A stretch of 64,000 nt of DNA, from assembly GCA_018812265.1 (NCBI GenBank), contig JAHJDG010000009.1, positions 5,042 through 69,041 on the forward strand. The letters are read 5' to 3'. Under the pieces are notes generated by a model. It was given only the letters and a program-made list of their open reading frames with translations, did not search any database and was not told where the DNA came from. The first letter of the stretch is position 1. The number at the start of each line of letters is the position of its first letter. Made by a program: the position numbers and the translations under genes. Shown here in pieces: positions 1-64,000 of the stretch. This stretch comes from a bacterium (GTDB taxonomy: Bacteria > Electryoneota > RPQS01).

Positions 1-1975
1 CGCTCTCGCACGTCGCCACGATACCCGAAAGTCCGCGCTGACGCGAGGAGATCAAATGCGTGGTAAACTCGCCCAAGTTGTTCGTGTAGCCGGAAGACGG
101 GCTCATTTGACCGAGCGTGGCGCTGACCGAGATCGCATAGCCGCTTCCCACGGAGTTGCCGAAAACGTCCGTCACTCGACAAACCACCGCCGTGGAGCTG
201 ATCCCGTCCGCCGGAAGTTCGGTAGCCGCGGGCGTCACTTGAATCCGCGCCGCTGCGCCGGGCAAATAGGTAAGAGTCTCGCGGTCGAGGAGTCCCTGCA
301 CCTCGGCCGAAACCGTATCCGTTCCGACCGCAGTCGGGCTGATGAGAGTCGCATAGGCGTAGCCGCCGACCGTGGTGGTCGTGTAGAGTGCATTCGTGCG
401 TCCGAATCCGCCTCGCGAATCGCGATGGTTCTCGTCGAAACTCCGATTGCGATCGCGCGATGCCGGCTTCACTGCCCCTCCCCACTTCGAGGACGGCGCG
501 ACCTCTCGGTCATTGCGACGCGCGGCCACTCCTCCGCCACCCGCCAGCGATCCGTACCGGGCCGCAAAGGTAACGCTCGTCCCGTCGGACACCGGCCGGC
601 CCTGCGCATCGAGCACCGTGGCCCGCAAGGCGGATTGCGCGTTTCCGTCGGCCACAAGCTGCTGAGGATTCGCGGAGAGATTGATCGTCGCCGCCAGAGT
701 CGGCGCCAGATAGATCACCACCGAACCCTGTACACCGGCTTGCGAAGCGATAATGGCCGCCGGTCCCACCAGCAATCCGGCCTGAAACGTGGCGTTCGCC
801 ACGCCGTTCGAACCCACCGTAGACGATTCGGTGACGATCCCGCCTTGCGCGGAGAAGCTTACCGGCGTTCCTTCCGAAACGGGATTTCCGAAGGCATCGC
901 GAACCGTGGCCGTAATCGTCGTTGTACTGCTGTTGTCCGCGTAAAGAGTATCGGCGGCGGCGGTGACCGTCACCGAGGCACTCGGTCCGGCCACAATCTG
1001 CACCGATGTTTGTCCGCTGATCTGGCCCCCCGTGGTGGCCGCCACCGTTGCCGTGCCGACGCCGGAAGAAGCAAACAGCTTGGTGATCGCCACGCCCCCC
1101 GTCGTTCGTGCCGTCAGGAGACTGAGCGTTCCGCGCGTCGTCGAGAACGAGACCACGGTATTGTCCACAACCGGCTGCCCGCGATCGTTAAACACGCGAG
1201 CCGTGATCGTCGCGCTGTCGGTCCCCGCCGAGATTTGCGGCCGGCTGGAACTCACTTCGATCAGGCTGGCTGACGCCGGCTGCAGGAAGGCGATCCGCGC
1301 GCTGTCTGCGCTTGATCCGTACCGTGCGATCACGAGGGCCTGTCCGGTTTCCGTCGTCGAAACCAGCGTCGCCCGGGCCGTGCCCGTCAAACTGTCGGTT
1401 CGGGCTGGAGACGTGATCGAACCGACGGTCGTCGAGAAGAAAATCAGAACGCCCGCAATCGGATTATGGTTCTCGTTGCGGAGGCGTGCGTAAACCAGAG
1501 TTGAGGAGATTCCGTTGTCCGCGAACAGCGTATCCTGATCCGCCCACACGGTCAGATCTCCTTCCCGTGCTTCGGCCGCTCCCACGCTGATAACGGCGGT
1601 TCGGATCTCACCCATCCCCACCAGCTCGGTGCGCAATTGAACCGGCCCGCTGTCCGGCGGAGCCGTGAACGTGGTCCGCGCCCAACCGAGGAGATCGCTA
1701 TTCACGGTGGTGTCGGCTCGCGATCCGCCCAGAACTCCACGGTTGACGCTGAACCGAACCCGCTCGTTGTGGGCCGGAGCGTTCTCCTCATCGAGAATCC
1801 GGGCTCCAATCGCGGCCGTCTGCCCCGGAGCGACAATCCCCGGTTCGATGGCGACGGTATCAATATAGGTGAGCACACTCGTGCCGCCACCCGTGGGGCT
1901 GATGTCGCCTTTTTGTTCACAACCCAGCCACAGCACCAGTGCGGCCAAAACAATCGCGAGGAGCCACACACTCAT
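1..1975 (-). CDS. Lipoprotein with tandem bacterial Ig-like (Big-type) repeats. Partial: the 3' end runs off the window start.
   Basis: The reverse-complement reading from 1975 gives MSVWLLAIVLAALVLWLGCEQKGD..., a lipobox signal peptide. The frame stays open to position 1 with repeated Thr/Ser/Val/Gly-rich Ig-like modules. The plus-strand ORFs 56..1273, 963..1493 and 1637..2167 are Arg-rich shadow ORFs. The ORF track omits this frame only because it has no in-window stop. Confidence 0.55.
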   Translation of the reverse strand, partial: MSVWLLAIVLAALVLWLGCEQKGDISPTGGGTSVLTYIDTVAIEPGIVAPGQTAAIGARILDEENAPAHNERVRFSVNRGVLGGSRADTTVNSDLLGWARTTFTAPPDSGPVQLRTELVGMGEIRTAVISVGAAEAREGDLTVWADQDTLFADNGISSTLVYARLRNENHNPIAGVLIFFSTTVGSITSPARTDSLTGTARATLVSTTETGQALVIARYGSSADSARIAFLQPASASLIEVSSSRPQISAGTDSATITARVFNDRGQPVVDNTVVSFSTTRGTLSLLTARTTGGVAITKLFASSGVGTATVAATTGGQISGQTSVQIVAGPSASVTVTAAADTLYADNSSTTTITATVRDAFGNPVSEGTPVSFSAQGGIVTESSTVGSNGVANATFQAGLLVGPAAIIASQAGVQGSVVIYLAPTLAATINLSANPQQLVADGNAQSALRATVLDAQGRPVSDGTSVTFAARYGSLAGGGGVAARRNDREVAPSSKWGGAVKPASRDRNRSFDENHRDSRGGFGRTNALYTTTTVGGYAYATLISPTAVGTDTVSAEVQGLLDRETLTYLPGAAARIQVTPAATELPADGISSTAVVCRVTDVFGNSVGSGYAISVSATLGQMSPSSGYTNNLGEFTTHLISSRQRGLSGIVATCES

Positions 1976-2009
1976 CGCCCAGCGGCTGTGCTTCACGATC
2001 CGTCCTCCT

Positions 2010-3383
2010 CTATCTGCAGTTGTACTCTTTCAGCTTGTAAAGCAGAGATCGGTGCGAGATCTCCAGAAGTTTCGCCGCGCGCGTCCGGTTGTTGTTGGTC
2101 AACTTCAACGCGCGCTGAATCAATTCGCGTTCCACGCGAGGAACCAGTTCGCTCAGCGTTTGCTTGATGCTGAGCTGTTCCTCGGGTATTTCGACCCGGA
2201 ACTCCTCCGCCGCGCGGCGCACTTCCGACGGCAGCGAGTCCACCGTAATGGTGTTGGAATCCGAAAGCACCACGGCTCGCTCCACGATATTTTGCAGCTC
2301 TCGAACGTTGCCCGGCCACGCATATCTCATGAGGATCTGCATGGCGTCCAATGCTACGTCCATCTGCGAACGCCCGTGCGTTAATCTCTTCAAGAAATGG
2401 TGGACGAGCAAGGGAATATCCTCCGGACGTTCCCTGAGCGGCGGCATGACGATCGGAATGATATTCAGCCGGTAAAAGAGGTCTTCCCGGAATCTCCCCG
2501 CTCGCACCTCTTCCCCCAGGTTTCGCGACGTGGCGGCGATGACGCGAACGCTGACCGTCAACTCGCTGACGTCACCCAACCTCCGCAGCCGCCCCTCCTG
2601 CAGGACGCGCAAGAGCTTGACCTGCAGCGACGTCGGCAACTCGCCGATCTCATCTAAGAGCAGCGTTCCTCCGTCCGCCTCCTCGAACAAGCCGCGCTTG
2701 GTGCGAACGGCGCCGCTGAACGCTCCGCGGACGTAGCCGAACAGCTCCGACTCCAGCAGCGTTTCCGGTATCGCGCCGCAGTTCACCGTCACGAACGGAT
2801 TGTTGCGAATCCCGCTGTGGAGGTGAATCAGGCGGGCAATCACTTCTTTTCCCGTTCCCGATTCCCCGCTGATCAAAACCGTGCTGTTGAAGGGCGCGAT
2901 GCGCTCGACTTTCTGGAAGATATCCCGCATCACCGCCGACTTTCCGACCACGTTGGCGAACGAATAGCGTTCCGCCAACTCGCGGCGAAGCCGGTCGTTC
3001 TCCGTTCGCAGCTTGCGCTGTTCTATGGCGTTCGCCACCGTCAAGTCTATGACCTCCGGCGACAATTCCTCTTTGGCCACGTAGTCCAGCGCCCCCACTT
3101 TCATCGCCTGAACCGCGTTCTGAACATGCCCATAGGCCGTCATGATGATAATGGGCGTATCCCGGTTGATAGCTTTGAGTTTCCGCAGGACTTCCACGCC
3201 GTCGTCGCCGGGAAGCTGATGATCGAGCAGCACCAGATCGAACTCTTCCTCCCCGTACACGTCAAGCGCACCGTTGCCGTCAGGTACGGTTGTGACGACG
3301 CAATCGCGTTCCTCGAGGTGTTCCTTCAGGAATGCGCTGTAATCGGATTCGTCTTCAACAACAAGAATCTTAACGTGGTGCAT
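2010..3383 (-). CDS. Sigma-54-dependent response regulator (NtrC/PilR family): REC + AAA+ sigma-54 activator + Fis-type HTH. Orphan, with no adjacent kinase.
   Basis: N-terminal receiver (ILVVEDE...[11 protein letters not shown]). Walker [15 protein letters not shown] variant of the GAFTGA sigma-54 contact loop. C-terminal HTH ([19 protein letters not shown]). Confidence 0.9.
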
Positions 3384-3435
3384 GAAGTTTGAGACCCCGT
3401 GACACGCGAAACAAGAGGCGTCACTGCAAGTGTTT

Positions 3436-3450
3436 GCAAGCCTTGTGCCA
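3436..3450 (-). promoter_or_regulatory. Candidate sigma-54 (-24/-12) promoter for the 2010..3383 activator gene.
   Basis: The minus strand reads TGGCACAAGGCTTGC, a perfect TGGCAC-N5-TTGC, ending ~53 nt upstream of the start codon at 3383. Confidence 0.55.
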
Positions 3451-3600
3451 CGCTACGCAACGCGGTGCAACATCAATAGCGGTGGGAGATTGCGGATGAT
3501 TGCCGACAGCGGTACCGGAATTCTCCGCAGATGCTTGCGCATCCGGCGGCGCATATTGCCGCGTACCCGTTCAAACCAGCCGTCTCTTGCCGAGCAAACA

Positions 3601-3623
3601 GCCCTCGGCGATCCGCCGAGGGC
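3601..3623 (-). terminator. Intrinsic-terminator-like hairpin downstream of pilA.
   Basis: Perfect 10-bp GC stem GCCCTCGGCG-ATC-CGCCGAGGGC, 60 nt after the pilA stop, followed on the minus strand by TGTTTGCT. Confidence 0.55.
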
Positions 3624-3684
3624 TGGACACTCGCTCGAAGAGGAATGCGCGCTGTGCACACAACCTCCCCGCTGCGTGAGGTGC

Positions 3685-4107
3685 TTACTGGACGCCGTCC
3701 GGCGTGGCCGTCAGCACGCTGCCGGCGTTGTCAAGACAGGTCACCTGGATCTGATAAGTCGTCGGCGAGACCGCACCGTTGTAGGCATAGGCGAAGCTAC
3801 CGGCCGCGAAGTTGCCCCCCGCCGGCAGTGACATATACGGATTGGTCTGCGGATCCACCAGAACCGTGGGAGCCGTAGCCAGCGTCATCGCCGCCGGATA
3901 GTCGGCGTAGTCAATCTCGAACATACCCAGAGCTTGACGGAATTGGTCAAGGTCGGCGCGCGCTGCGCCCACTCGCGCACGATCCTGCGCTCCCATGAAA
4001 CGCGGCACGGCAACGGCGGCCAGAATGCCGATGATCACGATCACGACCAACAGTTCGATCAGCGTGAATCCCCGGCCGGCTTTCTTCCTGCGGATGGCTT
4101 TCAACAT
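3685..4107 (-). CDS. pilA: Type IV major pilin (PilA-like).
   Basis: Prepilin motif G|FTLIELLVVIVIIGILAAVAVP with the conserved Glu5 and a basic 13-aa leader MLKAIRRKKAGRG. RBS GGAGG. 140 aa. Confidence 0.9.
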   Translation of the reverse strand: MLKAIRRKKAGRGFTLIELLVVIVIIGILAAVAVPRFMGAQDRARVGAARADLDQFRQALGMFEIDYADYPAAMTLATAPTVLVDPQTNPYMSLPAGGNFAAGSFAYAYNGAVSPTTYQIQVTCLDNAGSVLTATPDGVQ

Positions 4108-4167
4108 GATTCCTCCTGACTAACGTATTTTCGGTTGATGGATGTGCGACGTTCTGGTAATAGCTTT

Positions 4168-4183
4168 GGCAACACTCATGCCA
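4168..4183 (-). promoter_or_regulatory. Candidate sigma-54 (-24/-12) promoter for pilA.
   Basis: The minus strand reads TGGCATGAGTGTTGCC, with GG and GC at the canonical 10-nt spacing, ~60 nt upstream of the pilA ATG. This is consistent with the PilR (sigma-54 activator) gene immediately upstream. Confidence 0.55.
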
Positions 4184-4329
4184 CGTTCTTACCTCTTTGA
4201 TACTTCCTTGACTGGATTGAAGATGAACGCTGCTGACCGTAGCCCATGCGCTGAAGATCGGTCCATACAAGACTGCGTTCTGCAATGGCCGCTGCAAATC
4301 GCCTCGGCGTTCATTCGGCTGATGACCCG

Positions 4330-5697
4330 CTACCCTCGCGGGGATTCGATACCGTACCGCTGAAGCTTGCGATAAATCGTGGATGGATCTATTCCGAGGA
4401 TCTCCGAAGCCCGCTTCTTCTGCCAACCGGTTTCTTCCAGAACCCGCAGCAGGTGCTGCCGTTCAACGTCCTCCAGTTTCGCGAGCGAGGTATCGTCATG
4501 AGTGTGAAAACCCGCGGATTCCGAAGAGCGAATCTTTCCCGGTAGAGTGGACGCCGGGATTTCCGCCTCTTCCGTAAGAATCACCGCCCGTTCGATGGTG
4601 TTTTCAAGTTCCCGCACGTTGCCCGGCCAACCGTAGCGCAGAAACAAACGGCGGGCTTCCTCGGATAGCGATTTCAGAGGAATCCCGTGGCGGCGGCACG
4701 TCCGTTCCAGAAAATACAGCGCGAGATCCAGAATGTCTTCCTTGCGCTCGCGCAGCGGATGAACGTGGATCGGAATCACCGACAAACGATAGTAAAGATC
4801 ACTCCGGAATTCGCCGGATCGCTGCTTCCGCTCCAGATCGGAGTTGGTGGCCGCAATCACCCGCACGTCCACTCGAATCGGACGAGTCGCGCCCAACGGC
4901 AGCACCTCCCGCTCCTGCAAGGCCCGCAGCAGCTTCACCTGAAGCGCCGCCGACATGTCGCCGATCTCGTCCAGAAACAGCGTCCCCCCGTTGGCCGCCT
5001 TGAACAGGCCGTCCTTGTCCCTCACCGCTCCCGTAAAGCTGCCGCGAGTATGACCGAACAACTCGCTCTCCAATAGCGTATCGGGAAGGGCAGCGCAATT
5101 GATGGTGACGAACTCGCCGGTCGCGCGTTCCGATAGCTGATGGATCACCTGAGCCACCACCTCTTTCCCCGTTCCCGACTCCCCCGTGATGAGAATCGTC
5201 GAATCGGAGGGAGCCACCCGCCCGATCAGCTCGATCAGCTCGCGGATTTGCCGGGAGCTTCCGATGATCCGCGGGACCGCGCCCTCTTCGGCCAGTTTCG
5301 CCTTCAGCCGGCGGTTCTCCTTGCGCAAGGCCTGATTGTCGAGCACCTTCGCCACCACCGCCCGAATCTCATCCACCTGAAACGGCTTGGTGATGTAGTC
5401 CGCCGCACCCAGTCGCAGAGCCTCCACCGCCGATTCCAACGATGCAAAGGCGGTCATCACGACGACGCCCAACTCCGGATACCGCTTGCGCGCCGCGCTC
5501 ACCAGTTCAAGCCCATTCATTTCCGGCATGCGAAGATCGGTGATCATCACCTGTTGCGGCTCTTCTTCCAGCACCCGCAGGGCTTCCTGGCCGCTCTGAG
5601 TCGCGCGGGCGCGATAGCCGTCCTTGCTGAGCAGCAGCGTCAGAAACTCGCCCATGCTGCGCTCGTCGTCAACGATCAGGATTTTTTCTTTCGCCAT
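4330..5697 (-). CDS. pilR: Sigma-54-dependent response regulator PilR (REC + AAA+ + HTH).
   Basis: REC domain (ILIVDDE...ITDLRMPEMNG). [14 protein letters not shown] loop. C-terminal HTH (ASEILGIDPSTIYRKLQ). It lies between pilS and pilA, as in Myxococcus and Geobacter. Confidence 0.85.
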   Translation of the reverse strand: MAKEKILIVDDERSMGEFLTLLLSKDGYRARATQSGQEALRVLEEEPQQVMITDLRMPEMNGLELVSAARKRYPELGVVVMTAFASLESAVEALRLGAADYITKPFQVDEIRAVVAKVLDNQALRKENRRLKAKLAEEGAVPRIIGSSRQIRELIELIGRVAPSDSTILITGESGTGKEVVAQVIHQLSERATGEFVTINCAALPDTLLESELFGHTRGSFTGAVRDKDGLFKAANGGTLFLDEIGDMSAALQVKLLRALQEREVLPLGATRPIRVDVRVIAATNSDLERKQRSGEFRSDLYYRLSVIPIHVHPLRERKEDILDLALYFLERTCRRHGIPLKSLSEEARRLFLRYGWPGNVRELENTIERAVILTEEAEIPASTLPGKIRSSESAGFHTHDDTSLAKLEDVERQHLLRVLEETGWQKKRASEILGIDPSTIYRKLQRYGIESPRG

Positions 5698-5703
5698 ATT
5701 CGT

Positions 5704-7248
5704 TCAAATAGCTAATTCGAACCAGGTTCCGATTCCCGGCTCGGTGTTTAAAGTCAGCTCGCCTCCGTGAGCATGAACGGCTCGCAGCGCGGTCGGCAAA
5801 GCGAAACCGTTGGAAAAGCGCTGCACTCCCGAAAACGGCCGGAATGCGCCATCCTGCACCTCGGCCGACACTTCCTTCCCCTCCAGAAGAAAACGAACGG
5901 ATCTCGGCTTGTGCGGACTGCGAGAAATCGCAATCTCGCCTTGCCCCTCCGCCCATTCGCACAGCGACAGCAGCACCGCACTGACCGCCAAACCGATCTG
6001 ATCCGCGTCGAAATCCGCTTCCAGCGTGGCGGGCAGATTGTCCCGAATCGGCAACGTGATCTGACGGTCCGTTGCGTACCTCCGAATCGTCGTGGCCAAA
6101 TCACCGCGCAAACGATTCGGCGCTTGCAGGTGGGCGAACGTCAGGAAATCGCACAGCAGACCGTTCAGCCGGTCCGACTCGCGCAGCGCCAGATCGAGAT
6201 ACGCGCCCAGTCCGTTCGCTTCCGAATCGCTCAACCGGATCATCTCCACGCAGCCTCGCACGGTGGCCAGCGGATTCCGGATTCCGTGCGCCAAATCCCG
6301 CGACAAGCGGCCGATGGCCGCCAGACGGTCGCGCTCCCGGTCGGCGCGCTCCGCCTCCTTCACGCGCGTCAAATCGCTGAACAGAATGATGCTGCCGCGT
6401 CGCTCACCGGTCATGTCAAATAGCGGTGAACACGAAAAACCGATCGGCCGATGACCGCTCGCAATCGGCAGCTCCATCTCACTCCGAATCTCTTCCGTCG
6501 GATCCTCGAGCAGCGGACGAATGGCCTTCCCGAACGGTGATTCGATATGCAAGAGCGAGCGCATCGTCTCCACCGGAGCATCGGCGGGCAATCCCAAAAT
6601 CTGCCGCCCCGCCGGATTGGAATAGAATACCTGCAACTCGGGATCCACCACCAGCACGCCCGTGCTGAGCGAATCCAGGATCGCCTGCGTGTCCAGCCGT
6701 GCCTGCTCGAGTTCGCCCAGCGTCCGTACGTGACTGCGTTCCCGCTCCCGGAACCGTTCATAAACGTAAGCCGTCAGGAATGCGGTCACAACGAAGTTCA
6801 CCGAATAGAGCAACGCATAGAAGCTCTGTTCGCTCAGGTAGGTGGCCGACTCGTTGCGATACAGCCAGAGCAGCCCCGCCGACGACAGCAGAGCCGTCCA
6901 TAAGCTGGCCGGAAGGCCGGTCAAAAGTCCGGCCGATCCGACCGAAAAAAAGTACAGGAACACGAACTCGCTGCGCGCGCCGCCCGTGTATTGCAGCACC
7001 AGCGTATCCAGAAATACCGCGCTCGACAAGACCACCCATTTCAGCGAACCCACCAGTCGCCGACGACGAAACCACTCCCACGCGCCGAGACTCAGAATCA
7101 CGTTGCCCGCAAACAGAGTCAGATACGGCACCACGCTCTGTCCGGTGGGCCGGAAGAGTATCGCCAGTCCCAGCAGCACGGTCACGAAAATCAGCCGCGC
7201 CGCCAGAAACGTCGAGAAGTTCCGTCCGGTTTCGAAGATGAGTCGCAT
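5704..7248 (-). CDS. pilS: Sensor histidine kinase PilS-like (polytopic N-terminal membrane domain + PAS + HisKA + HATPase).
   Basis: About 6 hydrophobic helices at the N-terminus. PAS-like segment. H-box LAHGIRNPLATV. C-terminal ATPase motifs. Its stop abuts the pilR start. Confidence 0.8.
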   Translation of the reverse strand: MRLIFETGRNFSTFLAARLIFVTVLLGLAILFRPTGQSVVPYLTLFAGNVILSLGAWEWFRRRRLVGSLKWVVLSSAVFLDTLVLQYTGGARSEFVFLYFFSVGSAGLLTGLPASLWTALLSSAGLLWLYRNESATYLSEQSFYALLYSVNFVVTAFLTAYVYERFRERERSHVRTLGELEQARLDTQAILDSLSTGVLVVDPELQVFYSNPAGRQILGLPADAPVETMRSLLHIESPFGKAIRPLLEDPTEEIRSEMELPIASGHRPIGFSCSPLFDMTGERRGSIILFSDLTRVKEAERADRERDRLAAIGRLSRDLAHGIRNPLATVRGCVEMIRLSDSEANGLGAYLDLALRESDRLNGLLCDFLTFAHLQAPNRLRGDLATTIRRYATDRQITLPIRDNLPATLEADFDADQIGLAVSAVLLSLCEWAEGQGEIAISRSPHKPRSVRFLLEGKEVSAEVQDGAFRPFSGVQRFSNGFALPTALRAVHAHGGELTLNTEPGIGTWFELAI

Positions 7249-7257
7249 CGCAGCGTT

Positions 7258-8460
7258 CTATTTGATCGCGCCGATCATGTCGAACATCGGCAAATACATG
7301 GCCACCAGCATCCCGCCGATCACCGCGCCCATGACGACGATTACCACCGGCTCGATGAGCGAGGTCATCGCCGAAACGGCCGCGTCCACTTCCTCATCGT
7401 AGAAATCGGCGATCTTGCCGAGCATCTCCGCCAAACGGCCCGTTTGCTCGCCGACCGCCACCAGCTGCACCACCATCGCCGGAAAGACTCCGCTCTCTCC
7501 CAACGGCACCGTGATGTTCTTGCCCTCGGAAATGGATTTCCGCACCCGTTCGATGGCCTGCTGAATCACCATGTTCCCCGCCGTCTTGGCCGTAATATCC
7601 AGCGCATGAAGAATCGGAACACCGGAGGAAATCAGCACGCCCAGCGTTCGTGTGAACCGCGCAATCGCCGTTTTCCGGATCACGCCGCCGATCACCGGCA
7701 GCTTGAGCAGAAACTTGTCCACCGCGATCTTGCCGTGCTCCGTCTTGTGCCATCGTTTGTAGATGAACAGAAGGACGACCAGAACTCCCAAACCCGGAAG
7801 AAAAGTCCGCTGCATGATCTCCGAGATCAGGAGCACGAACTTCGTGGGTCCGGGAAGCTCGGCCCCGAGGTCGGCGAACATCTTCGCGAACACCGGAATC
7901 ACCTTGAGCAACATGAAAATTGTTGCGCCGAGCGCAACGCATGCGATGACCGTCGGATAGATCATCGCCCCTTTCACCTTCCGCCTCAAGGCGTCCGCCT
8001 TCTCGAGGTACGTGGCCAGCCGCTGGAATACCATGGCCAGTGCGCCGCCGGCTTCGCCGGCCGCCACCATGTGCACGAACAGATTGTCGAACACCTTCTT
8101 ATGCCGGGCCAGAGCGTCCGCCAGCGACGAACCGCCCGAGACGGCGTTATGCACCTCGGAGATCGCCTTCTTGAAGGATTTGTTCTTGGTCTGTTCGGCC
8201 AGAATCTGCAGACACATGTCAATCGGCAATCCCGCATTGACCATCGTGCCGAACAGGCGGGCGAAGATCTTCAGATCTTTCACGCCCACTTTGCGCTGCA
8301 TCCCGCCCGCCGCCAGATCCTTGGGTTTGCTGCGCACGTCCGCCACCACCACCCGCCGTTGCCGAAGCTTCGAGATGGCTTCCTGCTTGTCGCGCGCCTC
8401 AATTTCGCCGGCAACGCTCTTCGAGCCCGCCGTCCGTCCCTGGTACACAAAAACCGGCAT
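7258..8460 (-). CDS. pilC: Type IV pilus inner-membrane platform protein PilC (GspF family).
   Basis: 400 aa with two GspF repeats and conserved motifs such as AGEAGG and GEQTGRL. Confidence 0.9.
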   Translation of the reverse strand: MPVFVYQGRTAGSKSVAGEIEARDKQEAISKLRQRRVVVADVRSKPKDLAAGGMQRKVGVKDLKIFARLFGTMVNAGLPIDMCLQILAEQTKNKSFKKAISEVHNAVSGGSSLADALARHKKVFDNLFVHMVAAGEAGGALAMVFQRLATYLEKADALRRKVKGAMIYPTVIACVALGATIFMLLKVIPVFAKMFADLGAELPGPTKFVLLISEIMQRTFLPGLGVLVVLLFIYKRWHKTEHGKIAVDKFLLKLPVIGGVIRKTAIARFTRTLGVLISSGVPILHALDITAKTAGNMVIQQAIERVRKSISEGKNITVPLGESGVFPAMVVQLVAVGEQTGRLAEMLGKIADFYDEEVDAAVSAMTSLIEPVVIVVMGAVIGGMLVAMYLPMFDMIGAIK

Positions 8461-8483
8461 GACTGTCCTATTCGGTAGTGAAG

Positions 8484-9599
8484 TTAACGACCCATACGAC
8501 TTGCGAGCACACGCGCCTTGTCGCCCGGACCGCTCCGCGCGATTCCCAACATGCGCTCAAGTTCTTCGGGCAGATTCGACGCCGTCAACGCTCGCTCGGC
8601 CGACGCCTGCCCGGTGGTCACCAGATCATGCAGCGACGCGTTCATCGTCAACATCCCGTACTTCTGCGAAACCTGAAGCACGCCGTACATTTCGTGAACC
8701 TTGCTCTCGCGGATCAGCGCTCGAATCGCCGGCGTGCACATCATCACCTCAGCCGCCAGAACGACTCCCCCGCCGGTTCGCCGTGGCAATAGCTTCTGAG
8801 TCATCACCGCCTCCAGAGTCATCGAAAGTTGCGCCCGCACTTGGCCTTGCTGATGAGGCGGAAAAACGTCTATGATGCGGTTCACGGATTCGGTGGCCGA
8901 GTTGGTGTGCAGAGTGGCGAAAACCAAGTGACCGGTCTCGGCGGCCGTCAGAGCCGCTTGAATGGTCTCCAGATCACGCATCTCACCGACCATGATCACG
9001 TCCGGGTCCTGCCGCAACACGTACTTGAGCGCCGTCGCGAACGTCTTGGTGTCCGCCCCGACCTCGCGCTGGTTGACGATGGCTTGCTTGTGGGTGTGGA
9101 CGTACTCGACCGGATCCTCAATCGTAATGATATGCACCGGCCGCTCGCTGTTGATGCGATCCACGATGGCGGCCAGTGTCGTGGACTTTCCCGATCCGGT
9201 CGGACCCGTCACCAAGATCAGGCCCTTCGGCTTGGAGGGAAATGCTTGGCAGATCTTGGGCAACTTCAACTGCTCAACGGTCGGAATTTTGAACGGAATC
9301 GCCCGGATCACCGTGGTCAGCGAACCGCGCTGGAAAAATACGTTGCCGCGGAATCGCGAAAGACCGTCTATCCCGAACGCAAAGTCCACTTCGAGATCCA
9401 TCTCGAGCTTCTTCTGCTGCTTGTCGGTGAGGATGCTGTAGGCCAGACTCTTGCATTCCTCGGAGTGAAGAGTCTCATACTTGAGCATCTGTATCTGCTG
9501 ATCCACGCGAATCCGCGGCGGGGTGTTCGCCGCCAGATGCAAGTCGCTCCCGCGCGCCTCAAGTAAATCACTGAGTAAGGTGCGAATGTCTAATCTCAT
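8484..9599 (-). CDS. pilT: Type IV pilus retraction ATPase PilT.
   Basis: 371 aa. Walker A GPTGSGKSTTLAA. Typical PilT size. N-terminus MRLDIRTLLSDLLEARGSDLHL. Confidence 0.85.
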   Translation of the reverse strand: MRLDIRTLLSDLLEARGSDLHLAANTPPRIRVDQQIQMLKYETLHSEECKSLAYSILTDKQQKKLEMDLEVDFAFGIDGLSRFRGNVFFQRGSLTTVIRAIPFKIPTVEQLKLPKICQAFPSKPKGLILVTGPTGSGKSTTLAAIVDRINSERPVHIITIEDPVEYVHTHKQAIVNQREVGADTKTFATALKYVLRQDPDVIMVGEMRDLETIQAALTAAETGHLVFATLHTNSATESVNRIIDVFPPHQQGQVRAQLSMTLEAVMTQKLLPRRTGGGVVLAAEVMMCTPAIRALIRESKVHEMYGVLQVSQKYGMLTMNASLHDLVTTGQASAERALTASNLPEELERMLGIARSGPGDKARVLASRMGR

Positions 9600-9628
9600 C
9601 GAAATCTCCTGATCTTGCTGCGATAGCC

Positions 9629-10522
9629 TTAAACCACGTTGCCGGCGAACTGCTCAAAACGGACCATGGCCAGTCCCATCGAATTCACGATGCGCTTGAC
9701 CACTTCCATGCGATCCGCAAAATCCTGCGAATTGATCGTTTCCTTGAAAGCGAGATTCCGCTTCCGTTCCGAGTCATAGGCTTCCAGAACAAGCCGCACG
9801 CCCGGGGATGCCGACTCGTCCGACGACAGACGTTCCATGTTGTACTTCAGAGTGGTCACCTCACAAGCCGCCACCTGCTTCAGGAACGTCATCAGCGATT
9901 CATTGTCGTATCGTCCGCCGCTGCCGCTGAAGATCCCCGGAATCACTCGATAAACCGCCCGCCCTTCCGCATCGAAGGGAGCGGGAACGACCGAGTGCTT
10001 GTCGGGCCACTCATGATAGCTGTTCTCATCCATCAAGAGTGAGTTCGGCGCGCAGCGCAGCGCCAACCCGCTGGCCCGCGGGATGAGCGCCGAACGCCGG
10101 ATACTCCGCACCGATCCCGGCGCCAATGTGTCGAGACCCGTGGCCAATCCCATCTTCACCGCAAACCGAAGCGAAAGCCGCTCATACCGTCCGTTGAGTT
10201 CCGGCAAACCGCTGAGCAGCGCCGCCGACGTCCGGCCCGCGTCCGTCACGGTGTTGAACAGCACCACGCTGACCTCCGGCGAAAACGTCAGCACCGCTCC
10301 GCCGCCCTGCGCCGCGCTGCCGGTCACGTACCGGCGAGCGTCCTGCGCGAAACGCGTTAAGTCCGGCAGATTCGGCGTCTGCAGGATCGGCTTGTCGGTC
10401 TGAATCGCCAACACCGAGTAGTTCCGCCGGTATCGCTCTTTGCGACGCTCCAACTCCTGCTCCAAAAACAGGATCTCTTCAAGCGTCAGTGTATTCAGGA
10501 ATATGGGTAGTCTGCTGCGCAT
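9629..10522 (-). CDS. Hypothetical protein embedded in the pilus operon between pilB and pilT.
   Basis: 297-aa ORF. Its start overlaps the pilB stop by 14 nt and its stop lies 30 nt before pilT. No recognisable motif. N-terminal coiled-coil-like LEQELERRKERYRR. Confidence 0.6.
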   Translation of the reverse strand: MRSRLPIFLNTLTLEEILFLEQELERRKERYRRNYSVLAIQTDKPILQTPNLPDLTRFAQDARRYVTGSAAQGGGAVLTFSPEVSVVLFNTVTDAGRTSAALLSGLPELNGRYERLSLRFAVKMGLATGLDTLAPGSVRSIRRSALIPRASGLALRCAPNSLLMDENSYHEWPDKHSVVPAPFDAEGRAVYRVIPGIFSGSGGRYDNESLMTFLKQVAACEVTTLKYNMERLSSDESASPGVRLVLEAYDSERKRNLAFKETINSQDFADRMEVVKRIVNSMGLAMVRFEQFAGNVV

Positions 10523-10535
10523 ACAACGCTACCTG

Positions 10536-12230
10536 TCAGATTTCACCGGTAACACGAAGCACTTCATCTATGGTGGTAATGCCCCGCTCAAACTTCTTGA
10601 TCGCGCCCGTGCGCAGTGTGAGCATACCGTCCTCAACGGAAGCCGCCTCCAGTTCGGCGGTGGTCCTTCCGTCCAGGATCATCGTCCGTATTTTCGGAGT
10701 GATGGGCATGACTTCGTAAATTCCCGTCCGCCCGCGATATCCCGTGCTGTTGCATTCGATGCACCCCGCGCCCCGGTAGAACGTGTGCCCCTGATAGGCC
10801 TGCGGATCGAGATTGATCTCACGCAACGCTTCCGGATGAATTTCGGTCTCGGTCTTGCACTTCATGCAGATCTTCCGAATCAAGCGCTGAGCCACCAGGA
10901 GCGACAGAGACGACGACACCAGAAAACGCTCCACTCCCATGTCCACCAATCGCGAAATCGTCGCTGCGGCTGAGTTGGTATGTAAGGTCGTGAGCACCAG
11001 ATGGCCCGTGAGGGCCGCCCGCACTGCGATCGAGGCCGTCTCCAAGTCACGAACCTCGCCGATCATGATGATATCCGGGTCCTGTCGCAGAAACGCTCGC
11101 AGCGCCGTGGCGAACGTCAGTCCCACTTCGTCGCGAACCAGCACCTGATTCAACCCGGAGAAGTTGTATTCGACCGGATCCTCGGCGCTCATCGTATTCA
11201 CCGTCGGAACGTTCAACTTGGAAAGCACGCTGTAGAGCGTGGTCGTTTTGCCGGAACCGGTGGGACCCGTAACCAGCAGCATTCCGTAGGGCAAGCGGAT
11301 CGCGCGTTCGAAGTCCGCCAGCGCCTTCTCCTCGAATCCGAAGGTGGTCAAATCGAGTGTCAGATTCGTCTTGTCGAGAATCCGCATCACCACCTTCTCG
11401 CCGAACAGCGTGGGCAGCGTGGACACCCGCAAGTCAATCGTACGATCCGACAGCTTCATCTTGATGTGTCCGTCCTGCGGCACGCGGCGCTCGGCGATGT
11501 TAAGGTTCGCCATGATCTTGGCCCGCGAAATCAGGGCGTTCCGCATGTGATACGGCGGCGACATGACTTCCGTCAGCATGCCGTCCACCCGGAAGCGAAC
11601 CCGAAGCTGGTATTCATACGGCTCGACGTGAATGTCCGATGCGCCGCGATGCACCGCGTCGGCGATGATCCCGTCCAGCAGCTTGACGACCGGCGCCGCC
11701 TCGATATCCTCACTAAGTTTGTCCGCTTCCGCATCATCGCTGTCCTGAATCACCTCGGCCGCGACGTCGTCTCCGATGTCGCGCAGAATCTTGTCCAGCG
11801 TTCCACCCAGATGATAGTAGAGCTCGATGGCCCGGAAGAATTGCGTTTCCGTCGCGACGACCGGCTGCACGTTGAGTCCCGTGATGAACTTGATGTCCTC
11901 GATGACGAAATCAATACTCGGATCCACCAGCGCCACCTTGAGCGTCTTGCCGTTGCGTTGAACCGGCAACACCTGGTGCTTCTGGATGAACTCGGGCGAC
12001 AGCAGTTTCCGTACATTCTCCGAAATCTCGGCCGCTTCCAGATCAACGACCGGCAAATCGTAGTAGCTGGCCAGAAACGAAGCGACCTGAACTTCATCCA
12101 CCACTCCAAGTTTGCAGAGCTCGGTTACCACCGAGTTCCCCGAGTCCTTCTGCCTCGACTTGAACAAAAGGAACTGCTCCTGAGTGATGATGTTGTTGTT
12201 CAGGAGAAGGTTAGGAAGGCGCGAGTTCAT
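10536..12230 (-). CDS. pilB: Type IV pilus assembly ATPase PilB (GspE family).
   Basis: 564 aa. N-terminal GspE_N domain. Walker A GPTGSGKTTTLYS. Tetracysteine Zn motif CMKCK...CIECNSTGYRGRTGIYEV. Confidence 0.9.
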   Translation of the reverse strand: MNSRLPNLLLNNNIITQEQFLLFKSRQKDSGNSVVTELCKLGVVDEVQVASFLASYYDLPVVDLEAAEISENVRKLLSPEFIQKHQVLPVQRNGKTLKVALVDPSIDFVIEDIKFITGLNVQPVVATETQFFRAIELYYHLGGTLDKILRDIGDDVAAEVIQDSDDAEADKLSEDIEAAPVVKLLDGIIADAVHRGASDIHVEPYEYQLRVRFRVDGMLTEVMSPPYHMRNALISRAKIMANLNIAERRVPQDGHIKMKLSDRTIDLRVSTLPTLFGEKVVMRILDKTNLTLDLTTFGFEEKALADFERAIRLPYGMLLVTGPTGSGKTTTLYSVLSKLNVPTVNTMSAEDPVEYNFSGLNQVLVRDEVGLTFATALRAFLRQDPDIIMIGEVRDLETASIAVRAALTGHLVLTTLHTNSAAATISRLVDMGVERFLVSSSLSLLVAQRLIRKICMKCKTETEIHPEALREINLDPQAYQGHTFYRGAGCIECNSTGYRGRTGIYEVMPITPKIRTMILDGRTTAELEAASVEDGMLTLRTGAIKKFERGITTIDEVLRVTGEI

Positions 12231-12533
12231 TGAGCGAGAGTTTCGTTTCCGTTAATCATCCGGTCAAGCATCCTGCAATGGATCGAGTTCTCGCTTTGCA
12301 AAACGCATACCACGCCCGACCGTGAATGGAATCCTGCAAGGGCCGCCAATGGGAACGTTTCTTCCCTGTGCGTCAGGATTTCCCGTTCGGTTTCCCTTCG
12401 CCACCCTCGGTTCCGCTGCGCCGCCGGGACGTTGCGAGATGGAAACCAAAACGCGAAGCGGTCGGTTGAGTTCCGGCGGGCCGCGACGAACCGGTTGCGT
12501 TCTTGCGACACGGCGCGGAGAATCGGTCAGACA

Positions 12534-12562
12534 CGAGAAAGCCCCGGCGCTGCGTCCGGGGC
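12534..12562 (-). terminator. Intrinsic-terminator-like hairpin after ychF.
   Basis: GCCCCGG-CGCTGCGT-CCGGGGC stem, followed on the minus strand by TTTCTCG, ~30 nt after the ychF stop. Confidence 0.5.
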
Positions 12563-12591
12563 TTCTCGCAATCGAAATCGAGTGGCGCGTA

Positions 12592-13671
12592 TCAACCACT
12601 GTGGCGGATCAGCAGGATGTCTCCGTCCTTGACCGGGTACTCTTTGCCTTCGAGCCGCAACAGGCCTTTTGCTTTACAGTGTGAATATCCGCCTTCGCGG
12701 GTGAAATCATCGAAGTGCACGACCTCGGCCCGGATGAAGCCGCGCGCCAAGTCGGTATGGACTGCGGCGGCGGCATCTAGAGCCGTTTCACCGTTTCGCA
12801 GCGGCCAGGCCCGGTTCTCCTTGTCGTTGGTGGTCAAGAACGTTATCAAGTCCATCATGCCGAAGCTCGCCTTCAGGACTCGCTCGCGGGCGAGCTCGGT
12901 CACTCCGATGTCTTCCATGAACACGGCTCGCGCCTCCGGTTCGAGACGCGCGATCTCACCTTCCAGATTTGCCGAAAGGGCGATGGCCGTGATTTGATGG
13001 GGATTGAGCTTGCTATGAAGATCGGCAAGGCTCGCTTCGGCCTCTGGCAGTGCGTTTTCGGCGGCGTTGATCACAGCCAGCGCGGGCTTCTCCGAGAGGA
13101 ATTGGAATCCGCGCAGTCGCTTCTTCTCGAACGGATCCAGAACCATTTTCCGCAGCGGCGTACCGGCCGCGAGTTGTTCGTTCGCCCGCTGCAACAGGCC
13201 CACTTCGAGTTGATCCTCGGTCGTCAGCACCTTGACTTTGCGTTGTCGCTCCAACCGTTCGAGTCGCTTCTCGAGGATAATGAGATCGGACAGGATCAGT
13301 TCATCCTGCACGGCCAGCACGTCGCGCAGCGGATCGAGCGGCTCAGAGATTTCATCGGCTCCGAAGGCGCGCGCGACGATGAGCAGCGCGTCGGTGTATT
13401 TGACGCCGCCATCGAGCGCGGCGGTGAACCAGTCGGATTTGGCCGCGCCCGCATCGAAGGCGGGAGCATCCACGTACTCGACGGTCACGCAGGTTCGCTT
13501 GTGCGAGCCGGTGATGTCGGCCACCTTGTCCACGCGCTCATCGGGGACGTGAGTCACACCCTGTTGCACTTCGTGTTTGAAGGTGGCGGCGGGATCCGGT
13601 TCGGTTCCGGTGAGCAGGTGGAAGGTGGTGGTCTTACCCGACCGCGACTTTCCGATGAGGCCGATTTTCAT
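12592..13671 (-). CDS. ychF: Ribosome-associated ATPase YchF/OLA1 family (divergent G1 loop) with a C-terminal TGS/DUF933 domain.
   Basis: P-loop GKSRSGKTT. C-terminus ITFLTTNDKENRAWPLRNGETALDAAAAVHTDLARGFIRAEVVHFDDF...VKDGDIL, matching the YchF C-domain. Confidence 0.75.
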   Translation of the reverse strand: MKIGLIGKSRSGKTTTFHLLTGTEPDPAATFKHEVQQGVTHVPDERVDKVADITGSHKRTCVTVEYVDAPAFDAGAAKSDWFTAALDGGVKYTDALLIVARAFGADEISEPLDPLRDVLAVQDELILSDLIILEKRLERLERQRKVKVLTTEDQLEVGLLQRANEQLAAGTPLRKMVLDPFEKKRLRGFQFLSEKPALAVINAAENALPEAEASLADLHSKLNPHQITAIALSANLEGEIARLEPEARAVFMEDIGVTELARERVLKASFGMMDLITFLTTNDKENRAWPLRNGETALDAAAAVHTDLARGFIRAEVVHFDDFTREGGYSHCKAKGLLRLEGKEYPVKDGDILLIRHSG

Positions 13672-14064
13672 TGAGGTAGTAACGGAAAATGTTTTTTGAC
13701 CAAACGAACTTCGTTACCTAATAAAAATACTGAAATTCTGAAACGCTGAAAACCTAGCTATTTCGGGGAATTGAGCCATAGGGCGGGGAGAATTCAGGAG
13801 CAAGGGGAGCAGGCGGGAATAGTAGTCTATTTGAGACAAGATATGTTGAGGAGGCGAGAAAGTCAAGGAAAATTGAGAATACGTTCAAATGGCGGTTGGA
13901 TCGCTGTTTTGGGGGAATTGGCATTGGAGATAGTAAAGGAAGATGTTCTGAAGAGAGGCGATGAGGGAAATCCAAAATCCGAAGCAACACCCTTCTTGTA
14001 TTCCCCCCAAAACGAAGATTTGGGGGAAAGGAATGCATCAGTAGTCATCCGTCTGTAAACAGGG

Positions 14065-14160
14065 AGAGAAGCGCACTGCCGTGCGGCACTACAGCAAGGG
14101 GGAGCGCATATCCATGCGGTGCTACAAAGATTAAGGCCAGGCGAGCGCCCGGATCGGCGG
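14065..14160. repeat. Repeat cluster A: two units of a degenerate ~28-nt family, plus a ~100-nt segment homologous to 15800..15880.
   Basis: GCGCACTGCCGTGCGGCACTACAGCAAGG and GCGCATATCCATGCGGTGCTACAAAGATT, compared with GCGCACGCAGTGCAGCCCTACAAAGG and GCGCATATCCATGCGGCGCTACGAAGATT in cluster B. Confidence 0.7.
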
Positions 14161-14222
14161 TCTCAGGGGGATGTTGGGCCGGAGGCCCGACCCAGGGGAG
14201 AGAAAGATCTCAACACAGGCGG

Positions 14223-15680
14223 CTATTTCAACAATACCATTTTCCGCGCTTGAGAAAATCCTTCGCTTTGAAGAAGGTACAGATAGACTCCCGAAGCCAG
14301 AGCGGAGCCGTCGAAGGAAAGCGTGTGAATGCCGGTGGGTTGAATACCGTCTGCAAGAGTTGCGATTTGTTCGCCCAGGAGATTGAAGACGGTTAGCCTG
14401 ACGTGCGCAGCCTTGGGAAGAGCATAGGAGATTCGTGTGGACGGATTAAAGGGATTGGGGAAGTTGGGATAGAGCATGTATTGGCTCGGCGCGCTTAGGC
14501 AGATCGGTTCGCTGTCCAGTTGATCGGGACCCGTCTTGACCAGATAAAAATCGCGGGAGCCAGCCCCGAACGACTCGGTGTATCCGGCCATGATATAGCC
14601 GCCATCAGAGGTCTGCTGAACGGACTGGGCTTCATCCCAGGTGTTCCCTCCAAAGGTGCGCGTCCACAACAAGCCCCCTTGACTGTTCGTCTTGACCAGA
14701 TAGAGATCATTCGAGGCTGCACTGAGAGAATAGGTGTATCCGGCTATGATATAGCCTGCGTCGGTAGTTTGCTGAACGGAATAGCCGTACTCCCAGCTAC
14801 TCCCGCCATACGTGCGCGTCCAGAGCGTGTCGCCGAGGCTATCCGTCTTCACGAGATAGAAATCGTAGAGGCCCGCGCCAAACGACTCGGCATATCCCGC
14901 CACGATATAACCTCGGTCGGTGGTCTGCAGAACGAAAAGGGCTTCATCCCGGCTCCCCCCTCCATAGGTGCGCGTCCATACCGTATCGCCGAGGCTGTTC
15001 GTCTTCACCAGATAGAGATCATAGTTGCCCGCGCCAAAGGAAAAGGTGGTTCCCGCCAGGACATAACCACCGTCGGCGGTCTGCCGAACGGACCACGCTC
15101 CATCCGAAGCGCTCCCGCCATAGGTGCGCGTCCAGAGCGTATCGCCTTGACTATTCGTCTTCACCAGATAGACGTCGCTCCGGCCTGCACCGAAAGAGTC
15201 GGTCCATCCCGCCACGATGTAGCCGCCGTCGGAGGTTCGCTGAACGGAGTAGGCGTAATCATTGTCGGTTCCCCCGTAGGTGCGCGTCCAGAGCGTATCG
15301 CCTTGACTGTTCGTCTTCACCAGATAGAAATCGGCAAGGCCCGCGCCACGGGAGTGAGTGTATCCGGCCACGATGTAGCCGCCGTCGGAGGTCTGCTGAA
15401 TGAAATAGGCCCAATCATCGTTGGTTCCCCCATAGGTGCGCGTCCAGAGGGTGTCGCCGAGGCTATTCGTCTTGACCAGATAGAAGTCATGGCCGCCCGC
15501 CCCGAAGGATCCCGTGACTCCCGCCACGATGAAGCCACCGTCGGAGGTCTGCTGGATGGAGTAGGCCCAATCGTAGCCGCTCCCGCCAAAGGTATGTGTC
15601 CAGAGGGTGTCGGGATTGGGCTGGGCACCAGCCGTAACAAGCAAGGACAGCATGAAAACGAGAACGGTGATTGTCTTCAT
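14223..15680 (-). CDS. Secreted beta-propeller repeat protein (10 x ~48-aa SBBP-like blades) with a T9SS (Por) C-terminal sorting domain.
   Basis: Signal peptide MKTITVLVFMLSLLVTAGAQP preceded by GGGGAGG. The start was moved in from 15842 because the upstream extension lies in the repeat cluster. Ten repeats of TLWTRTYGG..D.A.SVQQTSDGGYIVAG.T.SFGAG..D.YLVKTNS.GD. CTD YPNFPNPFNPSTRISYAL...GVYLYLLQ...KMVLLK. Confidence 0.8.
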   Translation of the reverse strand: MKTITVLVFMLSLLVTAGAQPNPDTLWTHTFGGSGYDWAYSIQQTSDGGFIVAGVTGSFGAGGHDFYLVKTNSLGDTLWTRTYGGTNDDWAYFIQQTSDGGYIVAGYTHSRGAGLADFYLVKTNSQGDTLWTRTYGGTDNDYAYSVQRTSDGGYIVAGWTDSFGAGRSDVYLVKTNSQGDTLWTRTYGGSASDGAWSVRQTADGGYVLAGTTFSFGAGNYDLYLVKTNSLGDTVWTRTYGGGSRDEALFVLQTTDRGYIVAGYAESFGAGLYDFYLVKTDSLGDTLWTRTYGGSSWEYGYSVQQTTDAGYIIAGYTYSLSAASNDLYLVKTNSQGGLLWTRTFGGNTWDEAQSVQQTSDGGYIMAGYTESFGAGSRDFYLVKTGPDQLDSEPICLSAPSQYMLYPNFPNPFNPSTRISYALPKAAHVRLTVFNLLGEQIATLADGIQPTGIHTLSFDGSALASGVYLYLLQSEGFSQARKMVLLK

Positions 15681-15744
15681 GTCAGAACCTCCCCAATTGG
15701 TTAATTCCAATGTACGCACGAAATCCGCGATTGTCAACGGCGTA

Positions 15745-16175
15745 GGCGCGATGAATCGGGCCCCTACAACAACACACTGCCGTGTGGAACTACGAACGGA
15801 TAGAAGCGCACGCAGTGCAGCCCTACAAAGGCGCATATCCATGCGGCGCTACGAAGATTCGGGCTCGGCGGGCAGACGGGCACGATAAATCGGCCCCTAC
15901 AATAACACACTGCTGTGTGAAACTACGGATTCGCAGAGGCGCTCCCCCCCCTGCCCCCCCGTAAACGGAGGGGGGAAAGAATAGCCCGTTCCACGTGGAA
16001 CGGGCCGAATCCTGCACAGGAGAGGTTTGTTGCGGCTCACGCGTCGCTTCGCTCCCCCCTTGATCCCCCCATAGAATGGGGGGAGACAAGAAAAAGCACG
16101 ATGCAATCGGCTCCCGCAAGCATATCCATGCGGCGCTACCCCCCCCTGCCCCCCCGTAAACGGAGGGGGGAATAA
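15745..16175. repeat. Repeat cluster B: at least 6 degenerate ~28-nt units, a 46-bp direct repeat pair, a 22-bp perfect palindrome, and two identical 33-nt poly-C/G hairpin elements.
   Basis: 15750-15795 matches 15883-15928 at ~89% identity. CCCCCCCCTGCCCCCCCGTAAACGGAGGGGGGAA is identical at 15944-15976 and 16139-16171. GCCCGTTCCACGTGGAACGGGC lies at 15981-16002. TCCCCCC-ATAGAAT-GGGGGGA lies at ~16064-16084. Confidence 0.75.
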
Positions 16176-16179
16176 ATCA

Positions 16180-16653
16180 CTATTGGCAGCAGTTGGCGAG
16201 GCGGACGAAGTCCTCTTCAATCGTCTGGACGTGCGTGTCCAAAGCTGAGGGAGCACCACCGTAGCAGATTTCCTTCAGCTTCTTGCAGTTGCGCACCAAA
16301 TCCTTGGCGGCACGGCGATACTGCTTGTAGTTCATGCCATCGCAGCAGGGCTTGGCCTTCAGGACGTCACGGGCGGCGGCATACAAAGCGGCGGAAGACT
16401 CACGCACATAGGAAAACTCGCTGCTCTTGCGGGCCTCCATCACGGGAATCAGTTTGCCGTGGAACTGTTGAAGAGACGGCGGAGCGCAGTCGGGCATGTA
16501 GTAGGCGCTGGTGTAGTCATAGGCCGCCTTCGGAGTCTCGCACGAAGCCTTGCTCTTGCCGCAGGTACGCGCGCACGACTTGGCGCAGCCTTCTCCGGCC
16601 AATGACACCGACACGGCCAGTAGAACGATCAGAGAAACCAGAAAAGATTTCAT
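16180..16653 (-). CDS. Small secreted cysteine-rich protein (11 Cys in a ~137-aa mature chain). Function unknown.
   Basis: Signal peptide MKSFLVSLIVLLAVSVSLAGEG. C-x3-C-x3-C-x6-C cluster, two CC pairs and a C-terminal NCCQ. Confidence 0.6.
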   Translation of the reverse strand: MKSFLVSLIVLLAVSVSLAGEGCAKSCARTCGKSKASCETPKAAYDYTSAYYMPDCAPPSLQQFHGKLIPVMEARKSSEFSYVRESSAALYAAARDVLKAKPCCDGMNYKQYRRAAKDLVRNCKKLKEICYGGAPSALDTHVQTIEEDFVRLANCCQ

Positions 16654-16732
16654 GGGATCAACCCCTGTTGGATTTTTTGCAAGTTGGGCCTAATATAGCA
16701 CTTCGAGAAAAGAAACGCAAGCAGCATCAGCC

Positions 16733-17779
16733 CTATTCCGTTGGATGCTGCAAGACTTGATCCTTTTCCGGGACCGGTTGAGCATCAGCGGATTCGGGAG
16801 ATTCTCCGTTCCGGAGAGCCGTACGAAGAGCCGTAACGGCGACTTCGCACATGGCCGGATCAGGCTCTTGAGTGGTGATTTTCTGGAGCCATAGACCGGG
16901 TTGGATTGCCACTTTAACCAGCCGATTTTCGGTATGTTTGGCTGAGAACTTTAATATTTCATATGAAATCCCGGCGACCAGCGGGACCAGCGGCAAATGG
17001 ACGGCGAAGCGGGCCAAGACGCTCGGATAGTCCCCCCACACGGCGGTCACGATGCTGTCCACGATGGCGAAGAAGATGATGGCCGAGAGAGCAACGATCA
17101 GGAGGAAGCTGGTGCCGCAGCGGGGATGGAAACGGGTGTGTTTGAGGACCCGGTCGGCAGACAGTTCATCGCCCTTCTCGAAGGCGAAGATGGTCTTGTG
17201 CTCGGAACCGTGGTATTGAAAGACCCGGTGAATGTCCTTCCAGAAGGAGATCGCCCACATGTAGCCGAGGAGGATTAGGACCCGTACGGCCCCGGCCACG
17301 ATGTTGAGTCCGATCTGACCGGCTGCCGAGAGTTCGCTGCCATGGCTGCCGACGGCGGTCCGCCCCACCCACAGAGGGAAGTATAGAAACAGAGCCAGAG
17401 CGATAACGGTGGCCAGCAACATCGTTCCGGCGAGGGTCAGGCGATCTTTGGCTTTGGATTTCGGCTTGGCGGCTTCCTCTTCCGGCGCGGCCTGTTCGGC
17501 CGACCAGTTGAGGGCTCCGATGCCAATCTTCAGCGACTCGACCAGTCCGACGGCTCCCCGAATGACAGGCTGGCCGATCCATTTCTTGCGCTTGGCGAGA
17601 GGAGTGTATGGAAAAGTGCGGACGGCGATCTCGCCATTGGGTTTGCGGACGGCCACGGCTACGCGGTGGGGACTGCGCATCATGACGCCCTCGATTACCG
17701 CTTGCCCGCCCATAGCCAGTTCGGTGGACAGATCGGCGGCGGACTCGGATTCTATGCGGGGGTCTCGATCAGTACTCAC
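16733..17779 (-). CDS. DUF1385 (YqhQ-like) integral membrane protein.
   Basis: GGQAVIEGVMMRSP and the FQYHGSEHK signature, with multiple TM helices. Confidence 0.75.
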   Translation of the reverse strand: MSTDRDPRIESESAADLSTELAMGGQAVIEGVMMRSPHRVAVAVRKPNGEIAVRTFPYTPLAKRKKWIGQPVIRGAVGLVESLKIGIGALNWSAEQAAPEEEAAKPKSKAKDRLTLAGTMLLATVIALALFLYFPLWVGRTAVGSHGSELSAAGQIGLNIVAGAVRVLILLGYMWAISFWKDIHRVFQYHGSEHKTIFAFEKGDELSADRVLKHTRFHPRCGTSFLLIVALSAIIFFAIVDSIVTAVWGDYPSVLARFAVHLPLVPLVAGISYEILKFSAKHTENRLVKVAIQPGLWLQKITTQEPDPAMCEVAVTALRTALRNGESPESADAQPVPEKDQVLQHPTE

Positions 17780-17849
17780 GCTGAAATTTCCTGAGAAACG
17801 GGCGGCACCGCTCGGCGCCGCCCGCAGAGTTTTTCTGTACGAAGAATCT

Positions 17850-18062
17850 TTAAGCCTTAGCTTTCTTGTACTTCCGGAGGAACTTGTCCACCCGACCGGC
17901 GGTATCCACGAGCTTTTGCTGGCCGGTAAAGAAGGGGTGGCAGGCAGAACAGATTTCGACCTTCATGGAGTCGCCCGCCTGAGTGGAACGGGTCTGGAAC
18001 GTGTGTCCGCAGGCACAGTTCACGGTGATCAAGTGGTATCCGGGATGGAAGTCGTTTTTCAT
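17850..18062 (-). CDS. rpmE: 50S ribosomal protein L31.
   Basis: 70 aa [20 protein letters not shown]...[10 protein letters not shown], with the Zn-ribbon CxxC...CxxC of type A L31. Confidence 0.9.
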
Positions 18063-18364
18063 GATTCTGCGAAAGCGAATTGTTTGCTCACAAGTTGCAA
18101 ATATACCAAGAGTTTCTTAAGGAGTCAAGTTGCATCTTGCTCGAACATTATCGGTACTTCGTTTGCGCAGAATAACATTAACCCTAAATAAATAGATATT
18201 TAACGAGATGACGGTTGAACAAAGCAGATTCCCCTGCGAAGGTGTCTCGTCAATACGGGCACAGATATCGAGGATTTTGGGAGGCTCATTTTCTTGTGGC
18301 ATTTGTGAGCGGGAATTGCGTAGTTAAGTTGGTGTATTTCACTCAAAGAAGGAGGGTTCTCGGT

Positions 18365-19804
18365 ATGTTTGTGCTCGCAGTGGTCATCCTACTGACTCTG
18401 GCGGGATCAGCTCCAGCCCAGACCTTCAATGATTTTCTGGCCCGGCTGTACTCGCTGCCCGAATCCGAACGGCCCGCTATCGTGGACAGTTTCATGGCGG
18501 TTGTGCAGGGCTTCCCCTACCTTGAAAACGATACCGTCGCGCACTTCATCTATCGCGGCACGGCGCAGCAAGTGACCGTCCCCGGCGATGCCAATAATTG
18601 GAATCCGAATTCGTATCCGATGAATACGGTGTCGGGAACGGATTTCTGGTATCATTCCCGCGGGTTCGAGTCGGACGCGCGGCTGGACTACAAGTTCGTT
18701 TTAAACGGATCCACGTGGATTCTCGATCCTCGGAATCCGTACACGGTGGTGGGAGGATACGGTCCCAATTCGGAACTGCGGATGCCGGACTATGCGATGC
18801 CGCCCGAGATCGAGTACCGGCCGGAGATCCCGCATGGAGCTTTGCGGGACACGATGTTCTACAGCACGAATCTGGGGAATACGCGGAGAGTGCGAGTATA
18901 CACTCCCCCGGACTACAACGGATCGGAAGACTCATTCGGAATAATCCTGTTCCACGACGGGCTGGAGTATATCGCGCTGGCGAGCGCGAACAACGTGCTG
19001 GACTATCTGATTTGGCAACAGCGAATCGCACCGGTGATCGCGGTGTTCGTTCCGCCGGTCAATCGAACCGGAGAGTACGCGGGCAATCTCAAGGAAGAAT
19101 TCGGCGCTTTCATCGTGGACGAACTCATGCCGTGGGTGGACGAGGAGTTCCGGACTTTGTCGAATCTCTCTCAGCGGGCGACCTTGGGCGCATCGAACGG
19201 CGGGAATATCGCGCTGTGGCTGGGGCTTCATCACGGGGAGGTATTCGGGAGGATTGCCGCGCAGTCGAGCAACGTGGAGACCGAGATTTCGAGCGCGATT
19301 CAGAGCGGGCCCCAACTGCCGCTTGAGTTCTATCTCGATCTGGGAACCTATGATATTCCGGTGCTGATTCCACTCGTGCGGAACTTCGTTTCGATTCTCG
19401 ATGGGCGCGGGTACACGTACGAATACCACGAGTATCACGAGGGTCACAGTTGGGGGAATTGGCGAGCGCACATGGACAATGCTCTCGAGAGGTTCTTTCC
19501 GTTTCAGACGGGCACGACACCAAGCCCGCCGGCGAGCGCGCCCGGCCGAATCGAACTCGCCGTGTATCCGAATCCGTTTAACGCGGTGGCGGTGGTGCAG
19601 TTCCAGCTTCCGGTCTCCGGGCGTGTCCAGCTTGTGCTGTACAATGTGCGAGGGCAGGCGGTGAGGACGGTGACGGAAGGAGTGTTTTCGTCCGGATCAC
19701 ATCAAGTGGCCGTGGATTCCGCGGATCTTTCTACAGGGATTTACTTCCTGCGGCTTTTTGGTGCGCAGGGAAATGCGGTGCAGAAGTTGTTGCTGGTGAA
19801 GTAG
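18365..19804 (+). CDS. Secreted esterase (Esterase-D/enterochelin-esterase-like fold with an N-terminal CBM48/Ig-like domain) carrying a T9SS CTD.
   Basis: Start reset to the MFVLAVVILLTLAGSAPAQ signal peptide after AAGGAGGG. Esterase core ...GASNGGNIALWLGLHH... with the nucleophile in G-A-S-N-G. CTD YPNPFNAVAVVQF...GIYFLRLF...KLLLVK. Confidence 0.8.
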   Translation: MFVLAVVILLTLAGSAPAQTFNDFLARLYSLPESERPAIVDSFMAVVQGFPYLENDTVAHFIYRGTAQQVTVPGDANNWNPNSYPMNTVSGTDFWYHSRGFESDARLDYKFVLNGSTWILDPRNPYTVVGGYGPNSELRMPDYAMPPEIEYRPEIPHGALRDTMFYSTNLGNTRRVRVYTPPDYNGSEDSFGIILFHDGLEYIALASANNVLDYLIWQQRIAPVIAVFVPPVNRTGEYAGNLKEEFGAFIVDELMPWVDEEFRTLSNLSQRATLGASNGGNIALWLGLHHGEVFGRIAAQSSNVETEISSAIQSGPQLPLEFYLDLGTYDIPVLIPLVRNFVSILDGRGYTYEYHEYHEGHSWGNWRAHMDNALERFFPFQTGTTPSPPASAPGRIELAVYPNPFNAVAVVQFQLPVSGRVQLVLYNVRGQAVRTVTEGVFSSGSHQVAVDSADLSTGIYFLRLFGAQGNAVQKLLLVK

Positions 19805-19899
19805 CATCGGAAAGATTCCGGCGGGGTAACGCACACAAGCATCTCTGTTCGGACTATTCCTCTGTGTTTAACCCGCTCGGCGAGTAGGGATTTTAGGAA
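19805..19899 (+). promoter_or_regulatory. Copy 1 (5' portion, ~90 nt) of a leader element shared by three consecutive intergenic regions.
   Basis: GATTCCGGCGGGGTAACGC...GGACTATTCC..TTTAACCCGCTCGGCGAGTAGGGATTTTAGG aligns with the first ~95 nt of the copies at 22363 and 24208. Confidence 0.6.
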
Positions 19900-22362
19900 A
19901 TGAACATGAAGAACCTGTCTATCTTCCTGAATAAGACTATTCTACGATGCGTGCTGACGGTGGTGGTTACGGTTGTCAGCGTGTTGCCAGCGCTCGCGGG
20001 ATATGAGTTCTTGGGGAATGCGAAATCGGCGGAGACTATTCCGGGCGGAATTGCCGTGCGCTGCGACGGCGGACATACGCTGCGAATGGTTTTCGTCACA
20101 GATCACGTGCTGCGAATCACGCTCGAAAGAACGGGAGACGACGAAACGTTGCTTGACTATGCGCTGACGGATATTCCGGCGCGAGCGATTGTTCCGGTCG
20201 TTGAGGATCGCGACAGTTTGTGGATTTTACAAACGGACGAGGCGGAAGTCCACGTGAACAAGTTTCCCTGCGCGGTTGTTGTACTGGACAAGAGCGGGAA
20301 GACGGTGTGCGCGGACGAACCGGGTCTCGGCATCGGCTGGGACGGAAATGAGATCCGATGCTGGAAGACGATTGAGGCAAATGAACGATTCTTTGGATTG
20401 GGTTTGAAAGTCGGAGACGTCAACAAGCGCGGCCGCGAATGGGTGATGTGGAACAGCGACGTGCCGGCCTACGGATGGCAGAGCGATCCACTCTACGAGA
20501 GCATTCCGTTTTTTGTTGGAATCCGCGACAGCAATGCCTACGGAATCTATTTCAACAACAGCTATCGAACGCGGTTCAACATGGGGGCGGGGAATCTGCG
20601 GTATTACTCGTTCGCGGCCGAAGGTGGAGCGTTGGACTATTTCGTGATCCTCGGTCCGGAGGTTGGTAAGGTCGTGGAACGATATTCAGAACTCACGGGC
20701 CGGATGCCGATGCCGCCGCTATGGGCTTTGGGCTATCAGCAATGCCGGTGGAGCTACTACCCCGACAGCGAAGTATTGTCGCTGGCGCTGACGTTCCGGG
20801 AACGGCGAATTCCCTGCGATGCGATCTATCTCGACATTCACTACATGAACGACTACCGAGTGTTCACCTGGCATCCGAACAGATTTTCCGATCCGCGCGG
20901 TTTGTGTCAGTCGCTGCGTCGCGATGGATTCCGAATCGTGACGATCATTGATCCGGGAGTGAAGGCGGACACGAATTATCAGATTGCGCGCGAAGGTCTG
21001 GAGGGTAATCACTTCGTGCGGTATCCCGACGATCAAACATACGTCGGAGAAGTGTGGCCGGGGAAATCATACTTTCCGGATTTCAGCCGTCGAGAAACGC
21101 GAAAGTGGTGGGGAGAGTACGTGGGAGAATGGCTCGGTTATGGGGTGTCGGGAATCTGGAACGACATGAACGAGCCGGCCGTGTGGGGGCAGGCGTTCCC
21201 GACCGAAACGATCTTCAACGACGACGGCCGCATCGCATCACACAAGAAACATCACAATCTCTACGGACTGCTGATGGCACGCGCAACCTATGAAGGCGCA
21301 CGGCAATCCCAGCCGAACCAGCGTCCGTTTATCCTGACACGCGCGGGTTTTGCGGGAGTGCAGCGTTACTCCGCGGCTTGGACGGGAGACAACATTGCAG
21401 ACTGGGATCATCTGGCGCTGGGGATTCGCATGATGCAGGGAATGAGTCTGTCGGGAGTCCCGTTCGTGGGAACCGACGTGGGCGGATTCATCGGATCGCC
21501 GTCGGGCGAACTCTTCACGCGCTGGATTCAGGTGGGTTCCCTCTCCCCACTTCTCCGCACGCACTCCGAGTATCATACGGACTTGCAGGAACCGTGGTCA
21601 TATGGACGCGATCTGGAGGACATCAACCGCCGCTACATCGAGTTTCGCTATCGTCTTCTCCCCTATCTCTATTCGCTGTTCCGGGAAACGAACCGGGACG
21701 GAACACCGATCTGGCGGCCGCTCTTCTGGAACGACCAAGGAGACGTGCGAACGTTCGACGGATGGTTTCAACATCAGTTTTTCGTGGGCGAGCGGCTGCT
21801 GGCGGTTCCGGTCATTCGCGAGGGTGAAGTGTACCAGAAAGTCTATCTGCCAGAGGGGAAATGGCTGGACTGGAGTACGCATGAAGCGTATGAAGGACCG
21901 AGGGAGATCATTGTAGACGCTCCGCTCGACCGGTTGCCGTTGTTTCTGCGAGAAGGAGCGATCATTCCGATGCGGGACGTGGTGCAATACACGGGAGAGC
22001 GACCGATCTCGACGCTCTCACTGACGGTGTTTCCTTCCAATGTGCTGACTGAGTTCGAGTTGTACGAAGACGACGGAGAGACGTTCGCGTACCTGAAGGG
22101 TGGGTATCGGATCACGAACTATGCGTGTCAAAATGCGACTGATTCTGTAGTCATTTCTAAGAATATCTCTCACGACGGGTATGCTCCTGCGAAACGTGGG
22201 ACAGAAATTCTTCTTCAAGTACAATACCTACCACCTGCAGAGGTTCTACTCGATGGGCGGCCGCTGCCGGCGACATGCAGGAAGGAATACGACGCGGAGA
22301 GCCATGTGTTGACGCTTCGCTTGCAGGAAGGCGTGGTGTGGGAGAGGATTGTCGTGCGGTGA
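19900..22362 (+). CDS. Glycoside hydrolase family 31 alpha-glucosidase.
   Basis: 820 aa with a signal peptide. GH31 catalytic region GIWNDMNEPAVW (nucleophile Asp) and WTGDN. No Por CTD. Confidence 0.85.
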   Translation: MNMKNLSIFLNKTILRCVLTVVVTVVSVLPALAGYEFLGNAKSAETIPGGIAVRCDGGHTLRMVFVTDHVLRITLERTGDDETLLDYALTDIPARAIVPVVEDRDSLWILQTDEAEVHVNKFPCAVVVLDKSGKTVCADEPGLGIGWDGNEIRCWKTIEANERFFGLGLKVGDVNKRGREWVMWNSDVPAYGWQSDPLYESIPFFVGIRDSNAYGIYFNNSYRTRFNMGAGNLRYYSFAAEGGALDYFVILGPEVGKVVERYSELTGRMPMPPLWALGYQQCRWSYYPDSEVLSLALTFRERRIPCDAIYLDIHYMNDYRVFTWHPNRFSDPRGLCQSLRRDGFRIVTIIDPGVKADTNYQIAREGLEGNHFVRYPDDQTYVGEVWPGKSYFPDFSRRETRKWWGEYVGEWLGYGVSGIWNDMNEPAVWGQAFPTETIFNDDGRIASHKKHHNLYGLLMARATYEGARQSQPNQRPFILTRAGFAGVQRYSAAWTGDNIADWDHLALGIRMMQGMSLSGVPFVGTDVGGFIGSPSGELFTRWIQVGSLSPLLRTHSEYHTDLQEPWSYGRDLEDINRRYIEFRYRLLPYLYSLFRETNRDGTPIWRPLFWNDQGDVRTFDGWFQHQFFVGERLLAVPVIREGEVYQKVYLPEGKWLDWSTHEAYEGPREIIVDAPLDRLPLFLREGAIIPMRDVVQYTGERPISTLSLTVFPSNVLTEFELYEDDGETFAYLKGGYRITNYACQNATDSVVISKNISHDGYAPAKRGTEILLQVQYLPPAEVLLDGRPLPATCRKEYDAESHVLTLRLQEGVVWERIVVR

Positions 22363-22535
22363 CAGGTTCCGGCCGGATTGCGCGCGGTTACTGCGTTGTA
22401 AATGTTGGACTCTTCACGCTTAACCCGGCTCGGCAGTAGAGGGGAGATTCTGGACGCCCGCGCGCTGCTGCATAAACGACAGGTTAAACAATCGGCACGG
22501 TGCCCAGAATGACAAACGGGAGTGACTGTGGAGAG
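22363..22535 (+). promoter_or_regulatory. Copy 2 (full length, ~170 nt) of the shared leader element, upstream of the SSF symporter.
   Basis: TTCCGGCCGGATTGCGCGCGG...GCTTAACCCGGCTCGGCAGTAGAGGGGAGATTCTGGACGCCCGCGC...AGGTTAAACAATCGGC...CCCAGAATGACAA. It contains the imperfect inverted repeat ATTCTGGACGCCCGCGC / GGCACGGTGCCCAGAAT. Confidence 0.65.
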
Positions 22536-22600
22536 TCACCACCGGGAGAAGTCGGGCATTCTTTCTCTGATGGTTTTGGGATACGCTCAAGGAGACGCTC

Positions 22601-24202
<1,602 letters not shown>

Positions 24203-24207
24203 GGGAG

Positions 24208-24385
24208 CTTCCGGCCGGGTTGCGCGCGGGTTGTTGGTCGTGCGTCATTAGACATATAGCGCTTAACCCGGCTCGGCGGTGGAAGGCGATTCTGGACGCC
24301 CGCGCAGTGCCATATAAGCGATAACCTAAACAATCTGCGCGCGATGTCCAGAATGACAAGTGGAGATGTAGCAAATCAAGGAATA
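24208..24385 (+). promoter_or_regulatory. Copy 3 (full length) of the shared leader element, upstream of the GH57-clan gene.
   Basis: About 75% identical to copy 2 over ~170 nt. Inverted repeat ATTCTGGACGCC...GATGTCCAGAAT with a 9-10-bp stem. Confidence 0.65.
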
Positions 24386-24387
24386 CG

Positions 24388-27300
24388 ATGATGAGAAATG
24401 TTGCGTTGACTATGCTGATTCTGGGTGTTGCGATCGGATCTGTTGCCGCTCCGGTGCACACGACGTACATCTGGCACATGGAGCAGCCGATTTACTGGCC
24501 CGCCGCTTCCACGTGGCACGCGGGCTATCAGACGGCGTGGGAGTCCATCGTGCTGAAGGACGGCGGCGCGCCCCACCCGGAAAACGACGTGCGGGCGATT
24601 TTCTCGGTAGCCGACCGGGTGGCCGCCTATCAGTACCGACCGCGCGATGCGATACAGGCGATGACGGGAGCGGACGCGGGAGCGCAGGTGACGTACACTG
24701 GCGGATTGATCCGCAACGTGGCCAGTCTGGGAGCGGCCGGGCAGCTTGGATACACCTCCAACTGGAATCAACCGTTCATTACGGGACGCGGGTGGAATAC
24801 GAGCGGCGGCAGACCGCGACTGGAGATGACCATTATTCCCTATCACCACGCGCTGGCACCACTGGTGGATCGCGCCGTGTTGAAAAAGGAAATCCAGATC
24901 TATCAGCACGTGTATCCGCAAGTTTGGGGAAGCACGCCGCCCGCTTCGGTGGGATTCTTCCCGCCGGAGCTGGCCTCCAGCGAGCGAATCATTCCCGTGC
25001 TTGCCGAGTGCGGGATTGGTTGGTGTTTTGTCCCTTCCAATCATCTGTCACGCGCCTGCTCGAACTTTCCGTTGGTGTTGGGCACGGGCGGCGAAAACTG
25101 CGATCCGCCCAACCGGGCCGATCAGATCAATCCCTCGTCCGATCACTGGTTTTCGATGACGATCAGCCGGGGCTGCACGCCGACGGACGCCGTGCCGTTT
25201 TCGTTTCAACTCCACTGGGCGGAGCAGGTTGATCCGCAAACCGGAACTCCGGCACGGGTAATCGTCGTACCGGTGGCGATGGCGATGAGCTGGCAGGATG
25301 GATATCAAGTATACGGCGTGGGCGACGTCAACACGATTGCGCCGTGGAACGATCCGGCCCGTCCGATGCTGGTGGCCCTCGGACATGACGGCGACAACGC
25401 GTTCGGGGGCGGATACTCCTACTACATGGAGAGCGTGCCGGGCTTCACTTCGCAAGCGGTGGCACAGGGGTATGAGCCGACGACCGTTCCGGAGTATCTG
25501 GCCGATCATCCGGTGCCGACTTCGGACCTCGCGCACGTTGAAGACGGAGCCTGGATAAACGCCGACGGGGATTTCGGCAGTCCGGATTTCATCAACTGGA
25601 ACTGGCCGCCCTACAACGCGAGCGGACAATTCGACATTCCCAACGGCTGGGCGCTCGATATCCGAAACTGGGCGGTGATCACGGCGGCCACGAATCGCGT
25701 GGTGACGGCGGAAGCGGCGGCGGGCGGAAGCTCGATTGCGGCGATCCAGAATCCGACCACGACCTCGCCGGCGGCGATTGATCTGGCGTGGCACTTTCTG
25801 CTTGGATCGCTGAATTCGGGATATATGTATTACGGCTCGGCACTCGACATGGAGATGAAGCCGACGGTGGCCTGCAACATCGCGACGGACTGGGCGGATC
25901 AAGTTCTGCCGGGCGCGGGCGACCCGATTCCGCCGACGATCTGGATTTTGCAGCAGCATCCGCACAATCCGGGCGGAATCGGATTCGGATCGCTGTGGGG
26001 CTATCAGCAGACGGTGCAGCCGCGCGAGTTCTACGTATGGACGTTCATCTACGACGTTTCAGGGGTCTCTTCCGCAACGTTTTACTATCGTCTTGATGCG
26101 GACGGAATGAATCCGCTGTCATCCACGCAGAACGAGACGTTTGCGGGAGGCGGTGAAGTTTCCACGTGGCGGTCGAGGGAGATGAACCGTCGGGCATTCC
26201 CCGCCGGGAACGTATATAATGATCCGTCTATTGTGTTCGGGGAGATGCCCGACTACATCGCGGAGCAGTTCACCTACTATGTGAATGATGCCGAGATCGT
26301 GGACTCGGGCGGAGTTCTCGTAGACTACTACGTAGAAGCGATGGATTCGCTGGGGAACATCGCCCGCTCCGACATCTATCATACCTACGTGGATTCGGGG
26401 TCGGGAGGTTCGCCCGGCAATCGCGTGTGGTGGACACCCGAAGAGCCGGAAGGCGGGGAGAACGTCACGATCTATTATGATGCGGAGGCGGGGCCGCTGC
26501 CGTCGGGGACGAATCCAGTGTACATTCACATCGGGCACTCGGGATGGCAGGGGATTCTCAATCCCGATCCGCAGATGACCTACGACACCGGCGAAGAGGC
26601 TTGGCGATACACGTACTCCATTCCCTTAACGGCGACCGCGGTGGATTTCGTTTTCCAAGACGGCCTTGGTCATTGGGACAACAATAACGGCGCCGACTGG
26701 CACATCCCAACCACACCGGGCGGTTCCGGTTTCGTGATGGACGGCAGTCGCGATGGTGCCTCCGTGGTTGTGGCGGAGGCAGGCGGGATTACGCTCTGGG
26801 CAGGTTGGGACGGACGGGAATTGTACGTGGCTACGTCGCGCGTTCAGGGCACGGCCTACGATCAATTCATCTTCGTGGCTTCGCCGCCGGGAGCGATGAG
26901 ACCAGCACCGTGGGCGAAGTCAGGCCAAGTGGCGACATGGGCGGCCTATCTGGCGGAGGAAGGGAGCAACGGGTACAACGCTTGGTATGACACACAGGGG
27001 AGCGCTGTCAAAGCCGCCGGGAGCGTGCTGGAGGGAGCAGTGGACCTGACCGGAGAATTGGGGACGGTTCCGGGAGAGGTATGGCTGTGTTGCGGTAGAT
27101 ATCAGACGGCGGATGGAGGGATTTTGGCGGCTCAGGCACCGGCGGCGGTGGCTCCGGGCGGTCACATTGAGGCATCCGAATGGGTGCGATTGGTTCTGCA
27201 GCCGGACTCCCTGACAATTTCGGTGGTGGGACCGACAACCATTGAACTCCGCTGGTCTGCCGTCGTTGGTGCTACGGAATATGCCGTATTTCGGGCGGAT

Positions 27301-27405
27301 AGCCTATCCGGTAGTTTTGTTGAGGTTGGCCGAGTGTCATCCTTGTCATTTCAGGACTCGCCTGCCTCAGCAAGTGGAAAATATCAAGTAAGAGCTTGTT
27401 ATTGA
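24388..27405 (+). CDS. GH57/GH119-clan glycoside hydrolase-like enzyme (putative alpha-glucan-active) with an internal CBM25-like starch-binding domain and a C-terminal Fn3-like domain.
   Basis: GH57-like regions: YIWHMEQPIYW (region I-like), FFPPELASSE (WxxE-like nucleophile region) and LGHDGDNAFGGG (HDDGEKFG-like). CBM25-like ...VTIYYD...FVFQDGLGHWDNNNGADW. Signal peptide. Confidence 0.6.
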   Translation: MMRNVALTMLILGVAIGSVAAPVHTTYIWHMEQPIYWPAASTWHAGYQTAWESIVLKDGGAPHPENDVRAIFSVADRVAAYQYRPRDAIQAMTGADAGAQVTYTGGLIRNVASLGAAGQLGYTSNWNQPFITGRGWNTSGGRPRLEMTIIPYHHALAPLVDRAVLKKEIQIYQHVYPQVWGSTPPASVGFFPPELASSERIIPVLAECGIGWCFVPSNHLSRACSNFPLVLGTGGENCDPPNRADQINPSSDHWFSMTISRGCTPTDAVPFSFQLHWAEQVDPQTGTPARVIVVPVAMAMSWQDGYQVYGVGDVNTIAPWNDPARPMLVALGHDGDNAFGGGYSYYMESVPGFTSQAVAQGYEPTTVPEYLADHPVPTSDLAHVEDGAWINADGDFGSPDFINWNWPPYNASGQFDIPNGWALDIRNWAVITAATNRVVTAEAAAGGSSIAAIQNPTTTSPAAIDLAWHFLLGSLNSGYMYYGSALDMEMKPTVACNIATDWADQVLPGAGDPIPPTIWILQQHPHNPGGIGFGSLWGYQQTVQPREFYVWTFIYDVSGVSSATFYYRLDADGMNPLSSTQNETFAGGGEVSTWRSREMNRRAFPAGNVYNDPSIVFGEMPDYIAEQFTYYVNDAEIVDSGGVLVDYYVEAMDSLGNIARSDIYHTYVDSGSGGSPGNRVWWTPEEPEGGENVTIYYDAEAGPLPSGTNPVYIHIGHSGWQGILNPDPQMTYDTGEEAWRYTYSIPLTATAVDFVFQDGLGHWDNNNGADWHIPTTPGGSGFVMDGSRDGASVVVAEAGGITLWAGWDGRELYVATSRVQGTAYDQFIFVASPPGAMRPAPWAKSGQVATWAAYLAEEGSNGYNAWYDTQGSAVKAAGSVLEGAVDLTGELGTVPGEVWLCCGRYQTADGGILAAQAPAAVAPGGHIEASEWVRLVLQPDSLTISVVGPTTIELRWSAVVGATEYAVFRADSLSGSFVEVGRVSSLSFQDSPASASGKYQVRACY

Positions 27406-27567
27406 TAGGTTACCGGACGTAAAAGACGAGTAGATGGGCAAATTGAACGGCATTCCTGTGCAAGCCACGACGCAGGGGTTCTCCGGCTTGACCTCATGGC
27501 GAAACCGGCGGGTTCGTGCCATTGGGAAAGGGATTCAAACACAATTTGTTAGCGGGTCACTTTTCCA

Positions 27568-27595
27568 TTGACAAATTCTCAGGAATTGATAAGTT
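27568..27595 (+). promoter_or_regulatory. Candidate sigma-70-type promoter for the TonB-receptor operon.
   Basis: TTGACA-16nt-TAAGTT, about 60 nt upstream of 27658. Confidence 0.35.
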
Positions 27596-27657
27596 AATTC
27601 TATCGCAGTGCGTTCGTCGGCGGGTCTCGTTCCCGCCATGCGAAAGCAACCGATTTC

Positions 27658-30438
27658 TTGGAGTCATTGTCCATGTCCCACCGGAAATACGCCTCCTCTC
27701 TCATGGCTTTCATCATGAAGTGCATTTGGGTCGTCAGCCTGCTCGTGGCCGGCAGCGCCGTCTTTGCCGGAACGGTCGGTAAAATCGCCGGCCGGATTAC
27801 TGATGCACAAAGCGGTGATCCCGTAATCGGGGCAGCGGTGATGATCGTGGGAACGTCGCTGGGAGCAGCCACGGACTTGAAGGGCGATTTTTTCATTCTC
27901 AACGTTCCACCGGGCAAGGTAGATATCCGGGCCAGTGCTCTGGGGTATGGTACGCAGGTGATGAGCGGCATTCAAGTGATCTCGGACCAGACCGCCAATG
28001 TTGACTTCGCGTTCACCGAGGAAGCGCTGATGGGAGAAGAGGTCATCGTGTATGCCGAGCGCAAGCTGATCGAGATGGACCGGACGTTCGGAACGGCGAC
28101 GGTAGGCGCGCAGGACATTGGAGCACTGCCCGTCACCAACCTTAGTCAGGTTATTGAGATTCAAGCGGGCGTAGTGGACGGGCACTTCCGAGGCGGGCGG
28201 AGGAATGAAGTTCTTTACCTCGTGGACGGCTTGTCGGTGACGGACGCCTACGACAACTCGCAGGGCACGCAGGTGGACGACCAGATCGTCGAGGAACTGC
28301 AGGTGATTTCGGGCACATTCAACGCCGAGTACGGTCAGGCGATGTCGGGCGTGGTGAATATCGTGACCAAGGAAGGAGCGAGCGAGTACGGCGGATCGTT
28401 CAGCTCGGAATTCGGCGACTACCTTTCGAACCGTGACGACGTCTTTCTGAACATCGAAGACGTTTCGCCGCTGGCGATCCAGGACTATTCGGGCACGCTC
28501 TACGGACCGGTACCGCGTGTCGAAGGACTCTCGCTTTTCGTCAGTGGCCGTTATCAGGATGATAACGGCTGGATGTACGGGCAGAATCGTTGGAAGCCGA
28601 CGATTCAGATCGTGGAAGAAATCCTGACCACCGGCGACACCGATCCTTTCGGGGACAACAGCTATTCGCCGATGAACTACAATATTGAGAGTTGGGGTCA
28701 TGGGAAGCTCTCCTACGACGTCACCGGTAAGATCAAGCTGAATTATTCGTCGCTGTTCAGCGGCCGGACGTACAAGGACTACGCGCAAGACTGGAAGTTC
28801 GCTCCGTTCGCCACTCTTCGCCGCTACCGCACGGGGCGAACCAATTTTATCAAACTGAATCATGCCTTGACGGCGTCGGCTTTCTATGAGGTGGCCGCCG
28901 CCAACAGCTTTTCCGAATATCAGCATTATCTCTACGAAGACCCGTTCGATTCCCGCTACGTGGATCCGGCTTGGGCAGACATTGATCCGGGCTTCACGCT
29001 CAACGCCGCCGGCAATGATCTCTCGCGCTATCGGCGATGGACCAACACGAACGAAGTTCTTGGCCACATGACGTGGCAGGCCAACAAGCAGCATCTTTTC
29101 AAGTTCGGTTTCGACGTCAAGCTGCATGATCTCTTTTTCGAAGACATCAATCTGACGGACACCAGCCGGGCGGAGTTGTTCCGCATCAACGACGTCGGGA
29201 TTGACCCGTATTTCGAACCGATGATTTTGGACGTGTCATCTCCGGCGCACGACCGCTATCGCAACCATCCGTGGGAGTTTGCGCTATACGTACAGGACAA
29301 GTTTGAGGTGAAATCGCTCATCATCAACGCCGGGCTGCGGTTCGACTATTTCGAGCCGGACGGTCGCGTTCTGGCCGACGAGAAGGATCCCAACGTCTAC
29401 AATCCCCTGAGAACCGAACGAGCCGCCGATCCGCTGTCAACGCGACTCGGCTACTGGTATAAGGAGGCCACCGCCAAGTATCAGTTGTCGCCTCGGCTCG
29501 GCATCGCCTATCCGATGAGCGACCGCGGGGTGTTCCATTTTGCCTACGGTCATTTCGTGCAGCGGCCGACGTTCGAGAGGTTGTACGCCAATCCGGAGTA
29601 TGAAATGGAGTCGGGCGTGGGACTGAACACGGTGATGGGAAATCCGGACCTGAAGATGGAGGAGACCACGACGTATGAGTTTGGATTTCAGCAGGAAATC
29701 ACCGAGGACTTGGCCATCAACACCGCGCTCTTCTATCGCGATATCCGCAACCTGGTGGCAACGGATAAGATCGTCGAAACGTATTCCTCGGGAACGAAAT
29801 ATTCCCAATACGTGAACCGATCCTTCGGCGAGGTGAAGGGAATCACGCTCTCTTTCGATAAGCGCTACGCGAACAATTTCAGCTCGTTCGTGGATTATAC
29901 CTATCAAACGGCCAAGGGGGACGCTTCCGATCCGCAGTCGGCGTACAATGATCAGCGGGGGAACAATCCCCGCGAGCCGCAGCGGCAGCTGGTGCCGTTG
30001 GATTGGGATCGCCGCCACACGTTGAACGTCAGCCTTACCTATGCGACCGTCGGGCCGTCAGGCTGGGGAACCACGTTGCTTGGGAAGTACGGCAGCGGCC
30101 TGCCCTACACTCCCGAGGAGCAGGCGGGCGTGCGCACCGGTTTCGAGAATGACGGCCGCCGTCCGGATTTCTACAACCTTGATCTTTCCGTCTACAAGGA
30201 GTTTTCGCTCTCGTCGAAGTTGAAGCACAAGATCGTACTCATGCTGACCGTGCTGAACCTTCTTGACACGGACAACGAGGACAACGTATACCGCGATACG
30301 GGCCGGGCCGGCTACTCGGCGGAAGAGCGATACGCGGTGGAGGATCCTTCCTTCAACACATTGGAAGAATTCTACAACAATCCATCCCACTATTCGCGTC
30401 CGCGCATGGTGAAAGTGGGCGTCAAATACGAGTTCTGA
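27658..30438 (+). CDS. SusC-like TonB-dependent outer-membrane receptor (N-terminal carboxypeptidase-regulatory-like domain + plug + barrel).
   Basis: GRITDAQSGDPVIGAAVMIVGTSLGAATDLKGDFFIL (CarbopepD_reg). Plug EEVIVYAERK...LPVTNLSQVIEIQAGV. 926 aa. The start may be one of the internal Met (27673/27703/27715). Confidence 0.8.
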   Translation: MESLSMSHRKYASSLMAFIMKCIWVVSLLVAGSAVFAGTVGKIAGRITDAQSGDPVIGAAVMIVGTSLGAATDLKGDFFILNVPPGKVDIRASALGYGTQVMSGIQVISDQTANVDFAFTEEALMGEEVIVYAERKLIEMDRTFGTATVGAQDIGALPVTNLSQVIEIQAGVVDGHFRGGRRNEVLYLVDGLSVTDAYDNSQGTQVDDQIVEELQVISGTFNAEYGQAMSGVVNIVTKEGASEYGGSFSSEFGDYLSNRDDVFLNIEDVSPLAIQDYSGTLYGPVPRVEGLSLFVSGRYQDDNGWMYGQNRWKPTIQIVEEILTTGDTDPFGDNSYSPMNYNIESWGHGKLSYDVTGKIKLNYSSLFSGRTYKDYAQDWKFAPFATLRRYRTGRTNFIKLNHALTASAFYEVAAANSFSEYQHYLYEDPFDSRYVDPAWADIDPGFTLNAAGNDLSRYRRWTNTNEVLGHMTWQANKQHLFKFGFDVKLHDLFFEDINLTDTSRAELFRINDVGIDPYFEPMILDVSSPAHDRYRNHPWEFALYVQDKFEVKSLIINAGLRFDYFEPDGRVLADEKDPNVYNPLRTERAADPLSTRLGYWYKEATAKYQLSPRLGIAYPMSDRGVFHFAYGHFVQRPTFERLYANPEYEMESGVGLNTVMGNPDLKMEETTTYEFGFQQEITEDLAINTALFYRDIRNLVATDKIVETYSSGTKYSQYVNRSFGEVKGITLSFDKRYANNFSSFVDYTYQTAKGDASDPQSAYNDQRGNNPREPQRQLVPLDWDRRHTLNVSLTYATVGPSGWGTTLLGKYGSGLPYTPEEQAGVRTGFENDGRRPDFYNLDLSVYKEFSLSSKLKHKIVLMLTVLNLLDTDNEDNVYRDTGRAGYSAEERYAVEDPSFNTLEEFYNNPSHYSRPRMVKVGVKYEF

Positions 30439-30490
30439 CGATCTGATTTTCCACCCGTTCTCCGATTTCTAACGTTATCATCTCTACTCG

Positions 30491-33400
30491 ATGCACATGA
30501 GAAGAACCATCAGCATAACCGTCTTTGTGGTGATCTGTCTGACGCTTGTGGCCCTGGTCGGCTGGAGTCAAGGTCCGGAGGATTGGGAGTACTACAAGGG
30601 CAGTACGCTCAATCGCGCCAGAAATACGATGAGCGGAAACCTCGTTCGAACGGTGTTCTACAACTACGGTCTGACGGGGAATATCGGGGAGATCTCGGGC
30701 GAGTGGCCGATCGGTACGGGCAACGAATATGTGGGGGACGTCTCGCCGCTGGTGGGGATTGAATTTGTTCATCCTTCGGGCGACACTTTGCGGTCGGTTC
30801 TAACCTCCGACGGGCCGCGCGGGAATCCCGACGGACCTCCAGGCGGCGGAACCTTCTGGGGATTCGAACCTCTACCGGGTTTTGCGGCACTGCCCGCGAT
30901 CGGCGAGGATCCGAAGGTGGCAATGTCGAATCAGCCGCTCACCTGGCCGGACTTCTGGCCCGACAAATACGTCAATGATCCCAACGATCCGACCTGGCGC
31001 ATCCAGAGCGATCGGGGCTGGCGAGGATCGTGGAATGGGTATTTCGGCAAGAACGTGACGAACGCCGATCAAGAGACCTACTTCGTAACGGACGATCAGG
31101 CGGACATGGAGTGGTTCGAGCGATCCGACTCGCTGGGCAACGTCTATCGCTATTATCCCAATCCCGAAGATTCAGCTCGTCGGGGACTGGGGATTCGAGT
31201 GTCGGTGCGCGGTCTGCAGTGGGCGCATTTTCTGGCGCAAGACTGCATTTTCTGGCTCTATGATATTACCAACATCAGTTCCTACACCTACAACAAGGTC
31301 GCGTTCGGGATGGTAGTGGGAACGCTTTCGGGCGGGCGGCAGGATTCGCGGGACGATCTGGCCTATTTCGACCTCGGCTACGATATCACCTACAGTTGGG
31401 ACAGCGACGATCAGGGTTCTGCCGGCTGGATTCCGGTGCGTCCGGGCGAGATCAACGTCGGATACGTGGGCTATGCCTTTTTGGAATCACCCGGCAATCC
31501 CTATGACGGGATTGACAACGACGGCGACGTCCCCAGTCCAAGCTACGTATTGGAACCGTCCGATTTCCAGGCGCGATCCTACAACGTGGGAAATCGCTTG
31601 TTCCTGATCAATTACAGCACCTTCGAGCGGATTGACACGACTATGCCGACTCAGGGGATTTCGTTTACCGCCTACGGGCGCCAGTTTAACGTATATCCCG
31701 GCCAGATGTTGGAGGAAAACGGACGGAACAATATTGACGACAATCTGAACGGACTGATTGACGAACGGATCGAAGACCATCTCGGACTGACCTACAAGGA
31801 TTACTTCAACAATCGCGGACTCGATAATCTCCTGATTGACGAGGCGCGCGATGACGGCATTGACAACGACGGCGACTGGGATCCGCTGACCGACGACGTG
31901 GGAGCGGACGGCGTGCCGGCTACGGGAGACTACGGGGAGGGCGACGGCCTTCCGACGAACGGCGAGCCGCATTTCGACCGGACGGACGTGGACGAATCGG
32001 ATCAGATCGGACTGACGTCCTTCGAGTATTTCAGTCCTCCGGGAGCGGTTCGGATGCGGGACGACGCAGCGCTCTGGACCCGGATGGAACCGGGTCACTT
32101 CGACGTCACCCCCAACACTCCCGAAGACGGCGATTTCATCTACGGTTCGGGCTACTTCCCGCTTCGTCCGGGGCAGACGGAACGATTTTCGATGGCCTTG
32201 TTGTACGGCGAGGATTTCGCGGATCTGACCGAGAACAAAATCACCGTCCAGCAGGTTTACGACGAGAATTACAATTTCGCCCGCCCGCCCGAGAAGCCCA
32301 CCGCCTGGGTGGTACCGGGCGACGGCCGGGTAACCCTTTACTGGGATGACGTTGCCGAGTCGTCACTTGATCCCGTTTCCGGCTACGACTTTGAAGGGTA
32401 CAAGATCTACCGCGCCACCGATCCGAACTTCCGCGAAGTGTTTTCGATCACCGACGGATTCGGGCGGCGCGTATTCCACCGACCCATCGCCCAGTTCGAT
32501 CTGATCAACGAATATGAGGGTTTCTTCCCGATCATTCGCAACGCCGTGATCGTGTATCTTGGCGCTAATACGGGCCTCCAGCACTCGTGGACGGACACCA
32601 CGGTGGAGAACGGTCAAACGTATTACTACGCGGTGGTCGCCTACGACCACGGGGATATCGAGAAGGCGATTCTCCCGGCGGAGAACAATAAGACCATCGT
32701 GGTGGACGAGGCGGGCAACGTCACTCTGGACAAGAATACGCTCCTCGTCACTCCCCGCGCTCCGGCGGCCGGATATCAGGAACCGCGCCTTTCTTCGGTT
32801 GCACACGTCGGCGGTTTCTCGACCGGGATGATCGGTGTTGAGGCGTTGGATCCGCGGGAGATTCAAGACGACCGGCAATACGACTTCCGGTTCTCGGCGC
32901 AGCCATCAGACACGCCCAGTGTGCCGTCCCACGTCGAATATCACGTGCTTCGTCAGTCTGACGGACAGACGGACACGTTGATCGGCGGCAAGCTCCTCGT
33001 GCCGGAACCGAATCTTCTTCCACAGGCGGATCCATTCGCGGCCTACTATGACTCGCTGTTCAATCTTCCACCCGGCACGTATGATCCCGCCCTCTACTTT
33101 ACCGTGGCGGGAACACAGGTTTTTGACGGGCAGCGGGCGTACATGCTGCTCCCACGGGACGTCAAGCTGATCCCACAGGCCAGCGGATGGGCGGATACAA
33201 GCCGGCACTTGTACAGCTACCGCTTCACCAAGGCGTCCTTGTGGTATCAGGGCTATCAGATCGTGACCGGCGTAGCCTATCCCTCCGACTACCACGTGGA
33301 ATGGTATGAAGGCGTGGTGGATACATCCACGTACCTCAATTTCTACAACCTGTTGATTTATCCGGCGCGACCGGTGAACTTCCGCGTGAAGAACCTGAAC

Positions 33401-33976
33401 CGGAATGAGTATATCGAATTCGGATTCATCGAGCAGGCGGCCACAACGAATGGAGTCGTTGATCCGGGCGAGGTGATTCTCTTTCTCGAAAACGACACTC
33501 TGGTGACGTGGGCGCTTGAATTTCGCCGGACCGTGGGGGGAAGTGACAGCACGCGACCGGATAACGGCGATGACCTGCAGCTTCGATTGTATCAGCCGTA
33601 TTCCGACGCGGACGTCTATCGGTATACGACCCGCGCCGCGCGCGTGGATCCGGGGGCGGTGAATCTCGATCGCATCCGGGTGTACCCCAATCCCTACGTA
33701 GCGGTATCGGCGCAGGAGCCGGCCAACCGGTACGGCGAGGGCCGCGGCGAACGTCGGATTTCCTTCATCCATTTGCCGGATCGCTGCACCATTCGCATTT
33801 ATACGGTGCGCGGTGACCTTGTGGAAACCATTGAACACCTGACGACCATTGACGACGGAATGGAATCGTGGGACTTGCGGAGTCGCGACGGATTAAACGT
33901 TGCCTATGGAGTCTATCTCTACCACATTGATTCGCCCTACGGCGAGAAGATCGGACGCTTTGCGGTGATCAAATGA
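30491..33976 (+). CDS. Large secreted protein (1161 aa) with thrombospondin-type-3-like Ca-binding DNDGD repeats and a Por-type C-terminal domain. It sits where a SusD would be expected.
   Basis: Signal peptide. GIDNDGDVPSP and DDGIDNDGDWDPLTDDVGADGVPATGDYGEGDGLPTNGEPHFDRTDVDESDQ. C-terminus VYPNPY...TIRIYTVRGDLV...GVYLYHI...GRFAVIK. 52 nt downstream of the receptor. Confidence 0.6.
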   Translation: MHMRRTISITVFVVICLTLVALVGWSQGPEDWEYYKGSTLNRARNTMSGNLVRTVFYNYGLTGNIGEISGEWPIGTGNEYVGDVSPLVGIEFVHPSGDTLRSVLTSDGPRGNPDGPPGGGTFWGFEPLPGFAALPAIGEDPKVAMSNQPLTWPDFWPDKYVNDPNDPTWRIQSDRGWRGSWNGYFGKNVTNADQETYFVTDDQADMEWFERSDSLGNVYRYYPNPEDSARRGLGIRVSVRGLQWAHFLAQDCIFWLYDITNISSYTYNKVAFGMVVGTLSGGRQDSRDDLAYFDLGYDITYSWDSDDQGSAGWIPVRPGEINVGYVGYAFLESPGNPYDGIDNDGDVPSPSYVLEPSDFQARSYNVGNRLFLINYSTFERIDTTMPTQGISFTAYGRQFNVYPGQMLEENGRNNIDDNLNGLIDERIEDHLGLTYKDYFNNRGLDNLLIDEARDDGIDNDGDWDPLTDDVGADGVPATGDYGEGDGLPTNGEPHFDRTDVDESDQIGLTSFEYFSPPGAVRMRDDAALWTRMEPGHFDVTPNTPEDGDFIYGSGYFPLRPGQTERFSMALLYGEDFADLTENKITVQQVYDENYNFARPPEKPTAWVVPGDGRVTLYWDDVAESSLDPVSGYDFEGYKIYRATDPNFREVFSITDGFGRRVFHRPIAQFDLINEYEGFFPIIRNAVIVYLGANTGLQHSWTDTTVENGQTYYYAVVAYDHGDIEKAILPAENNKTIVVDEAGNVTLDKNTLLVTPRAPAAGYQEPRLSSVAHVGGFSTGMIGVEALDPREIQDDRQYDFRFSAQPSDTPSVPSHVEYHVLRQSDGQTDTLIGGKLLVPEPNLLPQADPFAAYYDSLFNLPPGTYDPALYFTVAGTQVFDGQRAYMLLPRDVKLIPQASGWADTSRHLYSYRFTKASLWYQGYQIVTGVAYPSDYHVEWYEGVVDTSTYLNFYNLLIYPARPVNFRVKNLNRNEYIEFGFIEQAATTNGVVDPGEVILFLENDTLVTWALEFRRTVGGSDSTRPDNGDDLQLRLYQPYSDADVYRYTTRAARVDPGAVNLDRIRVYPNPYVAVSAQEPANRYGEGRGERRISFIHLPDRCTIRIYTVRGDLVETIEHLTTIDDGMESWDLRSRDGLNVAYGVYLYHIDSPYGEKIGRFAVIK

Positions 33977-35001
33977 GCTCTTCAACCTTCAGCAAGACCG
34001 TGGCGCTGGTGCTGGCGCTTATGATGACGACCTCCGTTTGGGCCCAGAGCAAGGTGGGAACTACGGCGGCGCCGTTTCTGGGGATTGCCGTCGGCGCTCG
34101 GGCGGTCGGGATGGGCGGGGCATTTACGGCCGTAGCGAACGACGCCACCGCTCTTTATTGGAATCCCGCCGGGATCGCCGGAATGGAGAAATTCTCGGCG
34201 AATCTGGTGCACACGGACTGGCTGGCCGATCTCAGTTTCGACGTGGTGGGGGCGGTTCTGCCGATGGGCGACGCGGGAGTTTTGGGAGCACAGATTACGC
34301 TGCTCTCCATGCCCGATCAGGAGATCACCACGACTCGGCAGGGCGAGCAGGACGGCAACGGATTATACTTCAGCGCGGGCAGCATGGCGATAGCCGGCAC
34401 CTATGCACGGGCTTTCACGGATCGCTTCAAGCTGGGAATTACGGCTAAGTACGTTCACGAGTGGATCTGGCATGAGAGCGCCACCGGACTGGCTCTCGAT
34501 CTCGGCAGCCTCTACACGACGACGTTCAACGACATGCGGATCGGCGTGGCGATCACGAACTTCGGTGGCGACATGCGGATGGACGGACGCGATCTGGTTC
34601 ACAACCATGACGTGGACGGCACGCGGGAAGGGAACAATGACCGTGTTCTCTCCGATTGGCGGACGGACGACTGGCCATTGCCGCTCCAGATGCGGATCGG
34701 ACTGGCGATGGAAGTGCTGCAGGACGCCCGTCATCGGGTGACCGTGGCGGCGGACGCCGTGCATCCCAACGACAACTATGAGTACGTGAATTTGGGAAGC
34801 GAATGGGCCTATCGCGAGCAGTTCATGGTGCGGGCGGGATACAAGTCGCTTTTTCTTCCCGATTCGGAGGAATCGTTGACGTTCGGCTTGGGCGTACGCG
34901 TTCCGACGCGCGGCGGTCCCGAATTCGGTTTCGACGCCGCCTACGAGAATTTCGGAAGATTCGAGGCGGTGTACAAATACTCTCTGACGGTGTCCTACTA
35001 A
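33973..35001 (+). CDS. Outer-membrane beta-barrel protein, PorV/LptO-like (putative T9SS cargo shuttle) or FadL-like.
   Basis: Signal peptide. N-terminal motif GTTAAPFLGIAVGARAVGMGGAFTAVANDATALYWNPAG. Alternating beta-strand pattern, C-terminal aromatic Y. The start overlaps the upstream stop by 4 nt. Confidence 0.4.
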   Translation: MSSSTFSKTVALVLALMMTTSVWAQSKVGTTAAPFLGIAVGARAVGMGGAFTAVANDATALYWNPAGIAGMEKFSANLVHTDWLADLSFDVVGAVLPMGDAGVLGAQITLLSMPDQEITTTRQGEQDGNGLYFSAGSMAIAGTYARAFTDRFKLGITAKYVHEWIWHESATGLALDLGSLYTTTFNDMRIGVAITNFGGDMRMDGRDLVHNHDVDGTREGNNDRVLSDWRTDDWPLPLQMRIGLAMEVLQDARHRVTVAADAVHPNDNYEYVNLGSEWAYREQFMVRAGYKSLFLPDSEESLTFGLGVRVPTRGGPEFGFDAAYENFGRFEAVYKYSLTVSY

Positions 35002-35067
35002 CTCAACTTTGGCGAACTGGAACAACTGAGAATCATCCATACACATTCAATCTCGGAGGTCGTCATC

Positions 35068-36576
35068 ATGAGGTCATCTCTACTGACTGCAATCGTGGTG
35101 ATCCTTCTCGCCACGACGGTGGCCTGGGCCACCAACGTTACTTTTCAGGTGAACATGGGCTTCCAGCGAACGCTGGGGAACTTCGATCCGACTACGAACA
35201 GCGTGGTGGTTCGCGGCGGATTCAACAACTGGTCAGGCAACGGCAACATGCTCACGGATCCTGACGGCGACAGCATCTATGTGGGTACCTGGGACGTTCC
35301 CACCGCCGTTCCCGACACCACTTACCAGTACAAATTCCTGATCGTGGGTGGAGCATCGGACGTTTGGGAAGCGGATCCCAACCGCGAATTCACAGTGGGT
35401 GCGGATACCCTGACGCTGCCGGTGGTGTGGTTTAACCGTCAAGAGCCGGTGGTAACTGCCAACGTCGAGGTGAGTTTCAGCGTGGACATGAACATTCAGA
35501 TCCTCGTCGGGAGCTTCAATCCGGAAGTGGACTGGGTAATCATCCGAGGAAATCACACTAACCTCGGGAATTGGGGCGGGGAAATCCGATTGGATGAAGT
35601 GACCGGCAGTCCGGGGATCTACTCGATTCTCATCCAATTCGACGATATGCCCGTGGGCACGGGAGTCGGCCATAAGTTTCTGATTCTCGAGGGCGGTGTG
35701 GGTGGAACCGCACATTGGGAGTCCGGATCGGATCGCCTTTTCACTCCGACCGGGAACGAACCTGACAACTTGCCACCTCCCAGCGGCAACGGCTACGGTG
35801 AGATTCTGCTACCGGTTGTCTACTATTCGAATACCGGACCGGACGACATCATCACGAATCCGGTCAATGCCGTATTCCAGGTGGATATCCGTCCACTCTA
35901 TGGACGCATACGGGACGAGGGATACGTTCAGGACGTCCAGGGCGGAGATACCATTTTCTTCGTCGAGAGCATCCAAATCGCCGGAGACAACATCTGCGGT
36001 TGGCCGTGGGGCAGTTTCCCGTTGGAGTACTTCCTCAACGACAATGGACAAGACGGTGACGTGGCGGCGGGCGACTCCGTGTGGAGTCTAACCGTCCTCT
36101 TCCCGGCCGCATCCGCCCGCAGCCAGATTTACAAATACGGCGCAAACCAACTGGACGCCGAGGCAGGATTCGCCATGAATCACATCGTGAATCTTGACGA
36201 CAGCCAACCTACGTTCATGGTTCCGTCCGATTGTTGGGGATCACCGGATACGCTGTACGACGATTGGCCCTGCCTGCTGGCGGGCAGCGATGGGGCGGCG
36301 GAACTCCATCCGCTGGAGTATCAGCTTTCGCAGAACTATCCCAATCCGTTCAACCCGTCAACGATGATCAGCTTCGTCCTGCCGCGCGCCGAGCTGGCGA
36401 AGCTGGCGGTATTCGACGTTTTGGGTCGCCAAGTCGCAACGATCGTGGACGGCCGTCTCGAGGCCGGTAAGCATATCGTTTCGTTCGACGGATCGTGGCT
36501 TTCGTCCGGTGTGTATTTCTATCGTCTGGAAGCCGGTTCGTTCCGCGCCACGCACAAGATGCTCCTGCTCAAGTAA
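35068..36576 (+). CDS. Secreted glucan-binding protein with three CBM20-like starch-binding modules and a T9SS CTD (functional analogue of SusE/F?).
   Basis: Three modules beginning VTFQVNM..., VEVSFSVDMN... and VNAVFQVDIR..., with conserved Trp/Tyr ligand positions. CTD YPNPFNPSTMISFVL...GVYFYRL...KMLLLK. Confidence 0.65.
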   Translation: MRSSLLTAIVVILLATTVAWATNVTFQVNMGFQRTLGNFDPTTNSVVVRGGFNNWSGNGNMLTDPDGDSIYVGTWDVPTAVPDTTYQYKFLIVGGASDVWEADPNREFTVGADTLTLPVVWFNRQEPVVTANVEVSFSVDMNIQILVGSFNPEVDWVIIRGNHTNLGNWGGEIRLDEVTGSPGIYSILIQFDDMPVGTGVGHKFLILEGGVGGTAHWESGSDRLFTPTGNEPDNLPPPSGNGYGEILLPVVYYSNTGPDDIITNPVNAVFQVDIRPLYGRIRDEGYVQDVQGGDTIFFVESIQIAGDNICGWPWGSFPLEYFLNDNGQDGDVAAGDSVWSLTVLFPAASARSQIYKYGANQLDAEAGFAMNHIVNLDDSQPTFMVPSDCWGSPDTLYDDWPCLLAGSDGAAELHPLEYQLSQNYPNPFNPSTMISFVLPRAELAKLAVFDVLGRQVATIVDGRLEAGKHIVSFDGSWLSSGVYFYRLEAGSFRATHKMLLLK

Positions 36577-36696
36577 CTCACGAATTACTGTTTTCGCAGC
36601 TCTGACTTGGGAGGGGAGCGCATCCACCGGGCGCTCCCCTCCCGTATCACGGCCCGCATCCAGCCGAAGGGTCATGCTTTCATGAGGGATCAAACG

Positions 36697-39600
36697 ATGT
36701 ATCGTTGTCTGGCCATTGCCGCCGCCTTGCTCATCCTCAGTGGTGTTTCACTGGGGCAACCCGTGTACTGGATACCGGAAGCCCCACGGGTGGGCGACGT
36801 GCTGACAATTTACTATGACACTCGCCCCGCCGGAGGGCTGGAACCTTCCGTCAGCCAGATTTGGTTGCACTGGGGAGTGTACGATCCGAGCTCGGGCAAC
36901 TGGTCCACGCCGCCGCAGGGAATCTGGCCGGCCGGCTCGCGGCTGCATTCGGACAACATCGCTCTGCAGAGTCCCATGACCCGCCACGCGGATTCGGTGT
37001 TCTATGTCGCGATAGATTTCGACACATCCGTCCACGATATCCAGTTCGTGTTTACCGACGGCCAGAGCACGTGGGACAACAACAATGGAAACAATTGGAC
37101 GATCCATTTTCAGAGTCTCGGCACGGTCGCCTGGTGGACGCCTGAAGAACCCGAGCCCGGCGATACCATCCGGATCTACTACGACGTGGTAGCGGGGACT
37201 CTGCCCGACGGTTCCCAGGCCGTGCGACTCCACTGGGGCGTGAACGAGCAGGGCCATGGGAACTGGCGACTTCCGCCGTCGGTGATCTGGCCTCCCGGAA
37301 CGATCTCGATGGGACAAGCGGCGCAGACGCCGATGATCTCTCAAGGAAACGGAATCTTCGCGCTCAACATCGGTACCAACGATTCCATTGCAACACTGCA
37401 TTTCGTTTTCACTGACGGGACCAACTGGGACAACAACAATACTCAGAATTGGAACATTTTTCTGACGGAACCGCCGATCCCGATCTTTACTTGGGTGGCG
37501 TTTCGCTATGATCCGCGTTCGGCGTATGCCACCTACATCGGCGCAAACGTCAATTCGCTCAATCTGGCGGGAGCATTCAACGGCTGGTCCACGACGGCGA
37601 CTCCGCTCACGCGGCTCGATCCCTACGGCAACCGGTGGGGCGAAGTACAGATTCCGGTGGGCGCCAATGAATACAAATTCGTCGCCAACGGCAACATCTG
37701 GATCACCGATCCCGATAATCCGCAAACGGCCGGTGGTGGATACAATAATTCGCTGTTGACCGCGGTCGTAGACTCGCTTCCGCAGGTTCATGACGTTCAG
37801 CCCGGAGAGAACCGGGTTTTTCCGGCCGACAGCACCGTGGTCGTTACGGTTCGAATTCGACCGGGAGACTTGGGGCCGGGACTGGCCGGGGCTCCGACGG
37901 TGCTCTTGAATGGTCAGCCGTGGGGATCGGTCTGGAACGCCGGACAATCCCTCTTGACTCTGTCTTCACTCCCGGATGATGACGGTCTGGTGTTTCTTCA
38001 GATCAGCGCCACCGACTCGGCAGGCCGCACGGGAAGCCAACATTTGACGTATGGCTTCCGTCAATCCGGTTATCGCGCGGTGGACGCGAAAAACGACGTT
38101 CTGTACACCCCGCCGCAATCCGCCGCCACGTTCGATTTGACCGGTCTGACGATCCGCGAGCGCGCGGGCGGAGATTCCCTCGATTTCACGGTGTCTTTGG
38201 CGGAAATCGGCGGCGCAACGTTCCCGATGATTCTACTCACGGCGTCGAGCTCGGTGAATGGTTGGGCGGCAGTGCCGGGACTGGCGGCGGAAATTCGCGT
38301 GCCGGATTTGGGCGCGGGCGGAGCAGCGATTCTGCTGCTCGATCCCCTCAGCCCTCACTACAATCCAAGCGTACACAATCGGATCCACCCGGCAGGCGAT
38401 CTGGCAGTGGCCGGCCCGGCGGTTACGTTTTCGATTGATCCCACCACCCGCAGCTACAAGGCAATTGTCGCAAAGAGCGATTTGGAGTCGAGTCTCGGTC
38501 TCTATCAATCCGACTGGTACTATACGTGTTCGAGTCTGATGCCCGCCTCGTCCGCCGACGAATATTGCACGGAGATCACCTCGGCCATGGGCGGAGTGTC
38601 GGGAATCGAGGAACCGGACGTTCTGGACGTGTTGTTTATGCAGGCGGCCGACGTCCAAACGAAACTGATGAAAAACTACGGAACCACTCGCCGAGCCACG
38701 TTGGACGCTCCAGGACGCGGCGTGGCGAAGATTCATCCGGATGATATCGGCCCCAACGTCGGCACGGCCGGGCCCTATTGCACGGTGTTGACGCGCGGCG
38801 CACCCACGATTGACACGACGCGCGTCGTCTGCGGGCGGGTAACGTCATCGGTAAGCGTAGCCCAAGCGTGGCTTGTGCAGAACAACGTCTGGACACCGGT
38901 CACGCTCGTACAGGACACGTTTGCCCGCAACGTAACGCTGGTGGAGGGTCCCAATTCGTTCCAAGTGCGAGCCGTGGATACCAACGGGGACAGCGGACGC
39001 TCGCCAACGATGATCTATACTCTGGTGATTGATCACTCGCCGCGCATCAGCATCACGACTCGCCAGGAAGGTCTGCAGGGCGCTCTCGATGCTTCGGGAA
39101 CAACGGATCCCGAACAACAGCCGCTCACGTTCGCGTGGTCTGCGGATCCGGGCAATCCCGGTCCGGTCACTCTGCAGACCGCGAACACCGCCGTGGCCCG
39201 ATTCACGTTTCCCACTACTCCGGGCGAGTACTACTTCAATCTCACGGTCACCGATCCCGACACTCATTCCAGCCACGGCCGGACGCTGTTCAACGTCCAG
39301 CCGGGATCCGTAGACGGTTTCTCACTCAACGAGGCGGTGGACTGGGTGATGAACGCAATGATTTACGAGATCTATCCGCGTTCCTACTCGGCGACCGGCA
39401 ATCTGGCGGGGATCACCGCCGACATGCAACGGATCGCGGACCTGGGCGTGAACTGCATCTGGCTCATGCCGATTTTCGACGGGCCATCGGACCACGGATA
39501 TGAAATCACCAACTACTACGCCATCGAGCAGGATTACGGAACCGAGCAGGACCTGCGAGATCTGGTGGCCGTCGCTCACGCCCGCGGAGTCCGGGTGATT

Positions 39601-40959
39601 CTCGACATGGTCATCAATCACACGGGAATCGGTCATCCGTTCATGCAGGATGCGCTCCGCCATGGGCGACATTCGCACTACTGGGATTACTATGACCGCG
39701 ATGCCAGCGGCAACTACACCTACTACTTCGACTGGTTGTCGCTTCCCAATCTCAACTTGAACAATCCGGAGACGGCCAAGTATTTCATTGACATGTGCGT
39801 TTATTGGGTCGAGGAGTTCGACATTGACGGCTATCGCTGCGACGTAGCGTGGGGTCCGCTGCAGCGATCTCCGCAGTTCTGGGCGCAATGGCGAAACGCG
39901 CTGAAGACCGTCAAGCCGGAGTGTTTGCTGCTGGCCGAAGCCGGGGCAAACGATTTCGCGATTTTCGAAAACCGCTTCGATCTGGCGTTCGATTGGAACC
40001 TCCATCATGAAGGCGGAGCGGCGTTCTCGCGTTGGTTCCCGGCGATTCCCAGTTTCGGTGCGCTCGACGACCTTATTGCGAACTACGGCTATCCGTGGCC
40101 GGCCTACAAGAATCCGCTTCGCTTCATGGAGAACCATGATGAAGACCGGTTCATTGCCGGGAATACTCCGGCACAAGCCAAGCTGGCCGGATCGTTCTGT
40201 ATGTCCATTCCCGGCGCAGTCATGCTGTATGCCGGGCAAGAGGTCGGCACGAGTTCGCAACGCGGAGCGATTCTCTGGGACTATGATCCCAGCGCCATGA
40301 ATCCGCACTATTACCGCGTGACAAACGCGCGGAAGCTCCTCCCCGCCCTGCGGACGGGAAGCTGGACACGACTTGCCAACAACGTGAGCGCCAGTTGCTA
40401 CAGCTTCGCCCGTTACGGGACAAACATGGATCCCTGTGTGTGGGTCGGAAATTTCTCCGGATCGCCGCAGGTGGTTCGCGTGACACTGGAACCGGCGCTG
40501 ATGGGCATTGTGGCCGACTGCACGTATACGGTCTCCGAGCTGATCGGCGGCAGCAACTTCACGACTCCCGGCAGCGGGCTTTCGTCCATTCTGCTCAGTT
40601 TGGCCCCCTATCAGTCACAGCTCTGGGTGGTATCCGATTCGATTGTTTCCGTGGATGCGCCTCCGTCTCGGCCCGAACTTCCGGATCGGCCCGTGCTGCA
40701 CACGGCCTATCCGAATCCATTCAATCCGGCGACGACGCTGCGATTCGACCTTAGTTCCTCCGCGCACGTGACTTTGCGGATCTACGATATTCTGGGTCGC
40801 GAGGTAGCAATCCTTGCCGATGGGATATTCACCGCCGGATCCCATCATGTTCTGTGGGACGCCAATGCATCCGGCCGGGCCGTCGGCAGTGGATTGTATT
40901 TCGCAGTCTTCACCACGGAAGGAACGCGGCAGATTAAAAAACTCGTATTGCTCCGGTGA
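36697..40959 (+). CDS. Cell-surface alpha-amylase: 2 x CBM25-like starch-binding domains + Ig-like region + GH13 catalytic domain + T9SS CTD.
   Basis: Start reset to MYRCLAIAAALLILSGVSLGQP. CBM25-like ...TIYYD...LHWG...FVFTDGxxWDNNNGxNW twice. GH13 regions I DMVINHTG, II GYRCDVAWG, III LLAEAG, IV FMENHDEDR. CTD YPNPFNPATTLRFDL...GLYFAVF...KKLVLLR. Confidence 0.85.
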   Translation: MYRCLAIAAALLILSGVSLGQPVYWIPEAPRVGDVLTIYYDTRPAGGLEPSVSQIWLHWGVYDPSSGNWSTPPQGIWPAGSRLHSDNIALQSPMTRHADSVFYVAIDFDTSVHDIQFVFTDGQSTWDNNNGNNWTIHFQSLGTVAWWTPEEPEPGDTIRIYYDVVAGTLPDGSQAVRLHWGVNEQGHGNWRLPPSVIWPPGTISMGQAAQTPMISQGNGIFALNIGTNDSIATLHFVFTDGTNWDNNNTQNWNIFLTEPPIPIFTWVAFRYDPRSAYATYIGANVNSLNLAGAFNGWSTTATPLTRLDPYGNRWGEVQIPVGANEYKFVANGNIWITDPDNPQTAGGGYNNSLLTAVVDSLPQVHDVQPGENRVFPADSTVVVTVRIRPGDLGPGLAGAPTVLLNGQPWGSVWNAGQSLLTLSSLPDDDGLVFLQISATDSAGRTGSQHLTYGFRQSGYRAVDAKNDVLYTPPQSAATFDLTGLTIRERAGGDSLDFTVSLAEIGGATFPMILLTASSSVNGWAAVPGLAAEIRVPDLGAGGAAILLLDPLSPHYNPSVHNRIHPAGDLAVAGPAVTFSIDPTTRSYKAIVAKSDLESSLGLYQSDWYYTCSSLMPASSADEYCTEITSAMGGVSGIEEPDVLDVLFMQAADVQTKLMKNYGTTRRATLDAPGRGVAKIHPDDIGPNVGTAGPYCTVLTRGAPTIDTTRVVCGRVTSSVSVAQAWLVQNNVWTPVTLVQDTFARNVTLVEGPNSFQVRAVDTNGDSGRSPTMIYTLVIDHSPRISITTRQEGLQGALDASGTTDPEQQPLTFAWSADPGNPGPVTLQTANTAVARFTFPTTPGEYYFNLTVTDPDTHSSHGRTLFNVQPGSVDGFSLNEAVDWVMNAMIYEIYPRSYSATGNLAGITADMQRIADLGVNCIWLMPIFDGPSDHGYEITNYYAIEQDYGTEQDLRDLVAVAHARGVRVILDMVINHTGIGHPFMQDALRHGRHSHYWDYYDRDASGNYTYYFDWLSLPNLNLNNPETAKYFIDMCVYWVEEFDIDGYRCDVAWGPLQRSPQFWAQWRNALKTVKPECLLLAEAGANDFAIFENRFDLAFDWNLHHEGGAAFSRWFPAIPSFGALDDLIANYGYPWPAYKNPLRFMENHDEDRFIAGNTPAQAKLAGSFCMSIPGAVMLYAGQEVGTSSQRGAILWDYDPSAMNPHYYRVTNARKLLPALRTGSWTRLANNVSASCYSFARYGTNMDPCVWVGNFSGSPQVVRVTLEPALMGIVADCTYTVSELIGGSNFTTPGSGLSSILLSLAPYQSQLWVVSDSIVSVDAPPSRPELPDRPVLHTAYPNPFNPATTLRFDLSSSAHVTLRIYDILGREVAILADGIFTAGSHHVLWDANASGRAVGSGLYFAVFTTEGTRQIKKLVLLR

Positions 40960-43745
40960 TGCGCTTTCTCGCACTCGCCGTTCTTCTTGCGGCGATCACG
41001 CAGTCCTGCACAAGCCCACCGCCCGCACCGCCGCACGATCAAGTGGCGGTCACGGATGCTTTGGACAGCCTTGCCATCTGGGTTCCTCCCGGCGAAGGCC
41101 GTCCGTTCTTGCTGGCCAATCGAACAGGGACATATTTCTACGGCTGCACCGGCGCTGCGTGGGACAGCGGGTGGATGGGCTTGTGGGTGAAGCGTCGCCG
41201 TGTCCTGGAAAATATCGTGGTGCTCGATTCCGCGGGAACACGTCTTTCTTTTTCCGCAGCATGGTGCCGAGTTTCACCGGCCGATGTGCTTTGGATCTGG
41301 CCGGGAAATACGGCGAGAAGTCTTCGGCTCTTTTTTGCGGTACGAAACGACTCACTCTACTACGAGAGTCGTGGCGGCCTGAATGCAGAAGGTGATTCCT
41401 ATGTGCAACCTTGCCCGACCCGTGGCGCACCCCCGCTGCGCCGCGAACTCTTGGAGGAATTAAGGAACTGCACATTCACGTGCGCCGATACCGCGTTCAG
41501 CAAGGCGGTGGCGTGGGCTCATCTTCAGCTTCTGTTTCTGCTGGCGGAGGACGATTCCCTTCTCTATGCGGGAATTCCGTGGTTCAATGAGGGCTGGGGA
41601 CGTGATACGTTCATCTCGCTGCCCGGGCTTCTCGTGTGCGGCCACACCGACGCCGCCCGCAAGCTGCTGATGCGATTCGGCGGATGGATGGATCGCGATT
41701 CCCTCCATCTGACCTTTGGCAGAATTCCAAATCGGATTCGTCCCGGCGAGGAGATCGCCTACAATACCGCCGACGGCACACCGTGGTGGATTCTCGGATC
41801 GTTTTCCTATGGTTTGTACGCGAGGGACTACACGCTATGGGATCGGCTGGTGGGTACACCCGTCCCCAATGATCCCGCATCCGGTACAGTCGCAATTGCG
41901 CTCGCCGGAGCGATGTCACACACGGACAGCTCGGGATTCCTGAGTCACGGCGATGCGGAGACGTGGATGGACGCCGTCGGACCGGACGGCCCGGAAACTC
42001 CGCGCGGAAATCACGCCGTCGAGATCACCGCTCTGCATCACGCATCGTTGGACGCCGCCGTGCGCATGGCTTCCGCGAGTGGCAGAGTATCCGCCGATTC
42101 CGTTCGCAAGTGGCGTAACGTGCGCCGGAGAATCGAGAATGATTTTTCGGGAGCGTTTCTCACGCCATCGCATGACATGCTGGCGGACCGGCTCCGCACC
42201 GACGGAAGTCCCGATTCATCCGTCCGCCCCAATCAGCTGTTCGCGCTCACGGTTCCGCTGACGCCGCTGGTACCGCCGCAACTTCACACGGATATTCTGC
42301 GGACCGTCACGAAGAATCTTGTTCACGACTACGGTGTTCTTTCGCTCGCGCCAAGCGACTCCAATTTCCATCCTTTCCATCAGGACGAACATTATCCCAA
42401 AGACAAAGCGTACCACAACGGCATCGTCTGGACCTGGCTTTCCGGCCCGGCCAAGACGGCGCTCACGCGACAGGGACGCGGCGACTTGGCTCTGAAGATG
42501 GCCGAATACGAATGCGACATGCTGCTGCATCGCGGATGCGTCGGCTCACTTCCCGAGGTTACGGATGCTATGCCTCGGCCCGGTTCGCACGAGGTGAGTC
42601 TATCGGGAACGGTCACACAAGCGTGGAGTCTCGCCGAGTTCCTGCGAACGATGTATCAGGATTTCCTCGGTATTCGTCCCATACAGATTGCCAATCGGGT
42701 GGAGCCTTTATGGCTGTTCGATCCGCGCATTCCCCAGTCGTGGGGGAGAGTAGAAGCCAGAGTAATAATCGAGAATACTCCTTTTCGCGTAGTCATGCGG
42801 AACTTCGGCGATTCGCTGGTCGTGACACTTCAAGCGGAGACGGAGCCCGCGTCGCCCATCAGCATCAAGGTGTTCCATCCGCAAAACGGCATCACCGGCG
42901 TCTTGCGCGGCACGGATCCCGTTCGTCTTGTCTATCGGCCCGATAAGGAGATCGCATACGCCGACGGTACCCCGACGGCGAAGGTGAAACTAACGGGCTG
43001 GCCCTATGACGAAGGACCGAAGGACCTGACGTTTGCTCCACCGATTCGGACGCGGGATTTCGCCGCGCTCCGCCCGCCGCCGTGGGATATCCTGAAGACG
43101 GAAGAGGTGCTGCTCGCTCCCAATAAATCCCGCGTTCTGCTGAGTGCCGAGGATTCCCAAAATGACGACGTGGGTCCCGGCACGTTCACGTATCCCCAGG
43201 ATGAACATTTCGCGCCGGGAATTCTCGATCTGACCCATCTTGAGATATCGGAAAGTGATAAATCGTATCGTTTCCGCCTTCAATTCCGGAATCTCGTTCA
43301 ACCGGGCTGGCATCCCGAATACGGATTTCAATTGACTTTTGCAGCAGTGTGTCTCCATACACGGAACAGCCGACGACCGGACGCGGGCGCGAATTCGGGC
43401 TACCGCTTTCCAGACGAGCATTTTTTGTCCCGTGTGATCTACATCGGCGGGGGAATTCGCATCGAGGATGATTCGCACGAGATTCTCGCCCAATTCACAC
43501 CGCGAACCACGTCGGACGCGTTCGGTGACACAACCGCGAGCGTCATCTCCTTTGCAATTCCCAAACGCTATTTCCCCGCCTTTGACGACTCCTGGCGCTG
43601 GACGGCGCTGATCGGCGCGCAGGATGATCACGGCGGCGCCGGAATGGGTGAGTTCCGCAGCGTCAGACCGGTTGCCGAGCGATGGGCCGGCGGCGGAAAC
43701 GAATCCGGATCACCTAACGTTTACGATATACTCACGGTCCCCTAA
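40956..43745 (+). CDS. Lipoprotein related to glycogen-debranching enzyme / amylo-alpha-1,6-glucosidase (GDE_C, six-hairpin glycosidase fold) with a C-terminal glucodextranase-like domain.
   Basis: MMRFLALAVLLAAITQSC lipobox. LLYAGIPWFNEGWGRDTFISLPGLLV... (GDE_C-like). C-terminal region similar to the glucodextranase C-domain. The start overlaps the amylase stop. Confidence 0.5.
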   Translation: MMRFLALAVLLAAITQSCTSPPPAPPHDQVAVTDALDSLAIWVPPGEGRPFLLANRTGTYFYGCTGAAWDSGWMGLWVKRRRVLENIVVLDSAGTRLSFSAAWCRVSPADVLWIWPGNTARSLRLFFAVRNDSLYYESRGGLNAEGDSYVQPCPTRGAPPLRRELLEELRNCTFTCADTAFSKAVAWAHLQLLFLLAEDDSLLYAGIPWFNEGWGRDTFISLPGLLVCGHTDAARKLLMRFGGWMDRDSLHLTFGRIPNRIRPGEEIAYNTADGTPWWILGSFSYGLYARDYTLWDRLVGTPVPNDPASGTVAIALAGAMSHTDSSGFLSHGDAETWMDAVGPDGPETPRGNHAVEITALHHASLDAAVRMASASGRVSADSVRKWRNVRRRIENDFSGAFLTPSHDMLADRLRTDGSPDSSVRPNQLFALTVPLTPLVPPQLHTDILRTVTKNLVHDYGVLSLAPSDSNFHPFHQDEHYPKDKAYHNGIVWTWLSGPAKTALTRQGRGDLALKMAEYECDMLLHRGCVGSLPEVTDAMPRPGSHEVSLSGTVTQAWSLAEFLRTMYQDFLGIRPIQIANRVEPLWLFDPRIPQSWGRVEARVIIENTPFRVVMRNFGDSLVVTLQAETEPASPISIKVFHPQNGITGVLRGTDPVRLVYRPDKEIAYADGTPTAKVKLTGWPYDEGPKDLTFAPPIRTRDFAALRPPPWDILKTEEVLLAPNKSRVLLSAEDSQNDDVGPGTFTYPQDEHFAPGILDLTHLEISESDKSYRFRLQFRNLVQPGWHPEYGFQLTFAAVCLHTRNSRRPDAGANSGYRFPDEHFLSRVIYIGGGIRIEDDSHEILAQFTPRTTSDAFGDTTASVISFAIPKRYFPAFDDSWRWTALIGAQDDHGGAGMGEFRSVRPVAERWAGGGNESGSPNVYDILTVP

Positions 43746-43771
43746 GAACGCCTTTCGGAAAATAACTGCAC

Positions 43772-44842
43772 ATGGCTGAGATCGAACTTCGCAATATCAG
43801 CAAGCAATTCGGCAGCACTTCGGTTCTGCGGAATGTGTCCTTCACGATCCACGACGGGGAGTTCGCCGTTCTGGTCGGGCCGTCCGGCTGCGGTAAATCC
43901 ACGATTCTCCGCATTATTGCCGGTTTGGAAACTCCTACGACCGGAGACATCCGTATCGGCGGTTCGGTGGTCAATCAAGTGGCTGCGCGCGACCGCGATA
44001 TTGCGATGGTGTTTCAGAATTACGCGCTGTATCCGCACATGACGGTGTTCGACAATATGGCATTCGGATTGAAAATGCGGAAGCTGCCGAAAAGCGATAT
44101 CGAGCATCGCGTGCATGAAGCGGCGGAGTTTCTCCACTTGGACGATCTGCTTCGTCGAAAACCGCGACAGCTCTCCGGCGGTCAGCGGCAGCGGGTGGCG
44201 CTCGGACGCGCGCTCGTCCGCAATCCGCGAGCGTTTCTGTTCGATGAACCGTTATCGAATCTCGACGCCAAACTGCGAACACATACGCGAACCGAACTCG
44301 CGCGCCTCCACAAGCAACTTGGAACGACGATGGTCTACGTTACGCACGATCAAGTGGAGGCCATGACTCTCGGACAGCGGATCATCGTGCTCAAGGACGG
44401 CGAGGTGCAACAGGTGGACGCTCCCCTGGAGGTCTATCGCCGTCCGGCCAATCGTTTCGTGGCGGGATTCATCGGCTCGCCGGCCATGAACTTCCTGCCC
44501 GGCACTCGCACGGGCGATCAAATCACATGCGGATCGCTCAGGTTTGCGCTTCCGCATATCATATCCGCGAAGCACTCCAACCCGACACTTATTATCGGTC
44601 TGCGTCCGGAGCAATTGCTTCTGCAACACCCGGGTTCCACTGCCGCCAAGCTCGACGTCACCGTCGAGGTGGTAGAGCCGCTGGGAAATGAGATTCTCAT
44701 CTACGCCAGGTTCGAATCGGAACGTTTGGTTATCCGCGCAGCGCCGGCAACGGAAGTTAAGCCCGACGACCATTTGCCGGTCTATTTCGATCCCAATGCC
44801 ATTCACTATTTCGACGGAGCAACCGATGCGGCGATCCAGTGA
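43772..44842 (+). CDS. Sugar ABC transporter ATP-binding protein (MalK/MsmK/UgpC family) with a TOBE domain.
   Basis: Walker A GPSGCGKST. Signature LSGGQRQRVALGRAL. Walker B FLFDEPLSNLD. C-terminal regulatory domain. Confidence 0.9.
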   Translation: MAEIELRNISKQFGSTSVLRNVSFTIHDGEFAVLVGPSGCGKSTILRIIAGLETPTTGDIRIGGSVVNQVAARDRDIAMVFQNYALYPHMTVFDNMAFGLKMRKLPKSDIEHRVHEAAEFLHLDDLLRRKPRQLSGGQRQRVALGRALVRNPRAFLFDEPLSNLDAKLRTHTRTELARLHKQLGTTMVYVTHDQVEAMTLGQRIIVLKDGEVQQVDAPLEVYRRPANRFVAGFIGSPAMNFLPGTRTGDQITCGSLRFALPHIISAKHSNPTLIIGLRPEQLLLQHPGSTAAKLDVTVEVVEPLGNEILIYARFESERLVIRAAPATEVKPDDHLPVYFDPNAIHYFDGATDAAIQ

Positions 44843-47141
44843 AACGATTTCAAGTCGAGTGCATGTTATTGCGTTCCTCGCTTTGTTCGCGGCATTATCA
44901 TCGCTGGCCGCCGGTGCTTCGCGTCCGGGACATCTCTATGTCAATTTGATCTGGCATCAGCATCAGCCACTCTACGTTGATCCCGAAACCGATCAACTAC
45001 GCGGCCCGTGGGTGCGCACGCACGCCACCAAGGACTACTATGACATGGCGGCCATGCTCAAGGAGTATCCAGAGGTTCACGCTACGATCAATCTGACCTC
45101 GTCGCTGCTGCTGCAATTAACCGAGTACTACTATGATCGGCTTACTCCCTCACTCTACAAACACGGCGACGGCAATTGGGCGGTGGATACCGCGAAGTAT
45201 TTCGAACAATGGCAGGGCAAGACCGATCCGTGGATTGATCTGGCGTTGCGGCCTACGGAATCGTTCAATGAAGACGACATTGCCAAGCTCGTCTATGAGC
45301 CGTGGAACGCTTTCGGAATCTCGTCCATACAGATTGCACACTTCCCGGAATATGCGGCATTGCGCGACAAATCCCGCAGTGAATTAACAACCGACGACTA
45401 TACGGCGATTAAGGCGTGGTTCTACTTGGCCCACTTCGATCCGGACTTTCTGCGCGGTACGTCCGATCTTGACGTGAACCTCTCCGATTTGATCGTAGAG
45501 CGAGAACCGGACCGATTCTATCTCGTGCATCCACTGATGGAGCGTGATGCCAATCGTTTGGTGGCTGATGCCGTGCGGGTCATGCAGGAAGTGATTCCGA
45601 TTCACGCATCGCAGGATTTTGATAATGACAAGCGTCGCGCCGACGGGACCGCCTACTGGCAACTGGAAATCATCACCACCCCATTCTATCATCCGATTCT
45701 TCCCCTGCTCATTGATTCCGACGTGGCGCGCATCTGTCAACCGAAGGACTCGCTACCCCATCGCTTCGCCTATCCCGCCGACGCCGCCGCCCAAGTAGTC
45801 AAAGGATGTTATTTTTTCAATCGGATGTTTGGTTATCCGAATCTCGGTATGTGGCCGGCTGAGGGTTCGATTTCCCAAGCCACGGCGGATATCTTTGCCA
45901 AAAGTGGAATCGAATGGATTTGTGGAGATATGCGCGTTCTGGAGAGATCGAAGCCGTCGAATTTGGACGTTGCCAAACCTTGTCGTTTGAGTACGCCGCA
46001 TGGCGACATCATGATTGTCTTTCGCGAAACGAATCTTTCCGATCATATCGGATTCACCTATCAGCATATGCAACCAGATAGCGCGGTTCGACACTTCATA
46101 TCTGAAGTGAAGAAGTACCGGCCCAAAACCGATGAGCCGGATCGCTTGCTAACCGTGATCCTCGATGGTGAGAATGCTTGGGAATGGTACGAGTACGACA
46201 TGGATGGTAAAAAGTTTCTGCATGGTTTGTATCAGGCACTATCGGAAGCATACCGGCAGGGCGAGTTCACTTGCGTCACACCATTGGAATACATTGATGG
46301 TGCGCCGGAACGCGGAGTGCCACCTCATCCCATCGAAACCATGCAAAAGATCGAGCAGCTTTGGCCGGGTTCGTGGATCAATGCGAATTTCGATACGTGG
46401 ATCGGCGAGCCGGAAGAGAATCGTGCGTGGGAGTATCTGCTGCAAACCCGGCGTGATCTGGAAATGAGTGGCTTGAAACAACCTGATCCGTTCGATGTCG
46501 GCGGACCGCACCACTCCATATCAGATAATGATGCCAAGCTGTGGATGCTGGCACAGAACGCCTATGAATCCATGTATGCGGCCGAGGGATCGGATTGGTT
46601 CTGGTGGTACGGAGCGGATCAATCGGCGCTGGGCGGCGACCGTCCGTTTGAGGAAGGTTTCTTCGCGCATTTGCGATCGGTTTACCGATGGATGGCGGAG
46701 ACCGGTGTATGGGAGGGCGATCCGCCAGAGTTCGAGCCCATTTTAAGCGCGAGCAAAATGGAGCTTCAGGAGCGTTCGGGAGTGATGGCACGGGGAAGTG
46801 AACCAATCACCGTGCGATTCGAGTGCGACGCGAAAGACGTTCGGGTTACGAAAGCCATCTATATCGCGGGGAATCTGCCCGAGCTCGGCGATTGGACACC
46901 CAACTCCATCGCCATGCGTGACGACGGAAAAGAGGGTGATCGAAAAACTGACGACGATATCTGGACTCTTACATTGATACTCCTACGCGGTCAGGAAGTA
47001 CAATACAAGTATACCAATTCCGGAACGCGCGGCGAATGGTCTCCCTCGGAAGAGTTTCCCCAATCGAATCGCTCGTTCACGGTGGAAGGGACGACGGATT
47101 CGGTTGTCGTCCGGAAGGATACGTTCGGCAAGTATGAGTAG
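44826..47141 (+). CDS. GH57-family alpha-glucan enzyme (alpha-amylase / 4-alpha-glucanotransferase type) with a C-terminal CBM20-like starch-binding domain.
   Basis: Start set at MRRSSE...VIAFLALFAALSSLAAGA. GH57 region I LIWHQHQPLY, region III GMWPAEGS (Glu nucleophile) and region IV ILDGENAWEWY. C-terminal ...IYIAGNLPELGDWTPN...QYKY. Confidence 0.8.
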   Translation: MRRSSETISSRVHVIAFLALFAALSSLAAGASRPGHLYVNLIWHQHQPLYVDPETDQLRGPWVRTHATKDYYDMAAMLKEYPEVHATINLTSSLLLQLTEYYYDRLTPSLYKHGDGNWAVDTAKYFEQWQGKTDPWIDLALRPTESFNEDDIAKLVYEPWNAFGISSIQIAHFPEYAALRDKSRSELTTDDYTAIKAWFYLAHFDPDFLRGTSDLDVNLSDLIVEREPDRFYLVHPLMERDANRLVADAVRVMQEVIPIHASQDFDNDKRRADGTAYWQLEIITTPFYHPILPLLIDSDVARICQPKDSLPHRFAYPADAAAQVVKGCYFFNRMFGYPNLGMWPAEGSISQATADIFAKSGIEWICGDMRVLERSKPSNLDVAKPCRLSTPHGDIMIVFRETNLSDHIGFTYQHMQPDSAVRHFISEVKKYRPKTDEPDRLLTVILDGENAWEWYEYDMDGKKFLHGLYQALSEAYRQGEFTCVTPLEYIDGAPERGVPPHPIETMQKIEQLWPGSWINANFDTWIGEPEENRAWEYLLQTRRDLEMSGLKQPDPFDVGGPHHSISDNDAKLWMLAQNAYESMYAAEGSDWFWWYGADQSALGGDRPFEEGFFAHLRSVYRWMAETGVWEGDPPEFEPILSASKMELQERSGVMARGSEPITVRFECDAKDVRVTKAIYIAGNLPELGDWTPNSIAMRDDGKEGDRKTDDDIWTLTLILLRGQEVQYKYTNSGTRGEWSPSEEFPQSNRSFTVEGTTDSVVVRKDTFGKYE

Positions 47142-48378
47142 ACTGCTCAGCCGACGATTGCTCGCACTTCTTACCATCGGTGTGGGCATTCTTTGGATCG
47201 GATGCACACGACACGACGGTGTCGTGCGACTTCAGATCTGGCACCAACTCCGTCCGGAAGATCGCGCGCTTCTTGCGAAGGTCGTTCGCGAGTACGAAAC
47301 GATTCATGACAGCCTGGCGGTTGAAGTCATTTATAAAGAGACCGAGGAATTGCGCTCGTCCTATCAATCGGCGGCGCTGGCAGGTTTGGGTCCCTGCCTG
47401 ATTCACGGGCCGGCCGATCAGGTGGGACCGCTGGCAACGATGGGTTTCATTCGTCCATTGGAGGACATCCTGCCTGCACCGCGACTGGCCGAGCTTGATT
47501 CGGCGGCGCTTATTGTCTATCGCGGTCACCTTTTTCAGGCTCCCGATCGAGTCGGAAATCATCTTGCCTTGGTCTACAACAAGGACATCCTGCCGGAACC
47601 GCCTCGCAACACGGACGAACTGATCGAAATGGGCCGGTCTGCAACTCTCGACAAGAACAGCGACGGCAAGATGGATCAGTGGGGAATCGTCTGGAATTTT
47701 ACGGAGCCGTACTTTTTCGTCCCGTGGCTCTCGGGGTTCGGTGGCTGGGTTTTCGACGATAGCGGCGAGCCCAGCCTGAATACACGCTCCGCCATTGAAG
47801 CCTTTCGATTCGTGAAATCGCTGCGCGATGAGTATCGCATCATCCCGCCCGACTGCGACTACGCGATGGCCGACGCACTCTTCAAAGAAGGCCGCGCCGC
47901 CATGATCGTCAACGGTCCGTGGTCATGGCCGGGATACGAACAGGCGGGCGTGAACTACGAGCTGGCGCGTATCCCGAGCGTTACGGCTACCGGGTTGTGG
48001 CCGGCTCCGATGGTCTCGCCGCTCGGCTATTCACTCAACGTCAACGCACGAGGTCGCGAACTGGAAGAAGCGACGCGCCTGCTCGAGTACCTGATTTCCG
48101 ATTCCGTGCAGAAACGATTCGTTATCGAGATCGGCGTCATTCCCTCCAGCATCAGACTCCGAGGCGACTCGGCCTATCTCGCCCGACCGCACATGGCCGA
48201 GAGTCTGGCGCAACTCGAAGTCGGCCGCATGATGCCGGTGCAACCGGAATTACGCGCGGTGTGGGACGCCATGCGCCCCGCCTATCAGTCCGTGTTAGGT
48301 GGAGCCTTGTCACCGGAGCAGGCCGCCCAGCAGATGCAGGCGGACGCCATGCAGAAAATCCGGGAGATGAATGAGTAG
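47134..48378 (+). CDS. Maltose/maltodextrin-type ABC substrate-binding lipoprotein (MalE-like).
   Basis: Start at MSRLLSRRLLALLTIGVGILWIGC (lipobox). Periplasmic-binding-protein fold. Positioned directly before the two permeases. Confidence 0.75.
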   Translation: MSRLLSRRLLALLTIGVGILWIGCTRHDGVVRLQIWHQLRPEDRALLAKVVREYETIHDSLAVEVIYKETEELRSSYQSAALAGLGPCLIHGPADQVGPLATMGFIRPLEDILPAPRLAELDSAALIVYRGHLFQAPDRVGNHLALVYNKDILPEPPRNTDELIEMGRSATLDKNSDGKMDQWGIVWNFTEPYFFVPWLSGFGGWVFDDSGEPSLNTRSAIEAFRFVKSLRDEYRIIPPDCDYAMADALFKEGRAAMIVNGPWSWPGYEQAGVNYELARIPSVTATGLWPAPMVSPLGYSLNVNARGRELEEATRLLEYLISDSVQKRFVIEIGVIPSSIRLRGDSAYLARPHMAESLAQLEVGRMMPVQPELRAVWDAMRPAYQSVLGGALSPEQAAQQMQADAMQKIREMNE

Positions 48379-49252
48379 CGACAGACGGTTCATCGTTTTT
48401 CTCATCGCGCCGGCGGCGGTCGTCATCGCCGTTGTGGTCGTATATCCGTTTCTGTACAATTTCCTGCTGTCGCTCTCGAATATGAGTCTCTTGCACATTC
48501 GGGATTGGGAGATCATCGGACTGCGACAATATGAGAAGGTACTGTCGGAACCGCGTTTCTATCACATTCTGTGGAAAACGCTGCTGTGGACGGTTATCAA
48601 CGTTACCTTCCACGTGACTATTGGAGTTACGCTTGCGCTCATTCTTCACGAGAAGGTGCCGGGGAAGCGACTGTTTCGGACGCTGTTGATTCTCCCGTGG
48701 GCGATTCCGCCGGTGGTAACGGCGCTCACGTGGCGCGGCATGTTTCACTATGAATACGGCGCGGTCAATCTGATTCTGAGCAAGGTGTTCCTGCAAACAC
48801 CGATTCAGTGGCTGAATGATCCGGTCGGTACTTTTGCGGCGTGTATCATCACCAACGTCTGGCTCGGTTTTCCGTTCATGATGGTGGTTGCGCTCGGCGG
48901 CTTGCAGAGCATTCCGCACGAACTCTACGAAGCGGCCATTATTGACGGGGCCGGACCGTGGCAACGATTCCGGAAGGTTACGCTGCCGATGCTCGTTCCC
49001 GTCCTGACTCCGGCGGTGATTCTCGGCTTCGTGTGGACGTTCAACAAGGTGGACATCGTCTGGCTGGTCTCCAACGGCGGTGAGCCCGCCGATCAGACGC
49101 ACATTCTGGTTTCCTATGTTTATCGCGCGGCGTTTAATCTGTATCGCTATGGCTACGCCGCCGCGTTCTCCGTTATCATCTTCCTGATTCTGGTTGCATT
49201 CTCGGTGGTCTTCATGAGGCACCAGCACCGAAGACAACTCACGGCGACGTAA
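48371..49252 (+). CDS. Sugar ABC transporter permease (MalF/UgpA-like).
   Basis: Six TM helices. Permease fold with a conserved EAA-region equivalent. Confidence 0.85.
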   Translation: MSSDRRFIVFLIAPAAVVIAVVVVYPFLYNFLLSLSNMSLLHIRDWEIIGLRQYEKVLSEPRFYHILWKTLLWTVINVTFHVTIGVTLALILHEKVPGKRLFRTLLILPWAIPPVVTALTWRGMFHYEYGAVNLILSKVFLQTPIQWLNDPVGTFAACIITNVWLGFPFMMVVALGGLQSIPHELYEAAIIDGAGPWQRFRKVTLPMLVPVLTPAVILGFVWTFNKVDIVWLVSNGGEPADQTHILVSYVYRAAFNLYRYGYAAAFSVIIFLILVAFSVVFMRHQHRRQLTAT

Positions 49253-49276
49253 CTTGTCCAAATCCTCCCGAAACCG

Positions 49277-50095
49277 ATGTTGAAGAAGACTGTCCTGCTT
49301 ATCGTGATGCTGGCTTTCGTCGTCATCACGCTCTATCCGATTCTCACCGTGGTCACGGTTTCGCTGCGACCCGGCGACCGACTGCTCTCGACGTCACTCT
49401 CCATCATTCCCGAAGATGCGACGATCGAAAGCTACATCGCGTTGTTCCGCGACAAGCCGTTCGCTCGCTGGATGTTCAACAGCACGATCGTGGCCCTCGC
49501 CGTTACGATTCTCGGAACCTCCCTTGCTTCTACGGCGGGCTACGCCTTTTCTCGTTTTCGATTTCCCGGTCATCGGGCGGGTATGATGATGCTGCTCATT
49601 ACACAGATGTTCCCGGCGACGATGCTGCTTTTACCGCTCTTCGTGATGCTGGCCAAGTTGCATCTCATCAACTCGTATCTGGGTCTCATTGTGATCTACT
49701 CGGCGACGGCTTTGCCGTTCACCGTGTGGCAGATGAAGGGCTACTACGACACGATCCCGCGCGAACTCGAAGAGGCCGCGCTGATGGACGGTGCCGGCCG
49801 CTGGCGAGTTTTCTATTCCATCATCCTCCCCCTGGCGGCACCGGCTCTGGTCATTACCGCTCTGTTTTCTTTTCTCACCGCATGGAGCGAATACGTTGTG
49901 GCGGCGCAGGTGCTTCTGACCGAGGATCTGTACACGCTCCCCGTCGGGCTCAAGCAGTTTCAGTCGAGCATGACCACCGAGTGGGGATTGTACTCGGCCG
50001 GTTCGATTATCATCAGCATTCCGGTGGTGGCTCTCTTTCTCTACCTCTCCCGGTGGCTGGTATCGGGTCTGACTCTCGGCAGCGTGAAGGGATAG
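49277..50095 (+). CDS. Sugar ABC transporter permease (MalG/UgpE-like).
   Basis: EAA motif EAALMDGAGRWRVF. Six TM helices. Confidence 0.85.
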   Translation: MLKKTVLLIVMLAFVVITLYPILTVVTVSLRPGDRLLSTSLSIIPEDATIESYIALFRDKPFARWMFNSTIVALAVTILGTSLASTAGYAFSRFRFPGHRAGMMMLLITQMFPATMLLLPLFVMLAKLHLINSYLGLIVIYSATALPFTVWQMKGYYDTIPRELEEAALMDGAGRWRVFYSIILPLAAPALVITALFSFLTAWSEYVVAAQVLLTEDLYTLPVGLKQFQSSMTTEWGLYSAGSIIISIPVVALFLYLSRWLVSGLTLGSVKG

Positions 50096-50197
50096 GAATT
50101 TTTCGAGTGTGCGATTTTGCCTTGATTTCGGTGAGATAGGGTCTTATCATAAAAAGGTGAGTTTCCATTGCGAGGACAACCATCCAAGGATAGACGT

Positions 50198-53100
50198 ATG
50201 AATAGGTTGCTGAACACGTTGGCAGTGGCTCTCACGGTATTCCTGGCCGTGAAAGCCTCCTTTGCATTCGAGTGGCGTCTCAACGACTGGGTCATTAAGG
50301 ATGAAATCGGTGAGATCGAGGCGGGAGATTTCGATCTGTGTAACGGATTTTTCCGCGAAGACTCCGATCGAACCTACCTCAAGATCACGACCCGCAGTCC
50401 ACTCACTCAAGACGTTGACGTATGGGTCAGAACTACGGACAAACTGGGTCAGCAACTTTCGTTGCGGCGAGACGCGCCCTCGACGCGGGCGACTGTCAAC
50501 GCCTTCCGGGGCGTCTTTGAAATCGAGTGGATTCGACCGAGTGATTGGCAGGGTACGGCAACACTGTCCATTCAAACCGTTCGCAGCGGGACGATGGAGA
50601 TCGTTGATGAAGCCGCTGTGGACATGAACCCGCGTTCCTCGCTCGACAATGAGACGGGCAACTGCGCGTTTGTCCATCACGGGAATCAGGGACTCACTTA
50701 TACGGACGTTTTCCGGGGGAGCGGCGGAAGCCCGAACAACGGATTCGATGAGATTTTGGAATTGCACCAGAATCTCGCTACGCCGGGCAACTTCCACATG
50801 AGCGGAACATTGATTTCGGCGGCCGAGTGGTATGATCCCAGTTTCAATCAATGGCTGCGCGACGGAATCAGTCAAGGCTGGGCAGCGATGCTGACCTCGG
50901 TCTATGCTCAACACATCATGCCGTTTGTTCAAGACAACATGAACAACTGGGCGGTCAGCACCGAACAGGATTTGATCTCGACGATCTACGGATACGACGC
51001 CCGCGTCGCGTGGATTCCCGAGCGCGTGTGGCTGGCGAATGGAGTATATCCCGACGCCGGCATCGTGGATCCGTGGCTGGGCGACAACTGGACTCAGCAC
51101 GGTGTGGACGCAGTCATTCTCGATGACTGGCCGCACGTCAGCGGCAACAGCGACCGCAAGATTCACTGGATGAACAACGGTTCCGGAATCACACTGCGCG
51201 TCATTCCGATTGACGGCGAATTCACCGGCAACTGCCATTACAATCCGGGTGCGGCCATTGCGCATATTCAGGGAACGGGACGATACGGCATCGTGGTCTA
51301 CGGAACCGACTGGGAAGCTGCCGCGGAAATGGCCGACTTTTCCTGCCCCGATTGTCTCGAGAATTATTCGCAGGTCGTCACGTGGGTCCATGACAACTAC
51401 CCTGCCGTTGGCGCCTGGAAACTCGATGCCGCGCTTGCCAATTCCGACTTCAACGGTTGGGGAATCAACGTCGGTAACGGAACGTACGGACTCATCGGCG
51501 GCACCGACGGCTATGGCGGCAGCAACAACAGTTGGTACACGCACTGGGCCGGCACGGCATCGCACTCCGATTTCCATAATCCGGCGTGGAACTACGGCCA
51601 TGCCTGGTGGCAGACGTATCTGAAGGTTATGGGTTCGCCGAGCAACAATCTGTCGGAAACGGCCTGGTACGTGATGATGACCAACCTCCACGAGACCGGC
51701 TGGCACGATTACATGGGCGGGCCGATCAGCGGCTGGCAGCACCGCTATTCGAGTCACATCAAGAACGCCAACGTCTATGCCGAAGCCGCGCACTGGGCGG
51801 CGGGAGAGTACGCGATTCCGGTGAACGCGTACTTCGCCGATCCCGACAGCGACGGTGTTTCGGAACTGATGATCCACAACGATCGCGTGATGGCCGTCTT
51901 CGAGCCGACCGGCGGACGGGCCCAGTGGATTTTCGCCAAAACGCCGTCAAGCGACAACTACTCGATCGTCGGCAGCTGCAACACCTACTGGGCGGAGACC
52001 GAAGGCGACTACGACGAGTCGGGATCCAACAATCATCAGGCCGCCTTTGCCGAGGTGAGCCCGCACTACCGAAATGACACCTATGACATGTTCGTGGAGG
52101 AACTCACCGACACGACGGCGAAGATTCGGCTGGTTCACAATGAAGTAACTAAACGGATCTCCGTGAAGCTCGGCAATCCCTACTTCAAAGCCGAGTACGA
52201 AGTCGGATCTCAAACCTGCTATCTGCGGCACGGTTTCTCGCCCGATCTGCTCGATCTTATCTGGAGCGCGGACATGTATCGCATTTGGCCGCCCGACGCG
52301 GCGTACATGGGATTACGCAATCCGAACAGCGGCGCTACCGGAGCATGCATCCTCGCCAACGGCGGCGCGAATCATCAATTGGAATTCAGCGGAACGTTGC
52401 TGCGAGGAGACGAGTTGCGTGGGTATGACCAATTCGCGTTTCTGCTCTACACCGGACCGACCTCGGCTCCCGACGGATCGGGACGGATTGCCGAACTCGA
52501 GACCCTGAAGACGATGAACCTCGATCGCTACGGACCGAGACTCGACGCGCAGGCCATCTTCCTCAATGCGAGTACGGTGGAAGTATCGTTCAATGAGTCC
52601 GTGGAGCAAACCAGCGCCCAGAATATCTCACACTGGACCCTGCAAGGATTCTCCCACACCTATTCGGTAACGGCGGCGGTCCGGCAATCCGATTGGCGAC
52701 GCGTCCGGCTTACGATCAACCCGAGTCTTATCGGCGGCGATGCGGGTCAGATTGCGGCAAGCGACGTCTATGATCTGAATGGCAACGTTGTTGATCCAAA
52801 TTACGATACCGCGTCACTCATCGTTCCCACCGGACTCACGCCTCACACCATCGTCATTGACGGTGTCAAGGACTTCGATCGTGCCAACGAATGCCTGTTC
52901 GCAGGAACGGATACGCTGTTCCTGACGTGGGACATGTCCGCCTTGTACGTCGGCTATTTTCCCAAGGATCTTTCGACGGGCGATTTCTTCATTCACATTG
53001 ACGTCAACCAGCAGACCGGGATGGGAGCTCCCACCGGCAGTTGGGGACGGGAGAGTTTCGCCAATCCATTCCGCATCGAGTATCAACTCGCCATCGAAGG

Positions 53101-53656
53101 CGGCGTCGGCGGGATTCAATTGAATCGCTGGACGGGCAGCGCGTGGGAGTATCCGGGTCCGGGAACTCCACCCGCCACCAGCTACAACGGATGGTCGGGC
53201 AATCCATTTACCGAGGTACGCATCCCGTGGGACGCCATCGGCAATCCGTCCGGGATCGCACTGGCGGTCAGCATCACGCAAGAGGACAATCTCATTACCG
53301 ATCGGGTATTCCCGCCCTCCAATCCGACGGGCAACTCGATTACCATTTCCCAGATGTATCGTTTGTACCAACCGTACATCTCCGGCAACATGCCGTTGTC
53401 GGGCGTTCGGCCGAAGTACATTCTCAGCGGTGACCTCGGTACACCGGCCAATCTCGTGGCCTATCCGATCAGCGGACACGTGGGACTCAGGTGGTCGGCG
53501 GTTGTGGGAGCGGTTACCTATGTGATTCATCGCGCGGAATCCGCAGCCGGTCCCTTCAACGTGTTGGATGAAGTCTCGGCCACACAGTATGAGGACAACA
53601 GCGTAGCGGGAGGCCTGCGGTACTTCTATCGAGTGACCGCCAAATCGGGTATTTGA
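50198..53656 (+). CDS. Large secreted GH57/GH119-clan glycoside-hydrolase-like protein with a C-terminal Fn3-like domain.
   Basis: Start reset to MNRLLNTLAVALTVFLAVKASFA (ATG at 50198; the ORF track begins at an upstream TTG). RVAWIPERVW (GH57 region-III-like with Glu). C-terminal ...LRWSAVVGAVTYVIHRAESAAGPF...YFYRVTAKSGI, homologous to the C-terminus of 24388..27405. Confidence 0.55.
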   Translation: MNRLLNTLAVALTVFLAVKASFAFEWRLNDWVIKDEIGEIEAGDFDLCNGFFREDSDRTYLKITTRSPLTQDVDVWVRTTDKLGQQLSLRRDAPSTRATVNAFRGVFEIEWIRPSDWQGTATLSIQTVRSGTMEIVDEAAVDMNPRSSLDNETGNCAFVHHGNQGLTYTDVFRGSGGSPNNGFDEILELHQNLATPGNFHMSGTLISAAEWYDPSFNQWLRDGISQGWAAMLTSVYAQHIMPFVQDNMNNWAVSTEQDLISTIYGYDARVAWIPERVWLANGVYPDAGIVDPWLGDNWTQHGVDAVILDDWPHVSGNSDRKIHWMNNGSGITLRVIPIDGEFTGNCHYNPGAAIAHIQGTGRYGIVVYGTDWEAAAEMADFSCPDCLENYSQVVTWVHDNYPAVGAWKLDAALANSDFNGWGINVGNGTYGLIGGTDGYGGSNNSWYTHWAGTASHSDFHNPAWNYGHAWWQTYLKVMGSPSNNLSETAWYVMMTNLHETGWHDYMGGPISGWQHRYSSHIKNANVYAEAAHWAAGEYAIPVNAYFADPDSDGVSELMIHNDRVMAVFEPTGGRAQWIFAKTPSSDNYSIVGSCNTYWAETEGDYDESGSNNHQAAFAEVSPHYRNDTYDMFVEELTDTTAKIRLVHNEVTKRISVKLGNPYFKAEYEVGSQTCYLRHGFSPDLLDLIWSADMYRIWPPDAAYMGLRNPNSGATGACILANGGANHQLEFSGTLLRGDELRGYDQFAFLLYTGPTSAPDGSGRIAELETLKTMNLDRYGPRLDAQAIFLNASTVEVSFNESVEQTSAQNISHWTLQGFSHTYSVTAAVRQSDWRRVRLTINPSLIGGDAGQIAASDVYDLNGNVVDPNYDTASLIVPTGLTPHTIVIDGVKDFDRANECLFAGTDTLFLTWDMSALYVGYFPKDLSTGDFFIHIDVNQQTGMGAPTGSWGRESFANPFRIEYQLAIEGGVGGIQLNRWTGSAWEYPGPGTPPATSYNGWSGNPFTEVRIPWDAIGNPSGIALAVSITQEDNLITDRVFPPSNPTGNSITISQMYRLYQPYISGNMPLSGVRPKYILSGDLGTPANLVAYPISGHVGLRWSAVVGAVTYVIHRAESAAGPFNVLDEVSATQYEDNSVAGGLRYFYRVTAKSGI

Positions 53657-53737
53657 CAAACGGTTTCTCCGCAAACATTCGACGAAGATGATAGGGTAGA
53701 TCGGATCAGACACACAATCAACGGACAAGGAGCCAAC

Positions 53738-55603
53738 ATGAACAGAGCAATTCTTGTATGTGTGCTCGCCCTGCTTGTCGCAGGATATGCTGGGGCGGTT
53801 CCGTCCTTCACGCCCGTCGTGGACGGAATCAAGGACGTCGGCTGGGGCAGCGTACCGGATCACTCAACGACCACATTGCGCGAACCGGTTACGTTCAATC
53901 TCGACAGTGGCTTTTATGTCACGGACGACAGCGAGTTCATCTATTTCGGCTTCTGGGCCGACAACGATCCCTGGACCGATGCGATGAACCCGCATATCCA
54001 CATTCTGATGGACATCGGCAGCACGGCCGACGGCGGAACGTTTGCCGCGTGGGGAGCAAACAACGTTCTTTACGCCCACGCTTTCAAGCCGGAATATGAC
54101 ATCGTCACGCAGTGGGGTGACGGAGCGGCACCCTATACCAACGACATTCAGTTTACCGGATTGAATCGTTGGGTTACCGGAAGCTGGAATCAGATCATGG
54201 AGCTGACGATTGACGATGGCGGCGGCAGTCAATGGACGGAAATCGCCGTCCGCAAGGCGGATATCGGATCACCGGCCAACGGCGTGGTATTGAACCTCTC
54301 CATGTGGCTGCGTCCCGCGTGGAACAAGGCAGGTGGCAATTGCTGTCTGCCCGCGGATGAAGACTTCCCCAGCGATTGGGCAAACACGGCCGGCACATTC
54401 GATCAGCAGTTCGCCTATACGCTTCAGGCAGCGATCTCCGACACCGACCCGCCGGGGATTGACCACGTTCATCAGATTGACCGCACCGGCATCGAGATCG
54501 TGTTCGATGAGCCGATGGACACGACAACGTTTCTGGCCGGCAATTTCACTCCTACCGGTTGGACATTCACGGGCTTTCGCTATAAGACGTCCAACACCGT
54601 AGGAATTTCCGCGGCACCTCCGGGTTTCCAGATGGGCACGGTATATTCCGTCGTTCTGTCTTCCGCCATCGAGGATGTCGCCGGCAATTCCATGGATCCG
54701 GCCGACGACTCGACCTCGTGGACGGGTGTCGGCTATGCGGACGTCACCTTCCTATGCATAGATGCCTCTGCGACCCACGACACGATTCTGTTCAAGGGAT
54801 CGTTCAACTTCTACCACGAGTACGATGCTTTCTGGTCGGGTGGCAGCCATCTCATGTATGACGACGGCACTCACGGAGACGTAGCCACCGGTGATCATAC
54901 CTTCACTCGCATTTGGCCCATGGTTCCCAACGGAGGAACACCCAACTTCGAGTGGGGAGTTCGCGACGAGTTCGACAACTGGCTCGTGATCGGCCCGAAT
55001 CCCAGCTTCTCGTTGCCCGACACCAACGATATCACGGTGAGCTACACGATTCCCGACGTAACCCACAACCCGGTAGACGTCACCTTCACGGTGGACATGC
55101 AGTTCATTCCCGCGACGATTGACAGCATGATGCTCGCCGGAAGCTTCACGGATTGGGGAACCAATCCCGTGACGATGACGAATAACCTCGACGGCACCTA
55201 TTCCCGGACAGTAAACTTCCCGGCCGGATCGCAGCGAACGCATTACTTCAAGTTCATCCGTATGGAAGGCGGGAATCAAGACTGGGAAGGGATCAGCGAC
55301 CGCGAATTCGACCTCGACGACAGCCAGCCCACTCTGAATTTGGGACTGCTGTTCTTCAACAATTGGATTCCCGCGCCCTATGACGTGACCGCATACCCGG
55401 CTACCGGCGGCGTGGACATCCGTTGGAATGATAATTACCAGCGGGTCGAGTTCGAAGTCTACGGATCGAGTAACCTCTACTCGATTATCGAGCCAATCAA
55501 TCTGCTGGGCATCGTTCCGGCCGGTACGGGAAATCATTTCCTGGACACCGATGTGACGGCTACCAGCAAATTCTATCAAGTTCGCACGGTGTACACACCG
55601 TAG
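53738..55603 (+). CDS. Secreted surface protein with an SbsA-type Ig-like (Big_5) domain, a CBM20-like glucan-binding module and a C-terminal Fn3-like domain.
   Basis: Signal peptide MNRAILVCVLALLVAGYAGA. DPPGIDHVHQIDRTGIEIVFDEPMDTTTF (Big_5-like). VDVTFTVDMQFIPATIDSMMLAGSFTDWG (CBM20-like). C-terminal Fn3-like. Confidence 0.55.
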   Translation: MNRAILVCVLALLVAGYAGAVPSFTPVVDGIKDVGWGSVPDHSTTTLREPVTFNLDSGFYVTDDSEFIYFGFWADNDPWTDAMNPHIHILMDIGSTADGGTFAAWGANNVLYAHAFKPEYDIVTQWGDGAAPYTNDIQFTGLNRWVTGSWNQIMELTIDDGGGSQWTEIAVRKADIGSPANGVVLNLSMWLRPAWNKAGGNCCLPADEDFPSDWANTAGTFDQQFAYTLQAAISDTDPPGIDHVHQIDRTGIEIVFDEPMDTTTFLAGNFTPTGWTFTGFRYKTSNTVGISAAPPGFQMGTVYSVVLSSAIEDVAGNSMDPADDSTSWTGVGYADVTFLCIDASATHDTILFKGSFNFYHEYDAFWSGGSHLMYDDGTHGDVATGDHTFTRIWPMVPNGGTPNFEWGVRDEFDNWLVIGPNPSFSLPDTNDITVSYTIPDVTHNPVDVTFTVDMQFIPATIDSMMLAGSFTDWGTNPVTMTNNLDGTYSRTVNFPAGSQRTHYFKFIRMEGGNQDWEGISDREFDLDDSQPTLNLGLLFFNNWIPAPYDVTAYPATGGVDIRWNDNYQRVEFEVYGSSNLYSIIEPINLLGIVPAGTGNHFLDTDVTATSKFYQVRTVYTP

Positions 55604-55627
55604 TCCGCCATCAACCGTCCCGCCAGC

Positions 55628-55659
55628 GAAGCGGGCCGTCCGGAAGGACGGCCCGCTTC
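55628..55659. terminator. Bidirectional terminator hairpin between convergent genes.
   Basis: Perfect 14-bp stem GAAGCGGGCCGTCC-GGAA-GGACGGCCCGCTTC, sited between the end of 53738..55603 (+) and the end of 55690..58407 (-). Confidence 0.6.
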
Positions 55660-55689
55660 CTCTATAGGAAGTAAGCATGTGCCACTCGT

Positions 55690-58407
55690 TCATCTCAACA
55701 GGACCATCTTACGCGTCAGGCATTCCCCTTCCGCTTGCAGCCGACAGAAATAAACTCCACTTGGCCAGCCTCGGGCGTCAATCGCACGAGTGTACCGCCC
55801 CGCAGCAAGAGACTCTTGAAAAAGAGTTGCTACCAATCGGCCATTCAGATCAAACACTCTTAGTGTCGCATGCGCCGCCTGCCCGAGCGTAAATGTGATG
55901 TTCGTAGATGCATTGAACGGATTTGGGACGTTCTGATCGAGGGCAAACATTTTCGGAATGACCGCCCGATCTTCGGCCACCGGCAGTAGTCCCGTTCCAT
56001 GCAAGACCAAGTTTGAAGCCGTGCCGTCCCAGGAAAAAACCGTGTGCAGGACGTACGATTCTTCGGACCAGTACGCTACGGAATCCCCGGTCAGAAGCTC
56101 AGCAAGACTCGCGACGAACAGCGCCGGTATTCCACTGACTTCCACCTCCTCCGGTCTATGCGCAATCCTGTGAAACTGAACGTGCATCCATCGTGTAGAA
56201 GGTGCACCGGGATACCCATCGTGAGTTGTCGTCAGTTCCACCGCAATACTATCAGTGGTCACGTATCCGGCGAAGTTCAGCGTATTGTACAAACCTTGTT
56301 CCGGAGCATCCGGTGCCATGCCGTCATCTTCGTACATTGCATTTGAACTTGCCGGCGTGCCGGCATCCGGATAATAGTGCAGCTCCAGTGTATCGCCTGC
56401 GTAGTCAGACGTTGATTCGATCTCGGGAATCATCGGGACGAAGCTTCCCCCGCGGACGAAAACCGGTATCTTCGACAACCGGGCATCTACCGAATAATGA
56501 CTTTCGCCCACGAATGTCTCGTCCGTCCAGAAGTCCACCCAGACTCCCTCAGGCAAAAGTACGTCGCGAGTTCGTTGACCCGCTTCAAGAGCAGGAGCAA
56601 TCAGAAACGACGGACCCCATAAGTACTCGTCATCGAGCCGGGCAAACGCTTCATCGTTGAACACCATGCACAGCGGTCTGGCCAGCGGCATTCCGGAAAG
56701 CGAGTTTTCCCAAGCCAGCGTGTAATTATAGGGAAGCAGACGGTAGCGAAGATTGATGTAGAACGTCACGATCTCGCGCGTGGCCGGATCGTAGTAGATC
56801 GGCTCGGGGGGGACGCCCACTCCGTGCGCTCGCATGACCGGTGCGAACACTCCCAGCTGCATTCCACGAATGTACTGCTCGCTGTCGCGCGGTCCGCAGT
56901 CGAAGCCGCTGATGTCGAAACCCGTATACGCAACGCCGGACATCCCCATGCTCAGTATAATGGGAAGCTGCGCCTGAAGTCCCGCGAAAGTTCTCTGCAC
57001 GTCTCCCGACCAGGGGAACGTGCCGTAGCGCTGCATTCCCGCGTATCCGGATCGTATGAGGTTGAATAGTCTCTGGTCAGGATAGAATTCCCGATAGCGA
57101 TTATAGAGCAACTTGGCCCAGCGGAGCGAATAGGTATTGTGAACTCGTTCCGCCGGACCGTCATGATGCACCATCTGCGACGGATGGGCCTCCGGTTCGC
57201 CCAGATCGCACCACCATCCTCCAACGCCCTCGGCAATGCGGTCGGCATAGAACGTCCACCACCAGTCGCGCGCGGTAGGCAAAGTGACGTCCAGAAGTCC
57301 GGCCGGTCCGGCCCAGAAATTCGGTATCACCACCGGAATGCCGGTTGAGTCTGGTGTCAGATAACGGTTTTGATATGCATGCGCGTAGTTGGAAGACGTC
57401 TGGATAATGTATGGCTCGGTGATGAGGATGGTTTTCACTCCCAGCGAGTTGAAATCGGCCATCATCCCGATAGGATTCGGCCACTGCGAGCGGTCCCAAT
57501 CGAAGTCTCCCATCTGCCCCCATCCGAACCAATACAAATCGAGAATGATTGCATCCAGCGGAATACCTTGATCGCGAAACGCCTGAACCACGCTTCGGGC
57601 TTCGCTCTCACTGGTGTATCCGAAGCGTGACTGCAAATAGCCGAGCGCCCATCGCGGCGGCATCGGCGGCCGGCCGGTGAGCAGGGTGTAACGCTGCAGA
57701 AGCTCTGGTCCACTTGCGCCTATTATGATGAAGTAGGATAGTTCTCCGCCGGATACACCGTACTCGAACACGGTTTGCTCGGCTGCGCCAACGTCGAAGC
57801 GTCCGGGATACGGATTATCGAAATAAACTCCATATCCATTCGACGACCATAGAAACGGAACGGTGATGTTGAGATTGGGCTCGCCGACACCGTAGCAGTA
57901 GTGCGCCGCATTATACGAGTCGAGCGACTGACCACGCCGGTCTATGGAGACGGCTCGCTCGCCTCCGCCATACAAGTGTTCACTCGGCTGAAGCCGGAAC
58001 CTGACTCCGCGTTCCTCTCCACTCCAAAAAAATCCGTCCTCATCCGCCAGCACCAACCGGTTTGCATTCAGAAAGTGAAACCGAACCGGGAACTTGGAAA
58101 TCTCGATTTCCATTCCAGTCATTTGCATCGTCAGCGTCGAGTCATTCTCCGACAACTGCCAGAACGCAGGCTCGGGTGATAGGCAGACGACATGCGAACT
58201 ATCGGGCCATGACTGCCCATCCGGCGAGAGCGTTATTCGAACGATCCCGTCCGCGAAGGGTCGCACCGCAACGACCGAGCCGCCGGCGAAAATCCGAAGC
58301 TCACTGTCCTGCAGCACATGCGAGCTGTAGTTCCCGAGAAGTTCCGCTGCAACCGCTCGCCATAGACCCAGCACGAAAATCAGATAGATGAGAATCCTCA
58401 CGATCAC
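55690..58407 (-). CDS. Glycoside hydrolase family 31 alpha-glucosidase with a T9SS CTD.
   Basis: Signal peptide. GH31 core ...WWCDLGEPE... (Asp nucleophile region). CTD VPNPFNASTNITFTL...GVYFCRL...KMVLLR. Confidence 0.8.
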   Translation of the reverse strand: MIVRILIYLIFVLGLWRAVAAELLGNYSSHVLQDSELRIFAGGSVVAVRPFADGIVRITLSPDGQSWPDSSHVVCLSPEPAFWQLSENDSTLTMQMTGMEIEISKFPVRFHFLNANRLVLADEDGFFWSGEERGVRFRLQPSEHLYGGGERAVSIDRRGQSLDSYNAAHYCYGVGEPNLNITVPFLWSSNGYGVYFDNPYPGRFDVGAAEQTVFEYGVSGGELSYFIIIGASGPELLQRYTLLTGRPPMPPRWALGYLQSRFGYTSESEARSVVQAFRDQGIPLDAIILDLYWFGWGQMGDFDWDRSQWPNPIGMMADFNSLGVKTILITEPYIIQTSSNYAHAYQNRYLTPDSTGIPVVIPNFWAGPAGLLDVTLPTARDWWWTFYADRIAEGVGGWWCDLGEPEAHPSQMVHHDGPAERVHNTYSLRWAKLLYNRYREFYPDQRLFNLIRSGYAGMQRYGTFPWSGDVQRTFAGLQAQLPIILSMGMSGVAYTGFDISGFDCGPRDSEQYIRGMQLGVFAPVMRAHGVGVPPEPIYYDPATREIVTFYINLRYRLLPYNYTLAWENSLSGMPLARPLCMVFNDEAFARLDDEYLWGPSFLIAPALEAGQRTRDVLLPEGVWVDFWTDETFVGESHYSVDARLSKIPVFVRGGSFVPMIPEIESTSDYAGDTLELHYYPDAGTPASSNAMYEDDGMAPDAPEQGLYNTLNFAGYVTTDSIAVELTTTHDGYPGAPSTRWMHVQFHRIAHRPEEVEVSGIPALFVASLAELLTGDSVAYWSEESYVLHTVFSWDGTASNLVLHGTGLLPVAEDRAVIPKMFALDQNVPNPFNASTNITFTLGQAAHATLRVFDLNGRLVATLFQESLAAGRYTRAIDARGWPSGVYFCRLQAEGECLTRKMVLLR

Positions 58408-58437
58408 CTCGGAGTGATTACATCTTGAATTCTCGCA

Positions 58438-59802
58438 TCAACGCGATAGCACCCGATAACCCCAAGCACCGAGCTCAAGAGGAGCATTCTCGGAAACATT
58501 CACCCGTTCACCCGTAAAGGCGTCCAAGAACTCACCCGTGAGTCTGCTCTTCACTTCAACCAGCTTGGGCTCCGCCGAAAGGTTCAGCACGACAAGCACA
58601 TCTTGGTCATCCTTTTCGCGCACAAATGCAGAGACTGTCTCAGGCAGATTAGTCTCGCAGCGCACTATCGCGCCGCCGCTCGATCCGTTCCAGAGAGCGC
58701 GATTCTCCCGTTTCAGGCGAAGAAGGATGCGATAAACGTCCCTCAGATGATGTTCCCGCCAGTCAATCGGATCGCGCTCAAAGAATTCGAGCTGCTTGTC
58801 CAGACCGGCTTCCTGCCCGCTATAGATCAAAGGAATTCCCGGTACGGTGAGTGTCAACACGGCGAACGCTTCGGCGGCGTCGCCCAACCGTTCGAATACC
58901 GTACCATTCCACGAGTTCTCGTCGTGATTATCGGTGAACCGCAACCGATGGGCGTCCGGCGGATAGGCGTTGCGCTCCCGAATGAATAGGCTGTCGAGAG
59001 CAAGAACCGACCGCTTGCCGTGCGCGATTCCACTCATCAGCCAGTGCAAGTTCCAGGAATAAGTGACGTCGAAACCCTTTTCGTGTGCGGCGGGAGATTC
59101 ATCCTCGGCGAGCATGAAGACGGGCTTGATCTCATGAAGGGCTTCTATGGCGTCGGCCCAGAAGTCCCATGGTACCATGCCGGCTACGTCACAGCGGAAA
59201 CCGTCTATGTCCGTTTCCCTGATCCAGAATCGCATGGCTTCAATCATATAATCGCGCAGGCCTTCTCTTTCGTAGTTCAGATCAATCACGTCATGCCAGT
59301 CGGGAACGGGCGGAACGAAATCGCCCTTTTCATTCTGTGTGAACCAGTCCGGATGTTCTTCTACCAGCGGATTGTCCCAGGCGGCGTGGTTGGCCACCCA
59401 ATCAATCAAGACGTGCATTCCAAGATCGTGAGCACTGCGAACGAGACTCTTGAACTCGTCCATCGTACCGAACTCGGGATTCACAGCCAAGTAATCGCGT
59501 ACACTATAATAGCTTCCGAGAGTGCCCTTACGGTTCTGCTCGCCGATGGGATGAATCGGCATGAACCACAGCACACGCACGCCCAATTCTTTGAGGCGAG
59601 GCAGATGTTCGCGAAATTCGGCAAACGTTCCCGCCGGAGTGAATTGCCGAACGTTGACCTCATAGATGCAAACGTTGCGCGACCACTCCGGTGGATTCCT
59701 GTGCTCGGACCGGCCTTCTCTATCTGCGGAATGTGCGAGGTTCCACGGCAGGAGAAGAGTCAACCATAATCCGAGCACAATCCATGAAGCAGGTCGTGGC
59801 AT
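58438..59802 (-). CDS. GH13 alpha-amylase-family enzyme (periplasmic or secreted).
   Basis: Start set at MPRPASWIVLGLWLTLLLPWNLAHSA (ATG 59802). Region I DWVANHAA, region II GFRCDVAGM, region III MLAED, region IV FTDNHDE. Confidence 0.8.
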   Translation of the reverse strand: MPRPASWIVLGLWLTLLLPWNLAHSADREGRSEHRNPPEWSRNVCIYEVNVRQFTPAGTFAEFREHLPRLKELGVRVLWFMPIHPIGEQNRKGTLGSYYSVRDYLAVNPEFGTMDEFKSLVRSAHDLGMHVLIDWVANHAAWDNPLVEEHPDWFTQNEKGDFVPPVPDWHDVIDLNYEREGLRDYMIEAMRFWIRETDIDGFRCDVAGMVPWDFWADAIEALHEIKPVFMLAEDESPAAHEKGFDVTYSWNLHWLMSGIAHGKRSVLALDSLFIRERNAYPPDAHRLRFTDNHDENSWNGTVFERLGDAAEAFAVLTLTVPGIPLIYSGQEAGLDKQLEFFERDPIDWREHHLRDVYRILLRLKRENRALWNGSSGGAIVRCETNLPETVSAFVREKDDQDVLVVLNLSAEPKLVEVKSRLTGEFLDAFTGERVNVSENAPLELGAWGYRVLSR

Positions 59803-60041
59803 CACCAAGCGAGATTTCGAGATAAAAGCCGTTCTTTGTTGAATTGAGTCCATTGGTTCCGTCCCTTGATCTGCGGATAAGAAAATATAGGAATTCTCTT
59901 GATAGTATGCTACTCCCGAGTTTGTGGAGCACTCGGTCGCGATCTTTCTACGCCAGTTCCGGTCAGAATCCCAAAATAAAACTGCCTTGCCATATCGTGA
60001 CGGCAAGGCAGCGTGCGGTTATTGCGATGATAATGTAGAGC

Positions 60042-60905
60042 TTACAGCGTACGCTCCGATTCGTTTCGGCTTCCGCCTTTCGGACTGCCAACGGTTCGGC
60101 GAAGGTGCACGACTGCGCCGATCGGAATGCCATCTCGGCAGATTGCCGTCACCTCGGCCGTGCATGAACCTCCCCATTCGACAAATTCCGTCTGGGTCGC
60201 GGTTGGTTGCGCGCGCAGGGCATGCGCCACCGCCCCGCCCAACCTTCCGAATACTCCGGATTCCGGCGATCCTTCTTTCCCCTCTACGGAAGAACCGATC
60301 CAGCGGCTTGCCGCATCATTCACGATCCGAAGCACTCCGTCTCGATCGTACACCAAAAGCGGCGTCGCAACCGCCGCGATGGCGGCTTCGTACAATTCAA
60401 GATCGCTCACCCGGCTCTCGAGTTCCAAGTTGCGCTGGTTCAGCTGTTCGCGTTCGTCGCGTTCCTCCGTGAACAGACTTTCGCTGGCGGCCAACGCCGT
60501 TTCCGCCAACTGACGGATCTGGCGAAGGTCATGTTGCCGCTCGGCAGCCTCGCGGACCGTATCCTTCAGTTCGGTCTCCGCCCACGGCTTGCTGATGAAC
60601 TTGAAGATTGCGCCTTCATTGATGGCGGTAATTACCGCCGTGATATCCGCATATCCCGACAGAACGATGCGCATCGTATCCGGCCAACGCTCGCTGACCA
60701 GTCGGAGGAATTCTCCACCGTTCATCTGAGGCATCCGGTAATCCGAGACCACCACGTCAATGGGGATTCGTTCCAGCAAATCCAGACCGTCCCGCGCCGA
60801 CGTGGCGAGATGAATCCGATAGGGTTCATCAATGAAGTGGCGACGGAGGGCTTTCAGGACCTTCTCTTCGTCGTCCACGAACAGGATGGACGTCGTTTCA
60901 CTCAT
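60042..60905 (-). CDS. Response regulator without a DNA-binding domain (REC + coiled coil + PAS-like C-terminal domain).
   Basis: REC ILFVDDE...VVSDYRMPQMNG...KP. No HTH. C-terminal PAS-like ...PLLVYDRDGVLRIVNDAA.... The start overlaps the HK stop. Confidence 0.75.
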   Translation of the reverse strand: MSETTSILFVDDEEKVLKALRRHFIDEPYRIHLATSARDGLDLLERIPIDVVVSDYRMPQMNGGEFLRLVSERWPDTMRIVLSGYADITAVITAINEGAIFKFISKPWAETELKDTVREAAERQHDLRQIRQLAETALAASESLFTEERDEREQLNQRNLELESRVSDLELYEAAIAAVATPLLVYDRDGVLRIVNDAASRWIGSSVEGKEGSPESGVFGRLGGAVAHALRAQPTATQTEFVEWGGSCTAEVTAICRDGIPIGAVVHLRRTVGSPKGGSRNESERTL

Positions 60906-62739
60906 GATGGATCTCCTGCGCGAATTCCACCGGTTGTTTGTTTACGGGGAAACAGAGCATGAACGTCGTCCCCTTGCCGAGCTGGCTTTCCACTTTGATA
61001 TCTCCGCCGTGTTTCTGTACGATGTCGTAAACGATGCTTAGTCCCAAGCCGGTTCCCTGCCCCACGTCCTTCGTCGTGAAGAACGGCTCGAAGATCCGTC
61101 CGAGGTGATTCGATGCGATTCCGGCTCCGTTATCCGACACATGAACAATGACACGATCTTTTTGCTGATGCACGGAAATCCGAATCTCACCCTGTTCAGG
61201 AATCGCCTGAGCCGCATTGGTAAGGAGGTTGCTGAACACCTGCTGCAAAGCGCCGAGGTGACCGAGGATCGGGGGTGCGTCTTTATAGTCCCGGACCACT
61301 TGCGCCTTATACTTGATTTGATTCCAGACGACTCGAATGCTGTTTTCGATGGCGTCGCATACATCCACCAGCATCGGAACGTCGTCGTCTTCCCGCGAAT
61401 AAAGCTTGAGAGCTCGAACGATGGTCTCGATTTCATCCGTTCCCTCCAGGGAATCCTTCACGAGTTCCAGAAGATCCTCGAGAACGAATTCGAGCTTGAG
61501 CGTCTGCCGCAGGGACGACAACTCGGTGCGAATTCGGGTGGCTGTCTCATAATCCTCGGCAGCGATGCTCTGTTCAAGCTCGGATACCCAACCGAGGTAG
61601 TTGCGGATTTTGGTGGTATAGTTCGCCAGTTCGCGAAGATTGCTGCTGATAAAGCCGATGGGATTGTTGATCTCATGGGCGATCCCGGCCGCCAGCACGC
61701 CGACTGACGCCATTTTCTCGGCGTGAACGATGGATGCCTGTGCGCCCTGCAGCTTTCGCAGCGCCTGCTCGGTTTCTTCCTTTGATACTGCCAATTGCTC
61801 CAGCGACTCCGCCAGCTCGGACGACAGTCGCGCCTGCTCGTTCCACAATGCTTCAAGTTGTCCCGCGTATTCCTTCTGGGCGTTTTCCGCCCGAATTCGA
61901 GCGGTAACGTCATCCATGATCTGCACGGCGGCAATCACGCGACCATCGCCGTCTGTCACCGGCGAAGACACCACACGGAAGCAACGCTCAACATCGCCCT
62001 TAGATTTCGTGGACAACGACTCCTGCGAGCATCCACTCAGCAGTGTCCGATGGGTGGCGCAATCGGGACAGATGAATTCTCTCGGCGGATCACAGAGTAC
62101 CTGATAGCAATACGGTTGATCCGTCAGGTTTCGAGTGGGGAACCACTCCAGCATCCGCTTGTTCATGGTCAACAGGCGCATGTCTGATGAGATTACCGCC
62201 ACCCCCAAACCGACGCTGTCTACGACGGTCCGGTATTTCCGCTCACTCTCTCGCAGGGCTTGTTCGGCTTCCTTTTCGCGTGTAACGTCCGCCAGCACAC
62301 CGACCGCTCCCACAAACCGGTTGTCTTCCATGATGGGGCTGGCGGCGATCCGAATGACGCATTCCCCGCCGCCGAGACGTTGAAGACTCACCTCATACGA
62401 GTCGCTGATCCCCGCCAATCGCCGAGCCGTTCCTTCGCGAATCGTGGCGCGACCCGCTTCATTTAGATATTCATCTATGGCTTTCCCGATCAATTCTCCC
62501 TCGGCAACTCCGAGCAGCGAATGAGCGGCCACGTTGGCATACAGAAAGCGTTCGTCCTCATTTACGAGAATAATCCCGTCGGTTGCCAGTTCAACCAACG
62601 AGCGAAATTGCGCAAGTTCAGCCCGTAGCTCCCGTTCCACCGAATGCTGTGCCTGCAGCGTGTTTTCCAGCTCACCGATGCGGGCTTCAAGCGCCGCATG
62701 TTCCGGCGGCCGTGACGGATGATTTTTCACCCGCGTCAA
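60898..62739 (-). CDS. Cytoplasmic PAS-PAS sensor histidine kinase.
   Basis: Two PAS segments. H-box AAGIAHEINNPIGFI. N/G1/G2 boxes ...GTGLGLSIVYDIVQKHGG.... No TM helices evident. Confidence 0.8.
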   Translation of the reverse strand: MTRVKNHPSRPPEHAALEARIGELENTLQAQHSVERELRAELAQFRSLVELATDGIILVNEDERFLYANVAAHSLLGVAEGELIGKAIDEYLNEAGRATIREGTARRLAGISDSYEVSLQRLGGGECVIRIAASPIMEDNRFVGAVGVLADVTREKEAEQALRESERKYRTVVDSVGLGVAVISSDMRLLTMNKRMLEWFPTRNLTDQPYCYQVLCDPPREFICPDCATHRTLLSGCSQESLSTKSKGDVERCFRVVSSPVTDGDGRVIAAVQIMDDVTARIRAENAQKEYAGQLEALWNEQARLSSELAESLEQLAVSKEETEQALRKLQGAQASIVHAEKMASVGVLAAGIAHEINNPIGFISSNLRELANYTTKIRNYLGWVSELEQSIAAEDYETATRIRTELSSLRQTLKLEFVLEDLLELVKDSLEGTDEIETIVRALKLYSREDDDVPMLVDVCDAIENSIRVVWNQIKYKAQVVRDYKDAPPILGHLGALQQVFSNLLTNAAQAIPEQGEIRISVHQQKDRVIVHVSDNGAGIASNHLGRIFEPFFTTKDVGQGTGLGLSIVYDIVQKHGGDIKVESQLGKGTTFMLCFPVNKQPVEFAQEIHHE

Positions 62740-64000
62740 GTGTCCTTCCTCTTCATCTCCACCTCAAGATTCCCTTTTCCGTCGGAGCGTATGGCCGCCG
62801 GACCCTCGAGCTGGGAAATGTCACCCTCCACGCCGTCAATGGATATTACCGTCTTTGCTGAAATCCGTTCCCGAATCACCACCACGCTTTCGTCCCCCTG
62901 TTCTCGCTGTGCAATCTGCCTTGCCAAGTCCACGTTTTCCGCTTCCTTCTGTGCCATCAGCTGCAGGGTGGGAAGCACCGATTCGATCAACCTGCGATAT
63001 ACTTCAACCTGCTTTTTCGATTGCTGATCTTGGTTCATGCGGTGTTTGGCGAGGAACTTCATCAGGATCGTTTGAGGGCTCGTCGCTCCGATCTGATGCA
63101 TCAAATCTGAACCGAGAAGCAGTTCGATCCGGCTCAGATTCTCGCGGGCCTTCTCGACGAATTCCTGGTTATCGCGAACGCGTTGTTTGAAGAAGTCCAA
63201 CATTCCCACGCAAATCGTTGACAGGATATTGCCCTCATCGGCGTCAATTCGGTCGAGAATCGCCTTTTTTCGGGCGACGATCTTGCTCCCCTGGACCGCG
63301 CCCGCCGAAACGGTGTCGGCGACGACCGTCGAATCCTTTACGGTACCCTTGATGATGATCTTGTCCTTGGCCGACAGCCGCGAATCGCGAACGGATCCTT
63401 GCGCAATGACGCTGCGATCACTGCTGACAATTGAGCTTCGGATTTGCCCCTCGACCGTAATGTCGTCTCCCGCCTCGATGATGCTGTCTTCCTGAACGTC
63501 ACCCGAGACGAACACCTCGGAGTCGGTGAGGATACGGCTGCCAATATGCAAATCTCCAACGACCTCGACGCACTGACTGGTGGAGATATCCACCACCTGA
63601 TTGCCCTCTACCCGAAGAAGCGGATTGATCTTGAGCCGAACCGCCCGCGGGAATTCCTTGACCCCCTGGAGCGTCTTGACACGACGAATCTCGCGGTCCA
63701 CGACCACCACGCCGTCGGTCTCGGCCACGGCTTCATTATGATCGAAGGACAAGGCAACGCCCGGGCCGGCCTTCAACTCAACGTCGAGTCCGCTGCGCGG
63801 AGGAAGCGTCTCTCCGCGTACGTTCCGTCCGGCTTTTCGACCGACGGTTGCGGGCGTTTTCTGACATAGAAGATCACCCTTGCTGACTTTCCGCGAGGAG
63901 TAGTAGACGTCGGTATTGCCGGGCTCGGCGACGGCCTGAAAGAAGAACTGAATCTCCGCATCGGCTCCCGACTCCGGAAACTCCCCTCGGGCAACCAGAA
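62736..64000 (-). CDS. DUF342/FapA-like polymer-forming protein (N-terminal domain + left-handed beta-roll of hexapeptide-like repeats). The 5' end runs off the window.
   Basis: The frame is open from 64000 with no start codon, so the annotated start at 63776 is only the first in-window TTG. ...AVAEPGNTDVYYSSRKVSKGDLL...GRNVRGETL... is an N-terminal FapA-like domain. Repetitive V.G...V/I..G.V beta-roll. The stop overlaps the HK start. Confidence 0.6.
   Translation of the reverse strand, partial: LVARGEFPESGADAEIQFFFQAVAEPGNTDVYYSSRKVSKGDLLCQKTPATVGRKAGRNVRGETLPPRSGLDVELKAGPGVALSFDHNEAVAETDGVVVVDREIRRVKTLQGVKEFPRAVRLKINPLLRVEGNQVVDISTSQCVEVVGDLHIGSRILTDSEVFVSGDVQEDSIIEAGDDITVEGQIRSSIVSSDRSVIAQGSVRDSRLSAKDKIIIKGTVKDSTVVADTVSAGAVQGSKIVARKKAILDRIDADEGNILSTICVGMLDFFKQRVRDNQEFVEKARENLSRIELLLGSDLMHQIGATSPQTILMKFLAKHRMNQDQQSKKQVEVYRRLIESVLPTLQLMAQKEAENVDLARQIAQREQGDESVVVIRERISAKTVISIDGVEGDISQLEGPAAIRSDGKGNLEVEMKRKDT

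What the first reader, a model, noticed from the sequence alone, without database searches (positions are those of the whole stretch)
14065..16175. T9SS beta-propeller gene bracketed by a degenerate ~28-nt direct-repeat family plus identical poly-C/poly-G hairpin modules
At least eight copies of a unit approximating GCGCA(C/T)(A/T)(T/G)CC(G/A)TGCGG(C/T)(G/A)CTAC(A/G)AAG lie in two clusters, immediately 3' (14065-14160) and 5' (15745-16145) of the propeller gene. A ~100-nt segment is shared between the clusters. A 46-bp pair is 89% identical. The 33-nt element C8-TG-C7-GTAAAC-GGAGGGGGG occurs twice, exactly identical and 195 bp apart. A 22-bp perfect palindrome GCCCGTTCCACGTGGAACGGGC is also present. 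Nothing in the coding annotation explains this. Possibilities are REP/BIME-like extragenic repeats, recombination substrates that let the propeller cassette be duplicated or excised, or an array of regulator binding sites. The C7/C8 tracts in the promoter region could mediate slipped-strand phase variation of this surface protein.
Basis: seen in the sequence. Interest (0 to 1): 0.7.

Follow-up and report, generated by a model that had tools for sequence, protein, structure and literature searches.

The report
REP element cluster around a propeller gene
The short repeats on both sides of this secreted beta-propeller gene are ordinary small selfish DNA hairpins (GTAG-tagged REP elements and a second family of C/G-tract hairpins) that also litter related genomes, not a switch built for this gene.

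Summary
Nine ~22-nt units lie in the two intergenic regions flanking the T9SS propeller gene (14223-15680, minus strand). There are also two exactly identical C8-TG-C7-GTAAAC-GGAGGGGGG modules 195 bp apart and a 22-bp perfect palindrome.

On the minus strand every unit reads GTAG + 3 nt + a 5-bp/4-nt hairpin, which is the signature of GTAG-tagged REPs. In three loci the same REP variants flank RAYT (REP-associated tyrosine transposase) genes. Stem changes are compensatory.

The poly-C/poly-G modules belong to a second dispersed family (38 three-tract copies in the fetched DNA, tracts of 5-9). The palindrome is the intrinsic terminator of the upstream 157-aa gene and is conserved in an orthologous locus.

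Phase variation is not supported: the tracts lie more than 200 nt upstream of the predicted promoter or inside the neighbour's 3' UTR. Only one of five T9SS cargo genes in the window carries these repeats.

Verdict: a mosaic REP cluster, a new member of a known kind. The head-to-tail arrays and the C/G modules are mildly unusual. Side observation: RAYT genes of this clade carry a REP palindrome inside their own reading frame.

The parts
14071..14092 (-). REP unit u1. The minus strand reads GTAGTGCCGCACGGCAGTGCGC (GTAG + 3 nt + 5-bp stem / 4-nt loop), the 'CTGCC' variant.
   Evidence: It is identical to the commonest variant in the genome scan (74 of 151 matches) and to the REPs flanking the RAYT genes in L010 and L115.
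14104..14125 (-). REP unit u2, 'ATATCC' variant. The plus strand reads GCGCATATCCATGCGGTGCTAC.
   Evidence: It differs by one base from the REPs flanking the RAYT gene in L110.
15745..15767 (-). REP unit u3, of a second GTAG subfamily. The minus strand reads GTAGGGGCCCGATTCATCGCGCC. Together with u4 it forms a 50-nt head-to-tail composite.
   Evidence: The composite is 92% identical to L110 3026-3075. The same subfamily is seen in L030.
15772..15793 (-). REP unit u4, 'CACAC' stem variant. The plus strand reads ACACACTGCCGTGTGGAACTAC, with a compensatory stem.
15806..15826 (-). REP unit u5, degenerate. The plus strand reads GCGCACGCAGTGCAGCCCTAC, with a 4-bp stem and 3-nt loop.
   Evidence: (family D8).
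15831..15852 (-). REP unit u6. The plus strand reads GCGCATATCCATGCGGCGCTAC, identical to the RAYT-flanking REP of L110.
15879..15900 (-). REP unit u7, same subfamily as u3. Together with u8 it forms the second copy of the 50-nt composite.
   Evidence: 88% identity to 15745-15794.
15905..15926 (-). REP unit u8. The plus strand reads ACACACTGCTGTGTGAAACTAC.
16118..16139 (-). REP unit u9. The plus strand reads AAGCATATCCATGCGGCGCTAC. It abuts the C8 tract of a C/G module.
   Evidence: A REP directly abutting a C-tract module is also seen in L016, L025 and L042.
16139..16172 (.). C/G-tract hairpin module, copy A (C8-TG-C7-GTAAAC-GGAGGGGGG-AA). It starts 6 nt after the stop codon of the 157-aa gene, inside that gene's 3' UTR.
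16052..16090 (.). C/G-tract hairpin module, divergent copy (CTCCCCCC-TTGAT-CCCCCC-ATAGAAT-GGGGGG-AGA).
   Evidence: (-9.6 kcal/mol as DNA).
15944..15977 (.). C/G-tract hairpin module, copy B. It is exactly identical to copy A over 34 nt and lies just downstream of the terminator on the transcribed strand.
15976..16006 (-). Intrinsic terminator of the 157-aa gene: the 22-bp perfect palindrome (15984-16005) plus the tail ATTCTTT.
   Evidence: 10 pairs, 7 G-C. (-11 kcal/mol, z = -4.9). A homologous terminator (GAAGCCCGTTCC...GGGCTTTTTTC) lies just downstream of the stop codon of the orthologous gene in L124.
14003..14026 (.). A further C/G hairpin (CCCCCC-AAAACGAAGATTT-GGGGG) in the 3' intergenic region.
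   Evidence: The segment 13989-14036 has 5 similar copies in related loci.
14167..14205 (.). Another small repeated hairpin segment (GGGGGATGTTGGGCCGGAGGCCCGACCCAGGGG) just downstream of the propeller stop codon.
   Evidence: 4 similar copies in related loci, for example L022 and L016.
14223..15680 (-). The T9SS beta-propeller gene (485 aa) with tandem 156-nt blade repeats.
   Evidence: (family D1).
15709..15737 (-). Promoter-like site for the propeller gene (TTGACA, 17-nt spacer, TACATT).
   Evidence: This is a consensus match only.
16180..16653 (-). Upstream 157-aa gene with no Pfam hit. Its 3' UTR holds module A, u9 and the divergent module before the terminator.

Best explanation
The two intergenic regions flanking the propeller gene are a mosaic of small, non-autonomous palindromic repeats that build up in non-coding DNA.

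(1) REP units. Nine units are GTAG-tagged REPs of at least three subfamilies. On the transcribed (minus) strand each reads GTAG, a 3-nt spacer, then a 5-bp stem with a 4-nt loop. By analogy with characterised REP/RAYT systems, such units are recognised as single-stranded DNA hairpins and are cut and joined by a RAYT (TnpA-REP, a HUH/Y1 transposase). The GTAG tetranucleotide is part of the recognition and cleavage signal. Local head-to-tail arrays arise by repeated insertion next to existing copies and by segmental duplication. That accounts for the ~100-nt segment shared by the two clusters, the 50-nt composite present twice, and the 34-nt exact duplicate.

(2) C/G modules. The poly-C/poly-G modules belong to a second dispersed hairpin family: C5-9, a short T-rich spacer, C5-7, a variable and often self-complementary loop, G5-7, and usually AGA. 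Copies often lie 0-30 nt from a REP.

(3) Palindrome. The 22-bp palindrome is the intrinsic terminator of the upstream 157-aa gene. Repeats have been inserted between that gene's stop codon and its terminator, and between the terminator and the propeller promoter.

Shown versus inferred. The element anatomy, the dispersal, the RAYT association in related genomes, and the terminator homology are shown. RAYT-driven mobility in this particular genome, and any effect of the hairpins on mRNA, are inferred. The repeats are not specific to the propeller gene or to T9SS cargo genes.
For: Anatomy.
- All 9 units end in CTAC on the plus strand, and 5 of them have perfect 5-bp stems with 4-nt loops.

Dispersal.
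- These held 151 exact matches in about 18 MAGs, with unrelated flanking sequences.
- The closest syntenic relative, STB_160, has 54 units in 109 kb of fetched DNA.

Stem conservation.
- Among 39 distinct variants, 173 of 195 stem cells are Watson-Crick pairs.
- Double compensatory changes occur at four of the five stem pairs. Controls with the pairing partner shifted give 5-77 paired cells.

RAYT association.
- Three loci hold RAYT genes flanked by the same REP variants as in the window: L010, L110 and L115.
- They match NCBIfam NF047646 'REP-associated tyrosine transposase' at E = 3e-18, 1.5e-20 and 5e-11, and also Pfam Y1_Tnp.
- The HUH motif and the catalytic Tyr are present in L010 and L110. 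L115 is frameshifted at the HUH motif and is probably a pseudogene.
- Several homologues are named 'REP element-mobilizing transposase RayT' by JGI.

Location and orientation.
- About 68% of units lie outside crude ORFs that cover 86% of the DNA.
- Between co-directional genes, the GTAG-first orientation on the sense strand outnumbers the opposite 68 to 17. The window shows the same orientation.
- Head-to-tail arrays are typical of STB_160: 23 adjacent pairs, mostly 7-8 nt apart.

C/G modules.
- There are 38 three-tract copies in 0.87 Mb.
- Loop ends extend the stem by a mean of 1.68 bp, against 0.36 bp in shuffles (maximum 0.76 in 1000 shuffles). Twenty-six of 38 copies are followed by AGA.

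Terminator..

No specificity for T9SS cargo. Five Por_Secre_tail genes lie in the window and only one is flanked by repeats.

Definitions. The definition of GTAG REPs and REPtrons is taken from PMC3733652.
Against: - No RAYT gene lies in the 64-kb window. The rest of this genome could not be read, so both the RAYT and a high genome-wide copy number are shown only for related MAGs.
- Within the window the units occur only at this locus, which is a lower density than in classic REP-rich genomes.
- The 5-bp stems are at the short end of what is described for REPs, and the single hairpins are not thermodynamically exceptional (z = -0.6 to -1.4).
- Head-to-tail arrangement is described as rare for REPs (PMC3733652).
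- Nothing known explains the C/G modules mechanistically: no transposase has been linked to them.
- The gene calls behind the location and orientation statistics are crude.
Confidence: 0.85

Rival explanations
1. The C7/C8 homopolymer tracts act as a contingency switch. Slipped-strand mispairing would change tract length and turn the propeller surface protein on or off.
For: Long C and G runs are mutable in general. Tract lengths differ between copies of the module family (C5-C9), so slippage or an equivalent process does occur over evolutionary time.
Against: - Position: module A lies between the neighbour's stop codon and its terminator. Module B lies downstream of that terminator and about 207 nt upstream of the predicted -35. 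Neither is in a promoter spacer, a 5' UTR near the RBS, or a reading frame.
- The tracts are the stems of a hairpin family found at many unrelated loci.
- Tract lengths are identical in the window, L001 and the part held in L002. Those assemblies are the same population, so this test has no power.
Confidence: 0.03
2. The same-orientation REP arrays on both sides make the propeller gene a mobile or recombining cassette. It would be excised or duplicated either by homologous recombination between the ~100-nt direct repeats or by a RAYT acting in trans, as on an IS200/IS605-like element.
For: - The geometry [GTAG-hairpin]n - gene - [GTAG-hairpin]n on the sense strand is the same as around the RAYT genes in L010, L110 and L115.
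- A ~100-nt segment is shared by the two flanks.
- In the syntenic locus of STB_160, the space between the 157-aa gene and ychF holds IS1595 and P63C genes instead of a propeller gene. The site is therefore plastic.
Against: - The flanking repeats are only about 71% identical, with gaps.
- The sense-strand orientation is the general rule for REPs between co-directional genes (68 versus 17), so the geometry arises by default.
- No second copy of the cassette and no empty site was found.
- The near-identical strain L001 keeps the arrangement.
- Propeller paralogues in L058, L071, L035 and L023 are not bracketed in the same way.
Confidence: 0.08
3. The units work mainly as RNA or protein-binding elements. 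They could be 3'-UTR stabilisers or attenuators, a small RNA, or an array of operator sites that tunes expression of the propeller gene and its neighbours. This does not exclude a REP origin.
For: - The units are oriented with transcription.
- G-T pairs are tolerated in stems (7 wobble cells).
- REPs elsewhere are reported to affect mRNA decay and termination (PMC3733652; bioRxiv 10.64898/2026.03.23.713779, abstract).
- A weak Rfam hit to RF02278 covers 15976-16088 on the minus strand (29 bits, E = 0.004).
Against: - The Rfam hit is far below the gathering score (50 bits), and that stretch is explained by the terminator plus a C/G module.
- The units are generic, with unrelated neighbours at more than 100 sites.
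- The number, order and orientation of the modules differ between orthologous loci. That argues against a conserved regulatory design.
Confidence: 0.12
4. The region is a degenerate CRISPR array or another spacer-containing array.
For: It holds short partially palindromic direct repeats in one orientation.
Against: - Gaps between units are 4-52 nt (plus one of 191 nt) and irregular, and they contain other repeats rather than unique spacers.
- No cas genes lie in the window.
- The same unit is scattered singly across genomes.
Confidence: 0.01

Closest known systems
GTAG-tagged REPs and REPtrons (Nunvar et al. 2010, PMC2817692; Di Nocera et al. 2013, PMC3733652)
   Same: - A short GC-rich hairpin with an unpaired GTAG at one end.
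- Sub-variants with complementary stem changes.
- Several families within one genome.
- A mostly intergenic location between co-directional genes.
- RAYT genes flanked by the cognate REP, with a REP TAG supplying a stop codon (L010).
   Different: - The stem is only 5 bp, with a 3-nt spacer after GTAG.
- Units are arranged head-to-tail in arrays, which is reported as rare or absent in most genomes.
- The REPs flanking the RAYT genes are in direct orientation, with an inverted copy inside the ORF.
- The hosts are uncultured MAGs deposited under the labels KSB1, Calditrichaeota, 'bacterium' or 'Alphaproteobacteria'.
Thermomicrobium roseum GTAG-23 elements (PMC3733652, sections read)
   Same: The REPs are clustered in blocks at few loci. 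They are associated with a separate family of small GC-rich palindromes (CCGSSCC n3-4 GGSSCGG) that also occurs independently many times.
   Different: Here the partner family has three homopolymer tracts (C, C, G) and a variable loop. REPs lie next to the modules in either orientation rather than inside them.
E. coli BIMEs and Pseudomonas REPINs (PMC2817692; PMC3116915)
   Same: They are composite intergenic structures built from REPs, and RAYT is the presumed mobilising enzyme.
   Different: BIMEs and REPINs are built from REPs in alternating or inverted orientation. All nine units in the window are in one orientation. Inverted (HH) dimers 88-151 nt apart are seen only in other MAGs such as CSMAG_2917.
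IS200/IS605 elements (own knowledge of the family)
   Same: Subterminal hairpins at both ends lie on the same strand, and a Y1 HUH transposase acts on single-stranded DNA. The REPtrons in L010 and L110 have this direct-end geometry.
   Different: The window holds no transposase gene. The units are far more numerous than the ends of an IS element would be.
Homopolymer-tract contingency loci of Neisseria and Haemophilus (own knowledge)
   Same: Runs of 7-8 C or G lie near a surface-protein gene.
   Different: The tracts are not in the promoter spacer or the ORF. They form hairpin stems of a dispersed repeat family. No length polymorphism was observed, although the test had no power.

Membership tests
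GTAG-tagged REP | Short (20-40 bp) imperfect palindrome able to form a stem-loop | tested here: met
   The units are 21-23 nt. Five of nine have perfect 5-bp stems with 4-nt loops. They fold as predicted.
GTAG-tagged REP | Conserved unpaired GTAG tetranucleotide at one end | tested here: met
   All nine units carry CTAC on the plus strand, which is GTAG on the minus strand. The 151 matches in other genomes carry it because the search pattern required CTAC.
GTAG-tagged REP | High copy number, dispersed in the genome, with unrelated flanks | tested here: inconclusive
   Met in related MAGs: at least 120 stretches with the scan truncated, and 54 units in 109 kb of STB_160. In this organism only 64 kb could be read, and it holds a single cluster.
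GTAG-tagged REP | Predominantly extragenic, between co-directional or convergent genes | tested here: met
   About 68% of units lie outside crude ORFs that cover 86% of the DNA. Context counts were 85 units between co-directional genes, 13 between convergent genes and 21 between divergent genes. Gene calls are crude.
GTAG-tagged REP | Sub-variants with complementary (compensatory) stem changes | tested here: met
   173 of 195 stem cells are Watson-Crick. Double changes occur at 4 of 5 pairs. Among exact-pattern hits, CAC..GTG occurs 119 times, CAT..ATG 31 times, the wobble combination once, and the C/A combination never.
REPtron (REP + RAYT) | A RAYT gene (HUH + Tyr, Y1 transposase) flanked by the cognate REP | tested here: inconclusive
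   Met in related MAGs. L010, L110 and L115 match NF047646 at E from 5e-11 to 1.5e-20 (scores 43-74 bits, below the 80-bit curated cut-off) and are flanked by the same 22-mers as in the window.
BIME | REPs in regularly alternating orientation with conserved linkers | tested here: not met
   All nine units are in one orientation, separated by irregular gaps of 4-52 nt plus one of 191 nt.
REPIN | Two REPs in inverted orientation forming a long hairpin | tested here: not met
   There is no inverted pair in the window. HH dimers occur only in other MAGs.
Phase-variable (contingency) locus | Tract located in the promoter spacer, 5' UTR or ORF of the regulated gene | tested here: not met
   The tracts lie at 15944-15975 and 16139-16170. 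The promoter-like site is 15737-15709, the ATG is at 15680, and the upstream gene's terminator lies between the two modules.
Phase-variable (contingency) locus | Tract-length polymorphism within a population or between strains | tested here: inconclusive
   Tracts are identical in the window, L001 and L002, but these are the same population (5 SNPs in 12 kb). Two metagenome scans found nothing.
Intrinsic terminator (the 22-bp palindrome) | GC-rich stem-loop followed by a T-rich tail, downstream of a stop codon on the transcribed strand | tested here: met
   Ten pairs, a 4-nt loop and the tail ATTCTTT. Folding z = -4.9. A homologous stem with a T5 tail lies just downstream of the orthologue's stop codon in L124.
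CRISPR array | Regularly spaced identical repeats separated by unique spacers, usually with cas genes | tested here: not met
   Gaps are irregular, there are no unique spacers, and no cas genes are present.

The most novel reading that the evidence does not exclude
Two readings are not excluded.

(a) The REP arrays put the propeller gene in the same geometry as the RAYT gene in this lineage's REPtrons: GTAG hairpins in direct orientation on both sides of the sense strand. REP - gene - REP units could then be passenger cassettes that a RAYT moves in trans by IS200/IS605-like single-strand 'peel and paste'. That would make REP systems vehicles for shuffling surface-protein genes.

(b) The three-tract C/C/G modules are an undescribed structured element. 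Their topology fits two alternative C:G helices, an intramolecular triplex, or (for G7-CA-G8) a G-quadruplex. They might serve as landing pads for REP insertion.

The probability given is for (a) or (b) being substantially right.
Probability: 0.1. Interest if true: 0.6.

Novelty: new member of a known kind. Interest (0 to 1): 0.3.

Why it matters
It settles an apparent oddity. The repeats need no gene-specific explanation, and the homopolymer tracts should not be annotated as a phase-variation switch.

It extends GTAG-tagged REP/RAYT systems to a set of uncultured MAGs deposited as KSB1, Calditrichaeota, 'bacterium' or (questionably) Alphaproteobacteria. In these genomes the REPs are unusually short and form head-to-tail arrays. 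They coexist with a second, uncharacterised family of C/G-tract hairpins.

For annotation and assembly, these elements explain contig breaks (L002 ends inside a module) and spurious small ORFs in such genomes.

The side observation could bear on how RAYTs are regulated or how REPs arise. RAYT genes of this clade carry a GTAG palindrome in frame, just after the HUH motif. In two homologues the 28-nt DNA is identical although it is read in different frames.

Tried and rejected
- Exact-protein look-ups for the propeller protein and YchF found nothing. The 157-aa protein gave only the same population (L001, L002).
- Two metagenome scans found nothing, so tract lengths could not be compared across strains. 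One used a 30-nt anchor from the end of the 157-aa gene, the other the 21-nt core of the C/G module.
- An Rfam search of 13400-16900 at a permissive threshold gave only sub-threshold hits, the best being RF02278 at 29 bits against a gathering score of 50. I reject a known RNA family.
- CRISPR was rejected on spacing and on the absence of cas genes.
- I looked for a RAYT in the window's own genome among homologues of the L110 RAYT. None of the 120 listed homologues carried the KKH27 locus-tag prefix of this organism, so this is unresolved.
- I tried to test whether C/G modules sit at gene 3' ends like terminators. The crude ORF calls gave no clear pattern.
- PADLOC models did not match the RAYT homologues that lie inside restriction-modification loci.
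- One protein alignment call failed on a frameshifted ORF in L115 and one script failed on a file name. Both were redone.


Full report
**1. What is in the sequence**

The gene between the two repeat clusters runs from 14223 to 15680 on the minus strand. It encodes 485 aa with DUF5122 propeller repeats and a Por_Secre_tail T9SS sorting domain. Its blades are tandem 156-nt repeats (family D1).
- Upstream on the same strand lies a 157-aa gene with no Pfam hit (16180-16653).
- Downstream lies ychF (12592-13671).

- The C8-TG-C7-GTAAAC-GGAGGGGGG element occurs exactly twice, at 15944 and 16139, against 0 expected.
- A third, diverged copy lies at 16052-16090.
- The 22-bp palindrome is at 15984-16005.
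- Pairwise alignments confirm a ~100-nt segment shared by the two clusters (14058-14158 versus 15795-15894, 78 of 110 columns). They also confirm a 50-nt pair at 88% identity (15745-15794 versus 15879-15927) and a 46-column pair at 93% around the two C/G modules.
- An independent assembly, L001 from GCA_018825465.1, has the same intergenic sequence. The features are therefore real.

**2. Anatomy of the units**

Read on the minus strand, which is the transcribed strand here, each unit is GTAG, three bases, then a 5-bp stem with a 4-nt loop. Examples are GTAG-CGC-CGCAT-GGAT-ATGCG-C and GTAG-TGC-CGCAC-GGCA-GTGCG-C.
- A scan for hairpin + NNN + CTAC finds five perfect units in this region and no convincing one elsewhere in the 64 kb.
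- Adding the degenerate units gives nine, all in the same orientation (part list).
- The stems differ between units in a compensatory way: CGCAT/ATGCG, CGCAC/GTGCG and CACAC/GTGTG.
- Two units (15745-15767 and 15879-15900) belong to a different GTAG subfamily (GTAGGGGCC(C)GATTYATCGYGCC). That subfamily is also seen in a large array in L030.

**3. Dispersal**

One scan of the species-representative genome collection used GCGCAYWKCCRTGCGGYRCTAC. By my estimate about four chance matches are expected in that collection.
- The fetched DNA holds 151 exact matches with unrelated flanks.
- They come from about 18 MAGs. Most belong to STB_160, CSMAG_2917, MEGAHIT-group-0.427, a 'Calditrichaeota' MAG, a 'KSB1' MAG, a Lac Pavin MAG and several MAGs deposited as 'uncultured Alphaproteobacteria'.
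- A looser search gives 201 units and 39 distinct variants.
- In those variants 173 of 195 stem cells are Watson-Crick and 7 are wobble. Double changes occur at four of five pairs. Controls with the pairing partner shifted pair in only 5-77 cells.
- Units are depleted in ORFs: about 32% fall inside crude ORFs that cover 86% of the DNA.
- Between co-directional genes they lie GTAG-first on the sense strand 68 times against 17. The window shows the same orientation.

**4. The transposase**

A phmmer search of all ORFs in the fetched loci picked out Y1 transposase genes.
- Three of them match NCBIfam NF047646 'REP-associated tyrosine transposase' (E = 3e-18, 1.5e-20 and 5e-11) and Pfam Y1_Tnp. 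They are L010 4422-4943, L110 6080-6643 and the frameshifted L115 5890-6420.
- The scores are below the curated cut-off (66, 74 and 43 bits against 80). The likely reason is that an insertion splits the domain.
- Each gene is flanked on both sides by the same 22-mers found in the window. L010 and L115 carry the CTGCC variant of unit u1. L110 carries the ATATCC variant of units u2, u6 and u9.
- Homologues are named 'REP element-mobilizing transposase RayT' by JGI.
- The features match the published definition of GTAG-tagged REPs and REPtrons (PMC3733652; PMC2817692).
- No RAYT lies in the window. For this organism the enzyme is inferred from relatives.

**5. The C/G-tract modules**

The build is C5-9, a 1-6-nt mostly T-rich spacer, C5-7, a 6-12-nt loop and G5-7.
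- I counted 38 three-tract copies.
- Twenty-six of them are followed by AGA.
- Loop ends extend the C:G stem by a mean of 1.68 bp, against 0.36 in shuffled loops (maximum 0.76 in 1000 shuffles).
- Tract lengths vary between copies.
- Modules often lie 0-30 nt from a REP, in either relative orientation. The module at 16139 abuts unit u9.
- They are therefore a second dispersed hairpin family. I found no transposase linked to them and do not know how they spread.
- Their three tracts allow two alternative C:G helices. Topologically they also allow an intramolecular triplex or, for G7-CA-G8, a G-quadruplex. This is speculation and was not tested.

Other pieces of the two intergenic regions also have similar copies in related loci: 13989-14036, 14167-14205 and the 50-nt composite at 15745-15794. 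Both regions are mosaics of small repeats.

**6. The palindrome and the layout**

On the minus strand the palindrome is a 10-bp stem with a 4-nt loop followed by ATTCTTT. It folds at -11 kcal/mol with z = -4.9.

STB_160 is the closest relative with the same gene order (157-aa gene, then ychF, then the T2SSE ATPase).
- The orthologous 157-aa gene there is followed, about 20 nt after its stop codon, by a homologous terminator (GAAGCCCGTTCC-GTTG-GAGCGGGCTT-TTTTC).
- That terminator is followed by several tandem C/G modules in the opposite orientation.
- IS1595 and P63C genes stand where the window has the propeller gene.

In the window the terminator lies 173 nt after the stop codon. The space between holds module A, unit u9 and the diverged module. 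Module B and six REP units then fill the space between the terminator and the promoter-like site at 15737-15709.

The number, order and orientation of the small repeats therefore differ between orthologous loci. That fits insertion and turnover, not a conserved regulatory design.

**7.

*Phase variation.*
- Neither C/G module lies in a promoter spacer, a leader or an ORF.
- The tracts are stems of a generic hairpin family.
- Lengths are identical in the window, L001 and the part of L002 that is held. However, L001 differs from the window by only 5 SNPs in 12 kb plus one 156-nt blade deletion, so this comparison has no power.
- Two metagenome scans found nothing.

*T9SS specificity.* Five genes in the window carry Por_Secre_tail (starting at 14223, 18215, 35068, 36607 and 55690). 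Only the propeller gene is flanked by these units.

*Cassette mobility.*
- The flanking arrays are in the same orientation, as around the RAYT genes, and the locus is plastic between relatives.
- However, the shared segment is only about 71% identical and the orientation is the default for this REP family. I found no second copy and no empty site.
- I keep this as a low-probability rival.

**8. Comparison with known systems and verdict**

The units work like GTAG-tagged REPs and pass the tests for that family that I could run. Two tests could be made only in related genomes: the RAYT gene and the high copy number.
- They are not BIMEs or REPINs, which need alternating or inverted units.
- They are not a CRISPR array.
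- The closest published parallel for the overall picture is Thermomicrobium roseum. Its GTAG-23 REPs cluster in blocks at few loci and are associated with a separate family of small GC-rich palindromes.
- Unusual points are the very short stem, the head-to-tail arrays (23 adjacent pairs in STB_160, mostly 7-8 nt apart) and the C/G module family.

This is a new member of a known kind, of modest interest.

**9. Side observation**

In L010, L110 and L115 a copy of the cognate REP also lies inside the RAYT reading frame, in frame and inverted relative to the flanking copies. It sits in the loop just after the HUH motif.
- In an alignment of 25 homologues that loop is hypervariable. By my reading about 20 of them carry peptides such as CRGTARRAPT, RGDRPVAPT or VGATGRSPL.
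- I predicted that these peptides are translations of GTAG...CTAC palindromes. The DNA confirmed it.
- L125 carries GTAGGGGCACGGCGCGCCGTGCCCCTAC inside a 40% GC gene.
- L127 and L128 carry the identical 28-mer GTAGGGGCGACCGGCCGGTCGCCCCTAC, read in two different frames. Conservation there is at the DNA level.
- In L127 the same 28-mer occurs five times in 6.5 kb.
- All three homologues that I looked up lie inside restriction-modification loci. PADLOC has no model for them.
- Text searches of three key papers did not turn up this feature. That is not an exhaustive search.

Noticed in passing
L010 4664-4685; L110 6349-6407; L115 6132-6152; L125 5272-5299; L127 3283-3310; L128 3266-3293: RAYT genes of this clade carry a GTAG-tagged REP palindrome inside their own reading frame, in the loop just after the HUH motif. 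In L127 and L128 the identical 28-mer GTAGGGGCGACCGGCCGGTCGCCCCTAC is read in two different frames (VGATGRSPL versus RGDRPVAPT). Conservation is therefore at the DNA level. By my reading about 20 of 25 aligned homologues show such loop peptides. I did not find this described in the three papers I searched.
   Followed up: partly
L125 and L126 5001-5597; L128 3001-3561; L127 3001-3540 and 4227-4811: All three RAYT homologues that I looked up lie inside restriction-modification loci. In L125, L126 and L128 the gene sits between hsdS and hsdR with overlapping start and stop codons. In L127 it lies next to an N6_N4 methylase and a ResIII helicase. There are no PADLOC matches.
   Followed up: partly
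window 15121-15276: The near-identical assembly L001 lacks exactly one 156-nt propeller blade (433 aa instead of 485 aa). Otherwise it differs by only 5 SNPs in 12 kb. This is either blade copy-number variation by recombination between tandem blades or an assembly collapse.
   Followed up: partly
L124 338-3243 (STB_160, JAQTRJ010000002.1): At the syntenic site between the 157-aa gene and ychF, this relative has several tandem C/G modules (about 420-585) followed by IS1595 transposase and P63C genes instead of the propeller gene. The site is a hotspot for insertions.
   Followed up: partly
L002 (SRR2544004 contig) end; L123 end: Short-read contigs carrying the 157-aa gene or its orthologue stop shortly after the gene. 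L002 stops inside a C/G module. This suggests that the repeats break assemblies.
   Followed up: no
window 13760-14060: A ~300-nt purine-rich stretch on the plus strand lies between the 3' REP cluster and the ychF promoter region. It has no convincing ORF: the 95-aa ORF at 13771-14058 has GC3 of 0.46 against about 0.7 for the genes, and it has no Pfam hit. No Rfam match lies in this stretch.
   Followed up: no
window 18215-60006: A large alpha-glucan/starch utilisation cluster. It includes GH31, GH57, GH13 alpha-amylase, glycogen-debranching (GDE_C), CBM20/25/48/53 domains, a TonB-dependent receptor, a PorV-like protein, an ABC sugar transporter and four further T9SS-sorted proteins. Two ORFs of about 1160 aa (30491-33976 and 50168-53656) have no Pfam hit.
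   Followed up: no
L122 1000-1850; L014 6826-7415: Two other Y1 transposase genes score above the RAYT NCBIfam cut-off. They are not flanked on both sides by GTAG REPs: one has ~135-nt direct repeats on both sides and the other has ~30-nt inverted repeats. Each has a single REP-like unit on one side.
   Followed up: no
L041 (CAZVXJ010000356.1) and other 'uncultured Alphaproteobacteria' MAGs: Several MAGs deposited as Alphaproteobacteria carry the same REP variants. L041 is 68% identical at the DNA level to window 47213-50093 over 2.9 kb. The taxonomic labels look doubtful.
   Followed up: no

Follow-up and report, generated by a model that had tools for sequence, protein, structure and literature searches.

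A conserved triad of TonB-dependent receptor, large all-beta protein and PorV-like barrel at a probable alpha-glucan utilisation locus: a candidate counterpart of SusCD

By assigning gene families with Pfam and NCBIfam HMMs, we found that the 64-kb stretch of DNA analysed here (the window) contains a packed locus of 19 genes between 18.2 and 60.0 kb, very likely for alpha-glucan (starch/glycogen) utilisation in an uncultured FCB-superphylum bacterium whose nearest relatives carry the labels Calditrichaeota or KSB1. A first-pass annotation of the window had proposed a 41-kb alpha-glucan gene cluster with its main run on one strand, and the assigned families bear this out, including the calls for a GH31 enzyme, an SSF symporter, a GDE-like lipoprotein, a MalEFGK-like ABC system and a TonB receptor; the real gene order differs from the order in which the genes had been listed. 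The locus holds a cluster of CAZymes but no susC/susD pair and thus falls outside the strict (PULDB) definition of a PUL. The upstream genes, type IV pilus genes and sigma-54 regulators on the other strand, were considered as locus members and judged unrelated, and scans of the 64-kb window for Rfam families and tRNAs gave no match.

The plus-strand run opens, as first annotated, with an esterase (PF00756; 18365-19804, the ORF opening with TTG at 18215 and the probable start being the ATG at 18365), which also carries CBM48 and a T9SS type A CTD and has orthologues in related alpha-glucan loci. It is followed by an alpha-glucosidase-type GH31 (19900-22362; PF01055, 406 bits), which has a signal peptide, lacks a CTD and is probably periplasmic, by an SSF sodium:solute symporter (22601-24202; PF00474, 326 bits) as an inner-membrane import route, and by a 1005-aa secreted GH57-like protein (24388-27405) that contains a weak CBM25/53-like module and ends in an FN3-like domain. 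Three genes that we refer to as the triad then encode a TonB-dependent receptor (27658/27673-30438), a protein of 1159-1161 aa without a family match, here called BIG (30491/30497-33976), and a PorV/PorQ-family outer-membrane barrel (33973-35001). The next gene, the fourth of a conserved alpha-glucan cassette, encodes a CBM20-type starch-binding protein with a T9SS CTD (35068-36576; Pfam/NCBIfam), a putative surface glycan-binding protein; two of the three CBM20 modules first ascribed to it are present, the third being one weak CBM48-like stretch. The large alpha-amylase-type GH13 (36697-40959, ORF opening at 36607; NCBI gene call of 1420 aa) contains two Ig_N_CWD1 domains, a PKD domain and a T9SS CTD. 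Its GH13 assignment stands, but the supposed pair of CBM25 modules is the Ig_N_CWD1 pair, and the weak CBM25/53 match sits on the 1005-aa protein instead. Further downstream lie a GDE_C (amylo-alpha-1,6-glucosidase-like) and Glucodextran_C protein with a lipoprotein-like N-terminus (…ITQSC; 40956-43745), a MalK-like ABC ATPase (ABC_tran, OB_MalK and TOBE_2; 43772-44842), a GH57 enzyme with CBM20 (44688/44826-47141; NCBI gene call of 771 aa) and MalEFG-like genes for a solute-binding lipoprotein and two permeases (47104-50095). The MalEFGK-type importer is complete, with a solute-binding protein, two permeases and an ATPase bearing the MalK OB/TOBE tail, and genes for both of the proposed inner-membrane routes (SSF and MalEFGK-type) are present. 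The run ends with a 1162-aa secreted GH57-like protein (50168-53656; PDB 1k1w, E = 1.4e-6) and a 621-aa secreted Big_5 protein (53738-55603), both with an FN3-like C-terminal end. Just beyond, on the minus strand and convergent with the main run as had been noted, are a GH31 with a T9SS CTD (55690-58407) and a GH13 with no evident signal peptide (58438-60006), the latter probably cytoplasmic.

Three GH57-clan enzymes had been called, and all three reach the PF03065 gathering score of 21.2 bits: the GH57-CBM20 enzyme at 160.1 bits, and the 1005-aa and 1162-aa proteins at 34.8 and 21.9 bits, with weak matches that cover part of the model. These last two were considered as paralogues and rejected, as the only part that they have in common is the C-terminal FN3-like domain. 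HMMs placed a T9SS type A CTD (TIGR04183 / PF18962) at the C-terminus of the esterase, the CBM20 protein, the large GH13 and the minus-strand GH31; together with BIG, whose putative CTD is divergent, this makes five CTD proteins in the locus, not the six first counted. In the proteins starting at 24388, 50168 and 53738, the C-terminal position is taken by an FN3-like domain, not a CTD. A further CTD protein is encoded at 14223-15842, outside the locus.

The receptor combines an N-terminal extension (CarboxypepD_reg; PF13620/PF13715), a plug (PF07715) and a large barrel (PF00593/PF25183). It had been described as SusC-like, which holds for the N-terminal architecture but not for family membership: on the SusC/RagA model TIGR04056 (cutoff 368.25 bits) it scores 63.9 bits, over residues 42-242 only (N-terminal domain and plug), and a profile search against the PDB matched SusC/RagA over positions 8-252 only, no better than CirA or FepA. 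As judged by these models, the receptor is not a member of the SusC/RagA family. Neither of its neighbours, the GH57-like protein and BIG, matches a Pfam SusD model at E ≤ 0.01, and the model of the downstream one is all-beta, so that the first-pass view of a receptor with no adjoining SusD is upheld.

BIG matches no Pfam or NCBIfam family and gave no match in a sequence-profile search against the PDB, and its relatives, which form at least 1574 clusters at 50% identity (E ≤ 1e-30), are named 'hypothetical' in every source. Behind the signal peptide lies a conserved all-beta region (about residues 30-770) with a galactose-mutarotase-like supersandwich of carbohydrate-binding type, DxDxDG motifs and an FN3-like domain. 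It is followed by a hypervariable beta region (about 770-1050) and a type-A-like CTD. Across glycan classes, conservation extends over residues 30-770 and the CTD. The region at 770-1050 was considered as a tracker of substrate class and rejected because loci of the alpha-glucan class differ from one another in it about as much as loci of different classes do (0.29 versus 0.26); on these comparisons it is hypervariable and is not evidence for specificity. Most invariant acidic residues sit in the DxDxDG-type loops, which suggests Ca2+ binding. The '1161-aa Ca-repeat T9SS protein' of the first-pass annotation is confirmed in size and place and has a divergent, putative CTD, but in place of a repeat family we found DxDxDG-type motifs only. 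An AF2 model of BIG is almost entirely beta, with a beta-sandwich at residues 1063-1159. Using this model against the PDB, Foldseek returned generic Ig/FN3 strings (TM 0.06-0.10) and no global match. The CTD has a weak likeness to the PorZ C-terminus, with a Foldseek match to 5m11 (probability 0.97). The matched folds are non-catalytic domains that also occur in proteins that do not bind glycans (the YidC periplasmic domain, amine oxidase), so glycan binding by BIG remains putative. The CTD has no TIGR04183 / PF18962 HMM match; in alignment with type A CTDs it shows the YPNP, GxY and terminal basic-hydrophobic motifs, broken up by a conserved, family-specific 'GRGERR' insertion of some 15 residues that is absent from the other CTDs of the locus. 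On the PorZ model NF052228 (cutoff 260), BIG reaches 18.6 bits over a C-terminal stretch only. SusD/RagB proteins are lipoproteins with an all-alpha, TPR-like fold. We rejected BIG as a SusD/RagB protein on the lack of a Pfam match, the almost all-beta model and a T9SS-type CTD rather than a lipobox.

The start codon of the barrel gene overlaps the BIG stop codon (ATGA). The barrel passes the PorV/PorQ family model NF033709 with 210.3 bits (cutoff 90), in agreement with the PorV-like barrel first noted behind the large protein, and is homologous to Flavobacterium johnsoniae PorV (6h3i_F, E = 2.6e-10). It fails all the equivalog cutoffs (PorV NF033710, 84.4 of 250 bits; PorQ NF033711, 90.9 of 220; PorV2 NF052325, 79.5 of 325) and scores 20.6 bits on the BamG model (cutoff 250). 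By these scores, it is a separate subfamily of the PorV/PorQ family.

To follow the three genes beyond this genome, we counted synteny among the best 80 relatives per scan. Anchored on BIG, the receptor lay directly upstream in 77 of 77 loci and a PorV-like gene was adjacent in 78 of 81; anchored on the receptor, BIG was downstream in all 62 loci and the PorV-like gene in 38 of 38. This bidirectional synteny rules out chance co-location: receptor, BIG and PorV-like barrel are a strictly conserved triad across many FCB-superphylum lineages. It was found in hundreds of genomes of Bacteroidetes relatives, including Calditrichota, KSB1, WOR-3, Marinimicrobia, Ignavibacteria, Fermentibacteria and Rhodothermales, and the cultured Ignavibacterium album has a lone minimal cassette of four genes (IALB_0486-0489: receptor, BIG, PorV-like barrel and a CBM20 protein with a CTD). 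The CBM20 protein was matched outside its CTD in 41 of 59 loci, I. album included. The triad occurs in loci for at least four glycan classes, namely starch, dextran (GH66), a set with GH94, GH144-like, CBM30 and LacI genes, for which we predict beta-1,2-glucan-like substrates, and mannan (GH26, CE2, CBM9 and GH130). A genome carries several copies, and each copy belongs with a receptor and a glycan locus of its own; the most common neighbours are CTD proteins (18 of 68 flanking ORFs). All three proteins diverge together by locus class, not by taxon: for example, mannan-class triads from different phyla are 56/60/53% identical, triads of different classes within one family 43/40/39%, and for two triads that share one MAG the values are 44/44/45%. 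A PUL-like architecture that departs from the Bacteroidetes Sus paradigm, as originally suggested, is supported by the absence of a susC/susD pair and by a triad common to many FCB lineages. Neither the triad nor IALB_0486-0489 is described in the literature that we searched, which included the genome papers on Caldithrix and Melioribacter and a review of glycoside transporters from 2026. The Melioribacter genome paper names Mros0761-0759 of a starch operon 'SusC, SusD and SusE'; these genes may be the triad, labelled by position.

From these observations, we propose a path for the glycan. [quoted passage not shown] The periplasmic GH31 and the GDE-like lipoprotein would then trim them, the MalEFGK-type ABC system and the SSF symporter would import the products, and the GH57 and small GH13 enzymes would complete the breakdown in the cytoplasm. 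At the receptor, BIG would be exported by the T9SS with its modified CTD left uncleaved, and this CTD would stay docked in the cognate PorV-like barrel, as that of PorZ does in PorQ. The conserved beta domains of BIG, which are of carbohydrate-binding type, and its hypervariable domain would lie over or beside the receptor, capturing oligosaccharides and handing them over, so that BIG may fill the role of SusD with unrelated proteins and a different anchoring principle. We infer, at this stage, the export and CTD retention of BIG, its contacts with barrel and receptor, its glycan binding and induction of the genes by substrate. We give a probability of roughly 60% to this reading, in which BIG, tethered to the barrel by an uncleaved CTD, is the surface partner of the receptor in place of SusD.

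The arrangement resembles the Bacteroides Sus/SusCD 'utilisome' in its co-localised surface amylase and starch-binding genes, its TonB importer with a CarboxypepD_reg-type N-terminus, periplasmic trimming and inner-membrane import, and, as in SusCD, the gene for an accessory surface protein directly follows the receptor gene in a module reused for many glycans. It differs in that no SusD is encoded at the locus, the receptor fails the SusC/RagA model, the partner of about 1160 residues is all-beta and unrelated to the all-alpha SusD, the surface proteins would be T9SS cargo with CTDs and not lipoproteins, and a third gene (PorV-like) is obligatory. A second likeness is to PorZ-PorQ and PorU-PorV of Porphyromonas gingivalis, where the CTD of an exported protein is retained and a PorV/PorQ-family barrel fixes the protein to the cell surface (PMC12704123, PMC10202324), as we predict for BIG, whose CTD is closest to that of PorZ. 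Unlike these pairs, the triad is not a core secretion component, BIG is not PorZ, and the barrel is not a PorV, PorQ or PorV2 equivalog. Genes for type B cargo are found in clusters with those of the cognate PorP/SprF barrels, and the CTD of this cargo is thought to be uncleaved (PMC10202324). In the triad, the surface cargo gene is likewise clustered with its own barrel-anchor gene (compare SprB-SprF), but the CTD is type-A-like with an insertion, the barrel is of the PorV/PorQ and not the PorP/SprF family, and a TonB receptor belongs to the unit. A FadL-like barrel, BamG, also serves as a platform for surface proteins (PMC12578637); unlike the triad, the BamG-BamH pair of the Bacteroidota BAM complex serves outer-membrane protein assembly, and BamH is a lipoprotein.

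CUT loci of Xanthomonas, Caulobacter and other Proteobacteria also join a TonB receptor to CAZymes and inner-membrane transporters without SusD (PMC1790865), but they are without T9SS cargo, a PorV-like barrel or a BIG homologue. SusD-independent carbohydrate receptors are established in Xanthomonas and aquatic bacteria (PMC1790865), and the receptor here could likewise import alone, with BIG and the barrel a co-regulated cargo-anchor pair (a glycan-binding protein or adhesin) uncoupled from it. We consider this unlikely, even though a separate CBM20 binding protein is already present in the locus. Adjacency is invariant in both directions and gene order nearly fixed, the divergence of the three genes runs in parallel through glycan classes and phyla, and no enzyme or CBM protein of these loci is linked as tightly as the triad genes are to one another (the CBM20 protein in 41/59). 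The conserved N-terminal 770 residues of BIG are, moreover, common to different substrates, which is more in keeping with a conserved partner protein than with a binder of one substrate. Less probable still is that the barrel is a T9SS shuttle or attachment platform for all CTD proteins of the locus, in which case BIG would be an accessory or scaffold similar to PorZ and the triad would organise a surface 'utilisome' around the receptor rather than form a lid. PorV binds cargo CTDs generally (PMC12704123), CTD proteins are the most common triad neighbours, with five in this locus, and BIG has its weak likeness to PorZ; yet its 18.6 bits are far from the PorZ cutoff of 260, the PorZ architecture is absent from it, and just a single further CTD protein accompanies BIG in the I. 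album cassette. That the CTD insertion is seen in BIG and not in the other CTDs of the locus points to a private BIG-barrel pairing. Finally, BIG is very improbable as a new surface carbohydrate-active enzyme (hydrolase, lyase or epimerase-like) in place of a binding or lid protein, given that one conserved N-terminal region in alpha-1,4-glucan, alpha-1,6-glucan, beta-glucan and mannan loci is hard to reconcile with a single catalytic specificity, that its invariant acidic residues are mostly in DxDxDG-type loops and that it matches no known catalytic family.

Returning to BIG as the barrel-held surface partner of the receptor, we suggest more tentatively, and at somewhat less than an even chance, that the triad represents a type of outer-membrane complex for glycan import that is widespread but so far unrecognised and that is the SusCD counterpart of non-Bacteroidia FCB phyla. 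In it, the T9SS would install the partner and a cognate barrel would hold it by an uncleaved, specially marked CTD, and the module would have diversified by substrate (starch, dextran, beta-glucan and mannan). Polysaccharide utilisation loci are found and counted by their SusC/SusD pairs, so that a phylum without SusD is scored as having no such system. If the triad is a functional counterpart, BIG beside a receptor and a barrel would be a searchable marker of glycan uptake in abundant uncultured sediment, marine and digester lineages. It would also represent a second way to give a TonB-dependent transporter a surface 'lid' or binding partner, and the role of PorV-like barrels and retained CTDs would reach from the secretion machinery to nutrient uptake.

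The alpha-glucan locus covers about 18.2-60.0 kb of the window, and its 41-kb extent in the first-pass annotation is borne out, with genes of other kinds beyond either edge. G+C content is an even 55-60% throughout the region, the closest relatives of the window's genes lie in metagenome-assembled genomes (MAGs) labelled Calditrichaeota and KSB1, and scans of the window for tRNA and Rfam features returned none. When every long ORF was scanned with Pfam and NCBIfam, the gene content read from the sequence alone was confirmed: the forward strand encodes, in order, a CBM48-esterase with a T9SS C-terminal sorting domain (CTD), a GH31, an SSF symporter, a 1005-aa GH57-like protein (24388-27405), a TonB-dependent receptor, a 1161-aa protein of no family (30491-33976; hereafter BIG), a PorV/PorQ-family barrel, a CBM20 protein with CTD, a large multi-domain GH13 with CTD, a GDE_C/Glucodextran_C lipoprotein-like protein, a MalK-like ATPase, a GH57 with CBM20, a solute-binding protein and two permeases, a 1162-aa GH57-like protein (50168-53656) and a 621-aa Big_5 protein (53738-55603), followed on the minus strand by a convergent GH31 with CTD and a small GH13. 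These genes are tightly packed with several overlaps, such as the ATGA shared by the BIG stop and the barrel start. Some details were revised. Six CTD proteins had been counted and we find five in the locus, four with HMM matches plus BIG, whose alignment points to a divergent CTD; the sixth may be a DUF5122 beta-propeller protein with a CTD just outside it (14223-15842, minus strand). The two CBM25 modules assigned to the large GH13 are instead two Ig_N_CWD1 domains, and a weak CBM25/53 match sits on the 1005-aa protein. The 1005-aa, 1162-aa and Big_5 proteins, all secreted, share an FN3-like C-terminus (…LRWSAVVGA.EY…) that is not a CTD, and the tail of the 1162-aa protein matches PDB 3mpc, an 'Fn3-like protein'.

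On the left flank (window 1-13700, nearly all minus strand), a type IV pilus set (PilB-, PilT- and PilC-like), YchF, two sigma-54 response regulators and a PAS histidine kinase form a block that appears unrelated to the glucan locus. Directly past the convergent GH13, the minus strand (60042-63776) encodes a response regulator whose tail is PAS-like, a PAS histidine kinase and a FapA-like protein. LacI, HTCS and ECF regulators, present in many related loci, are absent from the locus itself.

The receptor had been described as SusC-like and without a SusD. The first description overstates the relationship, since its TIGR04056 (SusC/RagA) score of 63.9 bits against a cutoff of 368 places it outside that family, with the match confined to the plug and the N-terminal domain. 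When 13 receptors of this kind were combined into a profile, it likewise matched solved SusC/RagA chains over the N-terminal part only, and no better than CirA or FepA. The second description stands, as both neighbors of the receptor lack a match to SusD models. SusD is an all-alpha lipoprotein; BIG is neither SusD-like nor any known CAZyme. BIG has thousands of relatives; all are annotated as 'hypothetical', and no Pfam domain was found in any of them. Its profile, compared with 1.84 billion cluster representatives, retrieved 1,574 clusters at E <= 1e-30 and 5,190 at E <= 1e-10, where looser thresholds may include CTD-only or repeat-only matches. Besides a signal peptide, the protein has several acidic motifs of the DxDxDG type and, internally, an FN3-like segment. 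Its last 100 residues can be aligned with type A CTDs through the YPNP and GxY motifs and a basic-hydrophobic end, and are interrupted by a conserved insertion of ~15 aa ('GRGERR') that is found in all glycan classes. Residues 30-770 and the CTD are kept across those classes (identity 0.37-0.53), and residues 770-1050 are hypervariable both within and between them (0.17-0.29).

The association of receptor, BIG and PorV-like barrel (the triad) extends well beyond this genome. In gene neighborhoods of seven diverse BIG relatives, all seven have a receptor of the CarboxypepD_reg type followed by BIG and a PorV-like barrel, usually with a CBM20 protein with CTD next and with amylases and ABC or SSF transporters nearby. 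With one genome scanned for each GTDB species, at least 593 relatives were recovered; the best 80 of them, together with loci around individual relatives, form a synteny set of 87 loci. Among these, a receptor homologue lies directly upstream of BIG in 77/77 cases with sequence available and a PorV-like gene is adjacent in 78/81, with the order receptor, PorV-like, BIG in five loci. Searching in reverse with the receptor profile, we found BIG downstream in 62 of 62 loci and the PorV-like gene in 38 of 38, counting loci on metagenome contigs of sufficient length. By record label, the triad occurs in Calditrichota, KSB1, WOR-3, Stahlbacteria, Neomarinimicrobiota, Fidelibacterota, Ignavibacteria/Melioribacteraceae, Fermentibacteria, Rhodothermales/Rubricoccaceae and MAGs labelled Gemmatimonadetes or Bacteroidota; certain other labels, 'Alphaproteobacteria' among them, probably cannot be trusted. 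In the cultured bacterium Ignavibacterium album JCM 16511, the genes for receptor, BIG, PorV-like barrel and CBM20 protein with CTD form a free-standing cassette around IALB_0487 (locus L090; CP003418.1, about 531.4-540.3 kb), and an ECF sigma factor gene lies upstream of it. At many triad loci (L008, L009, L024, L029, L079, L085 and others), though not in the window, a SurA-like PPIase gene (Rotamase and SurA_N) adjoins the triad, and its product may be a chaperone in assembly of the outer-membrane unit. The full-text literature that we searched, outside which much subscription literature lies, contained no account of the triad or the corresponding genes of I. album. The 2013 genome paper on Melioribacter roseus named starch-operon genes Mros0761-0759 SusC, SusD and SusE (PMC3534657); because Melioribacteraceae MAGs contain the triad (L062, L072, L079), these may be the receptor, BIG and PorV-like genes named by position.

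The triad is general across glycans and not restricted to starch. Alpha-glucan signatures occur at 45 of the 79 genome-scan loci with BIG recovered. Another context combines LacI, GH94, a GH144-like 'glycoamylase' family protein with CBM30 and CTD, and GH2/GH3, and the usual functions of GH94 and GH144 make it look like a beta-1,2-glucan locus; a mannan-type locus has CE2, CBM9 and GH26 proteins, each with a CTD, plus GH130, an epimerase and a sulfatase; and a dextran-type locus has two GH66 dextranases. One Calditrichota MAG (JAADIP01) holds two triads, one in a GH66 locus (L026) that also includes a solute-binding protein, a histidine kinase and a sigma-54 regulator, and one in a GH94/GH144-like locus (L027). 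Receptor, BIG and barrel co-diverge along locus class and not taxon: between Melioribacteraceae and Marinimicrobia, triads of the mannan class share 56/60/53% identity (receptor/BIG/barrel), mannan and alpha-glucan triads inside Melioribacteraceae share 43/40/39%, and the two JAADIP01 triads share 44/44/45% with each other but 63-79% with same-class triads of other genomes. Each triad, on this pattern, comes with a barrel of its own, and its three genes are inherited together. It is unlikely that the receptor acts alone, with BIG and the barrel a mere co-regulated surface binder, given this lockstep divergence and the invariant linkage in both directions. Still less probable is a barrel that anchors all CTD cargo of its locus with BIG as scaffold, against which the private CTD insertion of BIG argues. 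That BIG is a new enzyme seems very improbable, as its conserved core is common to four unrelated glycan classes.

By analogy with known pairings of barrel and cargo, we infer that BIG is a T9SS-exported, CTD-docked surface partner of the receptor. With 210 bits against a cutoff of 90, the barrel is assigned to the PorV/PorQ family; it falls below the PorV, PorQ and PorV2 equivalog cutoffs, and the solved PorV of F. johnsoniae is a homologue. Cognate PorV-like barrels have been proposed to protect CTDs from cleavage (PMC12704123, PMC10202324), genes for type B cargo are clustered with those of the cargo's own PorP/SprF barrels (PMC10202324), and in the Bacteroidota BAM complex the FadL-like barrel BamG provides surface proteins with a platform (PMC12578637). 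BIG would be exported via T9SS, its marked CTD would keep it docked in its own barrel beside the receptor, and there it would capture oligosaccharides and hand them over. Established family functions and signal or lipobox features suggest the order around this step: GH13, the CBM20 protein, the esterase and GH31 would act at the surface, GH31 and the GDE-like lipoprotein in the periplasm, the ABC and SSF systems in inner-membrane import, and finally GH57 and GH13 in the cytoplasm. The job of SusD in the Sus system is proposed here for non-homologous parts. What sets this TonB-dependent glycan-import locus apart is its accessory machinery, which is of new composition and has a new proposed mode of anchoring, and the I. 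album cassette offers a tractable system for testing the triad.

Follow-up and report, generated by a model that had tools for sequence, protein, structure and literature searches.

Three consecutive spacers of an alpha-glucan utilisation operon that is otherwise tightly packed most probably contain inserted REP/REPIN-like repeats (imperfect palindromes that are short, dispersed and extragenic) rather than a dedicated regulatory leader. The operon lies in a 64-kb stretch of DNA that is referred to here as the window. The inserted sequence is built from two hairpin families, H1 and H2, which in related genomes are multi-copy, intergenic and independent of orientation, and whose stems are maintained by compensatory changes. 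Together with two smaller modules, M3 and M4, they make up a BIME-like mosaic.

The identities of the four genes concerned (esterase, GH31, SSF and GH57), as proposed in an initial annotation of this DNA from sequence, are correct by Pfam. The homologous non-coding sequence that it had noticed behind stop codons in three consecutive spacers is likewise real, and begins 4–12 nt past the stop codons of the esterase (19802–19804), GH31 (22360–22362) and SSF (24200–24202) genes. The repeated unit had been described as about 170 nt long and about 75% identical; its similarity holds up (74% identity, E 3e-24, blastn), but the GH31–SSF and SSF–GH57 spacers have only ~153–155 nt in common (22364–22515 and 24206–24359, ~153 nt). 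Nor is this unit a single element, as had been thought: it consists of two adjacent modules, H1 followed by H2. The esterase–GH31 spacer, believed to hold the 5′ 90 nt of the element, is homologous as claimed but contains only a decayed H1 (19813–19884), while the GH31–SSF spacer holds M3 and M4 in addition. Overall, the window of the source organism contains three H1 and two H2 copies, and the diagnostic H1/H2 motifs do not occur anywhere else in it. At least six GTAG-headed REPs, a family separate from H1 and H2, are also present in the window. The modules of the operon are as follows.

19813..19884, + strand: H1 copy 1, decayed; AGATTCCGGCGGGGTAACGCACAC...GTGTTTAACCC-GCTCGGCGAG; onset 9–12 nt past the esterase stop codon.
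22364..22437, + strand: H1 copy 2; onset 2–4 nt past the GH31 stop codon; G-to-A mismatch in the main stem.
22444..22515, + strand: H2 copy in the GH31–SSF spacer; GAGATTCTGGACGCCCGC...GGTGCCCAGAATGACAA; assigned by arm matches and the hairpins of the family; fold z-score −1.4.
22522..22546, + strand: M3, a small hairpin repeat; GTGACTGTGGAGAGTCACCACCGGG; fold z-score −2.4.
22563..22593, + strand: M4; ...CTCTGATGGTTTTGGGATACGCTC...; directly upstream of the SSF ribosome-binding site and ATG (22601).
24206..24280, + strand: H1 copy 3, intact; onset 4–6 nt past the SSF stop codon.
24286..24359, + strand: H2 copy in the SSF–GH57 spacer, intact; GCGATTCTGGACGCCCGCGCAG...CTGCGCGCGATGTCCAGAATGACAA; ends 28 nt upstream of the GH57 ATG (24388).

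H1 consists of TTCCGGCCGGGTTGCGC, a variable loop of ~37 nt and GCGCTTAACCCGGCTCGGCG; its ends, (A)TTCCGG and C(T/G)CGGCG(A/G), are invariant, and a stem of ~16 bp encloses a poorly conserved loop of ~36–40 nt. H2 is a second, independent family of like build (GAGATTCTGGAC...GTCCAGAATGACA), with the 5′ arm GAGATTCTGGACGCCCGC, a variable loop and the 3′ arm GTCCAGAATGACA. The long-range inverted repeat ATTCTGGAC...GTCCAGAAT, which the initial annotation had ascribed to each copy, has 9 bp in copy 3, is reduced to 7 bp in copy 2 and is lacking in copy 1. A second long-range inverted repeat that had been overlooked, CCGGCCGGGTT...AACCCGGCTCGG, is the one common to all three.

The H1 copies of the window were scored with a profile HMM built solely from the copies of other genomes and with a covariance model. 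Copy 3 is the intact representative (HMM E 6e-14; covariance model 65.8 bits; MFE −35.3 kcal/mol, z-score −2.7). Copy 2 also matches the family (E 1.4e-13; 58.2 bits), and its fold z-score of +0.7 indicates that the hairpin is weakened. Copy 1 was not detected by BLAST and was found by the HMM at E 8e-7 (43.7 bits), with a fold z-score of only −1.0; compared with the consensus, one stem pair has been deleted on both arms (GCCGGG/CCCGGC to GCGGGG/CCCGC), and the inner stem reads CACAC/GUGU in place of GCGC/GCGC. The intact H2 copy at 24286..24359 is stable (MFE −27.5 kcal/mol, z-score −4.3). M3 is one mismatch away from a repeat that occurs six times in loci of the MAG JAQTRJ01 (STB_160), and the M4 core TTTGGGATACGCTC is matched exactly; in loci of JAHIZR, JAUXGA and JAZDIW, M4 trails H1 at a fixed distance of ~20 nt.

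In both families, the pairing of the arms is maintained. Across 80 H1 copies, 95% of the stem cells are paired and the inner stem covaries; covariation is informed only by the inner stem and by copies found by relaxed matching, the outer stem being fixed by the search pattern. The stem register was taken from single-sequence folds and then tested; RNAalifold, applied to the H1 alignment, gave a shifted register with G-U pairs. The median fold z-score of the 110 H1 copies is −2.2. All H2 copies fold as hairpins, with a compensatory change from ATTCTGGA/TCCAGAAT to ATTCCGGA/TCCGGAAT, and in some copies the inner stems are wholly different in sequence yet complementary. The same tendency is seen among candidates for a wider superfamily with TTCCGG...CKCGGCR ends, of which 25 out of 68 have a stem of at least 5 bp, against ~0.7% expected by chance. 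In contrast to the H1 arms, which are at least 90% conserved, the loops have a median between-genome identity of 0.54 and range in length from 4 to 48 nt, mostly 36–40 nt. In their H1 loops, copies 2 and 3 resemble each other no more than they resemble copies of other genomes, and the 74% identity of the two composites therefore comes from the arms and the H2 loop, not from the H1 loop.

Genome comparisons place H1 far beyond this operon. A census by relaxed Hamming matching of the two arms gave at least 110 H1 copies in loci that were retrieved from 14 related MAGs (labelled either KSB1 or 'bacterium') and total ~0.7 Mb; the richest MAG, JAHIZR01, accounts for 46 of the 110. Of 103 stretches returned by a pattern scan of species-representative genomes, 81 are family-like, with a concentration in 11 MAGs. 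The copies are nearly always intergenic, in either orientation and mostly behind gene 3′ ends, in many cases 1–22 nt past a stop codon; the few that overlap long ORFs do so mostly at over-extended ORF starts. By crude greedy calling of ORFs of at least 150 aa, the flanking genes lie both on the strand of the repeat in 25 cases and both on the opposite strand in 27, with 13 convergent and 2 divergent pairs, which speaks for a preference for gene 3′ ends without strand bias. The neighbours are functionally unrelated and include htpG, trigger factor, a DEAD-box helicase and a SpoU methylase. H2 is found by itself, ahead of or behind H1, or nested within an H1 loop, and the module orders observed include H1-H2, H2-H1, H1-M4 and H1-H2-M3-M4. 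A metagenome scan for the H1-H2 junction yielded 11 matches, of which two are real (a short-form H1 followed by H2 in loci L112 and L113) and the rest are chance matches in coding sequence; the single match in a scan of viral contigs was judged to be due to chance as well.

The orthologous sites, on the other hand, are empty. In four relatives (L105–L108), the esterase-GH31-SSF-GH57 locus has the same synteny and an SSF gene that is 80–85% identical, its spacers measure 3–76 nt, and neither H1 nor H2 was found in them. One of the four, the MAG RPQS01, carries H1 at three loci elsewhere, although its operon spacers that correspond to those of the window are empty. The H1 and H2 copies described here are thus lineage-specific insertions. 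No target-site duplication of 2–6 bp was found beyond the conservation of the element ends, and presence or absence at orthologous sites in combination with a lack of target-site duplication is a mark of REPs and REPINs that H1 and H2 display.

A RAYT (REP-associated tyrosine transposase) partner for these REP/REPIN-like families is plausible from sequence evidence. Candidates were sought by tblastn with an approximate E. coli YafM sequence as probe, and matches were verified by Pfam and NCBIfam. One gene in JAHIZR01 (L082:2892-3392) scores 87.9 bits on the NCBIfam model NF047646, REP-associated tyrosine transposase (cut-off 80). Two inverted short REPs, CCGG-GCAGGTG-AAGA-CACCTGC-CGCGGC, flank this gene and have superfamily termini in common with H1, and two H1 copies lie ~730–900 nt upstream on the same contig. 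It is important to note that the REPs directly beside this gene are short-form relatives with CCGG...CGCGGC termini and not H1 itself; the invariant ends TTCCGG...CKCGGCG are common to H1 and the short hairpins. A second RAYT-like ORF (L010) reaches 64 bits on NF047646, which is below the cut-off, and is flanked by GTAG-REPs. The 64-kb window contains no RAYT gene; in the fetched loci, no link of H2 to any RAYT was seen and no parent insertion sequence of H1 or H2 was found.

REPs, REPINs and RAYT transposases have been described in E. coli, Pseudomonas and Stenotrophomonas (Bertels & Rainey, PMC3116915, PMC3337134), and 'No two REPINs are identical' in the spacer (PMC3337134). H1 and H2 resemble them as short extragenic imperfect palindromes in tens to hundreds of copies, whose conserved inverted arms enclose a spacer of low conservation that nonetheless keeps a hairpin, with several families in one genome, no target-site duplication and, in the case of L082, a single-copy Y1 transposase gene between inverted REPs. 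They differ in several respects: H1 has TTCCGG/CKCGGCG ends and no GTAG head, which H2 lacks too; H1 forms a single long hairpin with a large loop and not a pair of clearly palindromic REPs; H1 itself was not seen directly beside a RAYT gene; and the host belongs to an uncultured KSB1/Calditrichota-type lineage and not to the Proteobacteria. A GTAG head typifies REP classes but is not found in all of them. The way in which different palindromic units combine with linker motifs, in an order that varies, within transcribed spacers of a sugar-utilisation operon recalls the BIMEs of E. coli, such as the malE-malF REP cluster, whose sequences are unrelated to H1 and H2. BIMEs have documented roles in IHF or gyrase binding and in mRNA stabilisation. 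ERIC/IRU and pneumococcal BOX elements are similar as intergenic, transcribed imperfect palindromes of ~100–150 nt or modular repeats (boxA-B-C) of uncertain function, but have no sequence similarity to the modules, which gave no Rfam match at E up to 10. For ERIC and BOX, no transposase link is known to us; for the H1-type repeats, a link to RAYT is plausible. Correia/NEMIS elements are likewise small, non-autonomous, dispersed, often co-transcribed and able to alter mRNA processing; their 26-bp terminal inverted repeats and TA duplications have no counterpart in H1/H2.

The initial annotation had favoured a locus-specific cis-regulatory element (an operator array, an antiterminator or a riboswitch-like leader). 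Occurrence at many unrelated genomic positions and lack of conservation in the orthologous loci of relatives, which it had itself named as evidence to the contrary, are on the main points what was found. An RNA leader, either sugar-sensing or of the terminator-antiterminator kind, that controls each gene of the operon would account for copies in sense orientation right behind the stop codons of three consecutive spacers, a clustering that is improbable (~0.008) under uniform insertion. We nevertheless regard such a leader as extremely unlikely: the element is missing from the four orthologous loci, the same modules lie at more than 100 unrelated loci in both orientations (~50:50 relative to neighbouring genes), and the loops are unconserved even between copies 2 and 3. 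Furthermore, no Rfam family was matched, whether at gathering score or with E up to 10, no U-tract lies behind the stems, and the whole spacers fold no better than shuffled sequence (z-scores +1.4 and −0.4), only the separate modules being more stable. The highly conserved palindromic half-sites CCGGGTT...AACCCGG might instead be read as double-stranded DNA operators for a locus regulator, or as sites for a global or nucleoid-associated protein. This is highly unlikely, given that the half-sites are ~45 nt apart and that they sit beside unrelated genes, at 3′ ends in preference to divergent promoter regions (13 versus 2); short forms, moreover, replace the stem sequence wholly and stay complementary, which argues for selection on pairing and not on DNA sequence. 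There is also a superficial likeness to integron attC sites behind gene cassettes, in the conserved but imperfect inverted arms with their bulged bases, the variable middle and the placement directly past stop codons, and GTTAAGC on the minus strand fits GTTRRRY. attC sites are defined by 5′-RYYYAAC...GTTRRRY-3′, whereas here the order is reversed on either strand, with GTT on the 5′ arm and AAC on the 3′ arm, and the attC reading was dropped on this account. The H1 copies are, in addition, found in both orientations, between convergent genes and beside housekeeping genes, and the genes flanked here are large members of an operon that is syntenic in relatives, not cassettes, which brings the likelihood of attC sites close to nil.

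The further suggestion of a small MITE was right in so far as the repeat is dispersed and non-autonomous; target-site duplications and transposon-type terminal inverted repeats were not found. A classical MITE, derived by deletion from a DDE-type insertion sequence, would likewise be small, non-coding, multi-copy and intergenic, and could nest as H2 does inside H1. Such an origin is very unlikely: target-site duplications of 2–6 bp are lacking, the conserved ends form the base of a hairpin with asymmetric bulges, the superfamily as a whole keeps only TTCCGG and CKCGGCG while its stems covary, and the transposase beside related repeats is a Y1/RAYT and not a DDE enzyme. The REP/REPIN class is the better match. 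Compatible with a REP-type origin, and adding a function to it, is the possibility that repeats of selfish or neutral origin have been co-opted and now, as RNA hairpins, adjust the relative expression of the operon genes, acting as barriers to 3′–5′ exonucleases, by stalling ribosomes near stop codons or as partial attenuators. Stable stems that begin 4–12 nt past stop codons, the preference of copies in other genomes for gene 3′ ends (often 1–22 nt past stops) and the clustering of the three copies in sense orientation all point this way, as would, by analogy, the E. coli REPs, which reportedly make transcripts more stable and cause ribosomes to stall before the termination codon (PMC12306157). 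We consider co-option somewhat unlikely, since decayed stems in copies 1 and 2 (z-scores −1.0 and +0.7) speak against a maintained function and the relatives make do with spacers of 3–76 nt in this operon.

For the REP/REPIN-like insertions favoured here, we suggest that H1 and H2 were spread by a RAYT, a Y1 HUH enzyme of the IS200/IS605 type, which would act on hairpins in single-stranded DNA and leave no target-site duplication. As parts of the operon transcript, the hairpins may, as E. coli REPs do, have incidental effects on how the mRNA decays or on how translation of the gene upstream terminates. All three window copies lie in consecutive spacers of one operon in sense orientation, for which a probability of ~0.008 is obtained with 27 spacers and uniform, independent insertion; local duplication, gene conversion or selection for some local role may therefore have contributed. 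The H1/H2 motifs were not found in the literature searched. Tentatively, H1 and the short hairpins with the same ends could constitute an undescribed, RAYT-mobilised REP superfamily of KSB1/Calditrichota-type bacteria, which would have invariant TTCCGG/CKCGGCG flanks instead of a GTAG head, exist beside GTAG-type REPs and H2, and tolerate long variable loops and nested insertions; in the operon described here, an H1-H2 composite would have spread locally and would now set relative gene expression. Taken jointly, these proposals seem to us possible rather than probable.

Our findings call for caution, in that 'conserved non-coding elements' repeated within one locus of a compact uncultured genome can be REP-type repeats and not regulators; dispersal in relatives and empty orthologous sites are two quick checks that settle the matter. 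H1, H2, M3 and M4, the GTAG-REPs and poly-C hairpins can be masked in later scans of these genomes. REP/REPIN-like families with a plausible RAYT partner now extend to the KSB1/Calditrichota part of the FCB group, and the operon, if its repeats have been co-opted, would provide a second example, beside E. coli malE-malF, of REP-tuned expression inside a glucan-utilisation operon.

The window (57.9% G+C) holds an alpha-glucan utilisation cluster, the genes of which are all co-directional:

18215-19804, esterase with a T9SS sorting tail
19900-22362, GH31
22601-24202, SSF symporter
24388-27405, GH57-like protein
27658-30438, TonB-dependent receptor

As the initial annotation had proposed, related sequence opens the esterase–GH31, GH31–SSF and SSF–GH57 spacers (copies 1, 2 and 3), starting 4-12 nt past the stop codons. 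Copies 2 and 3 are 74% identical across ~155 nt (blastn E 3e-24); copy 1 is not picked up by BLAST and is detected at E 8e-7 by a profile HMM trained solely on copies from other genomes, which scores copies 2 and 3 at E 1.4e-13 and 6e-14, respectively. Over the 64 kb this profile gives no further match with E < 0.1, a covariance model returns the identical set of three, and the diagnostic motifs were not found elsewhere in the window (0.04-0.2 expected by chance). The repeats occupy the gap from stop codon to ribosome-binding site, and the latter remains beside the ATG. The GH57–TonB-dependent receptor spacer (27406-27657, 252 nt) contains none of the repeat families and may carry the real promoter/regulatory region of the downstream genes.

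The proposed 170-nt element is not a single unit; it is a composite of separate modules:

H1, (A/G)ATTCCGGCCGGGTTGCGC + variable loop + GCGCTTAACCCGGCTCGGCG(A/G): single hairpin of ~16 bp with small bulges
H2, G(A/G)GATTCTGGACGCCCGC + variable loop + GCGGTGTCCAGAATGACA(A/G): second hairpin
M3, GTGACTGTGGAGAGTCACCACCGGG, 22522-22546, GH31–SSF spacer: separate repeat family, common to MAG JAQTRJ01 (STB_160)
M4, ...TGATGGTTTTGGGATACGCTC, 22563-22593, GH31–SSF spacer: separate repeat family

Copy 1 is made of H1 alone and copy 2 of H1, H2 and the small modules M3 and M4. Of the three, only copy 3 is intact (fold z-score -2.7 for H1, -4.3 for H2). The other two have decayed: H1 scores -1.0 in copy 1 and +0.7 in copy 2, and H2 of copy 2 scores -1.4. 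Folded in their entirety, the spacers show no advantage over shuffled sequence, and an Rfam search up to E 10 matched no family. The H1 loops of copies 2 and 3 resemble each other no more than loops of different genomes do; a subfamily motif, TAAACAATC, is common only to their H2 loops.

A single pattern scan over one genome per species (TTCCGGC, a gap of 35-60 nt, then TTAACCCG(N)CTCGGC) returned 103 stretches, ~25 of them chance matches spread across unrelated taxa. Full H1 arms occur in 81 stretches from 11 MAGs, led by JAHIZR01 (31) and JAZDIW01 (10), with seven apiece in JAUXGA01, JAQTRJ01, JAPKYT01 and CAZGVT01; one of the 11, RPQS01, is labelled candidate division KSB1. The ~0.7 Mb of fetched DNA contains 110 H1 copies (up to 3 mismatches per arm), conserved from ~3 nt 5′ of TTCCGG to ~2 nt 3′ of CTCGGCG and with no detectable target-site duplication. 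By crude greedy ORF calling the copies are overwhelmingly intergenic, and overlaps with long ORFs are mostly over-extended ORF starts. Relative to ORFs of at least 150 aa, H1 lies antisense 27 times and sense 25 times, frequently between convergent genes (13) and rarely between divergent ones (2), the distribution that REPs are known to show. Pfam comparison of 20 genes whose stop codon adjoins H1 identified, among others, an Lpd-like oxidoreductase, DEAD-box helicase, amylase, ManC, HtpG, trigger factor, SpoU methylase, porin, M14 peptidase and AhpC-like proteins, and H1 therefore has no tie to glucan use. The same H1, H2 and REP families are borne by KSB1-labelled RPQS01, by unclassified 'bacterium' MAGs and by the 'uncultured Alphaproteobacteria' MAGs CAZGVT01, CBDVDL01 and CAYORN01, whose taxonomic labels look doubtful.

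The modules combine independently. H2 occurs ~20 times in the fetched H1 loci, alone, 5′ or 3′ of H1, or nested in the H1 loop; nesting is seen in L008 (- strand, near offset 532) and L096 (+ strand, near 2913) with near-identical junctions, which indicates either a repeat inserted into a repeat or a composite itself copied. The order H1 then H2 recurs in a further stretch (L102), and short-form H1 then H2 in two metagenome contigs (L112, L113). In JAHIZR01, JAUXGA01 and JAZDIW01 it is M4, not H2, that comes after H1, at a constant distance of ~20 nt and often directly upstream of start codons.

The pattern of changes in these repeats indicates that selection acts on pairing. In an 80-copy H1 alignment 95% of cells are paired, compared with 24-47% in slid controls, and the inner stem shows exchanges of GC to AU or CG. 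The outer stem was set by the search pattern; relaxed-match copies show compensated changes there, CAGGG/CCCTG and (twice) GGTCGGG/CCCGACT, and some uncompensated ones as well. In window copy 1 one base pair is missing from both arms, and CACAC/GUGU stands in place of GCGC/GCGC. Three H2 copies replace ATTCTGGA/TCCAGAAT with ATTCCGGA/TCCGGAAT and have inner stems that are wholly different yet complementary. A short-hairpin family (aTTCCGG, 7-bp stem, AGGA/GGGA/AAGA tetraloop, complementary stem, C(T/G)CGGCG) retains the H1 ends with completely different stems; a contiguous stem of at least 5 bp is present in 25 of 68 candidates with H1-type ends (~0.7% expected by chance). Five short-form REPs (ATTCCGG-CAGGG-loop-CCCTG-CTCGGCGGAA) are arrayed in tandem in L043 (- strand, offsets 267-468), repeating every ~40 nt; L010 has a comparable 41-nt array of GTAG-REPs.

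The nearest SSF homologues (80-85% identity; source labels Calditrichota or KSB1) lie in the same esterase/GH31/SSF(/GH57) order, in four loci with these spacers:

L105: esterase–GH31 12 nt; GH31–SSF 43 nt; SSF–next gene 19 nt
L106: esterase–GH31 no figure; GH31–SSF 15 nt; SSF–next gene 251 nt (GTAG-type REP inside)
L107: esterase–GH31 no figure; GH31–SSF 76 nt; SSF–next gene 30 nt
L108: esterase–GH31 no figure; GH31–SSF 40 nt; SSF–next gene 3 nt

H1, H2 and M3 are not detectable in any of the four. L107 is part of RPQS01, a MAG in which H1 occurs at three loci elsewhere, and so this genome has the family while its orthologous sites are empty. The post-SSF spacer of L106 (7603-7853) holds a GTAG-type REP (GTAGTGCTGGACGGCAGTCCGC) and no H1 or H2, and thus a different repeat independently inserted at the same spacer.

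The GTAG-headed family (GTAGNNCCRCAYGG..TGYGY), to which the GTAGCCGCGCACGGCAGTGCGA arrays in L010 also belong, is represented in the window by at least six palindromes (0.02 expected by chance) and occurs in JAHIZR, JAUXGA, JAZDIW and JAPKYT loci too. Poly-C/poly-G hairpins are another dispersed family, with 24 matches in fetched loci of related MAGs. The window positions of both are:

14071-14092, 14104-14125, 15772-15793, - strand, GTAG-headed REP-like palindromes
15831-15852, 15905-15926, 16118-16139, - strand, GTAG-headed REP-like palindromes
15944-15977, 16054-16086, 16139-16172 and 14002-14030, poly-C/poly-G hairpin repeats (CCCCCCCCTGCCCCCCCGTAAACGGAGGGGGGAA)

Stretches 15855-15875 and 14127-14162 look like H1-type ends that have collapsed or degenerated (AGATTCGGGCTCGGCGGG and AAGATTAAGGCCAGGCGAGCGCCCGGATCGGCGG) and may be excision or decay remnants. 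Six tandem 156-nt repeats (14532-15611, 70-73% identity) lie within ORF 14223-15842 (- strand), a DUF5122 beta-propeller protein with a T9SS sorting tail; they are thus coding repeats, apart from H1 and H2.

REPINs are by definition inverted REP doublets whose spacer is poorly conserved but keeps a hairpin; the RAYTs that mobilise them have REPs at their own flanks (PMC3337134; PMC3116915). No RAYT gene was found in the window. A tblastn probe, used as a lead only, pointed to L082:2892-3392 in JAHIZR01, the MAG with most H1; with 87.9 bits, this ORF exceeds the cut-off of 80 for NCBIfam NF047646 (REP-associated tyrosine transposase), and it matches Pfam Y1_Tnp. The gene sits between two nested inverted hairpin-repeat pairs, GCCGCGGCAGGTGTCTTCACCTGCCCGG and GGGGCATAGGAAGACCTATGCCGCCGCGAG (L082:2731-3471), the inner being CCGG-GCAGGTG-AAGA-CACCTGC-CGCGGC, of the short-form superfamily with H1-type ends. 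The contig also has two H1 copies ~730-900 nt upstream, and an Arg/Pro-rich ORF of 156 aa without Pfam match stands between them and the RAYT. In L010, a second ORF resembles a RAYT more weakly (64 bits, below cut-off) and is flanked by the GTAGCCGCGCACGGCAGTGCGA arrays.

Overall, H1 and H2 belong to dispersed, hairpin-forming, extragenic repeat families, and their insertion into the alpha-glucan operon occurred in one lineage. A putative RAYT acting on single-stranded DNA would have mobilised them, which fits the sites without duplication, the hairpin ends and the repeats that flank the L082 RAYT. All three window H1 copies occupy successive spacers of a single operon in sense orientation, which has a probability of ~0.008 under uniform insertion (27 spacers). 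This is most simply explained by local transposition, duplication of an H1-H2 composite or gene conversion; selection could also account for it. That copies 1 and 2 have decayed, and that relatives have short spacers, argues against a required function. The hairpins may affect the operon mRNA: in E. coli, REPs bring about transcript stabilisation and can make ribosomes stall just upstream of stop codons (PMC12306157); H1 stems in the window start 4-12 nt past stops. Our literature search found no paper with these repeat motifs and none that deals with repeats or transposases in KSB1. Elements of this kind are well known; the families are new, and the lineage is little-studied.
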